Made by a program: the position numbers and the translations under genes. 64,000 bases of DNA from the NCBI RefSeq assembly GCF_036365525.1, contig NC_090379.1, forward strand, positions 48,912,329-48,976,328, read 5' to 3'. The stretch comes from Heterodontus francisci. Taxonomy: Eukaryota. The notes beneath the pieces were generated by a model, which made no database searches, was not told the origin of the DNA, and saw only the letters and a program-made list of their open reading frames with translations. Shown here one piece after another: positions 1 through 64,000 of this stretch (within the stretch, counting starts at the first letter, position 1; the number at the start of each line of letters is the position of its first letter).

Positions 1-1518
1 GAAAGGGTGTACTGGGTAAACAGCACAGCACTAGTGAACAGGAAGTAACGGAGGCAGAGGCAAATGTTGCACCCTTGTTCAAAAATGGTTGTAAGGACAA
101 GCCCAGCAACTACAGGTCAGTCAGTTTAACCTCGGTGCTGGGAAAGCTTTTAGAAACGTTAATTCGGGAAAAAATTAATAGTAACTTGGACAAATTTGAA
201 TTAGTTTAGGAAAGCCAGAACAGATTTCTGAAGGGCAAATCGTGTTTACCTAACTTGCTTGAGTTTTTGATGAGGTAACAGAGAGGGTTGATGAGGGTAA
301 TACAGTTGATGTGGTGTATGCGGACTTCCGAAAGACATTTGATAAAATGTCACATAACAGGCTTGTCAGCAAAGATAGAGCCAAGGGAATAAAAGGGACA
401 GCAGCAGCATGGATACAAAATTGGCTGAGTGACAGGAAACAGAGTGTTGTTGTGAACAGTTGTTTGTCGGACTGGAAGGTATATAGGAGGAAGGTACATA
501 GTGGGGTTCCCCAGGGCTTAGTTTTAGGATCCCTGCTTTTCTTGATCTTTATTAATGACCTAGACTTGGGCACAATTGCAAAATTTGCATATGACACAAA
601 ACTTGGAAGTATTGTGAACTGTGAGGGGGATAGTGATAAACTTCAGGAGGACATAGACAGACTGGTGGAATGGGCAAACAAGTGGCAAATGAAATTTAAT
701 GCACAAAAGTGTGAAGTAATTCATTTTGGGAGGAAGAGGTCTGGGGCAGATCAGCCATGATGTTATTGAATGGCGGGGCTGGCTTAAGGGGCCGAATGGC
801 TTACTCCTGCTCCTATTTCTTATGTTCTTATGAGTGACAATATAAATTAAAGGATACAATTTTAAAGGGGGTGCAGGAGCAGAGGGACCATGGGATATAT
901 GTACACAAATCATTGAAGGTTACAAGGCAGGTTGTGAAAGCAGTTAATAAAGCATATGGGATCCTGAGCTTTCTAAATAGGGGCGTGGGGTACAAAGACA
1001 TTCAAGTTGTGATAAACCTGTATAGGTTTAGCCTCAATTGGAGTATTGTGTCCAGTTCTGGGCAACACACTTTAGGAAGGCATGAGAGAGGGTGCAGAAG
1101 AGATTCATGAGAATGGAGAAAAGAAGAGTAAGAGGAAATTTGACTGAGGCATTCAAAATCATGAGCGGCCTGGACAGAGTAGAGAAGGAAAAACGGTTTC
1201 CTTGACGGAAGGATCCAGAGCCAGAGGACATCAACTTAAGCTGATTGGCAAAAGAGGCAAGGGTGACACGAGAAAAAACCTTTTTAAGCAGCAAGTTCAT
1301 AGGATCTGGCATGCAGTGCCTGAAAGTGTGGTGGCAGTAGATTCAATTGAGGCCTTCAAAAGAAAATAGGATAATTATCTGAAGAGAGAAAATTTGCAGG
1401 GCTATGGGGAAAAGGCAGGGAAATGGGACTACATGAGTTGTTCGTGTAGAGAGCCAGCACAGACACACTGGGCCGAATGGCCTCCTTCTGTGCTGTAATC
1501 ATTCTATCGTTCTATGAT
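1..1518 (+). mobile_element. CR1-type LINE, degraded 3' part (RT domain and 3' UTR)
   Basis: ORF 311-760 has CR1 RT motifs (VYADFRKTFDK, SGVPQGLVLG, KFAYDTKL, WANKWQMKFN..KC). It ends in a TTCTATGA-like tail at ~1502-1518. A short foreign LINE 3'-tail fragment sits at ~738-832. Confidence 0.9.
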
Positions 1519-2059
1519 AACTGTGGGCAGTTCCCCTCAGATGATGGAGGATATACACAGTTATGTTCAGCTGGGCGCAGATGCAGGAGTCACAAGCAAG
1601 GCAGCTCTACTTTGACCAGCAGCGTGAGATATGTACCCCCATGTCAGAGTTCCCTGAAGAAGTGCGGGGTCAAGGGCTGGGAATGGAAGAGTCCATTCAG
1701 CTCAGGTGCACTACCATGGCTCAGGGCTTTGAATGCATGAGCTCCTTCATTACAGTGGCGAACCTCATGGAGAGCCATATGTAGCACTCAAATGGACGCA
1801 GGAACAGCGCAATGACATGCTCTGTAGCATTGATTGGTCAGTGGCGCTGATGGCACCACGATGCATGGAGAGCTTTGTTGAGAGCTTTGACTCTTGAGCA
1901 GGCCTCGGCCACCTTCCTGCTCAGCATCGGCACCTCTCTGCTCTGCACCTTCCTTCTCTTCCTCCTCCGATGAGCTGTGGTTCGATCCAGCAACTTGCTC
2001 CCTTCAAGGTCCATGCCCTTCTGTTATGGAGGTTGCAGCAGACCAACATAATGCTCTGA

Positions 2060-2187
2060 CTCCTCCATTTAAATAAGCCCTAGCACGAAATAATGTGGGG
2101 GTTCGGCGACGGCGCTTCCTTGCCTGAAGTCCGCCGACTTCAAAGCATGCCGCCGCAATGTGCGGCACATTAATAAAATTCAGCCCC
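2060..2187. mobile_element. Terminal fragment of a non-autonomous Harbinger-type element inserted in the transposase
   Basis: Ends in TAAAATTCAGCCC and resembles the end of the element at 52550-52647. It interrupts the transposase just upstream of the CCNLHN motif. Confidence 0.6.
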
Positions 2188-2903
2188 AGCAGTGCACTAC
2201 AGGGCGTCACACCACCTGTCCAGGTACTGGAACCACATCTTCAGAAGCCTGATGTCCTGCTCGATGGTTGTCCTTCAGTTGTAGTGCCTATGTGCCGCCT
2301 TTTTGGTGTCACGTAAAGGAATGAGTAGCCATTACTTCAAGGGATATTTCTTGTCCCCTAGAATCCATCCACAAACATTGGATGGTGGTATGAAGAGCTG
2401 CAGCACCCTGGACTGCCGGAGGACTAGCACGTGTGAGGAAAGCGAGCGCACCCATGCAAGGAGCTTGAATTGGTTGCAGACTAATTGAACATTGAGGGAG
2501 TGGAAGCCCTTCCTGTATATGACTCTCACTGGCTGCTCATTCGGCGCCTTGATGGCCACATCGGTGCAATTGATGATACCCTACACCTGCGGCAATCCAG
2601 CAATGGAGGCAAATCCCACTTTCTTTTGCGCCTGCGAGGCCCCAACTGTTTGAAATCATATGTACTGCCCGGCTCTCGCAAGTAGTGCATCAGTGCAAGA
2701 TGCAACAGTGCGCTGCTGCTTGAGAGATGCCACCAAGGAAGGGGCCAGAGGCAAAAGTTTAAGGCCACTGTGACTTTTATGACTACGGGCAGGGGGTGGC
2801 AAGCAGTACTGCATGGTCTGAGGTTTTCCTCAATGTGGGCACAAATCTCAGTGACCATCTGATGAAAGGTCACCGATCTGAAATGTTAACTCTGTTTCTT
2901 TCT

Positions 2904-3800
2904 TGTCATGCAGACCCCCACCTGCCAAGAATGAGGCATATTAATTTTGTCATATGAACATTGATTTGAAACTGTTGCTGGAGTAAAGAAATGACTTGTT
3001 TGAAGATCACCAGACACTGGACTGGAAGGATATTTGCATACTAAGAGATGCTGCTTGTGGAGACAAAGGACTATTCCCTGCTCCAATTAACCCAAATGGA
3101 TTTTGATCACCAGACATGGAATGTGTAAGGAAGTGCATTCCAGGGACTGCGAAGGTAATACAATCCACTAACCTCGCAGGAGAGACTGTTCCAAATAAGG
3201 AGCTAGTCACATGACTAATCTACTGGCCAACTTGGCTTTTTATTTGTGCCACACAGAAAGGAACAGAAGGCAGTGTGCAACTGAAGCTGGAACAAGGAAG
3301 CCTCCCTCTCTCGCTTTCTCCCAAGTCACCAGACCCACGAAAGACGCATAAACCTCAAGAGAGAAAAGACTTCTACATTGGAACAAGTTGAAGCGTGAAC
3401 TGGGCCCCAACGAATTGTAAGTCTTACCAGCAACCAAAGACTCCCCATTGAACTTCAAGGACTGTAACTACCAGATATTGCCTCAAACTTTTCCCCTTTA
3501 TTCTTTTCTACTTTTTCTATCTCTATCGGTGTGTGTGTTTATCGTGTATGCATGCTAGCGTGGTCGCGTCGCATATTCGTAGTCGTTAACCGGATTAGAG
3601 TTTAAGATTAATAAACTTCTACCTTTCTTGTTTAAATCTAAGGAAACCTGTTTGATTTCTTTGCCTTACACTTGGAGCAGCGAAGAAGGGTTCACTAAAG
3701 GGAGCTAAAAACACAGTGTTTTAAAATTAAACCCTGTTGCTGTTAAACCAGGCAAAGGCTGAGAGGGAACCCCTAGACCCCTTCTCACCTGGTCGTAACA
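2904..3800 (+). repeat. 5' LTR
   Basis: TGTCATG...CGTAACA; direct repeat of 6979-7839; AATAAA at ~3610. Confidence 0.92.
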
Positions 3801-3939
3801 GAAATTTGGGGGCTAGCATCCTGGATTTGACCCACAGACAAATGAGGAAATTGGAAGTGGGGAGTCAAATTGATCCCAAACAAAAAGGGAAAAGATTTCA
3901 ATACAGGTTTTCTTGTGGCTGTGTGTACTCGAATACTAA

Positions 3940-6130
3940 CATGTCTACGACTGAAGCTAGTAGTTCCCCAAGCCAAGGTGAAGTAACTTGGGATAAGTTA
4001 AAAGCACTGTCTATGGAGGAGTCGAGGGAAATGGCTGAGCAGTGTGGGATCACTGTACATGGCAAGGCAAGGAAGTCTAAACTCCTAAGGCTAGTGGCCA
4101 ACCATTTTCCCTTGAATCTGAAGAAGCAGAAACAGGGTTAGAAATAGACTCTGACAGAGTATTGCTAGCAAAGATACAATTGGAACAGAAGAAACTTGAA
4201 TTTAAGGAAAGAGAAAGAGAGAAAGAAAGAGCCTTCCAGAAAGAACGTGAGGAAAGAGAAAGAGAGAGACAGGAGAAACAAAAAGAAAGACAGGAGAAAC
4301 AAAAAGAGAGGAGAGAAAGAAAGAGCCTTCCAGAAGGAACGTGAAGAAAAAGAGGGACAGGAGAGAGAAAGAGAAAGAACCTTTCAGAAAGAATGCGAAG
4401 CAAGAAAGCTGAAGTGGCTCGAGTTAACTAGGGGGCAACAGAGTAACCCTAGTGAAAGCATGGCCAATATGGAGGAGTGTAATTTAGGGCTGAGTACAGA
4501 ATTGTTAAAATTCTCCAACTGATCCTAAAATTCAATGAGGGAGGCGTGGAAGTGTTTTTTGTGTCTTTTGAAAAGCTGGCAAGCCAGTTAAATAGGCCAG
4601 CTGAGGCTTGGACTCTCCTGCTACATAGTAAGCTAACTGGAAAAGCCCATGAGGTTTATTCCATGTTGCCAGATGAGAGTTCATCAGATTATGAACTGAC
4701 AAAAAATGCTATCCTTGGGGCATATGAATTAGTACCTGAAGCCTATTGCCAAAAGTTTAGAACCCTCAAGAAGCAAACTGATCAAACTTACCTGGAGAAA
4801 TAAGCAGTTGGCTTTGACCAGTGCTGAGGGTGCAAGTGCAGGAAAATTTAACAGGATTCCTGAAAGTTATCAGGGTTTTGTGTTTGAAGGGAGAGTAACC
4901 CCATATCCCTCGAGTGGGACAAGCAAGCCCATAGTAATTCTCAGGGTCACAGGGGCCATTAGATCCCTTTTACTGGAAAAAGGCCAGACCTTTCCCCCCA
5001 AGAGAGTGCAGTAAACACCAAAATGGCGGTGAATGGTATTGGAGGGCAGAGAATGCCTGTACCTTTACACCAAGTGCACTTGGAGTGCGACATAGTTTCG
5101 TGACTGGTGACCATAGGGATTGTCCCTAGTTTGCCTATGGAGGGGTTGATCTCCTAGGTAATGATCTGGCAGGGACGAAGGTGGTAGCTTGCCCAGCAGT
5201 GAAAGAGAGACCGCAGGAGGCCAGAGAGACAAGGTAATGGCAGGAAATGGTCCCCTGCAGTTTCCCTGAATGTGTAATGAACGAGGCCATGATCAAACCA
5301 GCTCCCCCAGAGGGGACTGAATTGGCACTGCAGTTAGATGACCATGAGGTCTGTCTGTCTGATACTTTCTTTGGAAAGTTAGAAGACCCAGGGAATGAGT
5401 TAAATGGATTTTCCCTAGCTGAGGCTCAGCGAGCTGACCCAGTATTGAGAGAATTAGCACAGACTACCCAGTCTGAAAGTGAAGCAGAGGGAGTCCCTGA
5501 TTGCTATTATTTAAAGAATGAGGTGCTGATGGGGAAGTGGAGTTCTCCTCACAGACCTGAGAGCAAGGAGTGGACAGTAGTTCACCAGTTAGTGGTGCTG
5601 CAGAGGTACCGGAGAAAAATAGTAAGAATACCCATGAGATTGCAGCAGATGTACATGTTGGTACAGTGGTGTAGTGATTAGTACTGCAGCCTCACAGCTC
5701 CAGTGACCTGGGTTTGATTCTGGGTACTAGCTGTGTGGAGTTTGCAAGTTCTCCCTGTGACCGCATGGATTTCTGCCGGGTGTTCCGGTTTCCTCCCACA
5801 GCCAAAGACCTGCAGGTTGATAGGTAAATTGGCCATTGTAAATTGCCCCTAGTGTAGGTAGGTGGTAGGGGAATTGAGGGGATGTGGTAGGAATATGGGA
5901 TTAATGTAGGATTAGTATAAATGGGTGGTTGATGGTCGGCACAGACTCGATGGGCCGAAGGGCCTGTTTAGTGCTGTATCTCTTAAAAAAAAAAGCCCAC
6001 ATAAGACAGCAGTTTGACTGGCCAAAACTCCACAAAGACGTGGTGGAGTACTGTGCCACATGCGCCAGGTTGAGGGGCATCCCCAACCTACAGTGAAATC
6101 TGCACCCCTAAGTCCTGTATCGGGATTTGG
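3940..6130 (+). pseudogene. Frameshifted gag(SCAN)-protease-integrase(N-terminal) remnant
   Basis: Joined from ORF pieces 3737-4141, 4162-4344 (E/K/R coiled coil), 4546-4803, 4808-5014 and 5247-5681; contains stops and frameshifts. Confidence 0.8.
5660..5993 (+). mobile_element. HE1-type tRNA-derived V-SINE
   Basis: tRNA-like head, central domain GGAGTTTGCAAGTTCTCCC, CR1-derived tail and A-run; inserted in the Gypsy integrase region. Confidence 0.85.
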
Positions 6131-6978
6131 AAGACCCTCCAGCAGAGGGCTGGTGAACTGTAAGGGACACCTGTCGAGAACAAAAGGGGACAGGCAGGCA
6201 CAAGGCTGGCAACAGGTTAGAAAGGAACAGGGAAAAAGGGACCAAGAGGGCGGATTAAAGGAAGTCCGGGAAGAATCCCAGATGAAAACCCCTACTGTCT
6301 GGTCAGCCAACCTTGAAATATTTGAAAAGTTAGACTCCACATCCTCCTATGTAAGTCAAACACTAGATGCAACCCACCAGAGTGGCTAACAGCATTTACA
6401 GGAACCTGCAGAGACAAAGAAAGTCCTCCAGGGGACAGAAACCGTGAGGGTGATGCCTCACCAAGTTGAAGTGCCACAGGGGCATGCAGCAGAATATGGA
6501 CAAATACCAGCAAGGAGGAGTGTCCCTGAGGACAAAGAATCCTCCCCCACAGGCAGGAAAAAAGGCAACCAGCCATCCCCTGAGGTAAAAAGCCCTCGCA
6601 TGACTCATCAAAGCACTGAAAGTGTGTTCAGAGTGGGACTACCCACTGCTGCCGCCCCTGATCAGACCTACAACCAAGGGCTAATTAAACCTAAACTCCC
6701 CCTGCAGACCTCAACAAGAACAAAGACACCATAGGCAGTCATGGAAATGAGCAAACTGGAAAAACTTCCCCAACAACCACATGTTTATTGGGATTCATAA
6801 AAGGGACATTTGAAGCAGCACTGCTACCAAGAAAATACAGGCTGTAACAATTGTTCGGGATCTGACTGAAATGAATGAGAGAGATGCCTGTGTGTTTTCC
6901 TGTCTTGATCTTCTCTCTAGTGCCTTTTAATGAAATACTCTTCTTAATAATCGCATTTCATTCCGCTGGATGTGGAGG

Positions 6979-7839
6979 TGTCATGCAGACCCCCACCTGC
7001 CCAGAATGAGGCATATTAATTTTGTCATATGAACATTGATTTGAAACTGTTGCTGGAGTGAAATGACTTGTTTGAAGATCACCAGACACTGGGCTGGAAA
7101 GACATTTGCATACGAAGAGATACTGCTGGTGGAAACAAAGTACTATTCCCTGCTCCAATTAACCCAAATGGATTTTGATCACCAGACATTGAAGGTGTAA
7201 GGAAGCGCATTCCAGGGACTGCTAAGGTAATACAATCCACAAACTGCCAAATAAGAAGCTAGTCACATGACTAACCTGCTGGGCAACCTGGTTTTTTTTT
7301 TTGGAATTGTGCCACACAGAAAGCAGTGTGCAACTGAAGCTGGAACAAGGAAGCCTCTCTCTCACTTTCTCCCAAGCCACAGACCCACAGAAGACACGTA
7401 AACCTCAAGACAGAAAAGACTCCTAAATCAGAACAAGTTGAAGCGTGAACTGAGCCCCAACGAATTGCAACTTACTGGCGACCAAAGACTCAACACTGAA
7501 CTTCAAGGACTGTAACTACCAGATATTGCCTCAAACTTTTCCCCTTTATTCTTTTCTATCTCTATCTCTCTGTGTGTTTATCGTGTATGCATGCCAGCAT
7601 GGACGCGTCGCATATTCGTAGTTGTTAACTGGATTAGATTTTAAGATTAATAAACTTCTACCTGTCTTGTTTAAATCTAAGAAAACCTGTTTGATTTCTT
7701 TGCCTTACAATTGGAGCAGTGAACAAGGATTCACTAAGGGGGAGCTAAAAATACTGTTAAAAAAATTAAACCCTGTTGTGGTTAAACCAGACAAAGGCTG
7801 AGAGAGAACCCTTAGACCCCTCCTCACCTGGTCATAACA
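6979..7839 (+). repeat. 3' LTR
   Basis: TGTCATG...CATAACA; direct repeat of 2904-3800 with several indels. Confidence 0.92.
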
Positions 7840-8825
7840 CTCTCCACAGATGCTGCCAGACCCAAGTATTTTCAGCACTTTGTTTATATTTCAGTTACCA
7901 TCTGCCTGGATAGGCACACAGTTTCGTGATGCACTGATTCTTTGACATGTTCCAGTAGCAGCTTCTTCAGCAGTACACTCAATGCTGACGGTATGGCATT
8001 CGTTGCTTTCCTGCCCCTCGTTCCTCTGCTCTGCCCTCCTCAAGCCGGTCTCTGCATCTGCTCCTGAGGATGTAGTCCCTCATTACTCCTCAACTCTATC
8101 TCCAAGTATCTTGCAGTCAGCTGTACTTGTACTGCTTACTGAACCCTACGCACATCACCCTCCCCCCCCGCCCAACCCAACCCAAGCCCACCCCACCGAT
8201 GGTCCCGCGATCCCTGGAGGCTCATGACCCCCTCCACTACCCGGGCAAACACAGACCTTGTGCTGTTCATTCTGCTCACTCAATGGCATCTGTGTGCCAA
8301 TGACTAAATACCCCTCTCAATCATGCACCCATTTACTGTACCTAATTGAATGGTACAGCCATAACTCATTCCTTGCTGTGTTGCTGCCGACTTCCACTTG
8401 GACTCTTCCTGATCCATTGTGCAATCTGTGCATTCCCACAAAAAATTCCAAATTGGCCCTCGAGGAGCTGACAAGCTGATTAACAAGATCAATTGGACAA
8501 TTATTTGAACCAGGCAGGTTGCCGGGTTTCACCTGCCCTCTTCCAGAGCAAAATTGCCAGTGGTCAGAATGGCGGCAGCAAACTGGTAAGACAGCCGGTG
8601 GCACAAATTTTCGTGCCTGCCTGCCTCTGTGCTCCTACCCTTGGTGCTTTTTGCCTACAAAACAATGACTACAATGCAAATAAATTTATTGGCTGTATAG
8701 TCCTTTGGGACAGCCAGAGGTGATCAAAGGTACCGGCAAGTTTAATCTTCATTATTCAATGATGTCCAGCTACCAGTGAAATAGTGACCACCGTACGGCA
8801 CTAGTGGTGCAGTATTATCTCTCAT

Positions 8826-10905
8826 TCATACAGAACAGAAGCAGGCCCTTCATGCTCCTATCTATTCCACTCCCATTTTCCAGCACTTGGCCTGTAGCCT
8901 TGTATGCTATGGTGTTTCAAGTGCTCATCTAAACACTTCTTAAATGTTGGGAGGGTACCTGCCTCTACCACCCCTTCAGACAGTGCGTTCCAGATTCCAA
9001 CCACCCTCTGGGTGAAAAATGTTTTCCTCAAATCCCCTCTAAACCTTCTGCCCCTTACCTTAAATCTTTGCCCCTTGGTTATTGACACCTCCACTAAGGG
9101 AAAAAAGTTTCTTCATATCTACCCTATCTATGCCCCTCATAATTTTGTATACCTCAATCAGGTCCCCCCTCAGTCTTCTCTGCTCTAAGGAAAACAACCC
9201 TAGCCTATCCAGTCTCACTTCATAGCTGAAATGCTCCAGCCCAGGCAACATCCTGGTGTATATCTGCTGCACCCTCTCCAGTGCAATCACATCCTTCCTA
9301 GTGTGGTGACCAGAACTGTACACAGTACTCAGGCTGCGGCCTAACTAGCGTTTTATACAACTCCATCATAACCTCCCTGCTCTTAGTTTTAGTTTTAGAG
9401 ATACAGCACTGAAACAGGCCCTTCGGCCCACCAAGTCTGTGCCGACCATCAACCACCCATTTATACTGATCCTACACTAATTCCATATTCCTACCACATC
9501 CCCACCTGTCCCTATATTTCCCTACCACCTACCTATACTCGGGGCAATTTATAATGGCCAATTTACCTATCAACCTGCAAGTCTTTGGCATGTGGGAGGA
9601 AACCGGAGCACCCGGAGGAAACCCACGCAGACACAGGGAGAACTTGCAAACTCCACACAGGCAGTACCCAGAATTGAACCCGGGTCGCTGGAGCTGTGAG
9701 GCTGCGGTGCTAACCACTGCGCCACTGTGCCGTCCATATTCTATACCTCAGCTAATAAAGGTAAGTATTCCATATGCCTTCCTACCTGTGCTGCTGCTTT
9801 CAGCGATCTATGGACAAGTACACCAAGGTCCTTCTGACCTTCTTACTTCCTAGGGTCCCTTGCCTTGTTAGTCCTCCCAAAACACAACCTCACATTTCTC
9901 AGGATTAAATTCCATCTGCCACTGCTCTGCCCATCTTATCAGCCCATCTATATTGTCCTGTAATCGAAGGCTTTCCTCTTCATTATTTACACCACCATCA
10001 ATTTTCACGTCATCTGCAAACTTACTGATCATACTTCCTGTATTCACGTCTAAATCATCAATGTACAATACAAACAAGGGTCTCAGCACTGATCCCTGCG
10101 GTACACCATTGGTCACAGGATTCCAATTGCAAAAACCCTCAAACATCACCCTCTGCCTCCTGCCACTAAGCCAAATTTGGAGCCATAGGCGCTTAACTTC
10201 TTGACCATTCTCCCATGCAGGACCTTATCAAAAGCCTTACTAAAGTCCACGTAGTCTATATCAACTGCTTTACCCTCATCTATACACCTAGTCACCTCCT
10301 CGAAAAATTTAATCAAATTTGTTAGACACGATCTCCCTCAGACAAAGCCATGCTGACTATCCCTGCCTCTCCAAGTGGAGATTAATCCTGTCCCTCAGAA
10401 TTTTCTCTAATAGTTTCCCTACCACTTACGTTAGACTCACTGGCTTGATTTATCCTTAATATCCTTCTTGAATAATGGTACCACATTCGCTATCCACCAG
10501 TCCTGTGGCACCGCTCCTGTGGCCAGAGAGGATTTGAAAATCTGTGTCAGAGCCCCTTCAATCTCCTCCCTAGCCTCACATAGCAGCCTGGGATACATCT
10601 CATCTGGGCCTGGGGATTTATCCACTTTTAAGCCTGCTAAAACTGCTAATACCTCCTCCCTTTCAATGTTAATTTGTTCAAGTATATCACAATCCCCCTC
10701 CCTGATCTCTACACCTACATCGTCCTTCTCCACAGTGAACACAGATGAAAAGTAATCATTCAAAACCTCACCTACGTCCTCCGGCTCCACACACAGATTG
10801 CCACTGGTTATCCTCTTACCCTTAATATACTTATAAAACACCGTGGGATTTTCCTTCATCTTGTCCACCAGTTTTTTCATGACCCCTCTTCACTCTCCTA
10901 ATTAA
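8826..10905 (-). mobile_element. CR1 (HER1-like) LINE, 5'-truncated
   Basis: Minus-strand ORFs with KSPGPDEMYPRLL, GVPQGSVL, KFADD, RRLRGDLIEVYK and FFTQRVVGIWNAL. Confidence 0.9.
9383..9735 (-). mobile_element. HE1-type V-SINE
   Basis: Full-length copy, near-identical to the copies at 23.9 and 51.3 kb; interrupts a CR1. Confidence 0.9.
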
Positions 10906-10924
10906 TATCAAACCAAATATAGTT

Positions 10925-11750
10925 TTTTTTTATTCATTCACTGTATGTGGGCATCACTGGCAAGGGCAGCATTTATTGCCCATTCTTAATTGCCTCAAGG
11001 TGCACCACCTTCTTGAACCACTGCAGTTCATGTGGTGAACATACACCACAGTGCTGTTAGAGATCCAGCGATGTAGAAGGAATAGCATAACATTTTCAAG
11101 TAAGGATAGTGTGTAACTTGGAGGTAGTGGTGTTCTCACATGCATGCTGCCCTTGTCCTTCTAGGTGGTAGAGGTCATCGGTTTGAGAGGTATTGTTGAA
11201 GAAGTCTTGAGAGCTGTAGATGGTACGCACTGCAGCCACAGTGCACTAGTGGTGGAGGGAATAAATGTTGAAGGTAGATGTCAATTAAGTAGGCTGATTT
11301 GTCCTGGTTGATGTCAAGCTTCTTTAATACTGTTGGAGCTGCACCCAGACAAGTGGAGAGAACTCTATCACATTCCTAACTTGTACCATGTAAGTGCTGG
11401 AAAGGCTTTGGGGAGTGAGGTGGTGAGTCAGATGGCATAGAATACCCAGACCCTGATCTGCTCTTGTAGCCACAGTCAAGTTTTTCATCAACAGTCGCCC
11501 CAAGGGTTTTGACAATAGTAATGTCATGGAATGTCAAGGGGAGGTGGTGAGACTCTTTCTTGTTGGAGATCGTCATTGCCTGGCACTGTTGGCCAGGTCT
11601 TGCTAAATGCGGGAATGGACTGCTTCATTATCTGAGGCGGTGTGAATGGTTCTAACACTGCACAATTATCAGTGAACATCCCCAATTCTGACCTTATAAT
11701 GGAGGGAAGATGATTGATGAAGCAGCTGAAGATGGTTGGGCCTAGGAGTG
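10925..11750 (-). mobile_element. Second CR1-group LINE family, 3' fragment
   Basis: LGPTIFSCFINHLPSIIRSE..F.DN and VQVRNVIEFSP peptides; same 3' end (CCCACATCCCATGAATGAAT-like) as the copies at 35-38 kb and 45 kb. Confidence 0.8.
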
Positions 11751-11833
11751 GGCCCAGCCATACAGTATAATACTGCTGGCATCTCAAAAAATCATTAATG
11801 ACTTCTGAGAAGACAGACATATGATACTGTGTA

Positions 11834-12031
11834 ATAAAAGCAAAATACTGCGAATGCTGGAAATCTGAAACAAAAACAAGAAATGCTGGAATCACTCAGC
11901 AGGTCTGGCAGCATCTGAGGAAAGAGAAGCAGAGTTAACGTTTCAGGTCAGTGACCCGAAACGTTAACTCTGCTTCTCTTTCCACAGATGCTGCCAGACC
12001 TGCTGAGTGATTCCAGCATTTCTTGTTTTTG
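11834..12031. mobile_element. Penelope-derived inverted-repeat (fold-back) insertion
   Basis: 80-bp arms at 11871-11950 and 11952-12031 with 2 mismatches; flanked by the 16-bp direct repeat CATATGATACTGTGTA. Confidence 0.85.
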
Positions 12032-12187
12032 CATATGATACTGTGTATTTGGTAGCAGTGTGGTTCAAAAAAAAATCATGCCAAATTACTGACTCAATAT
12101 TCTACAACGTTTTCAAAATGAGAATTTTGTCCTGTAGCTCAATGCATTGGATAGCAAATATTAAGCTGACAAATAGTTATACTATGT

Positions 12188-12203
12188 TTTATTGTATTTT
12201 ATT
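12188..12203 (-). terminator. Candidate BAG5 distal polyadenylation signals (two AATAAA)
   Basis: TTTATT at 12188 and 12198 on plus, at the edge of the repeat-poor AT-rich region downstream of BAG5. Confidence 0.4.
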
Positions 12204-12694
12204 TTCCAAGTTATTCTATTTAATATGTTTCACAAAAACACAATTATATTTCAGTCAAGACAAACAATAAATAACATGCATTTCATAAATCAAAACTTCC
12301 AAGCTAAAAACTCCTTGAAGTTAATATTCAACAGGAAACGCAATAGTAAATACCCTCTTGAGCTTTGACTAAATCATACGATGACGTATACAAAAAGGAA
12401 CAGGAAACAAAGATTTTTTACAAACACCAGAATAAAATAAATGGCAGGACTATACATAAAATAAATCAAAGAATGTGGTCAAACCCTATTGAGTGTGGCA
12501 AATTTTTTCTCAATCAGAACACCAAGATAGTCACCGAATTATACCTATGCGACCCACAACACAAAAACCTGAACACCACTGGCCCACAGTGCCTTTTATA
12601 TTGGCATGTTTAATTCTAGTTTTGTTTATCCATAATTATAAATGATGTTAGTCTCCTCAGAATACAATAACCAAACAGTTTAAATTTTTAAAAA

Positions 12695-13010
12695 TATTTA
12701 TTCATAGGATGTAAGTGTTGTGGCAACTAGGAAATTTATTACCTATACCAATTGCCTTCTTCAACTCGCTACCAATTGCCTTCTTCAACTCGCTGAAGTC
12801 CATGTGGCAACAGTGGTATTTTGACCCAGCAACAGTGAAGGAATGGCAATATACGTTCAAGTCAGACTAATGTATGACTTGGAGGTGATGGTGTTCCCAT
12901 ATACTTGCCGCCCTTGACCTTCAAAGTGGTGGAGGTCACAGGTTTGACAAGTGCTGCCAGAGAAACCGTGGCAAGTTGCTGCAGTGCATCCTGTAGAGAG
13001 TAGATGCTAG
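12695..13010 (-). mobile_element. Old 3' fragment of the second CR1-group LINE
   Basis: Similar to 45000-45300; contains a 24-bp tandem duplication at 12746-12793. Confidence 0.6.
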
Positions 13011-16000
13011 CGATGGGAGGGTTGCAATTCCTCAGTCTACATACAGAGATTTAACATGAATTTAAATATTCAGCATCTGATGTTTTGAAAACAGATTTGC
13101 ACATTTAGCTCAATGCTGCTCTTTGAAGTTTGGCTAGAAACTCAGTACATCCTTGCAACACAACTGACTTCCTTGAGCTACAATTTAGGCAAGGGTAACA
13201 ACTAAAATGCTTTTTCAAATATTACTCTATTATTCCTATTTAGCAGAAGTACTAAATAAATTACATTGTAATTATATACTGATGCATTGCAACATTCCAT
13301 TAACTGTTATTTTTGACAAAAGAACTGTGTCCAAGAAAGCCACAGGATTTATCCCAAGTACTTGAGTTGAAAAGTATATGCCTTTAATTGATTTTTAAGC
13401 AATTAAAATACCACAATCCTATTAACTTATCAATTCAAAAAATAACTTACAATGCTAATCTGTAACATTTAAATACGCTTAGTTACCATGACTCTCTAGC
13501 ATGACAATATTATTTAAATAAAAAAACTTTATGTTGATGATAAACGTGATTACAGAAACAATTTCTATGACTTTTAGAAATATTTAAATTCTAATTGGAA
13601 ATAGCATGCAGGATGAAATTGATAGAATTTATATTATAGACTAAAATGATAATGTAAAAAGCAACAACATAAATATAATCATCCCATAAAGTAACAGGTC
13701 GAGTAGTCATTGACCAAAATCCAAGTGAAATGTTCAATAAGAAACTATATTTGCACAAATTTAGACATGCATTCTTTTAAATCTATTGGTAATTGCTAAC
13801 ATTTAAAAAGGATGTATTGCAACATCAATTGAGCAAATCTTAACTGTTAATTCTGGTTTGCCAGCTCAGAAAAAGAGAATTTATTTTTTCCAAAAACAAC
13901 CCTTTGACAAGAAAATTGCTGTAACTCAAATTAATTTTACAAAGCTGATGTAATTTATATAATTTTTTTAGAGATTGTATTTAAACTGTCCATTTCTATT
14001 AAATCCATCCAACTGATATGAGAAAATGATAATAAAGTTGATACATTCATAAAAATTGCAACACAAGTAATACTTCCCATGAGGCAGGGCAGGTTTGGCC
14101 ATCTCAACCAGATGTACTAGTGGTCCTTGGTACCTTCTTGCATCCAGTTACAAAAGATGCTGGTAGGAGTCTGTGACAAGGCCATATAATCTGCTCTCTC
14201 ACCAACACCCCCTCCTTAATTACAAAGTCATCAAGTTAAGCAATGAAGAGAATAAATTATTGAAGGAGGAAAAAATAAACAAATACCTCCGTTGTAATAG
14301 TTGGAAATTTTGAAAAACACGTGACAAAAGAAACAATAAATAAAATCCACAGATGATACTCACCATTTGGATGTTGAATTTAACCATTATGTAAAAAGAA
14401 ACAAAAGCTATACTGCAGCTACCCGAATCAATTGTTGCAGATTTGTGTTTGTCACTATAATGCTCCGATAAAAATTTAAGCTACACTCAAACGTTATTCT
14501 AAATGCAGTCTGTGTTTAGGTTTTGAAGTGTATTGATTCATTAAAAAACCAAGGTGTTTAAAGATATATCTTCAGCGATTACACACCGTACATATTTTCT
14601 TTGATTAATAAATGAGAATTTTTTTTAAAGTGTAATAATTTTGAAAAGACACTGCTGCTCAGTTTAGCTAATTCGTATTAAAAATAATGAACATTTCAAA
14701 TTCATCAAAGTCTTTTAAATTCAATGTTGTAGGATTGATATGGAAGCTGTATATTTTTGCCCACCTGCAGCCTTACTACATTTTCCAGTATGAGAGGCTC
14801 CTTATGATAGCTGTTTCTCCATTTTATCCACTGATATGGTGAATAAACTGTGTTAGGAGCATCAAGAACTGTTATTTATAGCAATGTAGAACAACAATAC
14901 ACTTGGATCAAGATGAAGACAAACTGCAAGAGCAAAACTTAAGCAGTTAATCACTTCTGACATATTGCTCTCATTAAAAATAAGTAACTTGTTATTCTTT
15001 ACAATATGTACAACTGGAGGTTGTGGGTGGTGGCATGAATGCCAAGCTATTGCAACTGAATGCTTTGATTTGAACTGCAGGCATATTCAGTTTAATCTCA
15101 CTCTGCATTAGAGATAGAGCATACCTTATGTATGTTGTATGACGGAACATCAACTCTCACAAAAACAAAACAAAAACTTAAGAGTCTTAATACAAATCCT
15201 TACTTTATATTAAAAGCCATTTGACTTATTTGTTTTTGACAGGGAAGACGACACAACATTGACTAAGTCTATAAGCTTGTGATCATAAATGCCAATTAAT
15301 ATTGCTCAATTTGCTGCAATGCCCTCATCCATTCCAAATACCAGCAATGCTAACAGCCATAATTCTCAACACATAATAAAACCTGTATTACTGATAAATG
15401 ATACTGTAGGTTTAGTCCACATACAAATTTTTTTTTGAATGAGTCAATATTTAATCGCATCTATACAAATCGTTAAAAGATAATTAAGGAAAATGTATCA
15501 TCTATTTCTAGATACAGTAGAACTCAACGGGGGACATACTGATACTTAAATTATTTGATATAACGGATTTAACCAGCCAGTATCTTTTGTGGGGTGGGGA
15601 CAGCCATAATGTATAGTGTTATATTAATTTAAATATGGCCATTAAATTTAATGATTAAATATGAAATAAGGTGCTTCTGGTTTCTTTCTATCAATTAAAC
15701 TGTATGATTGATCTACTCAACCTTGGGTCTCATCCTTCAGATATCAGTCACCAATGTGGCGAAAGGTGTATATTTTGATTCATTGTTGCGTGATGTATAT
15801 ACATTTCAATTACTAGTGTGCTATAAAATATTGGAGTCGCTATCAGGTTATGGACAGAATAAATCCCTAGTTTATCAAAGTTCCCTTGCTGAAGGAGCAG
15901 CGCAAGATAATTGTGTCCCTTTCTTCCCCAATCCCAATCCTTGTTTAAAATAGCCTGTCAACTTCCATATTTTTAATAAAAATTGAAACATTATGACCCA

Positions 16001-17177
16001 AATATATTAAACTCTCCTTTACCTTTATTGAGTATTATTTGGTATCACTTAAACTGCACTTTGATGAAGTACAGTTGCCCATATGGAATCTCCCTACAGA
16101 GTTATAAAGCATCTACACACACCCATGGCCAGACTCTCAAAAATAATGGAAAGATTATCAAGCGCAGTGTGCAAATGTTTGACAATATATTCTCCAAATA
16201 CAGGCACCCAATACACTTAAAATCATAGTGAGATTAGAGAGTCTTTACCAATGACATTCATCAATTATTTTACCTTTGCAATAATCTATCACTTTTGAAT
16301 GCTATTTCTTTAATACAGATGTGGTCTTAGGAGAAAGCAGTAGACCAGTGGGACAACGTGGTAGTATGCTATGCATGAACTATATCTAAATTCGACTGTC
16401 AGCTATGGAATGTGACTCGAATTTCTCTTTGGCAAGCGCAGCTTACTTGTTGCATTGCTCAGTTCCTTTAAGATTACTGCACGGCCACACATATCTTAAA
16501 GGGAATGTTGCTTGTGCACAGCTTGTTTGTTCCCTGGGCTGTACATTCTGGGTAGCTACGTTGGCCGCACAAACATGCGGGAGGGAACGCTGGAGACTAA
16601 TTTTAATTCAATGTCAAATATAAATAAAATGCACAACCCACAAAAAGAAAAAAAATACATAAATCAATAGTTCCAGCATCCCATATTGACTACTCATTGC
16701 CTGTGAAATGTTTGTAGCTATAGGCCCAGTCTTCTCAGCTAACATCTTGGATATGAACCCCAAGCAAATATAAATGGGTTGAAAACCAGCATAGTATATA
16801 AACACAGGGGTCTAAATTCTTCAATATTTTAGCCATAACATCTCTAATTACAATTTACTGCCTTGCTTTGACATTGTTTCCAACAAAGAATACATCTTGG
16901 CTGAAGTCTTAATGGCGCTATAATGAAATACCAAAAATACCATCATAGCGTTCATTACATTACTATCCCGACGGTAAGGAAAACTTACTGTTTAATTATT
17001 TTCTTTGAAATTTTGAAAAGTCTAGTTAAATCAATTACTTTAGCTTATGATATGGATTTTAATCTGCCTGAAATTGTTAAATATAGTAGCCTGAACAATT
17101 CTTATAAGTTACTGCAAATAGTGCAAAGCATGAGTCACAAAGGCACAAATGCTATACTTCATGCACTGAACTGCTAT

Positions 17178-18524
17178 TCAGTATTCCCATTCATCTGTTT
17201 TCATGTCTAGGTAATTCAGAATATTCTGGGCAAATTTCACTGCTTGTTTTCTGGCAACTTTAGCACCATCATTCCCTTGGGTTTCCACAGCATCAAGTGC
17301 TAGGAGTTGCTTTGTGAGCATTTCTTCCAGTCTCATGTAATTCTTGTCAGTTCTGTCTCCATCAAATGACAGCACCTGCTTCTGAAATTCTGACAAATGG
17401 CTCAGGACTTGCCACACAGCTTTCTGTGAAGGATGTTCATCTCTCAACTGCTCTTTCATGTTCTCTCTCTTTCCAAGCGATTCCTTCAGGTCAACATAAG
17501 CTATTACAGCTTGCACATCAACTACAGATCTTCTCCTAGCTTCACGAATACATGGATTTTTGCCAATGTCTACCTTATCTAAATCGGTGAGAAAACTTTG
17601 CAGTTCAGCCTTTGGTTTGAAATGGAGATCAGAGGCATTTTCTAACTGCAGCAGCTGTTGTTTTAATTGTGTCGTCTTCTGGCGTATTTCTTCTATCTGT
17701 TTGATGGATTGATTTTGTGCTAGATCATAACGCCCTGCAGACTCTCCCTCTGATTCCATCTCCAAGTGTTCTAGTAAACAATTGATTTCATGCACCACAC
17801 GTTTCCGATAGTTTCTCACCTCCGAGTGTCCAGCCACGTCTACAGCATCCAATTGCATTAACAACCCCGTGAGGACACGGGACAGATGTGCGCAGTTCTC
17901 TAAGGCATTCAGGTTCATCAGCAGGCCAATCACATCCCATCTTGCTTTGCTAACCTCACACAAAACAGAGTTGATCTTGGAAACAGAAGGGTGTGTATTT
18001 GTGGACAAAGGCAAAGATAATGCTTGCCGACCAATGCAGTTTTCAATGATGTCTTGCACTGCACAAATCCTTGTCAAAGCTCGATATCTAGCTTTCCTCA
18101 AGCTAATTTTTCCTCCTGTTTTTACCTGTGTCAGTTGAAATATAATTTCTTGGATGCGATCGGCAAATTCCTCAGTTATCAAGCCCTCAGCTGAAGATAA
18201 CTCATTGGTAACCAACTGTTGTGCATCACCGAAGATTTTTTCCACCTTCAGCCGAGATGGGTGAGTTGCAATTTGTTCTAGCTCTTTCAGCAGTTCCTCC
18301 ACATCCTTCACTGCACTTTTGCGGCCATGCTGGATATCAGACTTGCCATCAGTATCTACTGCATCTAACTCAAACAGCAACTTGGTCAAAGTGCTCTCCA
18401 GGCGCTTGTATTCTCTATCAGACTGCGTACCACTGAACAAAACTACGAGTCGCCTAGATTCATGGATTTCCTTCTGAATTTCTTGGATTCTAATCATGGA
18501 AGGATGTTGTTGACCCATGGCCAT
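17178..18524 (-). CDS. BAG5: BAG family molecular chaperone regulator 5 (448 aa, single coding exon)
   Basis: Intact ORF with repeated BAG domains. MAMGQQHPS start, KTGGKISLRKARY, KNPCIREARRR and the C-terminal LDMKTDEWEY match vertebrate BAG5. Splice acceptor TTTCAG at 18557-18562 (minus). Confidence 0.98.
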   Translation of the reverse strand: MAMGQQHPSMIRIQEIQKEIHESRRLVVLFSGTQSDREYKRLESTLTKLLFELDAVDTDGKSDIQHGRKSAVKDVEELLKELEQIATHPSRLKVEKIFGDAQQLVTNELSSAEGLITEEFADRIQEIIFQLTQVKTGGKISLRKARYRALTRICAVQDIIENCIGRQALSLPLSTNTHPSVSKINSVLCEVSKARWDVIGLLMNLNALENCAHLSRVLTGLLMQLDAVDVAGHSEVRNYRKRVVHEINCLLEHLEMESEGESAGRYDLAQNQSIKQIEEIRQKTTQLKQQLLQLENASDLHFKPKAELQSFLTDLDKVDIGKNPCIREARRRSVVDVQAVIAYVDLKESLGKRENMKEQLRDEHPSQKAVWQVLSHLSEFQKQVLSFDGDRTDKNYMRLEEMLTKQLLALDAVETQGNDGAKVARKQAVKFAQNILNYLDMKTDEWEY

Positions 18525-19359
18525 ATTCCCTTTTTCCCTAATGAGTCATAGTGGGTCTGAAATTGAAGCAAAACATGGTGGTCAGGGATCACTTCTTGGC
18601 ATCAAACCTAAACTTTATTGATTATTGCTTCCAGATTAAAGTGCTGGTAGGAGGAGGACCTGTAAATTGGCTTCTGTTCCATCTCTACATTCAGTAGATG
18701 CTACAATAAATGCTGCTTTGCTCAGACAGAAATTGCAACAGACAATTAATTATACCTAGTACTCGAATCCAGCAAGTCAAGGCAAAATGCGGAGGCAAGC
18801 CCAACAAATTTCTGTGGCAATAAAATCTAGATTTTGCAGCAAGTTTATCCAGGATTTTAAAACATCACAAATGCAGTGCCAATGAAGAAAGGTGGCCACT
18901 GCTGAGGCTGCAAGGATAAGAGTGCGCCTCCATTTTGAGGCACCCTCACAGGTGAGTTAGAAAACTTTTCTCTGTCAGTGCCAGGCAGGCAGGCCCTGGC
19001 AATTGAAGGGAGACCACCTCCAGTGGTGATGTTGGGGCAGGCTTTGCTGCCGGGGCCTCCTCCTTGGGCCATGGAGCCTCCGGATGCAATGGCAAACCAC
19101 ACCCCCCCCAGCCCAGAGGAAGCTGCCCTCCATGCAGCTGATGCTACTCCACCACAGAAGATGGCTCTTAATATTGTGCCTTTAATTGGCTAAATTCACC
19201 ATCTGCTTCCAGTCAGTAGGCAGCCGGGCTGCTGCCATTCCAGCTGCTGGTAAAATGGCCTGGCAACTGGACCTGCGTGGAGAGCCCCACGAGGTGGCAC
19301 TTTACCACCCGCCCCCCCCCTCTCTCCCCCTGCCATTTCCTAGCCCATCACCCAGGGGC

Positions 19360-19480
19360 CAAAAACAGAAAATACTGGAAATACTCAGCACAGTTCTGAT
19401 GAAAGGTCATCAACCTGAAATGTATTTTTCCTCTCTTCAAAGATGCTGCCAGATCTGCTGAGTATTTCCAGCATTTTCTG
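19360..19480. mobile_element. Penelope-derived short repeat with a hammerhead-like core
   Basis: CTGATGA at 19396 followed by AAGGTCATCAACCTGAAA; inverted arms CTGGAAATACTCAGCA / TGCTGAGTATTTCCAG. Confidence 0.7.
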
Positions 19481-20050
19481 AAAAGTGGAGAAGTTATGAT
19501 AAATGTATAGAATCTTGGCCAGATCACACTTGGAGTACTATAGAGGCACTGAACAGGTGCAAAAAAGATTTACTAGAATGATAACTTGACAGGTCATACC
19601 CACCAGGAAAGACTGAACGGATTGGAGCTCTTTTCCTCTAGAAAAGAGAAATTTGAGTGGTGGGGGGGGGGGGGGGGGGGGGGGGGGGTTGATCTGATAG
19701 AGGTCTTTTGAGATTCTCAAAGGGTTTGATAAGGTAGACTTAGAGAAGATTTTTTAATTTGTGAGGGCCATAAATACAAGACAGTCACTAATAAAACAAA
19801 TAAGGAATTCTGAGAAACTTCTTTACCCAGTGTGATTAGAATATGGAACGTGCCATCACAGGAGCAACTGTGGCAACTAGTATAGATGCATTTAAGGGGA
19901 AATTAGATAAATACAGGAGTGAGAAAAGAATAGGTTATAATGACATATAGATGATATAGGGTGGGAGGAAGCTTGCATGGAACATAAACACAGGCATGGA
20001 CCTGCTGGGCTGAATGGCTAGTTTCTGTTCTGTTAATATTTTGTAATACT
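19481..20050 (+). mobile_element. CR1 LINE 3' fragment
   Basis: Degenerate CR1 ORF2 C-terminus and 3' UTR; contains a 27-nt G run. Confidence 0.7.
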
Positions 20051-20059
20051 GTGTGGTTT

Positions 20060-23000
20060 CTCTTTAACAAATCCTTGCTGGCTCTCCAGTATTAACCCAT
20101 GAATTTCCAGGTAAGAATTAATTTTGTTCTTGTCAATTGTCACCACTAGTCTAACTGCCACTGGCGTTAAGACTGATTGACCTGTAGTTACCAGGATTAT
20201 CCCTCTCCCCTTTTTTGAACAGGAATATAATATTTGGAATCCTGCAGCCCTCTGGAACCACTCCCATATCCAAGAATTGAAAGGTCATTATCAGAGCTTC
20301 TGCTATCTGTATCCTAACTTTCCTCAGGAACTTAGGATGCATCCCATTTGGACTAGGTGACTTGTTAACTTTGTGTGACACCAGCCTATTTAGAAACTCC
20401 TTTCCAACTATTTTTATCCTATCCGATATCGCCTCCATTGTAATATTAACTCCATTCTTTTCTTTTGTAAAGACAGATGCAAAGTATTCATTCAGCATCT
20501 CAGTCATGCCCTCTGTTCCAAATTGACTCCACCATTCCTTTAAATATCCTTTTACCTGTTCATAGAATCATAGAAATTTACAGCACAGAAGGAGGCCATT
20601 CAGCCCATCCTGTCCCTACCGGCCAACAAGTAACCATCCAGCCTATCCTGTCCCTACCGGCCAACAAGTAACCATCCAGCCTAATCCCACTTTCCAGTTC
20701 TTGGTCCATAGCCTTGAAGGTTATGCACTTCAAATGCATATTCAAGCACTTTTTAAATGTTATGAAGGTCGCTGCCTCTGCTACCCTTTCAGACAGTGAG
20801 TTCCAGATCCCCACCACCCTTTGGGTGGTGAAAGAATTTTCCCTCAAATCTCCCACCTCTTATCTTAAATCTATACCCCCTGGTTATGGACCCCTCAACT
20901 AAGGGAACAGGGCCTTCCTATCCACTCTATCTAGACCCCTCATAATTTTATACACTTCAGTTAGGTCTCCCCCCAGCCTCCTCTGTTCCAAAGAAAACAA
21001 CCCTAGCCTATCCAATCTCTCCTCATAACTAAAATTCTCTAGTCCAGGCAACATCCCCGTAAATCTCCTCTGCACCCTCTCTAGTACATTCACATCTTTC
21101 CTATACAGCGGTGACCAGAACAGCATGCAGCACTCCCGCTGTGGCCTAACTAGTGTTTTATATAGTTCCAGCATTACCTCCCAACTCTTACATTCTATGC
21201 TTCAGCTAATAAAGGCAAGTATCCTGTAAGACTTCTTGACCAATTTATCTATCTGTCCTGTCACATTCAGAGATCTGTGGACATGCACTCCAAGGTCCCT
21301 CTGTTCTGATACGCTTCTCATTATCCTACCATTTGTTGTGTATATGTTTGTAAAATATTTTTGGGTTCCCCATTATGTGTCAGCCGTGGCTCAGTTGGTA
21401 GAATTCTCACCGTTGAGTCACAAGGTTGTGGGTTCAAGTTCTACTCCAGGACTTGAGCACAAAAATCAAGGCTGACACTCCAGTGCAATACTGAGTGCTA
21501 CACTGTTGGAGGTGCCATCTTTTGGATGAGACATTAAACTGAGGCCCTGTTTGCCCTCCTAAGTGGATGTAAAAGATCTCGTTGCACTATTTTGAAAAAT
21601 TATTTATCCCTCAATCAACATTACAGAAACAGATTATCTGGTCATTATCACGTTGCTGTTAGTAGCTTGTTGTGTGTAAATTGGCTGTCACATTTCCTCC
21701 ATTACAATAGTGACTACATTTCAAAAGTACTTCATTGGCTGTAATGCACTTTGGGAAGTCCTGTGGTTTTTCTGACACTATATAATTGCAAGGATTTTTT
21801 TTTACCCAGTAATCTCTTTTCCCAGTGTCCTTTATGTATCCTTTTGCAATTTTTCCCTGCACTTTATTTTTCCTGATTTTCAACTGTGTTTAGTACCCAA
21901 CATTTGTCATGAACCTCCTTTTTCTCTTTTATTTTAACCTCCATTTCCTTCGTCATTCAGGGAGCTCTAGCTTTGTCTTCCCCATCATTCCTCCTGATGG
22001 GAATATATCTGCCTTGTACCCAAACTATTTCCACCTTGAGGCCTGCCATTGCTCAGTTACTGTTTTTTTGGACAATCTTTGTTTCCTGTTCACCTGCGCT
22101 AGATCCCTTCTCAATTCACTGAAATTGCCTCTCATCCAGTTGTGCATTTTAACTGCTGATTTTACTCCTTTCCAAAACTACTTTAAACTTAATTATATTA
22201 TGATTGCTATTATCTGGATATACTCCCACTGCAACACATTCCACCAGCCCAGTTCATTCCCCAGAACTGGACCCAGCACTGCTTCTTTCCTTGTTGAGCT
22301 AGAAACATACAGATTAAGAAAGTTCTCCTGTACACGTTTTAGGTATTCTTCCCCAAACTTGCTCTTTACTCTTCTTTGAGTCAATATTGGGGTAATTGAA
22401 GTTCCCTATTACTGCTCTATTCTTTTTCACATTTCTCTGAAAGTTTCCTATAGATTTGCTTTTCTATCTCCTTCTCACTATCTGGCATTGGGTGGGGGCG
22501 GGGGGGTCTATACTAAACATCCAGCAATGGAACAGTTCCTTTTCAGTTCCTAACTCTAACCAAATAAATTCAGTCTTTGAACCCTCTAGTATATTGTTCT
22601 TCTGTAGAACTGATCCTTGATCAATACTACCACCATGCTATCCACCACCCCATGCCTATATTTCTTCCCTATTCCTCCTGAATAAACTGTAGCCAAGAAT
22701 GTTGTTTCCATTACTGTCCATGTTTAAGCCAGGTCTCCATTACTGCCGCCATATAAACCCAAGTGGCAATTTGCCCTTGTAGCTCATCAGCCTTATCTGT
22801 AACAGTCCTCACATTCACACACACACCGACACATTCCAACATCATGTCAAATTAGTTTGAATCCTTCCCCCATGGCACTAGTTAACCTCCCCTTGAGAAT
22901 ATTGGTCTCAGCCTTTTTCAGGTACAAACAGTCCAACTTGTATTGGTTCCTCCCATCCCAGAACTGATCCCAATGCTCCAGGAATCAAGAGCCCTCCTTC

Positions 23001-23240
23001 CTGCACCACTTCTCCAAGTACACATTCACCAGCACTATCCTCCTACTCACTAGCATGTAGGACTGGAAGCAATCCAGAGACTAGCAGCTTTGTGATTCTG
23101 TCCTTTAACCTTTTTTCCTAGCTCCTGAAACGCTGCCTTTAGGACCTCTATCTTTTTCTTACCTATGTAATTGGTTTCAACATGAACCACGACTTCTCAC
23201 TGTTATCCTTCCCCTTGGGGAATGTCCTGCACCCGTTCAT
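20060..23240 (-). mobile_element. Cluster of CR1 LINE fragments (RT, endonuclease and upstream parts)
   Basis: Minus-strand ORFs LNEYFASVFTKE..NPGNYRSISL, LELYKTLVRPQ and EEYLKRVQENFL. Confidence 0.8.
21377..21795 (+). mobile_element. Deu-domain SINE (SacSINE1-like)
   Basis: tRNA-like A/B boxes (GTGGCTCAGTTGG, GGTTCAAGT), core GGAGGTGCCATCTTTTGGATGAGACATTAAACTGAGG and a LINE-derived tail. Confidence 0.75.
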
Positions 23241-23433
23241 TCTGTAGCAATGAAATCAGAATAAAACTGTTAAAGCTGTATAGTGCTCTTGTCAGGGAAC
23301 ATATGGGAGCACTGTGACCAGTGTTTGTTTCCAATGCAATTATGCTCTGTTGTACTGTTGAGAAGAGCCATGAGGCTGATCCCTAGTGTTAGAGAATTGA
23401 ATAAGAAAAGGAAGGAGAATCTTGAATTTCAGC

Positions 23434-23571
23434 TTGAGCCTATGGTCTCTTGTATTTTCATAGCAAACTTTGAAGTAAAGCTTCTAATTTACTTTATACC
23501 ATTTAGTACCTAGCATCGTAAACGCATTACTTCAAAGTTTGCTATGAAAATACAAGTGAGCATAGGCTCAA
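23434..23571. repeat. Inverted repeat with 45-bp arms and a 48-nt spacer
   Basis: 23434-23478 matches the reverse complement of 23527-23571 with 2 mismatches. Confidence 0.9.
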
Positions 23572-23907
23572 AATGATCAAAAACAAATTTAGAACAGGTC
23601 AGCAAGTTTTATCTGCAAAGAATGATTAATATTGGAATGTATATCAGGGTAGGACAGTGGAGGGAAAAACCTTGGGGTCATTTAAGAGACAGGAGGGTGC
23701 CGTGATTGGGGATTTATTTTTTTATATGAATCAACTAAGATGGGCCAAATAGCCTTTTTCATCAGATATATCTTAGGATCTTGTGATGTAATTTGCAACA
23801 AATTTTCTACAAATGTGTAGAAACAATAATGACATGCAATTATATTGAATATTCTCATCAGTTAAAGTGCAAAATCTAAGCTTTCAAAGTAATACTTCAG
23901 CATTCTG

Positions 23908-24251
23908 TTTCAGTTTAGTTTTAGTGATACAGCACTGAAACAGGCCCTTCGGCCCACCGAGTCTGTGCCGACCATCAACCACCCATTTATACTAATCCTA
24001 CACTAATCCCATATTCCTACCACATCCCCACCTTCCTTATATTCCCCAACCACCTACCTATACTAGGGGCAATTTATAATGGCCAATTTACCTATCAACC
24101 TGCAAGTCTTTGGCTGTGGGAGGAAACTGGAGCACCCGGCAAAAGCCCACAGGGAGAAGTTGCAAACTCCGCACAGGCAGTACCCAGAATTGAACCCGGG
24201 TCGCTGGAGCTGTGAGGCTGCGGTGCTAACCACTGCGCCACTGTGCCGCCC
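23908..24251 (-). mobile_element. HE1-type V-SINE
   Basis: Full-length copy. Confidence 0.9.
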
Positions 24252-24402
24252 CATGTTTGCCTACATGCCGCTGGTATATGATGACATACGTCATTTACTT
24301 TTAACTATATTAAGCTTCTGCAGACATTTTAAAATCTTCTGCAATGAAGGCAGTGAATTGTTTTGGGGTATGTTTCCATGGGCAGGACCCACCCTCTGAT
24401 AC

Positions 24403-24832
24403 CATGTCCAAGTGAGCCTTAGCTCACTGGGAGAACTTTAGCCTATGGCAGGTGATGATGGATTCAGGTCCCAATCTGGAGACTTCAGCACATAATCTAG
24501 GCCGGCATTTCAGCACAGTACTGAGGGAATGCAATGATGAAGTGCCATCTTTTTGATAAGACATTAAACTAAGATTTCATCTGATTCTCAGATTCACACA
24601 AAACATCCCACTGCACAATTCAAAGTGTGGAAGTTCTTCCAGTGTCCTGGCTAACATTTATCCCTTAATCAATATTAAAACTGATCACTATCATTGCTTT
24701 GTGGGAATTTGGGTGTGCAAATTAGCTGCCACGTTTGCCTACATGACAATAACGACAACATTTCAAATGTATTTCATTGGCTGTGAAACCCTTTGTGACA
24801 TCCAAGGATGTGAAAGATGCTACATAAATGTA
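24403..24832 (+). mobile_element. Deu-domain SINE, diverged
   Basis: GTGCCATCTTTTTGATAAGACATTAAACT core and TTCATTGGCTGTGAA tail. Confidence 0.65.
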
Positions 24833-25197
24833 ATATTAGTCACAGAAGTGAGTAGTGGCAAAATATTGCAGGCATTAGGGTCATGTTAAATCCTTCTGTC
24901 ATTCACATTTTTCAGCAGGAATCACTGAACAGGCATCATGAACAGCTGATTTTTCTACTCTCTAACCCAGTGACACAGATGCCAATTGAAGCATCCTCTA
25001 TCATGGCCCCAGATAAGATCAGCTCACTCAGCAAGAGTTACAAAACCTGGGCGTTTCTTAGCCTGTATTGCTCAGTCCCACACTAAGTCATGAGGGAGTG
25101 CCCAGTGATATTATTACTGCATTAAGTATAGAATCTACAGCATCAATAGCATACGTGAAAACTGATGCATAAAGTTACTATATGCAAGTAACATTAA

Positions 25198-25465
25198 CGC
25201 CACACATGCCAGGCAATAGCCATCTCCAACAAGAGAGAATCTAGCCTTCTCTCCATGACATTCAATGGTATTACCATTGTTGAATCCCCCACCATCAACA
25301 TCCTGGGGGTCACCAGTGACCAGCTACATAAATACTGTGGCTACAAGCACAGGCCAGAGACTGGGAATTCTATGGCTCAACACCATCTTCTCAAGGGCAA
25401 TTAAGGATGGGCAATAAATGCCAGCCTTGCCAGGAATGGTCACATCCCAAGAACGAATAAAAAAT
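25198..25465 (+). mobile_element. Second CR1-group LINE fragment
   Basis: Matches parts of 37300-37460 and 37940-38020. Confidence 0.7.
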
Positions 25466-27322
25466 GCATAGACTTACAGATTTGTGATGTCTACTTAAGG
25501 GCAACTTTAAGCAAGCCCTTGTAAACAGATTTACTGTAGAGTGAAGATGCATTGATTTCTAAGAAAGTTGATGTATCCTGTGCATATGACTGTAGTAAAC
25601 ATAGGTAATTCTATGTTGCTAGGCAATTTAGATCACAGCAGCTCCATTATTTCACTGATGATATCATAATAAAGCAAAGGCCACTGTAAATGACAAATAA
25701 GTTAAAAGGAGTACTGCTGCCTATTTTAATTACAAGATTTTAAAATTATCTCTCTCTTTTTAAGCTTTTCATGCATTAGAGTCAAAAAGACAAGTACCTG
25801 AAAAATACTTCAACATCTCTGCCAATGCCACAATGTAAGAGCTGCAAAAAGGTATGCAAGTGTGACCTGGTAGATTTAGCAGCGAATTTTCTATCTCCCC
25901 CAAACCGAATGGAGAAGTAATTAATTTCTATTGACATTTACTATCATTCCAAAATCCAATCAGGAACAAACTCACCAGGTGGTGAATTGCAGTTGTAATT
26001 ACTGATTAACTAATAGGAGTTCTATAAGAGTAAACTGAATATGATGGGATTTCTTGCTCCCCTTACTATTTATTGAGGGGAAAAAATGTTGTTTGAGAAA
26101 TGACTATTCATTTTTATGTTTTTGTTGTGAATGGCGAGAATAGCCTTCCAAAATGCATTTCCTCACTCTTACATCATTGAACCTTTGCCAATACGGTGGG
26201 CAGATTTCTTGTTCTAGCCAACAAGCTTTCACCTAGAACTGTATAACAGTGCATTGCTGTGAAATTTTTCCTCCTCACTGAGATCCATTTGGCCTTGATG
26301 AACATCTATGAAGGTCAGAAATCGACATTCAGAACTCCAGGGGTGGATAGTCTCCATAATATCCATTTTAAGGACTGGATCTCATGTGCATTGGGCCAGC
26401 TGGCTGTGGCTGGAAATCAAGTGCCCTGGGGCAGCCTGCCAGCTCTGGGCTGCCACAGTATTAGGCAACCTGACCGGTCTTGGGCAGAGGTTCTTGAGGT
26501 ATGTAGTGGGGCCTGATCTGTGTAGGGGAGCATTAGCAGCTCCAACTGGGCTTCTGAAGCATGGAAGAACACTTCTGCTTTTCACTGCTTCACAAAAATG
26601 AAGAGGAACTCACCTTCAGGACCTGCTTCAGCCAGACTGCCACCTGATGCAGGTCAGTAATGGCAACTGGGGTCCTACATTCATCATAGCGCCCCGATTA
26701 GCAATGCAAATAGACCTACTGGCTGACTTGGGTGGCTCTTGCTGTTGGGCAGTGGAACTGGGAAAATATTGCTGCAGATAAAACAGCAGCAACGGGTGGT
26801 AGGTCACTTCCCACCATATCTGGGTTTGTTGTCCCATTTCCATTGAGCTGGAGACCTCAAAATTCACCCCATATATAGGCCTAAAACCCTCAAAGTACTA
26901 TTCAATAACTTAGTACATTTGTACACCTACATTTTTACTACCACACTACATTCTCATTTGCCCTACATTAAAAATTGAAGTTGCACATGCAAATGGGTGT
27001 TTCCCATCTGACATAACTAGATAGGGAGTCCACTATTTTGTTGGAACTTGTGTATGATGTCAGATATAGAACACATTGGTTTTAATGTACTGCTACAAAG
27101 TCTTGAGCTTCATTCCTTAAAAATCACACCAGAATAATTAGATTACACAAATGAACAGTTAGTGTGTTTAACAATTAACACTAGCCTAGAAATACAAAAT
27201 TACAAGCAAATCCTAATCATAGAATTCTAACATACTAAGTTCTGAAGCAAGGTGCAAAATACCTTCAACAGTATTGAAGACATTGATATCAGGAATATTT
27301 TTCAGCAGCAGCTACATCTCAA

Positions 27323-28130
27323 ATAATAAAACAAAAGCAAAATACTATGAATACTGGACATTTGAAAATACTAGAAACAAATCAACAGGTCAGACAGCAC
27401 CTGTGGAGAGGGAAACAAAGTTAGCATTTCAGGTCGATGTCCTCACCTTCCACCCCACCAGCCTCCACATTCAATAGATCCTCTGCCACCTCCAGCGTAA
27501 TGCCACCATCAAAACACATCTTTCCCTCCCCTTTCAGCATTCCAAAGGGATTGTTCTTGCTGTGACACCCTAGTCCATTCTGTCCTTCCTAGTACATTTC
27601 CAATTTAACATTGAGTTTAACAACATTAGATCTCAGCCACCACTCCGATTCCCTATCAGACAACAGATACTGGTAACGGAGAATGCTTGTACCAGAACTA
27701 CTGGGAGTGGAGATGTGGGTTAGTGTTTGGATGGGGATGGCCTATTGGAATACAGCCAGTGGGTGGTCCGCACCTGAGGTTTACCTGTCTTTCTTATGCG
27801 ACTTTCCTGGTCGCAGCAACACTCTCTGCTTTGCCAGATTTTCCAGCATTTCCCCCACCAGCACCACTCCTGCTATTTTGTATACACCTCGTCTTGATCC
27901 ATTTATTGTCTCTTTTCTTGTGCAAGTAGCATCTCCTTATGCCTTGTACCATCATCCATTTTGTTAGTCAATCACTTAGCCTCTAACCTTTCCCTTGCCT
28001 CTGCAATTGCTTAAAAGTGGTTCATCTCCAACTTCTTTCAGTTCTGATGAACGGTCATTGATCTGAAACACAGACTGTGTTTCTCTCCCCAACTTGCTGA
28101 GTGCTTCCAGCATTTTTTGTTTTTATCTCA
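27323..28130 (+). mobile_element. Truncated Penelope-like element (inverted 5' pLTR, ORF remnant, 3' pLTR)
   Basis: Inverted repeat at 27323-27437, then VLTFHPTSLHIQ..TIKTH..AFQRD..DTLVHS and NIEFNN (PLE ORF C-terminal signatures), then a pLTR with CTGATGA at 28044. Confidence 0.75.
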
Positions 28131-28354
28131 AATACTATGTTCCGTTCTGGTCACCAAGATATGACAATAATCCAAGCTCTAGAAATGGTCCTTAATGTCA
28201 GAGAACTACGAGTAAAGGTTAGAAAAATGTGGACCCTTCAGCATTGAAAGGAAGCAAATAAGAGAAAACGCTACAGATACGTGATACTAAGGGCGATAGC
28301 AAACGTAAACTCTGACAATTATTTCAAGTTACATGACAACTGCAGGAAAAGAAA

Positions 28355-29045
28355 CAGACTTGCGTTTTAAAAAGTGCCTTTCATGACCACTGGACATCTC
28401 GAAGTTCTTTACTGCCAATGAAGTATTTTTGAAGTGCAGTCACTGCTGTAATGTAGGCTGTAACGTGACAGCCAATTTGTGCACAGCAAGCTGCCACAAA
28501 CAGCAATGTGATAATCTGTTTGTGATGTGGATTCAGGGATAAATGGAGTGAGAACGGATCTGGCACTTTTTAGGCAGCAAGTGGTTAGGATCTGGCATGC
28601 ACTGCCTGCATGTGGTGGAGGCAAATTCGATCGGGGCCTTCAAAAGAGAACTGGACAATTATCTAGAGAAAAAGTTTGCAGGTTATGGGAAAAGGCAGGG
28701 AGTGGGACTAGGCGAGTTGCTATTGCAGAGAGCCAGCACAGACATGAGGGACCAATGGCCTCCTTCCATGCTATAACCATTCTATGATTCTAAATATTGG
28801 TTAGGACACCAGGGATAACTCCCCTGCACTTCTTCAAAATAACGCCATGGGGTCTTTTACCTCAGAGAGCTCTGATTAATGTCTCATCTGAAAGACAGCA
28901 CCTCTGGCAGTGCAGCATTCCCTCAGTACTACATTGGAGCGTAGGCCTTGATTTTTGGTGCTCAAGTCCTGAAGTGGGACTTGAACCTGGAACCTTCTGA
29001 TTCAGAGGTGAGAGTGAGACCAACTGAGACACAGCTGACACTGAC
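28355..29045 (-). mobile_element. Deu-domain SINE split by a CR1 3' fragment (~28530-28790, plus)
   Basis: Head at ~28960-29045, core at ~28875-28930 and tail at 28355-28525; same family as 21377-21795. Confidence 0.7.
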
Positions 29046-30299
29046 AAAAAGGGGACAAAGCAGTAAAAGGCAAGTTTCAAACTGATGTGAGGAAGCACTT
29101 CTTCACAGTAAAAATTATCATTGTTGCTGAAGCTAAGATATTGGAGGCAGAAACAAGTCATTCAAGAGGCAGTTAGATGGGGCGGGTTGTTGGGGAAGGG
29201 GGTGGCCGGTGCACAGGTTGGTGCTGAGGGAAGGAGCATCACAGGCATCAATGGCAGGAAGAGTCAGGTCTAATATGGCCCTCCCCATCTGTATTTCTCT
29301 GTATGAAAATGCAGACAGGTTCCAGTACAATGAGGTACAGTGTGCTTTATTATATAGCAACTGCACTGTTAGGCAACTGATCATTTTGAATATTGCCAAA
29401 ATTATAATAAACAGATTTGTTACCAACACAGACCTCCTTTGGCAGTCTGGGGTGTGGAACACAGGTATTATGTTCATTCAAGCTGTCCCGTTAAGGTTAC
29501 TGCTCAAGTACTGCTTGTGGGATTCCAACATAGTAAATTGCTGATGTCAATTAGAGAGGTCAGTCTTTGCAAGAGTGTAAGCAGTCCAAAATTAATTTGT
29601 AGTTGAACTAAGCTCGCAGGTGCATAATTATAATTTAAAAGTGATGTCTGTGTACACTTCCTATGGTCAACTTTTCCAATATACATCTGACGCTAATCAC
29701 TTTTATAATGGAAACTGCCTATGTAGATTTGCCATTATAAATAATATCCTCCCACCCCTGATGGTACTGCAGAGATTTAATCTTGCATCTTCCTGCCCTT
29801 AGCCTAAGAATCACTGAGCCCATTGTGCATGTCCTCTAAAAGAGCTACCAATTAGTCCCATTCCACTGCTCTTTCCCCAAAGCCCTGCATTTTTTCCTTT
29901 TTAAGTAGTGATCCAATTCCCTTTTGAAAGTTATTATTGAATCTGCTTCCACCACCCTTTTCAGCAATTCCTCCAAATCAAACACTTGCTGAGTAAAAGA
30001 AATTCTTATCTCTTTTTTGTTAGAAAGAAACTCCTGTGCTCCAACAAACCCTATTTTGCAGCTTCCCAAATTACTGCAAGTTTGGTAATTAACTATAAAT
30101 TGTGTAAAATCAAGGCATTATGCAAAATAAGGAACAAATATATGACTTTAAATGGAGGTCGAATTACATCTGTGCACTTTGTTTCAATTATCCCTGCCTT
30201 CTAATCCTGCTTCACTTGAAGCCAAGACTTGGTCTTTACTCCCTATGTGCAATGCCCTAGGAGACTAACACGCATATATATTATATAGAACAACCACCT

Positions 30300-31165
30300 A
30301 TATTTATATAGTGCCTTTAAAGAAATAAAATATCCATAGTGGGTGCACAGGAGCATTATAAAACAAAGTATGACAGCGAGCCACAAAAGGAGATATGACC
30401 AAAAACGTTGTCAAAGAGGTAGATTTTAAGGAGTGTCTTAAAGGAAGAAAGTGAGGCGGAGAGGCACAGAGAGGGTATTCCAGAGCTTGGCGCCTAGACA
30501 ACTAAGGCACAGCCACCAATGATGGAGTGATTAAAATCAGGGATGCAAAAGAGGCCAGAATTAGAGGAACGCAGATATCCTGGAGGGTTGTGGGGCTGGA
30601 GAAGATTACAGAGCTAGGGAAGGGGTCAGCCATGGAGGGATTTGAAAATAAGGATGTGAATTTTAAAATCAAGATGATGTTTGACTGGGAGCCAATGTAG
30701 GTTAGCAAACACAGGGGTGATAGGGGAATGGAACTTGGTGCGAGTTAAGTCATGGGGGCAGAGTTTTGGACTATTGGAATAGTCAAGTCTTGAAGTAACA
30801 AAGGCATGAATGAGTGTTTCAGCAGTAGATGAGCTGAGATGGGCGAAGCCGGGCAATGTTATAGAGGTGGAAATAGACGGTCTTTGTGATGGCACGAATA
30901 ATGAGGTCAGAAGCTCATCTTGGGTCAAATGTTAAAGTTGCGAACAGTCTGGCTTAATCTCAACTTGTTTCCTGGGAGAGAGAGATGGAGTTGGTAGCTG
31001 AGGAAGAGAGTTTGGAACAGGGACTAAAAACAATAGCTTCAGTCTTCCCAGTATTTAATTGGGGGAAATTTCTGTTCATCCAGTTATGAATGTTGGATAA
31101 GCAGTCTGATCATTAAGCAACAGTGGATGAATCAAAAAAATGGCGGTGAGATAGAGCTGAGTGAC
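30300..31165 (-). mobile_element. L2 LINE 3' fragment
   Basis: AETLIHAFVTSRLDYSNS..PITPVFANLHWLPV..FKI is typical of the L2 ORF2 C-terminus. Confidence 0.85.
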
Positions 31166-32229
31166 ACAAGTACATATACGTGTATATATCCTTTAGTTAA
31201 TTTGGTCTGTAGACTCAAAGGAGTAATATATTGATAGAGCCAAACTCTGTTCTGAGCAGAGGAAAAGCCAAGTAGCACAGCAATTATAAAATTCAGTAGA
31301 TAAATTTCCACAATAAATGTTGATTTAGGAAAGCCATTAATCTCAAGTCAAGTAGTATCTTATTCTTAGAATAAATTATCATCTATTTTTAGGGCCTTTT
31401 CTTTATCTCTGCACAAGGATGAAAAACGATTATATCGCTCAGAAAAGAATGAGATTTAAACTATAGAGCTCATTGAGGAAACTGATAAAATAATTTTGTT
31501 TAAATGTTACCATAGGTTTTTTCAATATTTTTGCTCAATACAAGATCTTTCAGACTACAACAGCCTCTATTCCATCATTTGCTGGCATTAACTTGAAGAT
31601 TAAAATACATCCAAAAGTTCCAAGAGAGCATTCATATAAAGTACAGCTACAAAATTTGGTGAGAACAGAATGATACCATACAACTTTATGCCAGACCATT
31701 TTCAATATTTGTAACATTCAACATTTGTAACATTCTAGTACTCTAACAGTGTACCATCTGATTTGTGCAATGGTAAGTGGGAATAGACAAATTGAGATTT
31801 CTGTTGTATTAAAGATATAATGTATGTTTAGGATATAACATTTGAAAAGTTTCCATATCAAGAAAAAAACTTGCATCGAAATAATGCCTTTCAGACTATC
31901 TGGTTACTACCTCACTGCTATTTGTGAGGCTGTGTGCAAACTGACCGGCACACTTCCATTCAATACACATACTACACTTCAAAATTAATTCATTGGCTGT
32001 GAAGAGCTTTGGAATACTCCGAGATTGCGAAAAGCACTATTATCAATGAAGCTGTTTCCTTCCTTTCAAGGAATTGAGTTTAGATTTAGGGTTTAATAGA
32101 GAGTAATTAATGGGGCAGAGGAAAGAGATGGTGGTGCAAACTGGTCATGAGATCGAACATTGCCAGACTTCTGGCAAGCAGTGGTGAGGCCAGGTCCTCA
32201 TCAAGCAGAGAAAGACTTCAGTGGAGTGA

Positions 32230-32780
32230 GAAAGTATTTTGCTTTAGGAGCTGTAACCAAGTGAGTTGGCAAAAAGCTAGGTCTATTTACTTTAGAAAAG
32301 TATAGACTCGGTGGAGCGGTATTTGCGTAAAATAATGGAGACAGTCTATTTGCGTGTAGATTATTTCAATTAGATCAGTTAGGGAGAACCAGGGATTATG
32401 CATATACAGAAGAGTAGGTTAGATGTCAGAAAAATTCTTCTTTCCAGGAGGACTGTTCACTTATGGTATAAATTGCAGGCTCATGCGGTGAATGTTCCTG
32501 GGTGGTGGAAATTATACCATACAAAAAGGAGATACACTAAGTAACACTGATCACAGTCAATATGTCTCCTGGACTCGTTTTGATTGCCATAGGGGGTTAG
32601 AGAGGAACTTCCCAGACTGCTTGTCCCCCTCAACTGGCAAGGAAATTCTGCCTCAACCAGATTACATGGCTGATGGGAATCATGATACTGAAGGAATCAT
32701 TGAATGTGGCAGGATGGATGGGACCAGTTGTCCATCCCTTGGATTGGAGACGTTTTCAGGGAATTCACTAATTGTTGGTA
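32230..32780 (+). mobile_element. Old CR1-like 3' fragment
   Basis: Degenerate LGLFTLEK..L and FFPGGL..LWYKL remnants. Confidence 0.5.
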
Positions 32781-33067
32781 CAGTCAAAGGTCTGGGACTT
32801 TCTGTTGAGGTGGATGAGATTATCAGATGGCCTGCTCGCTCCATACCCTGTAAAATGGGCTCACTGTCAGCCTTGGACACAGAGCCATGCGACACCGCTC
32901 GCCCAACCGGCGCTCCCAAACCGCGCGTCCAGGTCACGCGTACCAGACCGGAGGGGAGTCAAGGTCGCTCCCACACCCGATCAAACCTACCATAAATTCG
33001 GTTCCAGACTCTTACACTCTCACCGACAAGAAGCGACCCAGCTGCAGAATCTCTACCCTAATCTCAC

Positions 33068-33130
33068 CTGAAAACGCTCGAGAAGGTTTTGATCGCACGC
33101 ATGCGTGCAACCGACTCCAGACGCTGCTTC
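33068..33130 (-). other. BAG5: Candidate non-coding first exon of BAG5
   Basis: Minus-strand donor CAG|GTGAGA at 33068/33067 inside the CpG island; transcription start unknown. Confidence 0.5.
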
Positions 33131-33222
33131 ACGACAGGAAGTCGTTGTGGTTGCCTCGCTGCCGTAAACTGTGACGGCCCAGGGTGAAGTGCCAGGAGGA
33201 AGTGTACGTTTTTTTTTCAGTG

Positions 33223-33393
33223 ATGAGCTGCAGGTCCTGGAGTATGGTTGCATCTTTTGGAAAGCTGTTTCGGGGAAGAATATTTCACAGTACTCGGGTA
33301 AAGGGAGCTGAAGCGGAGAAATGCGCAGTGCTGTCAGGAAGGTGCTGTCCAATCTCGAATAGTGCCGCTGATCGAAGTGAAAATAGGGCCGAG
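33223..33393 (+). CDS. COA8: COA8/APOPT1 coding exon 1 (putative mitochondrial presequence)
   Basis: ATG at 33223 (alternative at 33244); R/S/K-rich N-terminus; phase-0 donor GAG|GTAAAT compatible with exon 2. Confidence 0.75.
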
Positions 33394-33559
33394 GTAAATG
33401 AGAAATTTTCCCACCTCCAGTAACGTGAACGATCGCCAGGGTAACCACACCGTCATTCGAAGCTTGTTAGTTCATGGTTATATGTAAAGTGAATCAAATA
33501 TTGTACCGCGGTTATATTTTCCCCTGCAGGCTACGTTAACCAAGATTTGAGTTATTAAT

Positions 33560-33850
33560 GTATAGGCGTGTCATATTCTGAGCAGTACTGCCAGAAATAA
33601 GTGAAGAACATAGGAAAATTTTCATCACAGTGTTCAGAAAAGATAACGAGAAAAACGGAGGTAAGGCTGCAGTACTCATTAGGAAACACATTGTATTTTT
33701 GGGAAAAAAAGGATGCCCTTGAGGGGGCAAGAACAGAATCCATTTGGTTACAGTTGAGAAGGAAAAACGGTATGATCACGCTATTGCAGGTATTTTATAG
33801 GGTTCCAGCGTTTAAAGAAGGGGTGTAAGAGAGAGGGAAGATTCTGAGTT
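33560..33850 (+). mobile_element. CR1 endonuclease fragment
   Basis: EGARTESIWLQLR..ITLLQVFYR peptide. Confidence 0.7.
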
Positions 33851-33911
33851 GTAATTAAATGATGTTTGAATCCTGTTATTCCTAATTGTTACGTTTACTT
33901 GGTTTTAGACA

Positions 33912-34250
33912 GTCATAGAGAGAGAGAGTCAGAGTGATAGAGCACTGAAACAGGCCCTTCAGCCCACCAAGTCTGTGCCGACCAACAACCACCCACTTAT
34001 ACTAATCCTACATTAATCCCATATTCCCTACCACATCCCCACCATTTTCCTACCACCTACCTACACTAGGGGCAATTTACAATGGCCAGTTTACCTATCA
34101 ACCTGCAAGTCTTTGGCTGTGGGAGGAAACCGGAGCACCCGGCGGAAACCCACGCAGTCACAGGGAGAACTTGCAAACTCCGCACAGGCAGTACCCAGAA
34201 CCGAACCCGGGTCGCCGGAGCTGTGAGGCTGTGGTGCTAACCACTGCGCA
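33912..34250 (-). mobile_element. HE1-type V-SINE
   Basis: Same family as 9383-9735. Confidence 0.88.
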
Positions 34251-34323
34251 GTGGTTGAGCCCTTATGATTTTATAAACATGATATTTATAACTGTGGAAA
34301 TTAAAAATGTTATTTGTGCAGTA

Positions 34324-35230
34324 TGTGATAAGCTATTTGTTAAAATGTTTAATTACAGCAGTTCAGAAATACAGTAAGTTAAGAAAACTTTACGCTGATA
34401 AAGCTTTCTTTTTCCCAAGGCGGGGAAGTGTCATGGAATCTGCAGTCTGTAGGATCCTGGGGAGTGTGTGAGCGCTGTCCGCTGAACTGATGGCTTGTCG
34501 AATGTTCTGTTAGGTGTGCTAGCCCTGATTGCAGAGACTTTTTTTTTGGATAAGACTGTCCTAACAGAAATTTAAACACAAACTTCAGGTTTTTCGGGAA
34601 CTAAAACTGGTTGGAATCAGATAAAAAGGAGGCAGAGCCATCTAAGTTCTGATGGCAGGAAGGTGCATTTTACAGGCAAGTTAAAGAAAGTGAAGATTGG
34701 ATCTAGGAGCAATTTCTGTTATTAGAGGAGCTGATTAATCAGACCCGACTGTAGAGTGCACAGGGCTTGTCACTAAAGGGCAAGGAAAAAGGATCCACGC
34801 TGTTAAGCCTGTTGTGAGCAGAACTGAGAAGGTTCTGGAGAAGTATGCTGTTTTTTGATCAACACTGTGCCTCTGGAGTTCAGGATTAAAGTGGAACTGC
34901 TGTCAGTTGGGAATTGGAGGCCGAATCTTAGAAGACAGGATTTGAAGATCTACCTGAGGAATTTGAGTATTGAAGAACTGTGTGACTCTAATTTGGTGCC
35001 CTACATGCTGAGTGAACTGCCCAGTAAATCAGTGAGATTCTGTTGTATCTGATAGTGAATGGGTAATTTGTAATATTGTGACCATGATTTGTCTGGTAAT
35101 TCCTGTTTAATTTATGTTTATTTTGGTTTGATAAAAGTTATAAAACTGCAATCGTCCGTTTGTTTTTTTTATTGGGGTCATTCGGTGAATTTGATTCTTT
35201 TGGTTTATTGGTCTCCACAGGGATCATAAA
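34324..35230. mobile_element. Possible solo LTR
   Basis: Starts with TGTGA and ends GATCATAA; LTR-like length; no clear TSD. Confidence 0.3.
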
Positions 35231-35231
35231 A

Positions 35232-38022
35232 ATGGACAAGGAAACCTCATGCTGATTGACACCTACTGCCCTCCCTCCCTCAGCTGATGAATCAGTGCTC
35301 CTCCATGTTGATCACCACTCTGGAAGAACCACTTAGTCTGGCAAGGGCACAGAATGTACTCTGGGTGGGGGAGTTAAATGTGCATCACCAAGAGGGCTTG
35401 GTAGCACCACTATTGACCAAGCTGGCCAAGTCTTGATGGAGATATCTGCCAGACTGGGCCTGTGGCAGGTAGTGAAAGAACCAAAATGAGGGGAAAAACC
35501 TACTGGACCTCACCAATGTACCTGTCGCTGATGCATCTGTCCATGACAATATTGGTGGGAATGACCACAATAAAGACCTTGTGGAGACAATGTCCCGTTT
35601 TCACACTGAGGACTAAAGCCTGTTTACCTGACCCAAACACTTACTAACCCGATCACGTGTCTGGTTCGGGTTGGGCCTGTATTCTGCGTCCAGCATTCGG
35701 GGTCGGGTCGGGCTGGACTACTGTTTTGTTTCATATTGTTTTCGTTTTAATCTACGATTTTTTTCTGTTTCAATAATATGTTCGTAATATTTGGGTCGGG
35801 TTGGGCATTAAAAAAAATTAAAGGACTCTGGCCCGGTTCGGGTTCAAGTTGGCTTTTGTCGGGTCAGGCCTGGTCCGGGTTATAATTTTATACCCGAGCC
35901 AGGCTTTACTGAGGACACGCTCCATCGTGTTGTCTGATACTACCACCGTGTTAAATGGGATAGATTCAGAACAGATCGAGCAGTTCAAAACTGGGCATCC
36001 TTGAGCTGTTGTGGGCCATCAGCAGCAGCAGAATTGTATTCCGCTGCAATCTGTAACCTCACGGCCTGGCATATCCCACACTTTACCATTACCGTTAAGT
36101 TAGGGGACCAACTTAATATGGAGTGCAGGAGAGCATGCCAGGAGCAGCACCTGACATACATACATAATGAGTTGCCAACCTGGCGAAGCTACAACACAGA
36201 ACTACATGCATGCTAAACAGCGGAAGCAGCGTGTTCTAGCTTAGCAATCCAACAACCAACAAATCAAATCAGAGCTCTGAGTTCCTGCCACATCCAGTTG
36301 TGAATAGTGGTGGGTATTTAAACAACAAACTGGAGGAGGAGACTGTACAAATATTTCCATCCCCAATGATGGGGGAGCCTAGCACATCAGTGCAAAAGAT
36401 AAGGGTGAAGCATTTGCAACCATCTTCAGCCAGAAGTGCAGAGTGGATGATCCATCTCTGCCTCCTCCTGAAGTCCGCAGCATCACAGATGTCAATCTTC
36501 AGCCAATTCGATTCACTCCACGTGATATCGAGAAATGACTGAAGGCACTGGATATAGCAAAGGCAATGGGCCCTGACAACATTCTGGCTATAGTACTGAA
36601 CATGTGCTCCAGAACTAGCCACGCCTCTAGACAAGCTATTCCAGTACAGCTACAATGCCGGCATCTACCCTTCAATGTGGAAAATTGCCCAGGTATGTCC
36701 TGTTCACAAAAAGCAGAACAAATCCAATCTGGCCAATTACCATTCCATCTGTTAACTTTTAATCATCAGCAAAGTGATGGAAGGAGTTGTTGACAGTGCT
36801 ATCAAATAGGACTTACTCAGCAATAACTTGCTCACTGCATAGTTTGGGTTCTGCCATGGCCTCTCAGCTCCAGGCCTCATTACAGCTTTGGTCTAAACAT
36901 GGACAAAAGAGCTGTATTCCAGAGGTGAGGTGTGAGTGCCTGCCCTTGACATCAAGTCAACATTTGCCCAAGGAACCTTGGCAAAATTGATGCCAATGAG
37001 AATCCGGGGTGGAGTTGGGGAACTATCCACTAGTTGGAATCATACCTAACACAAAGGAAGGTTGTTGGAGGCCAATCATCACAGCCCGCAGGACATCACT
37101 GCAGGAGTTCCTCAGGGTAGTGTTCTAGGCACATCTTCAGCTGCTTCTTCAATGACCTTCTGTCCAAAATCAGGTCAGAAGCAGGGATGTTAGCTGCTGA
37201 TCGCACAGCGTTCAGTGCCATTCGAAACTCTTCAGATATTGAAGCAGTCCATACCTGCATGCAGTATGACCTGAACTGATAAGTGGCAAGTAACATTTGC
37301 ACCACACATGTGCCAGGCAATGTCCATCTCCAACAAGAGAGAATCTAGCACCGCTGCAGTCCCCCACTATCAACATCCTGAGGTCACCTTTGCCCAGAAA
37401 CTTAAAAGAACCAGTTATGTAAATACTGTGGCTACAAGTCTAGTTCAGAGGCTGGGAATTCTGCAGCGAGTGAGTAACCTCCTGACTCCCCAAAGCATAT
37501 CCCGCATCTACAAGGCATAAGTCAGGAATGTGATGGAATGCTCTCCACTTACCTGGATGGGTACAGCTCCAACAACACAAGAAGCTCGATACCATGCAGG
37601 TCACAGCAGCCTGCTTGATTGGCACTCCATCCACCACCTTCAACATTTCTTTACACCGACACACAATGGCTGCGGTATGTATCATCTACAAGATGCACTG
37701 CAGCAACTCACCAAGACTCCTTTGTCAGCACCTTCCAAATGCACGAGCTCTACCACCTAGAAGAACAAGGGCAGCAGATGCATGGGAACACTAAGTTCCC
37801 CTCCAAGTCACACACCATGCTGACTTGGAACAATATTGTTGCGCTTTCACTGTTGCTGGGTCAAAATCCTGGAACTCCCTAACAGCACTGTGGGTATACC
37901 TATACCTCATGGAATGCAGAAGTTCAAAAGGCAGCTCACCACCACCTTCTCGAGGACAATTAGGGATGGGCGACAAATACTGGCCTTGCCAGCATGCTCA
38001 CATCCCATGAATGAATTAAAAA
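35232..38022 (+). mobile_element. Second CR1-group LINE, long 5'-truncated decayed ORF2 (endonuclease + RT)
   Basis: Endonuclease remnants (PPSADESVLLHV, WVGELNVHH), KAMGPDNI, GVPQGSVLG and IYKMHCSNSPRLL; 3' end CATCCCATGAATGAAT-A run. Confidence 0.85.
35614..35908. mobile_element. hAT-type MITE
   Basis: TIRs TAAAGCCTG / CAGGCTTTA; perfect 8-bp TSD CTGAGGAC at 35606-35613 and 35909-35916; internal TCGGG/CCCGA repeats. Confidence 0.85.
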
Positions 38023-38263
38023 AACTTACCTGAAGTGAACATGTACATCTACATCTCTATGTTGATCTCTGGTATCCACTTGTACCCGTGTATTCAAGTA
38101 TCAAATATAAAGCATTAAAAATTTCAGTTGCCAGACAAACATTCATGGAATATGTATTGTCACTGCAGTGGATTTACAGATGTGATCTTACAGTTTGAAC
38201 TTAATGCAATTTTAAGAGAAATGCTAATTCTTCATTATCTAAACTGAAATAAACCTTTTTCAG

Positions 38264-38461
38264 ATTTCAAGTTTTCAGCCTCCTGCAGACTCTCACCATG
38301 ACTGGGTTGGCCCTCAAGATAGATTTTCAAACCTAAGACCTATAAAGTTTTACGCCCTAAAGAATGAATCCGAATTGGAACAGCAGCTGAGGAAGTTAAG
38401 GATAGACACTCAGAACTGGAATCAGAAATTTTGGTCTAATCAGAACATAACTTTCAACAAG
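38264..38461 (+). CDS. COA8: COA8/APOPT1 coding exon 2
   Basis: TTTTTCAG|[58 protein letters not shown]|GTGGGT; matches the COA8 DWIGPPD..SNLRP motif. Confidence 0.96.
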
Positions 38462-38496
38462 GTGGGTATTATGAGTTGTTTAAGCTTGCACTAATA

Positions 38497-38628
38497 GTCA
38501 TAGTGGTACAGCATAGAAACAGGCCCTTCGGACCACTGCGTCCATGCCGACCATAATGCCTATCTATACTAATCCCACCTGCCTGCATTAATTCCATATC
38601 CCTCTATGCCTTGCTCATTCAAGTACCT
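38497..38628 (-). mobile_element. Short CR1/HER1 3'-tail fragment
   Basis: GAAACAGGCCCTTCGG..TATACTAATCC, shared with the SINE and LINE tails. Confidence 0.65.
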
Positions 38629-38970
38629 CATTAGAAATACTGTCTGCCTTAATGGCAGGAATTTCTGATTTTTTTTTTTAAGCCACCTAGATACAATCAG
38701 ACCTTTGTATTATGGATTGTAGGATGCAAATATGTCACAATTGTGGAATGGATAATGTGACCATTTCCTCCACTTTCAATTATTGTCAGCCTGTGTTCCA
38801 CATGGTAATGTAAGCTGTCTTTTCTCCCCCTCAGCCATCTCAAAATCTATGATCTGAGATTAGCAGTGATTTGTCAAACCACCAAAAGTTGGATATTGTG
38901 TGCTTGGTAGAGTATTATAAGAGACTAAGGATTTGATCAACTCATTTGGAACATGCAATTATTTTACATA

Positions 38971-40004
38971 TGTTATGGACATGTGGGAAGTGGTGTGGAT
39001 GACTTCCACTTTTCACCTCTCATCTGACTGCAGATAGTGTTTTTAAAAAATAGTGCTTTAGTCCTCGAGTGTTTTCAGGGTCAAACAAATAGACAAATGA
39101 CAGGTTTTCCCATAGGTTATAAAAGAAAGATAAATATTCATTTTTACCCAATAGCCAAAAAATTATTTACAACTTCTCACTCACACACTCACACAAAAGA
39201 TAGAGTGTGTAGTGGTAGCATGCAGTTAGAGTCCAATTTTTGTAAAAGAGTTTGTTGTTTTAAGAAAACCTTTAGAAGCTTTTCGGGAGGAAATCATTCA
39301 GCAGTGCAGGCCTGAATGTTCTTTGTCTTGAAAAGGATGAAGTGTCACAGGTTCCTTGTGGTTAAGCCTCAGTCTGAAGTCAACGGTGTAAAGTCTGGTT
39401 CACTTTTGCAGACGGGGAGTTCCAAAGTCGCCTTGTAATTTCTCTGCTGCAGCACGGATTCTGCTCATCTGGAACTGTCTCACAGCTGTTCTGGCTAGAA
39501 AAGACCTTCTCTGGTTGTTCTGCTCTCTCGCACCACCTTTTAAGGTAGAAACTTGTTAGGTTAGGATGTCGGTCAGATGTCGAAGGGCTCTCTTCCCCTG
39601 GTGTGATTCATAGAATGTTCCAGGATGTAAGAACCATTGTTACCTGATGGCTTTTGAATGTGGTCCATTCTGATAAATGGGCGTTATTTCACAGCTATTA
39701 TTTTAGCCTTGGCTTCGGAGTCAGTCTGTCTGCAAAAGTGTTTGTTAGCTCCATTCCTGCAGATAGCAGTTATTAGCATGAAATGCGTTTTCCATTTCAG
39801 TGTGTTTTCCCAAAGCTAATTCACATGTGGTTAATAGGCTTTGTCTTCAACAGACAATTAAGTTTATTGACAGTACAGGAAGGGTCACCTGACCTCTACA
39901 CAAGTGTGTCCATTTTTTGTAGCTCAGTTCAACAGTTGACTTTTATTTCATTATTCCTCCTGTTCATTTTATATTTTATAACTGTTCCCTTTGTGAGCAT
40001 AACA
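38971..40004. mobile_element. Solo LTR
   Basis: TGTTATG...CATAACA; flanks CATA/CACA; first ~200 bp related to 43401-43620. Confidence 0.65.
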
Positions 40005-43000
40005 CACACAATTTTTATAATTTTTTAGCAACTAAGTATAAAGATTTTAAAAGGAGAAAAAGAAAGTATGTATGATATTGTGAATGAATAGTACATAAAT
40101 AAGAGGGGACCCAGTATGGAGAATGACCATGAAGAAAAACCATTGGAGTTTGTTCTGTTTGTAGCCTAACAGTCTTTCCTGGGAAAGCAGTGGAAGGATT
40201 CACAGGCTAATTAAACGTCTGACCAGCTGTAATGTGAGTGCTCCTTACATGGACATCTTTATACCAGTAGATTAAAGGGGGTGGTGGGATGTGAGGTTTA
40301 TTGTCTCCCACAACTTGCCCACACCCGTTTGGTGTGGATGTCAATCTAAAATTCAGAGATGGTGCTGTGATTTCCACTTGCCGTTTTAACCCTGCAAATT
40401 CTTACTCGGAAGTTGGGTACTACCACTAAGTCGAACACTTTGTCTGCCATTGAAGATAATTTAATGTGACAAATGAGATGAGGTTGGAGTTTGAAAAACC
40501 ACTTAAAGTTGAGGTAGATTTTTAAAAAATATAGATGATACAATGTGATAGTAGTATTGCCTCTAAACTGGATAATCCATTGGTACACCAGTTACAGCGC
40601 AGGGATGTATTCGTGTTGCACTCAGATAAACTGACGTTCTCTTCTAATTTTGCCTTTAGTATTTAAAAAAAAAACTTGTAGATTTCCCATTGTGAACTAC
40701 AGTACCAAATGTTTGCTAACTGATCTTTCTTGCATTAGGAATATCTGAAGCTGTGTTAATCATCTGCAGGCTACTTAATTATTTTCTAATATATTAAAAA
40801 TCTTGTAACTGCAAACAGTTTCTTGTCATACTTTCTGAGTTATTATTTTGTCACAATGTGACACTAATGACTAATTATTTTGAATGGGTAGTGCTGTAAC
40901 ATCTCCTTTACCTATCCATTCTTTCAACTCTAGGTGACACTGCCAACTTTCTTTCACTCTCCTTTTGTTTTTTTTAACCTGAGCTGCTTTCTCTACTGCA
41001 ACAAAGTTAAAGGTATTTTAAAATCGTTACAGGCTGATCTAAAATAATACATTTACAAAGTTCATTATGGTCAAATATTTTGATGCCTCATAGTCCTTGC
41101 GATTCCTGATATTTTAGCACCATGCAAAATTAACTAAATAACACTACTCTCAGCTGCTGCATTATTGGGTAAGAACTTTTGGCTTTAGAGCCTGTAAATT
41201 GATGGTATTCTGTTTGTTCTGAGGAGAATTAATAATTTGTCTCATAACATCCCCATGTTCTGCCACTGTAGCTAAGTAATTAGTGTGCCACTCTTGCAGC
41301 TGCTGGCTGCTTGCATTCAATTTAAAAAAAAAAAGGAATGACTTAAATCCTTAGGGTCTGTAAATTGAATTTATTCTGTTCACTTTGGTGGGAATTCTAA
41401 TTTTTTTGTCTCATATCTCAATGTTCTCTTTTTTATGTGTAGAATTAAATAGTTACATTGCACATGCATATGTATACAGAAATATGCTTTGAAGAACCAA
41501 TCCCAAAAACCACATTTAATGATTGCCGAGCAGATTCTTTTTAGAAAGTTACAAATAGGGGCTCCCAGATCTGGGATGTGGGGACTCTTCCCCTCCCTTC
41601 TACTGACACACAGGAATCCACCAATGACCCAAATCTTGTATTTCATCTCCCCTCTGTTAACCACAGCAACCCACTCCAGTACTACCAAAACCAAGGACCA
41701 ACCCCAGTGCAACTAATTCCACTCCCCACCTAGTAACTCCTAGGGACAAAATCATTGAAAGGGCACTGGGGGACATAAACAAGGTATGTGCATGGGTCGG
41801 GGGAAGAGTATAAATAGGTAAGTGATCCAGTTCTGACAGTTTTTTACGGCCCTGAGAAATTCTGATAGAAGAATTGAGCACCTTCGTCTCTGCCCTTCTT
41901 CCCGCCGACCCCAGAGGAGGAGACATGATTAGCAGGTTTTGATGCAAAGATTGCCAAGCAAATACCACTGTATGATACGAGCGTGCATGTATTGCACTGA
42001 CAGAAGTGGGGCTGAAGTTTATTTCAACATATTTTTCGCTTTTATCCTCAATGTTTTGTTCTCAACTCTCCCTAGGCCACTCCCAACAAATAGCCTCCTG
42101 CACTGCTATCCTCTTAACCTAGATAGAAATGAGCACTGAATGTACTGTGTCAATTCTCATGGCTGTTTGTTTTTGCCTTGGCTAGCAGCCTAAGTTCTTG
42201 TTTACATTTCTTTTGTCGACATTGAGCCAGTTCCATGCAACTGCTCTGTCAGTTACAGTGTCAACATGCTCTTTTTGCGTGGTTTAGCTGATTTGTTTTT
42301 CATATTTCAGACTATTTTGAACAATTTACATTTGGATAACCACTTCCATTTGTAAAGCACCAGGCCCAGCACTGTTTAGTTGTTGTTTGAAATATTGGTC
42401 TCCAACCATTTCATGTTTGATAGAGGTTTTATGTAGTACTGAATTGGTGATGTCCCTAATGTCAGTTAAAATGTATTCTAACTGTGTTTTCCATCCTTTC
42501 ATTATTCATTTTTTTGTCTTCGTTCATGGGATGTGGGCGTCGCTGGCAAAGCCAGCATTTGTTGCCCATCCCTAATTGCCCTTGAGAAGGTGGTGTTGAG
42601 TTACCACCTTGAACCCCTGCAGTTTGTGTGGTGAAGGTACTCCTACAGTGCTGTAAGGTTCTATAATTTTGATCCAGCAAATGTATACAAATAGTTAGTG
42701 CAACACTTACCACAAAAGTTGAATCTGCTTTGTGCCATTGCTAAACTTAAGAGTGTAAATCGAATGTGAAGGCACGGACTGACTCTGAACCCTGGCCCAG
42801 GTGTAGGCTGCCTTTACACTGTAACTATTGTGTGGGTACTTCATATTAGCACTATAATAAAATGCACCCTAAGATGAATATTATAACAGGCCTCAATGTT
42901 GCAAACTGAGCATTGCATAAATACCCTCAATAGTAAAGCAGTGCCTTCAGATGGAACCTCTGTTGGCACAAATACTAATTTGCTATTTTTCTCTGAGCTG

Positions 43001-43400
43001 TGGGAGTTAGAATCATACAGCACAGAAGGTGGCAATTTGGCCCATCTTGCAGTGCAAGCTCTCTGAAAGAGCTACCAATTAAACCTACTCACCTCTTTCC
43101 TCATGACCCTGCATTGGAATCACAGTTGCAGACAGTTTTGTTTACATTTGAAAGTATGGTTTCATGTGTGCAGCACTTGCATGTGCAAGATTCATTTGGC
43201 TAACTGTTAAAATGAAAGTTCTAAATGTTCCTTCAGCTTTAAAAATGTGCACAGTTTCTATCTGTTAACAATCCCAGAATTGGACTTGATCAGGTTTCAG
43301 CTGTGGAACACTTCAAGAACTAAACATAACAGTCCTTCAAGATATTGTTCAAAAATACTGAACCTGTATTATATATTTGGTGCCAAAGTACTACTGCAGT

Positions 43401-44468
43401 TGTTATGGACAGGTAGCAAATGATAGGGATGGTTTTCCCTTTTCACCTTTCAACTGACCAAAGACAGCGTTTTTGTCAGAAATGTGTTTTAACTCCTGAG
43501 CATTTTCATGGTAAATAAACAGACAAATGAAAGGTTTTCTCGTAGGTTTCAAGAAAGGTAAATGTTTGTTAAATAACACCGAAAAATATTCACAACTTAC
43601 TCACACGCACACAGAGACACACTCGTACAAGAAAAGATAGAAATTAAAAGATAACATGCATTTAAGTTTGATGGTTTGAAACAGTTTACTGTAAACCTGG
43701 CATTCTTCCTGGGGCGGGGGCGGGAAGATTTTGAAAAATGGCGCAGGCCTGTTTTTCCTTTTTCCAAGTTCACTGAAGACAAACTTGGAAAGTTCTAGGA
43801 GGGCGAATGCATTGTTGCAGACTTTGATTGTATTGCAGTCACAGATCAATGACAAACCCTGATACAATTTCTCAGGTAGGGAATTCAAACGCCACTTCCA
43901 GTCTCTGCTGACAGATAGTTTAAAGGTGTTCTAGGCAGGGTCCTTCTTCCTCTGGAGCAGATGGAATCTCTCTCTCTGGCTCTCCTTTCATCTGCCCAGC
44001 ATATATTTTTATTAAGCTCCTTATCAGACCCCTGGTTTCTGTCATGTGACCATGGTTTCTCTTGATCATTGTCCTCATAAATGGTGTCTGATGGTGGGGC
44101 CATTGTTAGACAATGACGTCAGGGTGTCAAGCATCTTCATTCCATTTTGATAAAGTGGAGTTTTTCACACCCATTCATTTGAGTTTGAATTTGGAGACAC
44201 CATGTCTGTTATGCCAATGTTATCCTAATTTGTTGGAGAGGATGCCATGAACATAGAATGGGCCATTTGCATTTTAATGCCTTCTCGAAGACTGTTTCAG
44301 ACATGAAGACGGACTCTGGGTTCTTGTGGTTTCCATGTGCATTGGCAGTACAGGATAAGGTTACCTGACCTCTCGACTCCATCTTGTTTTTCAGGGAAAT
44401 TGCCCATTTTGCATTTTGTTTATAAGTTCATTATATAGTTCATAATTTCTCCTTGCATAAGTGTGACA
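43401..44468. mobile_element. Solo LTR
   Basis: TGTTATG...TGTGACA; flanks CAGT/CAGC; related to 38971-40004. Confidence 0.65.
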
Positions 44469-44958
44469 CAGCTTTAAAGAAATCCTTAATGAAGTAACTG
44501 CTGGAGCAAATGCATTATTTTCATTTACTGAATACAATGTATCTTATAAAATGTCCCCTGAAGGCAATATGGATAATGCACCATCTTCTGATATTAGTGT
44601 AGATTAAAATAACTGTTTTTTGAGGCACCTGGACAAATGTGATTTTTTTTTTTAAACTGAAAGCACCTGTTAATAGTCTATGTTGACTCGTTTCTAAGAA
44701 CCAAAGGGTGTAAGGATAAATCCAGCAACTACAGGTCAGTCAGTTTAACCTCAGTGGTGGGGAAGCTTTTAGAGACAATAATCCAGGACAAAATTATCAG
44801 TCAGTTGGAGAAATGTGGATTAATTAAGGAACATCATGGATTTTTAAAGGTAAATCATGTATAACTTGAGTTTTTGAGGAGGTAACAGGGTGGGTTAATG
44901 AGGGTAATATGGTTGATGTGTATGTGGACTTACAAAAGGCATTTGATAAAGTGCCACT

Positions 44959-47311
44959 TTTTTTTATTCCATGGGATGTGGCTGTCGCTGGCTAGGCCAG
45001 CATTTATTGCCCATCCCTAATTGCCCTTGAGAAGGTGGTGATGAGCTGCCGTCTTGAACTGCTGAAGTCCTTATGTGTAGGTACACCCACAGTGCTGTTA
45101 GGAAGAGAGTTCCAGGATTTTGACCCAGAGACCGTGAAGGAACGGCGATATAGTTCCAAGTCAGGATGGTGCGTTATTTGGTGCAAAACTTGCAGGTGGT
45201 GTTGTTCCCATGCTGCCCTTGTCCTTCTAGGTGATAGAGGTTGCGTGTTTGGAAAGGATCCTTGGTGAGTTGCTGCAGTGCATCTTGTAGATGGTACACA
45301 CTGCTGCCACTGTGTGTCGGTGGTGGAGGGAGTGAATGAGATGGTGGATGGGGTGCCAATCAAGCGGTCTGCTTTTTTTCTGGATAGTGTTGAGCTTCTT
45401 GAGAGTTGTTGGAGCTTCACTCATCCAGGCAAGTGGAGATCATTCCATCACACTCCAGACTTGTGCCTTGTAGATGGTGGACAGGTTTTGGTGAGTTACT
45501 TGCCGCAGAATTCCCAGCCTGTGACCTGCTCTTGTAGCCACAGTGCTTATATGGCTGGTGCAGTTCAATTTCTGGTCAATGGTAACCCCCAGGATGTTGG
45601 CAGTGGGGGATTCAGTGATAGTAATTCCATTGAATGTCAAGGGAAGATTGTTGGATTCTCTCTTGTTGGAGATGGCCAATGCCTGGCACTTGTGTGGCAC
45701 GAATGTTACCTGCCGCTTATCAGCCCAAGCCTGGATATTGTCCAAGTCTTGTTGCATATGGACATGGACTGATTCAATATCTGAGGAGCCGCTGAACATT
45801 GTGTAATCGTCAGCGAACATCCCCACTTCCGACCTTATGATGGAGGGCAGGTCTTTGATGAAGCAGCTGAAGATGTTTGGGCCTGTGAGCTCCTGCAGTG
45901 ATGTCCTGGGCCTGAGATGATTGACCTCCAGCAACTACAACCATCTTCCTTTGTGCTAGTGTTACGAGTTAGAGAGGTCTTGGGTTCCCTTTCAGCCTTC
46001 ACCTGGCCTTACTGTAACAGGGTTTAATTTTAAACACCCTGTGTTTTTAGCTCCCACTTGGTAAATCGCATTCCAATTATAAGGCAAAGAAACCAGCACA
46101 AACAGGCTTTCTTTGGTTTAAAGAAAAAAAGTTGAAATTTATTGAACTTAAACTCTAATTCGGTCAATGCCTATGGATACACGACGCACCCCATACTAGC
46201 ATGCATATGCGATAGACACATGCAAATAGAGACAGAAAAGAGCAGAAGAAAAATAAAGCGTAGAGTCCTTGATTGTAGGTAGATCTTGCTTTTCGTTGGG
46301 GCGGGGCCCAGTATTCTTTTTAAACTTTTGATGTAGGAGACTTTTCTCTCATGGGGTTCATGTGTCTTCAGTAGATTCAGAGGCTTGAGAAAGAGATGGG
46401 AGATGACAGGAGAGAGATCTTCTCAGTCCAGGAGCAAACGGACCTTCTGCCCAAACTGTTTGTACAAATTCAACAAACGCAAGTTGTCCGGCATGTGACT
46501 AGCTGGTTTGACCATGTCTGTTTGTGTATTTGGCCATCTTAGCAGTCAACCTGGAATGCGTGTTCCCCCTCCTTCAACGTCTGGTGATCCAAAGTCCATT
46601 GTGGGTTGAATGTGTCAGGAAATGGCTGCTTTGTCCTTCCAAACACCATTGTTAATATGCAAATGTCTTTTCCAGCCACGGCTGATCTGTTCAAGTCGTC
46701 TTCACTCTAGTAACAGTTTAAAATCAATGTTCATGACAAAATTAATGTGCCTCGTTCTAGGCAAGTGTGGGCCTGGCATGACGGCTAGGTATGACTCCAA
46801 CCAGTGGAGAGTTTTTCTCCTGATTCCCATTGACTCCAATTTTGCTAGGGCTCCTTGATTTCACACTCGGTCAAATGCTGCCGATGTCCAGGGCAGTCAC
46901 TCTCCCCTCACCTCGAGTTCAATTCCTTTATCCATGTTTGGACCAAGGCTGTAATGAGATCAGGAGCTGAGTGGCCCTGGCGGAGCTCAAACTGAGCGCC
47001 AGTGAGCGGGTTATTGCTGAGCAAGTGCCACTTGGTAGCACCGTCGATGACCCCTTCCATCACTTTACTGAAGATCGGGAGTAGACAGATAGGGTGGTAA
47101 TTGGCTGTGTTAGATTTACTTTTTATGCACAGGACATATTTGGGCATTGAGGATGGGGATATTCATGGAGCCTCCTCCTCCTGTTAGTTATTAAATTGTC
47201 CTCCACCATTCACAACTGGATGTGGCAAGACTGCAGAGCTCAGTTCTGATTCGTTGGTTGTGGAATTGCTTAGTTCTGTTCATCGCATGCTGCTTCCGCT
47301 GTTTGACACAA
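44959..47311 (-). mobile_element. Second CR1-group LINE, split by a solo LTR
   Basis: ORFs 45440-45934 (FADD..NILGVTIDQKL) and 46908-47147 (NYHPICLLPIFSKVME). Confidence 0.85.
45960..46783 (-). mobile_element. Solo LTR related to the LTRs at 2904/6979
   Basis: Reverse complement aligns with 2904-3800 (e.g. AAAATTAAACCCTGTT, TTTGTCAT, GAACATTGATT); flanked by GCTAG/GCTAG. Confidence 0.88.
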
Positions 47312-48997
47312 TAGCAAAGTTGAAGCTCACTGAATAAAAGGGGTAGTGGCGGCATGGATACAAAATCAGCTAAGTGACAGGAAACAGAGTATTGGTGAAC
47401 TGGGGGAGGATAGACAGAGGTGTTTCCCACAGGTCGCTACTAGGGCCGCTGCTTTTCGTGGTATATATTAATGACTTGGACTTGGGTGTACAGGGCACAA
47501 TTTCAAAATTTGCAGATGAGACAAAACTTGGAACTATGGTGAACAGTGAGGAGGATGGTGATAGACTTCAAGAGGACATTGACAGGCTGGTTAAACCAAG
47601 GAATGGGTGGATATGTGGCAGATGGAAGTTCATGCAGAGAAGTGCAAAGTGGTACGTTTTGGTAGGAAGAATGAAAAGTGGCAATATAAACTAAAGGGTA
47701 CAATTCTAAAGTGGGTGCTGGAACAGACCATGGGGGTATATGTGCACAAATCATTGAAGGTGGTAGGGCAGTACAAAAGCAAGGAATTTATGATGAACCT
47801 TTATAAAACACTGGTTTGACCACAACTGGAGTATTGTACAATTCTGGGCACTGTGCTTTAGGAAGGATGTGAAGACCTGAGAGAGGATGCAGAAGAGATT
47901 TACTAGTGTGGCTCCAGGGATGAGGGACTTCAGTTGCATGGATAGATTGGAGAAGCTGGGGTTGTTCTCCTTGGAGAAGAGAAGGTTGAGAGGATATTTT
48001 GATAGGTATTCCAGACAGAGTAAATAGAAATAAACTGTTCCCATTGACAGAAGGGCCGAGAACCAGAGGTCACAGTTCTAAGGTGATTGGAAAAAGAACC
48101 AAAGGCAACATGAGGAAAAACATTTTTACGTAGTGAGTGGTTAGAATCTGGAATGCACTACCTGAAAAGGCGTTGGGCGCATATTCAATCATGGCTTTCA
48201 AAATGGAATTGGCTAAGTACATGAAGGGAAAAGATTTGCAGGGCTACAGAGAAAGAGCATGGGTGTGGGACGAGCTGGATTGCTCTTGCAGTGAGCCAGC
48301 ACTGGCTTGATGGGCTGAATAGCCTCCTTCTGTGCCGTAGCCATTCCATGATTCTGGAAAGAAAGATTCCTTTTTCACTTTTTAAAGTAATGTCTTCTGT
48401 ATTACCAGGTACCTCCTTATAAACAGGAGGATAAACACAAACAAGATGTCATCCTAGCTCTCTGCTGCAGATTTCCAGCAGCAGCCCGTATCCTTGGAAC
48501 AGATTGCCTCTTAAAAAGAATCTATGGGAATCTATTATTGAAGTACACTTTCTGGAATTGATTCCTCTGTGGTAAACATGTTGATTGGTTTATCCCGTTA
48601 GGGGTCAATAAGATGCCAGACCCACATCTTTCCTTTAGCATCATAATGTGATCGATTAGCTGTTCTCTCAGGACGTGATGCCGATAATCACCCACCTTCC
48701 AAGCTTATGGCTCCCACATTCCCTGCCCTTGGTTTGTGGTTTTTCTCAGGTGCTTTAAGTTCTTATTTTGTCTGGCTCAAGTTTTGACTCATGCCTAGAG
48801 TGCTGCTCAACTTTTCTTTAAATTAAAATAAGACTGCACAGGGGAATGTTCCACAGCCTTCAGTACTGAATCTTTCACTTTCCATCGCAAGTAATATTGC
48901 AGGGCCTCACTGTTACAATTCCAGCCATATGGAATTTAAAAGCTTTAGTTTGCATGACTGCCTGTTTTTTTGTAAAATGTTATTCATTACTTTCCAG

Positions 48998-49061
48998 GAG
49001 AAAGATAAGTTCATACACTCCCGCTTGAGGGCAAAAGGAATAGGATTAAGAGATGAGGAAG
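48998..49061 (+). CDS. COA8: COA8/APOPT1 coding exon 3
   Basis: TTTCCAG|EKDKFIHSRLRAKGIGLRDEE-G|GTGAGT, 64 bp, phase 0 to 1. Confidence 0.95.
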
Positions 49062-49942
49062 GTGAGTCAGCTGTATTATGAAATCAAAAATTAGAAATCA
49101 GGTAACTGTAAAGGTTTTTTTTAATTCATGAGATACAATTGTAAGAGACATTTTCTCTTGTAAGATTTTTTATGTAACTAACAAGATTGTGTAGAAATTC
49201 TGTTTGGAATGTAATGGATGCATTGTAATGTTTTGTAATTGGTAGGTGGGAAAGTATGCACCACTGAATAGTCCTCAGTTTATAGTGTTTGAAAGTTTTC
49301 TGTGTGTCTTAACATTATCCCTTGTTGCCGTGTTATGTTGTAAAACTGTGTTGGAGGAACTCCAACCTTATGTAGAACTTCCACTGTGAAGGGAGAAGAT
49401 GTGCACAGAACTTAATGATGTCACTGAAGACAAAATACTATTTTTTTTTAAAAAAAAAGGCTCTGGCTGGGTTGAGTGACTGATGCACAGGTATATCATC
49501 ACATTTGTAAACTTCTGTATTTTTCAGTCACATGCAGATTATTTGAATTGATGAAGAGTAGTAAGGTGCAAACCCAGCTCATGCATTCCAGATGTAAATA
49601 CTAGAACCTATATTGTATATATGTTATATAATATATAGGGGATTAATATCTTAGCTACACCACTATGATATTGTAGAAAATGCACTCTGACATGAAGTAA
49701 CCCACTTTGCCGGTCTATGTGCTTTTGGACTGCACTAACTCCAATAAGAAGGATTTGTTTTGCTGTCTACCAACAGGGCTACAGTATTTTACCAGTAACT
49801 TTGTATAACATTGAAGCGTTGGCCCGCCACCTCAGTTTAAAAAGAAACACATTTTTTTCAAATTTTATATTATCTCCTGTTTCCTTTTGAGTTTCCACCA
49901 GCCATACATCCTGTCAATCTCTTTCAAGTGATATTCTGTATC

Positions 49943-49961
49943 TGGCCACTAGGAGGTGTGC
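49943..49961 (+). promoter_or_regulatory. Candidate CTCF site
   Basis: TGGCCACTAGGAGGTGTGC resembles the consensus TGGCCACCAGGGGGCGC. Confidence 0.35.
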
Positions 49962-50484
49962 AAGAGTGCCCTTGTGATCATATTCTGTGCTTCCTCCCTG
50001 TGTAACAATGTTGTGTCTGTGCCCATCACCTGTGATAGCACAGCAGTTTGCAATTCTAGATATCAATGGGTGTTTTATCACCAATGGCGGAGTATATTGG
50101 AGCTCCAGGGCACCAAGAACTGAAATCAATTACCTCTTTAAGAAGGATCTGCAGAGGGAAAAAAAGTGTTTGAATTGTTACAAAAAGTTTAATATTTTTC
50201 ATAAAACTGAAAATTTTAAATACAAAATTTGTCAGTTATGGCATTATCCTTTTCTCATTGTGGCACTGCAGTTGAGTAGAATTTTTACAGAGCAGACAAC
50301 TGTTTAATTTTCCTGTAGTAATAATCTGGTGAATTTGTATTTGTGTAATCTGCACCTGAGCAGTAGAACTTGGGGTTAGAAATTATAACACAGAAGGACC
50401 CCTTCTGGCCCATCATGCCTGTGCCAGCTGTGCAACTGGAGCTATCTACTCTAATCCCATTCCTCTGCCCTGTCCTCATTTCCT

Positions 50485-50662
50485 TTTTTTTATTCATTCA
50501 TGGGATGTGGGCGTCACTGGCCAGGCCAGCATTTATTGCCCATCCTTAATTGCCCTTGAGAAGGTGGTGGTGAGCTGCCTTCTTGAACCGCTGCAGTCCA
50601 TTTGGGGTAGGTATACCCACATTGCTGTTAGGAAGGGAGTTCCAGGATTTTGACCCAGCGAC
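50485..50662 (-). mobile_element. 3' end of the second CR1-group LINE (young-looking)
   Basis: T-run followed by ATTCATTCATGGGATGTGGGCGTCACTGG; retains CpGs. Confidence 0.75.
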
Positions 50663-51263
50663 ACATCATATCTGTACATATTCCTCTTTTTCAAATAATT
50701 AAGTGATATTGTTTCTGATCACTTGTAGTGAAGCAGTGTGTATTCCATAAGTCGCTCTCAAAACATTTCTTCTGACTTCTTTTGTTTTTCTTTAGTGATG
50801 ATCCTAATTCAGGTTCATGTTCAAATGCGCAAATAACAGTATGGGAATATGAAGTAGTGGTAATAATGGAGACGTGGCTTAAAAATGGTGAGGACTGGGC
50901 GCATAAAGTGTTCAGAAAAAATAGAGAATGAAGAAAGGGAGGTTGGGTGGCGGTACTGATCAGGGAAGACATTTTAGTGTTGGAAAGAGGATATGCCTTT
51001 GAGGGGGCAAGGACAGGATCCATTTGGTTAGAGTTGAGAAGCAAAAAGGGTGTGATCATGCTACTAGGGGTATTCTACCAGCCACCAAATAGTGAGAGAG
51101 AGAGGACCATATATGCAGAGAAATCGCAGAGATGTGCAAGAGCTATAGAGTGATGAGATTGGGGGGACTTTAGTTACCCAAATATCGATTGGGATAAAGT
51201 AAAAGGAAAAGAGAGGGGAGGGAATTCTGAAATGTGTTCAAGAGAACTTCCTTGATCAGTATG

Positions 51264-51605
51264 TTTTTTTTTTAGAGATACAGCACTGAAACAGGCCCTT
51301 CGGCCCACCGAGTCTGTGCCGACCATCAACCACCCACTTATACTAATCCTACACTAATCCCATATCCCTACCACATCCCCACCTGTCCCTATATTTCCCT
51401 ACCACCTACCTATACTAGGGGCAATTTATAATGGCCAATTAACCTATCAACCTGCAAGTCTTTGGCATGTGGGAGGAAACCGGAGCACCCGGAGGAAACC
51501 CACGCAGACACAGGGAGAACTTGCAAACTCCACACAGGCAGTACCCGGAATTGAACCCGGGTCACTGGAGCTGTGAGGCTGTGGTGCTAACCACTGCGCC
51601 ACTGT
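51264..51605 (-). mobile_element. HE1-type V-SINE
   Basis: Near-identical to 9383-9735. Confidence 0.9.
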
Positions 51606-51861
51606 TCTCAGCCCAAGTAGAAAGGAGGCATTTCTGGATCAGGTGCTGGGAAATGAGGTGGGCCAAGTGTCTGTAGGGGAGCACTTGGGTAAGAGTGATC
51701 ATCGTATCATAAGGTTTCGAATAGCAATGCAGAAAAGCAAGGAATGAAATAAGATAGAATGTCTAGATTGGAAGAGGGCTAATTTCAACGCGATGAAAAG
51801 GGATCTAGCCAGGATAAAATGGAATCAAAAACTGACAGGAAAAGCTGTAATGGAACAATTG

Positions 51862-52647
51862 GGGCTGAATTTTACGAGCCCCTCGACGTCAGGGGTAATG
51901 GCGGGATGGCCCATAAAATTCTGTCGGGAGAGACCTGCCTCGACCCTGGACCTCGAAGGCCCCGCTGCATTTTTCCGGCGGTGGTGGGACCTCGGTGCGG
52001 CCACCTTGCCGCCAAGGGGGCCTTCTTTAGAATATGGAAATTTGAAACATTAACATGTAAATGAGCTTACCTGCCGCCGCTGGCCGTCCCACGCCGATTT
52101 TACCACCACCGATCACAACTCGCGCCTTTGGAACTCTGAGCCGAGAAACTGGTGGGGAGGGGGGAGGAGTAAAATTATCGGGGTGGGGTGAGGGGAGTGG
52201 GGAAAATGTTTTTTTTTATTGGCTGTGGGAATGGTGGGAAGGGGTTGAAGGGAAGGGCAAAAGTGACAAGGTGGGGGGTGGAAGTTCGGTTGGGAATAAA
52301 ATTAATGTCCGTCAGATTGGCATATAAAACAACCATTTGTTGGGGGGTGGCGGAGGGGGCGGTGGTTAGGAAAGGGTCTCCTGCTTTTGCTTTTTAATTG
52401 AACTATTTAGAAGGTCATTTCCCTTTTTAAAGATACAGATCTCTCATGAAGGGCTTGAAGCCCTTTAAAAATGGTGCCGGCACAGTGGCGCCGGACGCCG
52501 TTGCTGGGGACGTGCTGGCCCCCTCATCAATGTCATCTGGGGCAGCCGCTCTGTCCCCTCCATTTACATCAGTCCCCAGTGGCGGCAGTTCCGTGTCGGA
52601 AGGCTGCCGACTTCACAGCGGAGCGTGGCCACTGATAAAATCAGCTC
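51862..52647. mobile_element. Non-autonomous Harbinger-type DNA transposon
   Basis: TIRs GGGCTGAATTTTA / TAAAATCAGCTC; 3-bp TSD TTG; GC/CpG-rich; interrupts a CR1. Confidence 0.75.
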
Positions 52648-53815
52648 TTGATTACTTTAAGGAAGAAATGCATCAGGTACAGGCTAGGTACATTCCAACA
52701 AGGGCAAATTTTAAAGGAACCAAAAACAGGGCTCTTTGGTGGATGTGAGAGGTAGAGATTATAATGAAACAAAAAAAAGATGGTGCATGTTGCATGTCAG
52801 ATGAATTCTTCAAGTTGGAACCAGGTCAGATACAATAAGTTGAGAGGGGAGGTGAAGAGGAAAATAAGACTGGCAAAGAGAGAATAGAATGACAATCAAC
52901 ATAAAAGGGACCCCAAAAATCTTCTACCAGCATATAAATAGTAAGTGGGTAGTAAGAGGTGGAGTGTGGCCTTTTAGGGACAAAGTGGGTAATATACTTA
53001 GAGGTACAGGGCAAGGGCAGAATACTTAATGAGTACTTTGTATCGGTGTTTACTAAGGAAGAGGAATTTAACAAAATATCGGTAGAGAGTAGAGGTAATG
53101 GATGGGGCAAAAATTTAGAGGGAGGAGGTGCTGGAAGGGCTGGCTATGCTTAGGGTAGATAAGCCACCTGGTCCGGATGGCTTGCATCCCAGGTTGCTAA
53201 AGGAAATGGGGGTTGAAGATAGTGGAAGGGCTTGCTGTAATCTTCCAATCTTCCCTGGTTACGGGGAAGGTGCTAGAGGATTGGAGAGTGGCAAATGTGA
53301 CGCCCTTATTCAAGAAAGGGTGCAAGGACAGTCCAAGCAACTACAGGCCAGTTAGTTTAACATCAGTAGTGGGTATGGTTTTAGAAACAATCGGAAAAAA
53401 GTCAACAGGCACTTGGAGAAGTTTGAGTTAATTAAGGATAGCCAGCACAGATTTGTAAAAGGCAGATCATGCTTGACTAATCTAATTGAATTTTTTGATG
53501 AAGTGAAAGAGAAGGCTGATAGAATTGTGGTGGATGTTGTCTATATGGATTTTAAGAACGTGTTTGATAAAGTACCACATAAAAGGCTGGTTAACAGAAT
53601 TGAGGCTCATGGAATAGGAGGGTCAGAGTCCAATTGAATAAAAAATTGGCTTAAGGACAGAAAACAGCGAGTTGTGCTAAGTGGTTGTTTTTTTTTAGAC
53701 AGGAGGGTGAATTTTAGGAGCACTTTTTTTTTGCTCTATATAAATGACTTGGATCTTGGAATACAGAGTAAAATTTCAACATTTTCTGATGATACCAAAC
53801 TTGGAGGTGTGGCAA

Positions 53816-54763
53816 TGTTACGACTGAGGCAGGAGTAATGCACCGTCAATTCAGTCCCATTATTCGACAGGCCATAGCATATTAAAATTTTCCCATCTAC
53901 CAGAAATTAGCTAAATTAAACACTTTATTACCCACCAGAATAAAACCGACCAAACCAGGTATCTTAAAACACAAACAAATTAATTATTAATAATCTAAAT
54001 CTTAAACACTATTGAGATAAACCTATATCTAAAAGACTTTATAACTTCCTATTTCTCTTGACCCTAATGCACACACACATACATTCAAAAATCACAGTTA
54101 ACCGGTTTAATAATGATGTTTCTTAAGAATAAATAAGTAGTTGGGTTGAAAGTCCTGTTGATTTACATTCCTGGTTGATGGTGTCTCGGAGTAGAATAAT
54201 CAGGTGCCACTCGAAGTCTCCAGGCGAATTCGACAAACAGTCTTTAAGGGATAGGCGTTCAAAGCACTTTGATTTCAGCTGGCGTCAGACAGTTCTTTCA
54301 ACAAGGAGTATAGCAACAGGTCTATTTGGATTTTTAAATTGGCAGTCTGTCAGTAGAAACATTGCTGAGAATTCCAGAAAACACAAACCGGCAACAGAGA
54401 GTCAATCTTGAGGCAAAGACTTCTTAGAGTTTGGAAGTAAAAAAGGAATTTACTACCTCCAACGATACAAATGTTCTTTTCTGGGATTTTTCTCTCCTTG
54501 GGCAATACAGAGCCTGAAGATAAATGCAGATTTTTCTGCTAAGAGAGAGGGATCCTTCCTTCAGTAAGCACGCTTCACTTGTCTCCTGTTCAAACCAGTT
54601 ATAGCTAGTCTTTACACAGTCAAAAGTTACATTACAACATGTGACCTCCTCTCTCTCCTGCTGTTGCCTCGGAAATAGGTTGCAGCTGCTGGCACACTGT
54701 GCGTCTTGGTTTTTAAAGGCACACTGCATTTAAACAGAGAGAAAAAAAAACAGTTCCATGACA
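53816..54763. mobile_element. Solo LTR
   Basis: TGTTACG...CATGACA with a perfect 4-bp TSD GCAA; splits CR1 (KLGGVA|NSEDD). Confidence 0.85.
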
Positions 54764-56348
54764 GCAAACAGTGAGGATGATACGAATCACCTGCAACAGG
54801 ACATAAGTAGGCTAGCAGAATGGGCTGGCAAGTGGCAGATGGAATTTAATACAGACAAGTGTGAGATGATGCATTTTGGCAGAAGGGATAGGGTGAGGCA
54901 ATATAGACTTAATGGAGTTCTAAAGAGCGTGCAGGAACAGAGGGACCTGGAGTTCATGTGCATTGATCTTTGAAGGTGGTAGGACCTAATGAGAGAGTGG
55001 TTAGCAAAGCGAAGCAAATGGCTTCATAAATAGAGGCATTGAGTACAAAAGCAGGGAAATTATGCTGAGCCTTTTTTTAAAGCTCTGGTTAGGCCCCAAC
55101 TAGAGTATTGTGTCCAGTTCTGGTCACCATATTTTAGGAAAGATGTGAAGGTCTTCGAGAGGGTGCAGAGGAGATTTACCAGAATGGTTCCAGAGATGGG
55201 GGATTTTAGTTACAAGGTTAGATTGGAGAAGCTGGGGTGGTTCTCCTTGGAGTAAAGGAGATGTACAAGATTATGACAGGCTAAGATAAGTTAGACAAGG
55301 AAAAACTATTTCCATTAACTGATGGTACAAGGACTAGGGGACACAGTTTGAAGATTTTGGGCAAGAGATGCAGGGGGAATGCGAGGAAGAACCTTTTTAA
55401 GCAGTGAGTGATAGTGGCCTGGAACACGAGGGTGGTGGAAGTGGAGACGACCAATGATTTCAAAAGGAAATTGGACAGGCATTTGAAGGAAATAAACTTG
55501 CAGGGCTACGGGGAGTGGGACTGACTGGATTGCTCCACAGAGAGCAGGTGTGGACACGATGGGTTGAAAGACCTTCATTCTGTGCCATAAGTGATTCTAT
55601 GACTGACAGTTTCATATTATGAGAGATTCTGATGTGCAGTGGGGAATACTAGTCCTTTTCCCACAAGCAAGAAAGTAAAATGTGGGAAAGTTAGCCAGCC
55701 CACTTTGGCATACTTGTAGTATGGCATTAGGAAATGTCTGGGTCATGGTTAGCTGCGCACCAATTTGGAACAGGGCATCTAAATGGGTAGGGGAGTTAAA
55801 AATAATTTTAGTAAAGTTATATAACTTTAATTTTTACAAAAACCTAAATCTTCCTGTAAAACTGACATATAAAAGTAAAACATTCAACCTAAATGCAAGG
55901 TCACCACAGAATCTGGTCACTTCTGGAGTAAGATTAAATTTTTTAATAAAAATAGGAGAATGTTTATCTTTATAATTAGTAATGAGAAGAAAATTGTAGG
56001 AGCTCAACAGCTTTGAAATATGACTGCTGAGAATATGATTTTTAATGAATTGATTAGAGAAAAATTGGTATTTTGCTGTTTTTAATTTGAAAAATTACAT
56101 TGTCCTAATACCTAAAAATGGAATAGTGTGAATTGAATCAGTTTCTTACCATTTTTATGTCTTTTTGCTTGTGTTTAATAAAATGATTACCTAAGAATAA
56201 AGGATAACAAATGCAGTTCTACGTCTAGTTACTAAGTGTTTGCATGATGATCTTTATTCATCAAGGCAATAAGTTTCATAAACACTTGCCTAGAAATCCT
56301 ATATTCTGCACAGTACTTATGATTTAATTGGTTGTATTACATTTTCAG

Positions 56349-56439
56349 GGAGAAAAAATACTTTGAATGCAGAAGAGATGGCTGAATTTTATAAGGAGTT
56401 CCTTGATATAAATTACAAAAAGCATGTGAACTACAATAA
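56349..56439 (+). CDS. COA8: COA8/APOPT1 coding exon 4
   Basis: TTTTCAG|(G)[29 protein letters not shown](K)|GTAAGT, 91 bp, phase 1 to 2. Confidence 0.96.
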
Positions 56440-57023
56440 GTAAGTAAACCTACTGATAGATTTTTAAGCAGTGTAAGCAATGTAAATGGGTTCATGAAGA
56501 GGCTGAGAATAAATTGGAAGTGCAATAGACTGTATTAAAAGGTCATTTCTTCCAGGACATGAGGAATAAGGTTACTGTAATCATTTGATGACTGTAGTTG
56601 TAAATATTGTGATTAAAAATAAAGGGTGATCTGTAGTTCCCCTTGCATGATGACCTACAGATCACCCCACCAGTACTGAGATCTGCCTGTAAATCTGACA
56701 ACCTTGAGCAAGTTGCATAGGTAGAGCATTTCCATAGTATTGTATTGTTGCATTCCTAGGTGAAGGATAAACCTGACCAGGAATTGTAAAGAGGTCCATG
56801 CTTTCTTCTGTTCACGTGACCCACCTGAAGGAAATTGTGGTGAGGTGAACAATAGCCATATGAAAATAAACAGAAGCCAATAAGATAGAGTTAAAATTTA
56901 TTAAGATTCTGTTCAAAGTTCATTTTAACCTCTTTATAACCAAGATCAACATCTGTTGTCGACAGTTTATAAGTAAAAACAATTCTGTGTTTCAAGGCAG
57001 AAAGGAAATTGCTCAAAAACATT

Positions 57024-57335
57024 AAAATAAAAGCAAAATACTGCAGATGCTGGAAATCTGAAATAAAAACAAAGTGCTGGAAATACTCAGCAGGACTGGC
57101 AACTCTGTTTCTCTCTCCACAGATGTTAACGTTTCAGGTCTATGACCTTTCATCATAACTTGTTCTAACCTTAACCTGAAATGTTTTTATTTCAGATTTC
57201 CAGCATCCGCAGTATTTTGCTTTTATTTAAGTGTTTAATTCACCGTCACTTCTCTTTCAGGAATGCCTACCTTGCAGAAGTTCTGCTCTTCTCTCCGGGA
57301 TTTCTGTTTGTCTCTTTTACTTTGTTCACCTTCAA
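57024..57335. mobile_element. Penelope-derived inverted-repeat insertion
   Basis: Inverted arms AAATAAAAGCAAAATACTGC..CTGAAATAAAAACA and their complement; minus-strand hammerhead-like core at 57125-57160; 14-bp TSD TGCTCAAAAACATT. Confidence 0.8.
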
Positions 57336-57457
57336 TGCTCAAAAACATTGCTAGAAATTGTATTACTCCAAAGTCTACTACCTCAACTAAGTGTAACTTT
57401 GTAACATAGTGAATGTTGTCAAATGAATGTCATTTTCTTCCATCTTCCTTTGATCAG

Positions 57458-57560
57458 GGAATGGTACAAACGTAATTTTACTATCACGTGGTTAATGGGT
57501 CGAGTAGTGCTGCAAAGTGCCTGGAGAAAACTAAGATGGAGGAAGGAAGTCAAACAATGA
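57458..57560 (+). CDS. COA8: COA8/APOPT1 last coding exon
   Basis: pyrimidine tract-CAG|(K)EWYKRNFTITWLMGRVVLQSAWRKLRWRKEVKQ-TGA. Confidence 0.95.
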
Positions 57561-58559
57561 AGATGCTGTTCTGTGAAAAGTCTAATTGGATTTAAATGCT
57601 TGGAGTTGGAATTTAACTTTGCCATGAATATATTGAAATATAGGTGTAACTCTAGTGTCTCACAGTAAATGAATTCTAAAATATACACAATAGTTATCAA
57701 AGTATAATGCCTTTTCTGTTATTGAAAACTTAAATATAAATATACTTTGTTTACATTATTGCGTGTGTATTTTTTTTGTTTCAACCATTGTATTTGTTCA
57801 GCAGCTTCCTGTAGTATGATAACTGATCACATAAGTCCAGCAAGTATGAACCCTTAAATTAATAACAGCAACCAGAAATTATCCTTAAATGAAAGGAGTG
57901 TGTCGTCCACCACCATGAAGAGTCTCTTACACTCAGACGAGCCTGGTTCCTTTGGGATCCCGCTGTCGTTGATCAACACAGAGGAGCTAGGCCAGGTATT
58001 GGCAACCTTAATAATAATAGCCATTTAAAAAATTTTAGTCAGAAGCGCAATATCTTAAGGGCTGCAATGTTGTTTCTCAAATGCCAATAATAATGAAAAA
58101 CAAGACAGACACATTTCAACAACATTTTAAAGGGCTTTACAAAAATGTTAATACTTTCTCAAGTTTAAAAAATCTTTTAATTACTATCCGTGGGTATGAT
58201 CGATCAAGGTTAGGAGTTTACACGAGTCCTTAATGAGTTGCATGCTGCTCTGAAGCAGCAAGTTGCAGATCTCTGAGCTAGGTAGAGCTGGCAAGGCTGG
58301 ATGGTTCCTGGTACCATATGATGTGGGGTGGGAAACTGCTGAAAACTTCACCAATTTAGCTAAGAATTCAGAATTTTCGAGATTTAAAAAAAAATCACAA
58401 TCAGAAAATCTATACGTCATTTAACACTCCATTAACAAAATGTATTTACATTTTACATAAATATGCGTATGATGGTACCAACATTTAGAGCAGTATTGTC
58501 TTGAGTTCAATTGTTTTATGTGCAGATACAACACAATAATTTGAATAGCAAATTCAAAT

Positions 58560-59170
58560 AAAAGCTTGCATTCATAATAGCACCGTTTAATGTAAAGAAA
58601 AGCACCCCAAGGGACGTCACAAATGGAAATTGGCAGGGAAAAGGTGCAAGCTATTTAGGAAGAGATTAGTGGGGGGGATAGCCCAAGTCTGGCCAAAAAG
58701 ATGGTTTTGAGAAGACTTTAAAAGGAACAGAGACAGGTGGACATGCAGAGAAGGTTAGAGAAAGAGTGAAGCTAATACCACCATAGGATCCACAACTGGT
58801 GAGGTAAAGGGAGGGAGTTGTATTTTTTTAAAATCAGAATGAGAGGACTGAAGGATGTGGTGGAAGCTAGTATAAGACTTGGAGGACATTGTAGCGATAG
58901 GTTGCACCAAGACCATGAAGAAATTTATAAGAATGAGTGGTTCATATTTAATATATTGTGGGACAGGGGCCAGTGTATGTCAAAGATGGGTGAATGGGAC
59001 TTAGTGCAGAACAGAATGAAGATGCTGTGTTTTGCACAAGTGGGAGACAATGTAGACAATGGGAGGACATTGAAATAATTGAGTCTAGAAGTGACAATGA
59101 ATGGATAAGGGTTTCAATGACAGAGGGATAGCAATGTTGCACAAGTGGAAATAGGTAAATTTGGTGATGG
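58560..59170 (-). mobile_element. Old L2 LINE fragment
   Basis: ETLIHSLSLLDS remnant; similar to 30300-30830. Confidence 0.55.
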
Positions 59171-59194
59171 TTGGAATATGGGTTCTGATAATAG

Positions 59195-59299
59195 GGTTCT
59201 GATGAAAGGTTATTGACCAGAAACATTAACACTCTTTCTCTCTCCACAGATGCTGCCAGATTTGCTGAGTATTTCCAGCATTTTCTGTTTTCATTTTAG
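59195..59299 (+). mobile_element. Penelope-derived short repeat with a hammerhead-like core
   Basis: GTT-CTGATGA-AAGGTTATTGACCA-GAAAC-ATT-AAC followed by the family tail CTCTCCACAGATGCTGCCAG. Confidence 0.75.
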
Positions 59300-60726
59300 T
59301 TATGAGGTTTTGTTTAATCAACTGTGGAGTGCACAAAAACCTGTCGTTATAATTCAGTGTTCAATTTACTGAGCAACTTATGACTCTATCACTTATCAAT
59401 CCAAACGTTATGCGCTAACGCTCGAATAAACAACCTCATCTGTCACGTTAATGGCGAGTCGTACTATTGGGCATTGTTTATGTTGTATATATGTGTTATA
59501 ATTTGTACATTTTGTACACTACTTGGGTATTAAAATATTAAACCAGAATGCTGGTAGGAGTACACAGGCAGTTGGTAGATCTTGAAATTCTGGAAAAATT
59601 TGGAAACCTCTTAGATGACTTTTATTTGTTCATGGGATGTGAGTGTCACTGGCAAGGCCAGCATTTATTGTCCATCCCTAAGTGCCCTTGAGAAGAATGA
59701 AGGAGGCCATTCTATGCTTGCAGTGCTATTGCAAAACATACATTTACCTTTTGCTATAGAACCTAACCATTGTTTAGGTATGTGTATTTATCCATTTAAA
59801 AATACAGTTTTTATATAAATTGTTATTGTGCACTTTGTCTCTATTTGTTTACAATTGTATTGGTATTTACAGATATGAATTTTAAGGTAGGCTAAATCTT
59901 CAGTCCTGGACAAATCATTTTATCGTTGAATCAGACCAACAAGAACCTAAAATGACCTCCACATTTAAATTTTCCCAACAACAAATATAACTATGCTCTC
60001 TTGCAGTAGTATAGCATTTTAACTGATTTCTGTATTTTATCTCTTTACTGGACATCACCCTCCTTTTACCTCCCTTCATGTCACTTTGTCCTTTATTTAG
60101 CTATAAGTATGATTTTTATTGTACAGTATCTAATTTCTGATTAATGAAAGTGTGTATCTCCATGTCATTGTTAAGTACTGTATTTGTAAAATAAGTTAGT
60201 AAAAATTTTCTCAAATTGGATTTTCTTTCTCCATGCCTTAAGATAGTATCTCATGCCAGTGTACAGTTCTGTAGGTACTATCGTCAATAGCCATACTTCA
60301 TGAATGAGCTAAAATGGTGTCAATAGGCTATTCACCAATTTTAATATAGCCAAGCCACATATCCACATACATCCATTTTCCACCACTAGTCACTGAAAAG
60401 CAATTGGAAGGTGGAGTCCTGATTGGTTTCCGTCCTCCTATCCCTAACTCTGAGGCACTGAAGCAGTTCATTGAAGATATATCAAACATGGAATCTTCTT
60501 GGTCTGAATGGCTCAGTAACATGACTACATCTTGTTGAAGATTTTTAAAAATCAATTACTCAAATAAAATGAGAGTTTTGCTTTGGTAGGATAGCATATG
60601 CTGTGCTGTTTCTACTATTATATTGTACCAGAGAAATTGGATTTGTATCCTGGTTCATCTGAAAATTCCTCATCTTTACAGTGTTGCCTCCACTTGGCAC
60701 ATACTATGTACTTCACCAGAGGTGGA

Positions 60727-61051
60727 GGCGCAGTGGCTAGCACCGCAGCCTCTCAGCTCCTGCGGCCCGGGTTCGGTTCTGGGTACTGCCTGTGTGGAGT
60801 TTGCACGTTCTCCCTGTAACCGTGTGGGTTTCCTCCCACATGCCAAAGACTTGCGGGTTGATAAGTAAATTGGCTATTGTAAAAATTGTCCCTAGTGTAG
60901 GTAGGTGGTAGGAGAATTGAGGGAAGGTGGGGATATGAGAGGGAAAATGGGATTAATGTAGAATTAGTATAAATGGGTGGTTGATGGTCAGCGTGGACTT
61001 GTTGGGCCGAAGGGCTGTTTTGGTGCTGTATCTCTCAATGACTCTATGACT
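60727..61051 (+). mobile_element. HE1-type V-SINE
   Basis: Same family, plus orientation. Confidence 0.85.
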
Positions 61052-61805
61052 AATTCAGAAACTGAAATACTAAAGGTTGTTTGATTGTATCTCTTCTAAT
61101 TGATCACAGAGCTAACTTGACAAACTTTTGAAAATGTGGATTGAATTTGTGGTGGATTTTTTCTGAAGTCTACACTCTTTTACTCCCAAAATAAAACTGC
61201 TTATTGCAGGATAGCCATCCTCTGCTCTGCTTTTGAAGCCAGAGCTTTAATATGGCTTGTCCAATTCAACTTCTGCTCAATGGTGATCCCCATGACTCGG
61301 CAATGCTGGTGCTGTTGACGGTCCTTTACAAGACCTTGGGTCGTGCAACAGTTATCTACCACTTGGCAGCCCATGACTAGATGTTATGATGTAGGTTGGC
61401 ATGAGTTGCTGCTTAGCCACTTATTGTGAAGTGATTGGCAATTTGGACCTGAACTACCCTGCCTCTCATTTTACCTATTTTTCCCACTTTGCCCCACCTC
61501 ATTTTCTTGCCACACTCTCTTACCCAATTTTGACTTCATGTACCTCTCCTTCCTGTGTACATGCCTAATCCTAACCCCATTCATTATTACTTCTGCTAAA
61601 CTTCTACCTTGTACAAAGGGGCATAGGTTCAAACCTGGATGAAAAAAGATGACTGCACAGTTAATATATAACTTCAGGCAAAGGTTGGTAAATATTGAAT
61701 AACTAACTAGGGAGGCAATGTAAGCAAAGGATGTTTTAATGTTTTGGCTGACAGGGCGATTTGAAATGTATAAAGTCTGTGATTTTTTTTTGCCTTACTT
61801 GATGG

Positions 61806-62698
61806 TGTTATGAACGCTGGACCTTGTAACATGATTATGTTTTAAAATTGTGATTTTTAAAAGTTCACAATGGAATCCGGAAGGCAAGGTGACCTCACCT
61901 CCAGTCTGTGAAAGGACAAGACAGAAGTCTTGGTTAGCAGGACAACAGAGAACACAGATCAAAGACATTCTTTTGAAAAACAGACTGCAGGGCTAACAAC
62001 TGAAGAAAAATGGGTTTTGTCCTCCCAGACTTTCAGGTTGTAAAATAAGGAGTCAGTAATTCAGAAGATGCAAATGTACCAGGCAGATTTTAACACCTGG
62101 GAACAGTGAATGATCCAAGTGCCTCTGAAACCAGACTTCTGGATTCTGTATATTGGAACAGTACAATAAGCTATGGACTTTGAATCCAGATAGATTTAAC
62201 AGACTTTCTGAAAGCAGACGGGCAGATGGTTGCAGCCTCACAGTAGGCTGTAAGAAAGGAAGACAACCAGCTGTGGCAGCTTGAGAGAGAGGGAACACCT
62301 GCTCTCAGAAGCCAGAAAGGGTGCAAAGTCTTGAAACTGTTTTGAAAGTTGAAGTGTGCGGAGAAATAGAAGACCAGCAGGATCACCAGGAAACTCCTTA
62401 TGGATGTCCAGGTCGGAAGTGCTCGGAGAACTGAGTGAAGAGGACACTGATTTTTGAAGAGGTCTGGGAAATGCAACTCATTGCAACTGGGAGGAGTTTG
62501 GGACTTTTAACCGCAGGATTTTGCCATCAAAAATGACTAACATATAAGCATGTGAGGTTTTCAAATATTTTAACAAAGGTATTTCCTTTACATATTTAGT
62601 TACAATAAGTGTTAAAACATGAAATATTGTGTAATTCTTGAAGTTGGTATGTGGGTTCATATATTGTCCACATTAATGATCTCATTGAAGTCATAACA
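61806..62698. mobile_element. Solo LTR
   Basis: TGTTATGA...TCATAACA inverted termini; flanks ATGG/GTGG. Confidence 0.65.
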
Positions 62699-62704
62699 GT
62701 GGAA

Positions 62705-63400
62705 GATCAAAGGGCCCCAACATCTTGGCTATTGTGCTGAGGTCTTGTGCTCTAGAAATAGCTGTGGCTTTAGTAAAGCTGTTCCAGTACAGCTACGACA
62801 CTTGCATCTATCTGATGAAGTGGAAAATTGCTCATAGGTCAAAGCCAATTACTATCCCATAAATCTCATCTCAATCATGAACAAAGTGAAGGAAGGTGTT
62901 GACGATAGCTATCAAGTGGCATTTACTCAACAGTAGTCAGCTCATCAATGTCCAGTTTGGGTTCTGCTAGGACCACTTGGCTCTAGCCCCCTTTACAGCC
63001 TTGCTCCAAACACAGGCAGAAGAGCTGAATCCCAGAGGTGAGGTGAGAGTGACTGCCCTTGATATCAAAGCGGCATTTGACCAACTGTGGCAGCAAAGAG
63101 CACTAGCAAAATTTAAGTCAATGGAAATCTGAGGTTAAATTCTCAACTGACTAGAGTCATACCTAGCACAAAGGACGTCACTAAATCTAGTCAAGGAGAG
63201 AGAGATATTTCTTACTGCCAAAGGGAGCAGGGTACTGAATTGGACGATCAACCGGCATCTTTTCTGAATGGCAGAGCAGGCGTGAAGGGTCTACTCCTGC
63301 TCCTAATTTCTATGGTTCTAAGATGATTGGCCTCCAACAACCACAATCATCTCAGCCCAGGGTTACTGTGGCAGGAGTTCCTCAGGGAAGGCCTAGGCTC
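62705..63400 (+). mobile_element. Second CR1-group LINE RT fragment
   Basis: ALDIKAAFDQLW and GVPQG remnants; similar to 36560-37130. Confidence 0.75.
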
Positions 63401-63574
63401 TAAACAAAAGTCAGTAGCCGATTGATTTGAAACAAAAACAATGATTTGAAATCATTCCTAAATTGCAGGCTTAAGCAGATAAATGTTGCGCAGCAATTAT
63501 AGCACCCAGTGTGAAAGGTTTTTTGTGTGAGTTCAGCAACCACAGAAATATGCTGACTCGAAACCTGCTTTGCC

Positions 63575-63900
63575 GAAACCACAAACCTCCGGCTTCATAA
63601 TGTTCACTGCCGGATGCTGCCAAGAGCCGGGGATGCGCACACGCACACAGTCAGCCCTCCCCGCAAGGCGGGGACGTGCCCGTGCCCGCGGTCAATAAAA
63701 GAGGCGCGTGGACGCGCACAGTCGCTGACAGGGCGGGACAGTGGTGTGCGCGCGCGCGCAGTCAATCCAGGCGGCGGCGTGAGGGTGACGTTAGAAGGTT
63801 GCCGGGCGGTGAACGGTGGGAAGGGAGGAGGCGCCATCTTTTGCCGTGAAGCCACAGGGGTGGAGGCACTGTGAAGAGGGGGGCAACGTTCAGAAATATC
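63575..63900. promoter_or_regulatory. CpG island / promoter of the next gene (KLC1 expected by synteny)
   Basis: Dense CpG; GC boxes (GGCGGGG, GGGCGGG); (CG)n at ~63748-63759; YY1-like CGCCATCTT at 63832. Confidence 0.7.
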
Positions 63901-64000
63901 TAGAACGTTCCGTTATACAGTTAGATTTGGCATGAAACTATTAGCGACGGCCTATAATAATATTAAAACCCCGGCTCGGAGTGTCGTGACTTCTTGATAT

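What the first reader, a model, noticed from the sequence alone, without database searches (positions are those of the whole stretch)
2855..59299. Dispersed family of Penelope-derived repeats carrying a minimal hammerhead-ribozyme core
Seen: at least six related ~100-300 bp repeats with an approximate consensus (A)GTT-CTGATGA-AAGGTCA.nGACCT-GAAAC-GTT-AAC(T). CTGATGA occurs at 2859, 19396, 28044 and 59199; an ATGATGA variant lies on minus at 57125-57160; a half-core lies at ~11930-11970. This gives the hammerhead boxes CUGAUGA and GAAA, a short stem II, stem I (AGUU/AACU) and a loopless palindromic AACGUU in place of stem III. Known: Penelope-like elements carry such minimal type-I hammerheads, proposed to work as dimers. 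Inference: a non-autonomous, retrozyme-like family has spread through this genome, including BAG5 and COA8 introns. Every copy here has some mutation, so these copies may be inactive.
Basis: partly seen in the sequence, partly recalled or inferred. Interest (0 to 1): 0.7.

Follow-up and report, generated by a model that had tools for sequence, protein, structure and literature searches.

The report
Penelope retrotransposon stubs carrying minimal hammerheads
These repeats are short pieces of the end repeat of a very abundant, still-young Penelope jumping gene that carries a known kind of small hammerhead RNA motif, not a separate ribozyme family; many begin sharply at the front edge of the motif, likely because the RNA that gets copied starts there and is copied uncut.

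Summary
The repeats and hammerhead boxes are real (5 matches, 0 in 100 shuffles). They are not a separate retrozyme family. They are fragments of the terminal repeat (pLTR) of an autonomous Neptune-type Penelope retrotransposon. Two window insertions still hold ORF pieces, and full-length 924-aa copies elsewhere carry the motif in both pLTRs (13 of 14). In 1.4 Mb of unselected genome (101 hits), short copies intermix with long ones on a tree and form no head-to-tail arrays. Of 77 truncation points, 26 fall at the stem I edge and none cleanly at the cut site. A TATA-like box at -30 and an initiator-like site sit at that edge. The stubs are therefore likely reverse-transcriptase run-offs from the 5' end of uncut RNA. 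All window copies are damaged, often by CpG decay, but about a third of whole-motif copies genome-wide are intact. The youngest subfamily carries U4C. Cleavage was not tested. The scan reached the same reading earlier on other DNA of this genome.

The parts
2858..2903 (+). Hammerhead head of a Penelope stub (old subfamily; C15.2 lost by CpG-type change), left half of a copy split by an LTR element
   Evidence: target duplication 2848-2861 / 7891-7904 (14 bp, 1 mismatch)
2904..7839 (.). LTR retroelement (LTRs 2904-3800 and 6979-7839, 86.6% identical, TG...CA ends) inserted later into that stub; not part of the Penelope family
7840..7890 (+). Tail half of the same split stub
11834..12031 (.). 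Head-to-head hairpin insertion of two young-subfamily tails (97% to a full-length copy), turning at hammerhead stem II; lacks the CYGANGA box
   Evidence: exact 16-bp target duplication 11818-11833 / 12032-12047
19360..19480 (+). Stub beginning at stem I (A at 19392), preceded by an inverted tail piece 19360-19390; stem III and the 3' strand of stem I are damaged
27329..27443 (-). Inverted pLTR tail at the 5' end of a truncated Penelope insertion
27444..27633 (+). Broken Penelope ORF remnants: RT C-terminal region (27438-27580, 73% to the full-length element, E 4e-22) and the last ORF codons (27607-27633)
27634..28127 (+). 3' UTR / pLTR with TATA-like box region, hammerhead (A at 28040; cleavage triplet lost) and tail
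   Evidence: target duplication 27319-27328 / 28128-28137 (10 bp, 1 mismatch)
57024..57160 (-). Stub from stem I to tail end (C3A; internal 21-nt micro-inversion), in the last COA8 intron
57182..57333 (+). Tail, 5' UTR and ORF start (ATG 57263, MPTLQKFC...) of the autonomous element, 92% identical; same insertion as the stub beside it
   Evidence: target duplication 57008-57023 / 57334-57349 (16 bp, 1 mismatch)
59196..59299 (+). About 104-nt stub starting at the G of stem I and ending at the shorter tail site; G16.2A and stem mismatches; no target duplication found

Best explanation
The repeats are fragments of the terminal repeat of an autonomous Penelope-like retrotransposon with a 924-residue reverse transcriptase/GIY-YIG frame, and the roughly 100- and 135-nt stubs likely arise when reverse transcription primes internally on the 5' repeat of uncut element RNA and runs off its start at the front edge of the hammerhead. 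SHOWN: the unit sits about 380 nt after the ORF stop and about 170 nt before the ATG; 3' ends fall in two clusters about 35 nt apart; 5' ends pile up at stem I; many stubs have target duplications or fold back head-to-head. INFERRED: transcription starts at the A/G of stem I, driven by a TATA-like box at -30 in the upstream repeat; the two 3' clusters are the two internal priming sites known from the anole element; stubs lack the -30 box and so would be dead on arrival. The hammerhead, if active, would cut only slowly, with protein help or as a dimer through AACGUU, and is not needed for insertion.
For: 49 of 56 loci picked by ORF match have the unit 150-700 nt downstream on the same strand. 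13 of 14 loci with open frames of 924 aa or more carry it in both direct repeats. The ORF has RVT_1 (E 8.5e-6) and GIY-YIG (E 0.002) matches. Unselected 1.4 Mb: 101 hits; 3' ends 40 and 38 of 99 in two clusters; 26 of 77 internal 5' ends in 7 positions at stem I (binomial p 4e-26); no shared upstream sequence; target duplications of 10 bp or more in 4 of 16 non-hairpin stubs against 2.5% of mismatched controls. TATAA/TTAAA at -33..-23 in 50 of 74 distinct long copies, 0-1 in five control windows, with YC|AGTT at the edge in 58 of 74. Stubs are interleaved with long copies on the tree. Frangieh 2024 (PMC11167929, parts 1-2 read): two internal priming sites define the tail, uncut RNA is the dominant template, and hammerhead mutants insert normally.
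Against: No raw RNA reads were available, so neither the start site nor any cut end was observed (contigs only). The edge base is ambiguous: young hairpins turn at the G, one base after the predicted initiator A. The cap-type extra G is only suggestive (6 of 11, p 0.015, with post-hoc exclusions). The 74 TATA-bearing copies belong to one family and are not independent. In the folded 5' leader stem I has probability 0.0, and the cofolded pair does not give the hammerhead dimer as its minimum-energy fold. Both Pfam hits are below gathering cut-offs. Arkhipova 2013 (PMC3846280, passages) reads head-to-head junctions as self-priming on an antisense template. The tree uses only 99 columns, so a young stub-only lineage could hide (3 young stubs group weakly, support 87/0).
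Confidence: 0.7

Rival explanations
1. The stubs are a self-propagating non-autonomous family (retrozyme- or SINE-like) that is transcribed on its own, cut by hammerhead dimers and mobilised in trans.
For: Sharp 5' boundary, target duplications and very high copy number. About 86,000 intact motifs by extrapolation from 20 in 1.4 Mb. Animal retrozymes derive from pLTRs (10.64898/2026.07.22.740005, parts 1-2 read).
Against: No head-to-tail arrays among 101 hits; the one adjacent same-strand pair with two motifs (L171) joins two different subfamilies. No clustering of stubs on the tree. Boundaries are not the cut site. Stubs lack the -30 TATA-like box.
Confidence: 0.08
2. Same parent element, but the 5' pile-up marks a structural or protein-bound stop of the reverse transcriptase on a longer RNA, or self-priming on an antisense template, not a transcription start.
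For: 17 head-to-head pairs among 101 hits, several turning within stem II (window 11834-12031). Arkhipova 2013 (PMC3846280, passages) argues for antisense self-priming.
Against: A polymerase coming from the 3' side would stall before a structure, not just after copying all of it (inference). The TATA-like spacing and initiator-like site coincide with the edge.
Confidence: 0.17
3. The edge is a splice acceptor (branch-point-like CTAAC, pyrimidines, CAG), as in Drosophila Penelope where an intron ends at helix I, and the stubs come from spliced RNA.
For: The sequence has acceptor-like features. Cervera and de la Pena 2014 (PMC4209133, parts 1-2) report the intron end at helix I in D. virilis.
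Against: No shared first exon upstream of 38 stubs (only 2 weak 16-mer matches). Target duplications abut the G directly. No GT..AG joint among the listed RNA-contig joints (one search lists all 11; one search lists 15 of 244).
Confidence: 0.05

Closest known systems
Minimal hammerheads in pLTRs of metazoan Penelope-like elements (Cervera and de la Pena 2014, PMC4209133; parts 1-2 of 4 read)
   Same: Type-I core, extra base between 9 and 10.1, short stem I (4 bp), no stem III loop with palindromic 15.2-16.2, mostly single motifs tied to truncated elements, opposite-strand pairs.
   Different: Here the youngest subfamily has U4C; older ones have A-U or G-U rather than G-C at 10.1-11.1. The parts read do not describe a sharp insertion boundary at stem I.
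Neptune/Nematis-type EN+ Penelope-like elements (Craig et al. 2021, PMC8557442; passages read)
   Same: Single ORF with RT then C-terminal GIY-YIG, CX4CxxC linker, DKG motif, partial tandems, inverted 5' copies, optional 30-40-bp tail.
   Different: Clade not confirmed by a tree with reference elements.
Poseidon PAc of Anolis carolinensis (Frangieh et al. 2024, PMC11167929; parts 1-2 of 4 read)
   Same: Two internal reverse-transcription starts downstream of the hammerhead defining the tail; insertion from uncut RNA.
   Different: In PAc the ORF starts inside stem II and priming is inside the ORF; here the hammerhead and both sites are in a 5' leader of about 170 nt.
Animal non-LTR retrozymes (PMC7229834, passages; bioRxiv 10.64898/2026.07.22.740005, parts 1-2 of 5)
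   Same: Type-I hammerhead, pLTR-related sequence, dispersed monomers.
   Different: Retrozymes are head-to-tail repeats of 150-450 bp with canonical hammerheads and circular RNAs; none of that was seen here.

Membership tests
EN+ Penelope-like element | One ORF with RT and C-terminal GIY-YIG | tested here: met
   924-aa frame; RVT_1 E 8.5e-6, GIY-YIG E 0.002, both below gathering cut-off; atlas neighbours carry RVT_1 and GIY-YIG
EN+ Penelope-like element | pLTRs from partial tandems, inverted 5' copies | tested here: met
   13 of 14 full-frame loci have the unit in both direct repeats; inverted copies in L099, L104, L108-L110
EN+ Penelope-like element | Optional 30-40-bp tail | tested here: met
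   3' ends: 40 and 38 of 99 in two clusters about 35 nt apart
Neptune/Nematis clade | CX2-5CxxC linker between RT and EN | tested here: met
   CX4CxxC seen in the ORF; definition from PMC8557442
Neptune/Nematis clade | RT phylogeny with reference elements | not tested
   No reference set fetched
Minimal type-I hammerhead | Core boxes with stems I and II | tested here: met
   23 of 60 whole-motif unselected copies intact, allowing U4 or C4; descriptor 20 hits against 0 in 5 resamples; 0 window copies intact
Minimal type-I hammerhead | Covariation in stems | tested here: inconclusive
   Pair 10.1-11.1: A-U 30, G-U 21, G-C 15, A-C 0 of 76; one evolutionary path, and no change seen at other pairs
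Minimal type-I hammerhead | Self-cleavage as a dimer | not testable with these tools
   Needs an assay; folding does not favour the active fold
Non-LTR retrozyme | Head-to-tail repeats of 150-450 bp, each with a hammerhead | tested here: not met
   No arrays in 101 hits
Non-LTR retrozyme | Own lineage, independent of the coding element | tested here: not met
   13 changes against 13.4 shuffled; nearest-neighbour p 0.60; low resolution
Non-LTR retrozyme | Circular RNA | not testable with these tools
   Only contigs were available

The most novel reading that the evidence does not exclude
The hammerhead occupies nucleotides +1 to +37 of the capped Penelope transcript. On the order of a hundred thousand stubs are 'strong-stop'-like run-off cDNAs that record both the start site and the two internal priming sites. 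Only uncut RNA is inserted, and the most recently active subfamily spread with a weakened (U4C) core, so the ribozyme may act as a slow decapping timer on the mRNA rather than as a replication enzyme.
Probability: 0.45. Interest if true: 0.6.

Novelty: new member of a known kind. Interest (0 to 1): 0.33.

Why it matters
The motif and the element class are already described, so the family itself is ordinary. What is useful is the geometry. The role of Penelope hammerheads is open, and here thousands of natural insertions point to one RNA start at the ribozyme's first bases and to uncut templates. That makes the question testable with CAGE and a cleavage assay on U4 against C4 subfamily versions. 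The scan has noted this repeatedly in the same genome (79 notes fit the look-up), so this window adds support rather than a new object.

Tried and rejected
Rfam scan: no hammerhead family matched; only hairpin-driven miRNA hits below cut-off. Cut-site starts: of 99 non-edge 5' ends, 7 lie at model 357-366; 4 abut the end of another inserted element that splits the motif at GTT/AAC, 2 are hairpin arms and 1 starts 2 bases past the cut site; one further row at a stretch edge was dropped. So there is no clean cut-site start in this sample. A genome search with the young tail alone returned nothing because common words are skipped. RNA contigs cannot show ends, and no place with many starts was listed; their depth was not used. 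PDB sequence search found nothing useful. Pfam found nothing on three partial ORF pieces. The spliced-leader idea was tested and not supported. The Lunse et al. paper on dimer cleavage was not held; it is known here only from the review's passages (PMC6765202). Six literature searches listed no paper on run-off stubs at the start site in this lineage; that does not show it is unpublished.
Full report
Observation. The cited motifs are present. A degenerate pattern for the core matches 5 times in the window and never in 100 shuffles. Self-comparison and a profile search give 10 pieces in 6 insertions. Rfam has no hammerhead hit. Aligned to the motif, each window copy has at least one damaging change, and none passes a strict descriptor. 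The genome is 6.0 Gb in 2,306 contigs. That it is a cartilaginous fish is my inference from size and recalled repeat types and was not tested.

Host genes. BAG5's coding exon is at 17178-18545 on the minus strand. COA8 exons are at 38297-38464 and 56351-56440, with a last exon at 57458-57560. The 57160 copy is therefore in a COA8 intron, and 59196 is past the stop codon. 19393 and 28041 are probably in BAG5 intron 1, inferred from a CpG-rich patch near 33 kb.

Parent element. Window 27329-28127 is one insertion with a 10-bp target duplication: inverted tail, ORF remnants, 3' UTR, hammerhead, tail. Window 57024-57333 is another, with a 16-bp duplication, and includes the 5' UTR and first codons of the ORF at 92% identity. 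A protein search from a related fragment gave 130,015 first-look candidates and many open frames of 924 aa. One such frame matches RVT_1 and GIY-YIG below cut-off and shows the DKG motif and a CX4CxxC linker, features of Neptune/Nematis-type elements (PMC8557442). Of 56 loci picked by ORF match, 49 have the repeat 150-700 nt downstream on the same strand (one locus is a duplicate pick). Of 14 loci with full frames, 13 have it in both direct repeats about 3.3 kb apart (two of these loci look like a segmental duplicate).

The ribozyme motif. The anatomy matches the minimal hammerheads of Cervera and de la Pena (PMC4209133), who also found them mostly as single motifs. In 140 unselected 10-kb stretches there are 101 hits, about 430,000 fragments by extrapolation. 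Of 60 hits spanning the motif, 23 keep core and stems. An independent descriptor gives 20 hits against 0 in five resampled sets. Damage at the palindrome is symmetric CpG decay (C>T 16, G>A 16 of about 84). Position 7 varies freely. Pair 10.1-11.1 runs A-U 30, G-U 21, G-C 15 with no A-C among 76; this is one compensatory path, so it is weak evidence. The youngest copies (32 identical motifs) carry C at position 4. Perreault 2011 (PMC3088659, passage) notes that U4C considerably lowers activity in vitro yet suffices for a viroid in vivo. Against activity: in the folded leader stem II is certain (0.97-0.99) but stem I is absent (0.0), and cofolding does not return the active dimer.

Not a retrozyme. 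Neighbouring hits form 17 head-to-head pairs and no head-to-tail arrays. On a tree of 16 stubs and 28 long copies the label changes 13 times against 13.4 when shuffled, and nearest neighbours share labels at chance. The tree has only 99 columns. Both old and young subfamilies made stubs.

Where copies start and end. 3' ends fall in two clusters, 40 and 38 of 99, like the two internal priming sites that define the tail in the anole element (PMC11167929). Of 77 internal 5' ends, 26 fall in 7 positions at the front of stem I (hairpin partners are not fully independent). Upstream flanks are unrelated, and 4 of 16 non-hairpin stubs have duplications of 10 bp or more against 2.5% of controls. None starts cleanly at the predicted cut. 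Most apparent starts there come from another element inserted at GTT/AAC. Long copies have TATAA/TTAAA at about -30 (50 of 74 distinct; controls 0-1) and YC|AGTT at the edge (58 of 74); young copies also have CCAAT near -83. A TATA plus initiator in a pLTR was described for a rotifer element (PMC3846280), and Penelope transcripts start in the upstream pLTR (PMC2377424, passages). An extra G before the first templated base appears in 6 of 11 unselected stubs (p 0.015). This test was prompted by earlier scan notes, excluded three rows read as templated, and is only suggestive.

Mechanism. Inferred: the upstream repeat of a partial tandem starts the RNA at the stem I A/G, so the hammerhead is the first 37 nt. 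The element's protein nicks AT-rich DNA and primes at one of two sites about 100 or 135 nt downstream of the hammerhead's front edge. Priming on the 3' repeat gives ordinary 5'-truncated or full copies. Priming on the 5' repeat runs off the RNA start and gives the stub, which is joined directly or folds back into a hairpin. Stubs span the cut site, so their template was uncut. They lack the -30 box and would not be transcribed alone. RNA data could not test this: only contigs were served.

Verdict. Real, Penelope-derived and of a known kind; the retrozyme reading fails its defining tests. I had noted the start-site reading before looking at earlier scan notes, which reach the same view on other DNA of this genome; they are not independent support. 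No supplements were read, and the supplementary alignments of PMC4209133 could already include this family.

Noticed in passing
L045, L131, L154, L161, L187, L004 (unselected and bystander copies): An element with short inverted ends (GGGCTG.ATTTT ... AAAAT.CAGCC) has repeatedly inserted at GTT/AAC in the hammerhead, exactly at the predicted cut site, mimicking cleavage ends. Harbinger-like is a recalled label, not tested.
   Followed up: partly
window 2904-7839: LTR retroelement with 86.6%-identical LTRs, inserted into a Penelope stub.
   Followed up: partly
window 57101-57121: Precise 21-nt micro-inversion inside a stub, between short inverted repeats.
   Followed up: no
window 9386-9722, 23914-24238, 33924-34249, 51263-51599, 5660-5969, 60727-61015: A roughly 330-bp dispersed repeat at 86-98% identity in both orientations, SINE-like in appearance.
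   Followed up: no
window 263-760, 9868-10889, 20151-20567, 45440-45934: Reverse-transcriptase fragments resembling CR1/L2-type LINEs (label recalled).
   Followed up: no
window about 33000-33500: CpG-rich patch (observed/expected 0.92), a candidate shared promoter of head-to-head BAG5 and COA8.
   Followed up: partly
L091, L097, L102: Several young full-length Penelope copies sit in or beside 66-80-bp tandem satellite arrays.
   Followed up: no
runs X1-X10 (organisms A, B, C): The element is held by contigs of several other organisms' runs, so the family is shared across related species.
   Followed up: partly
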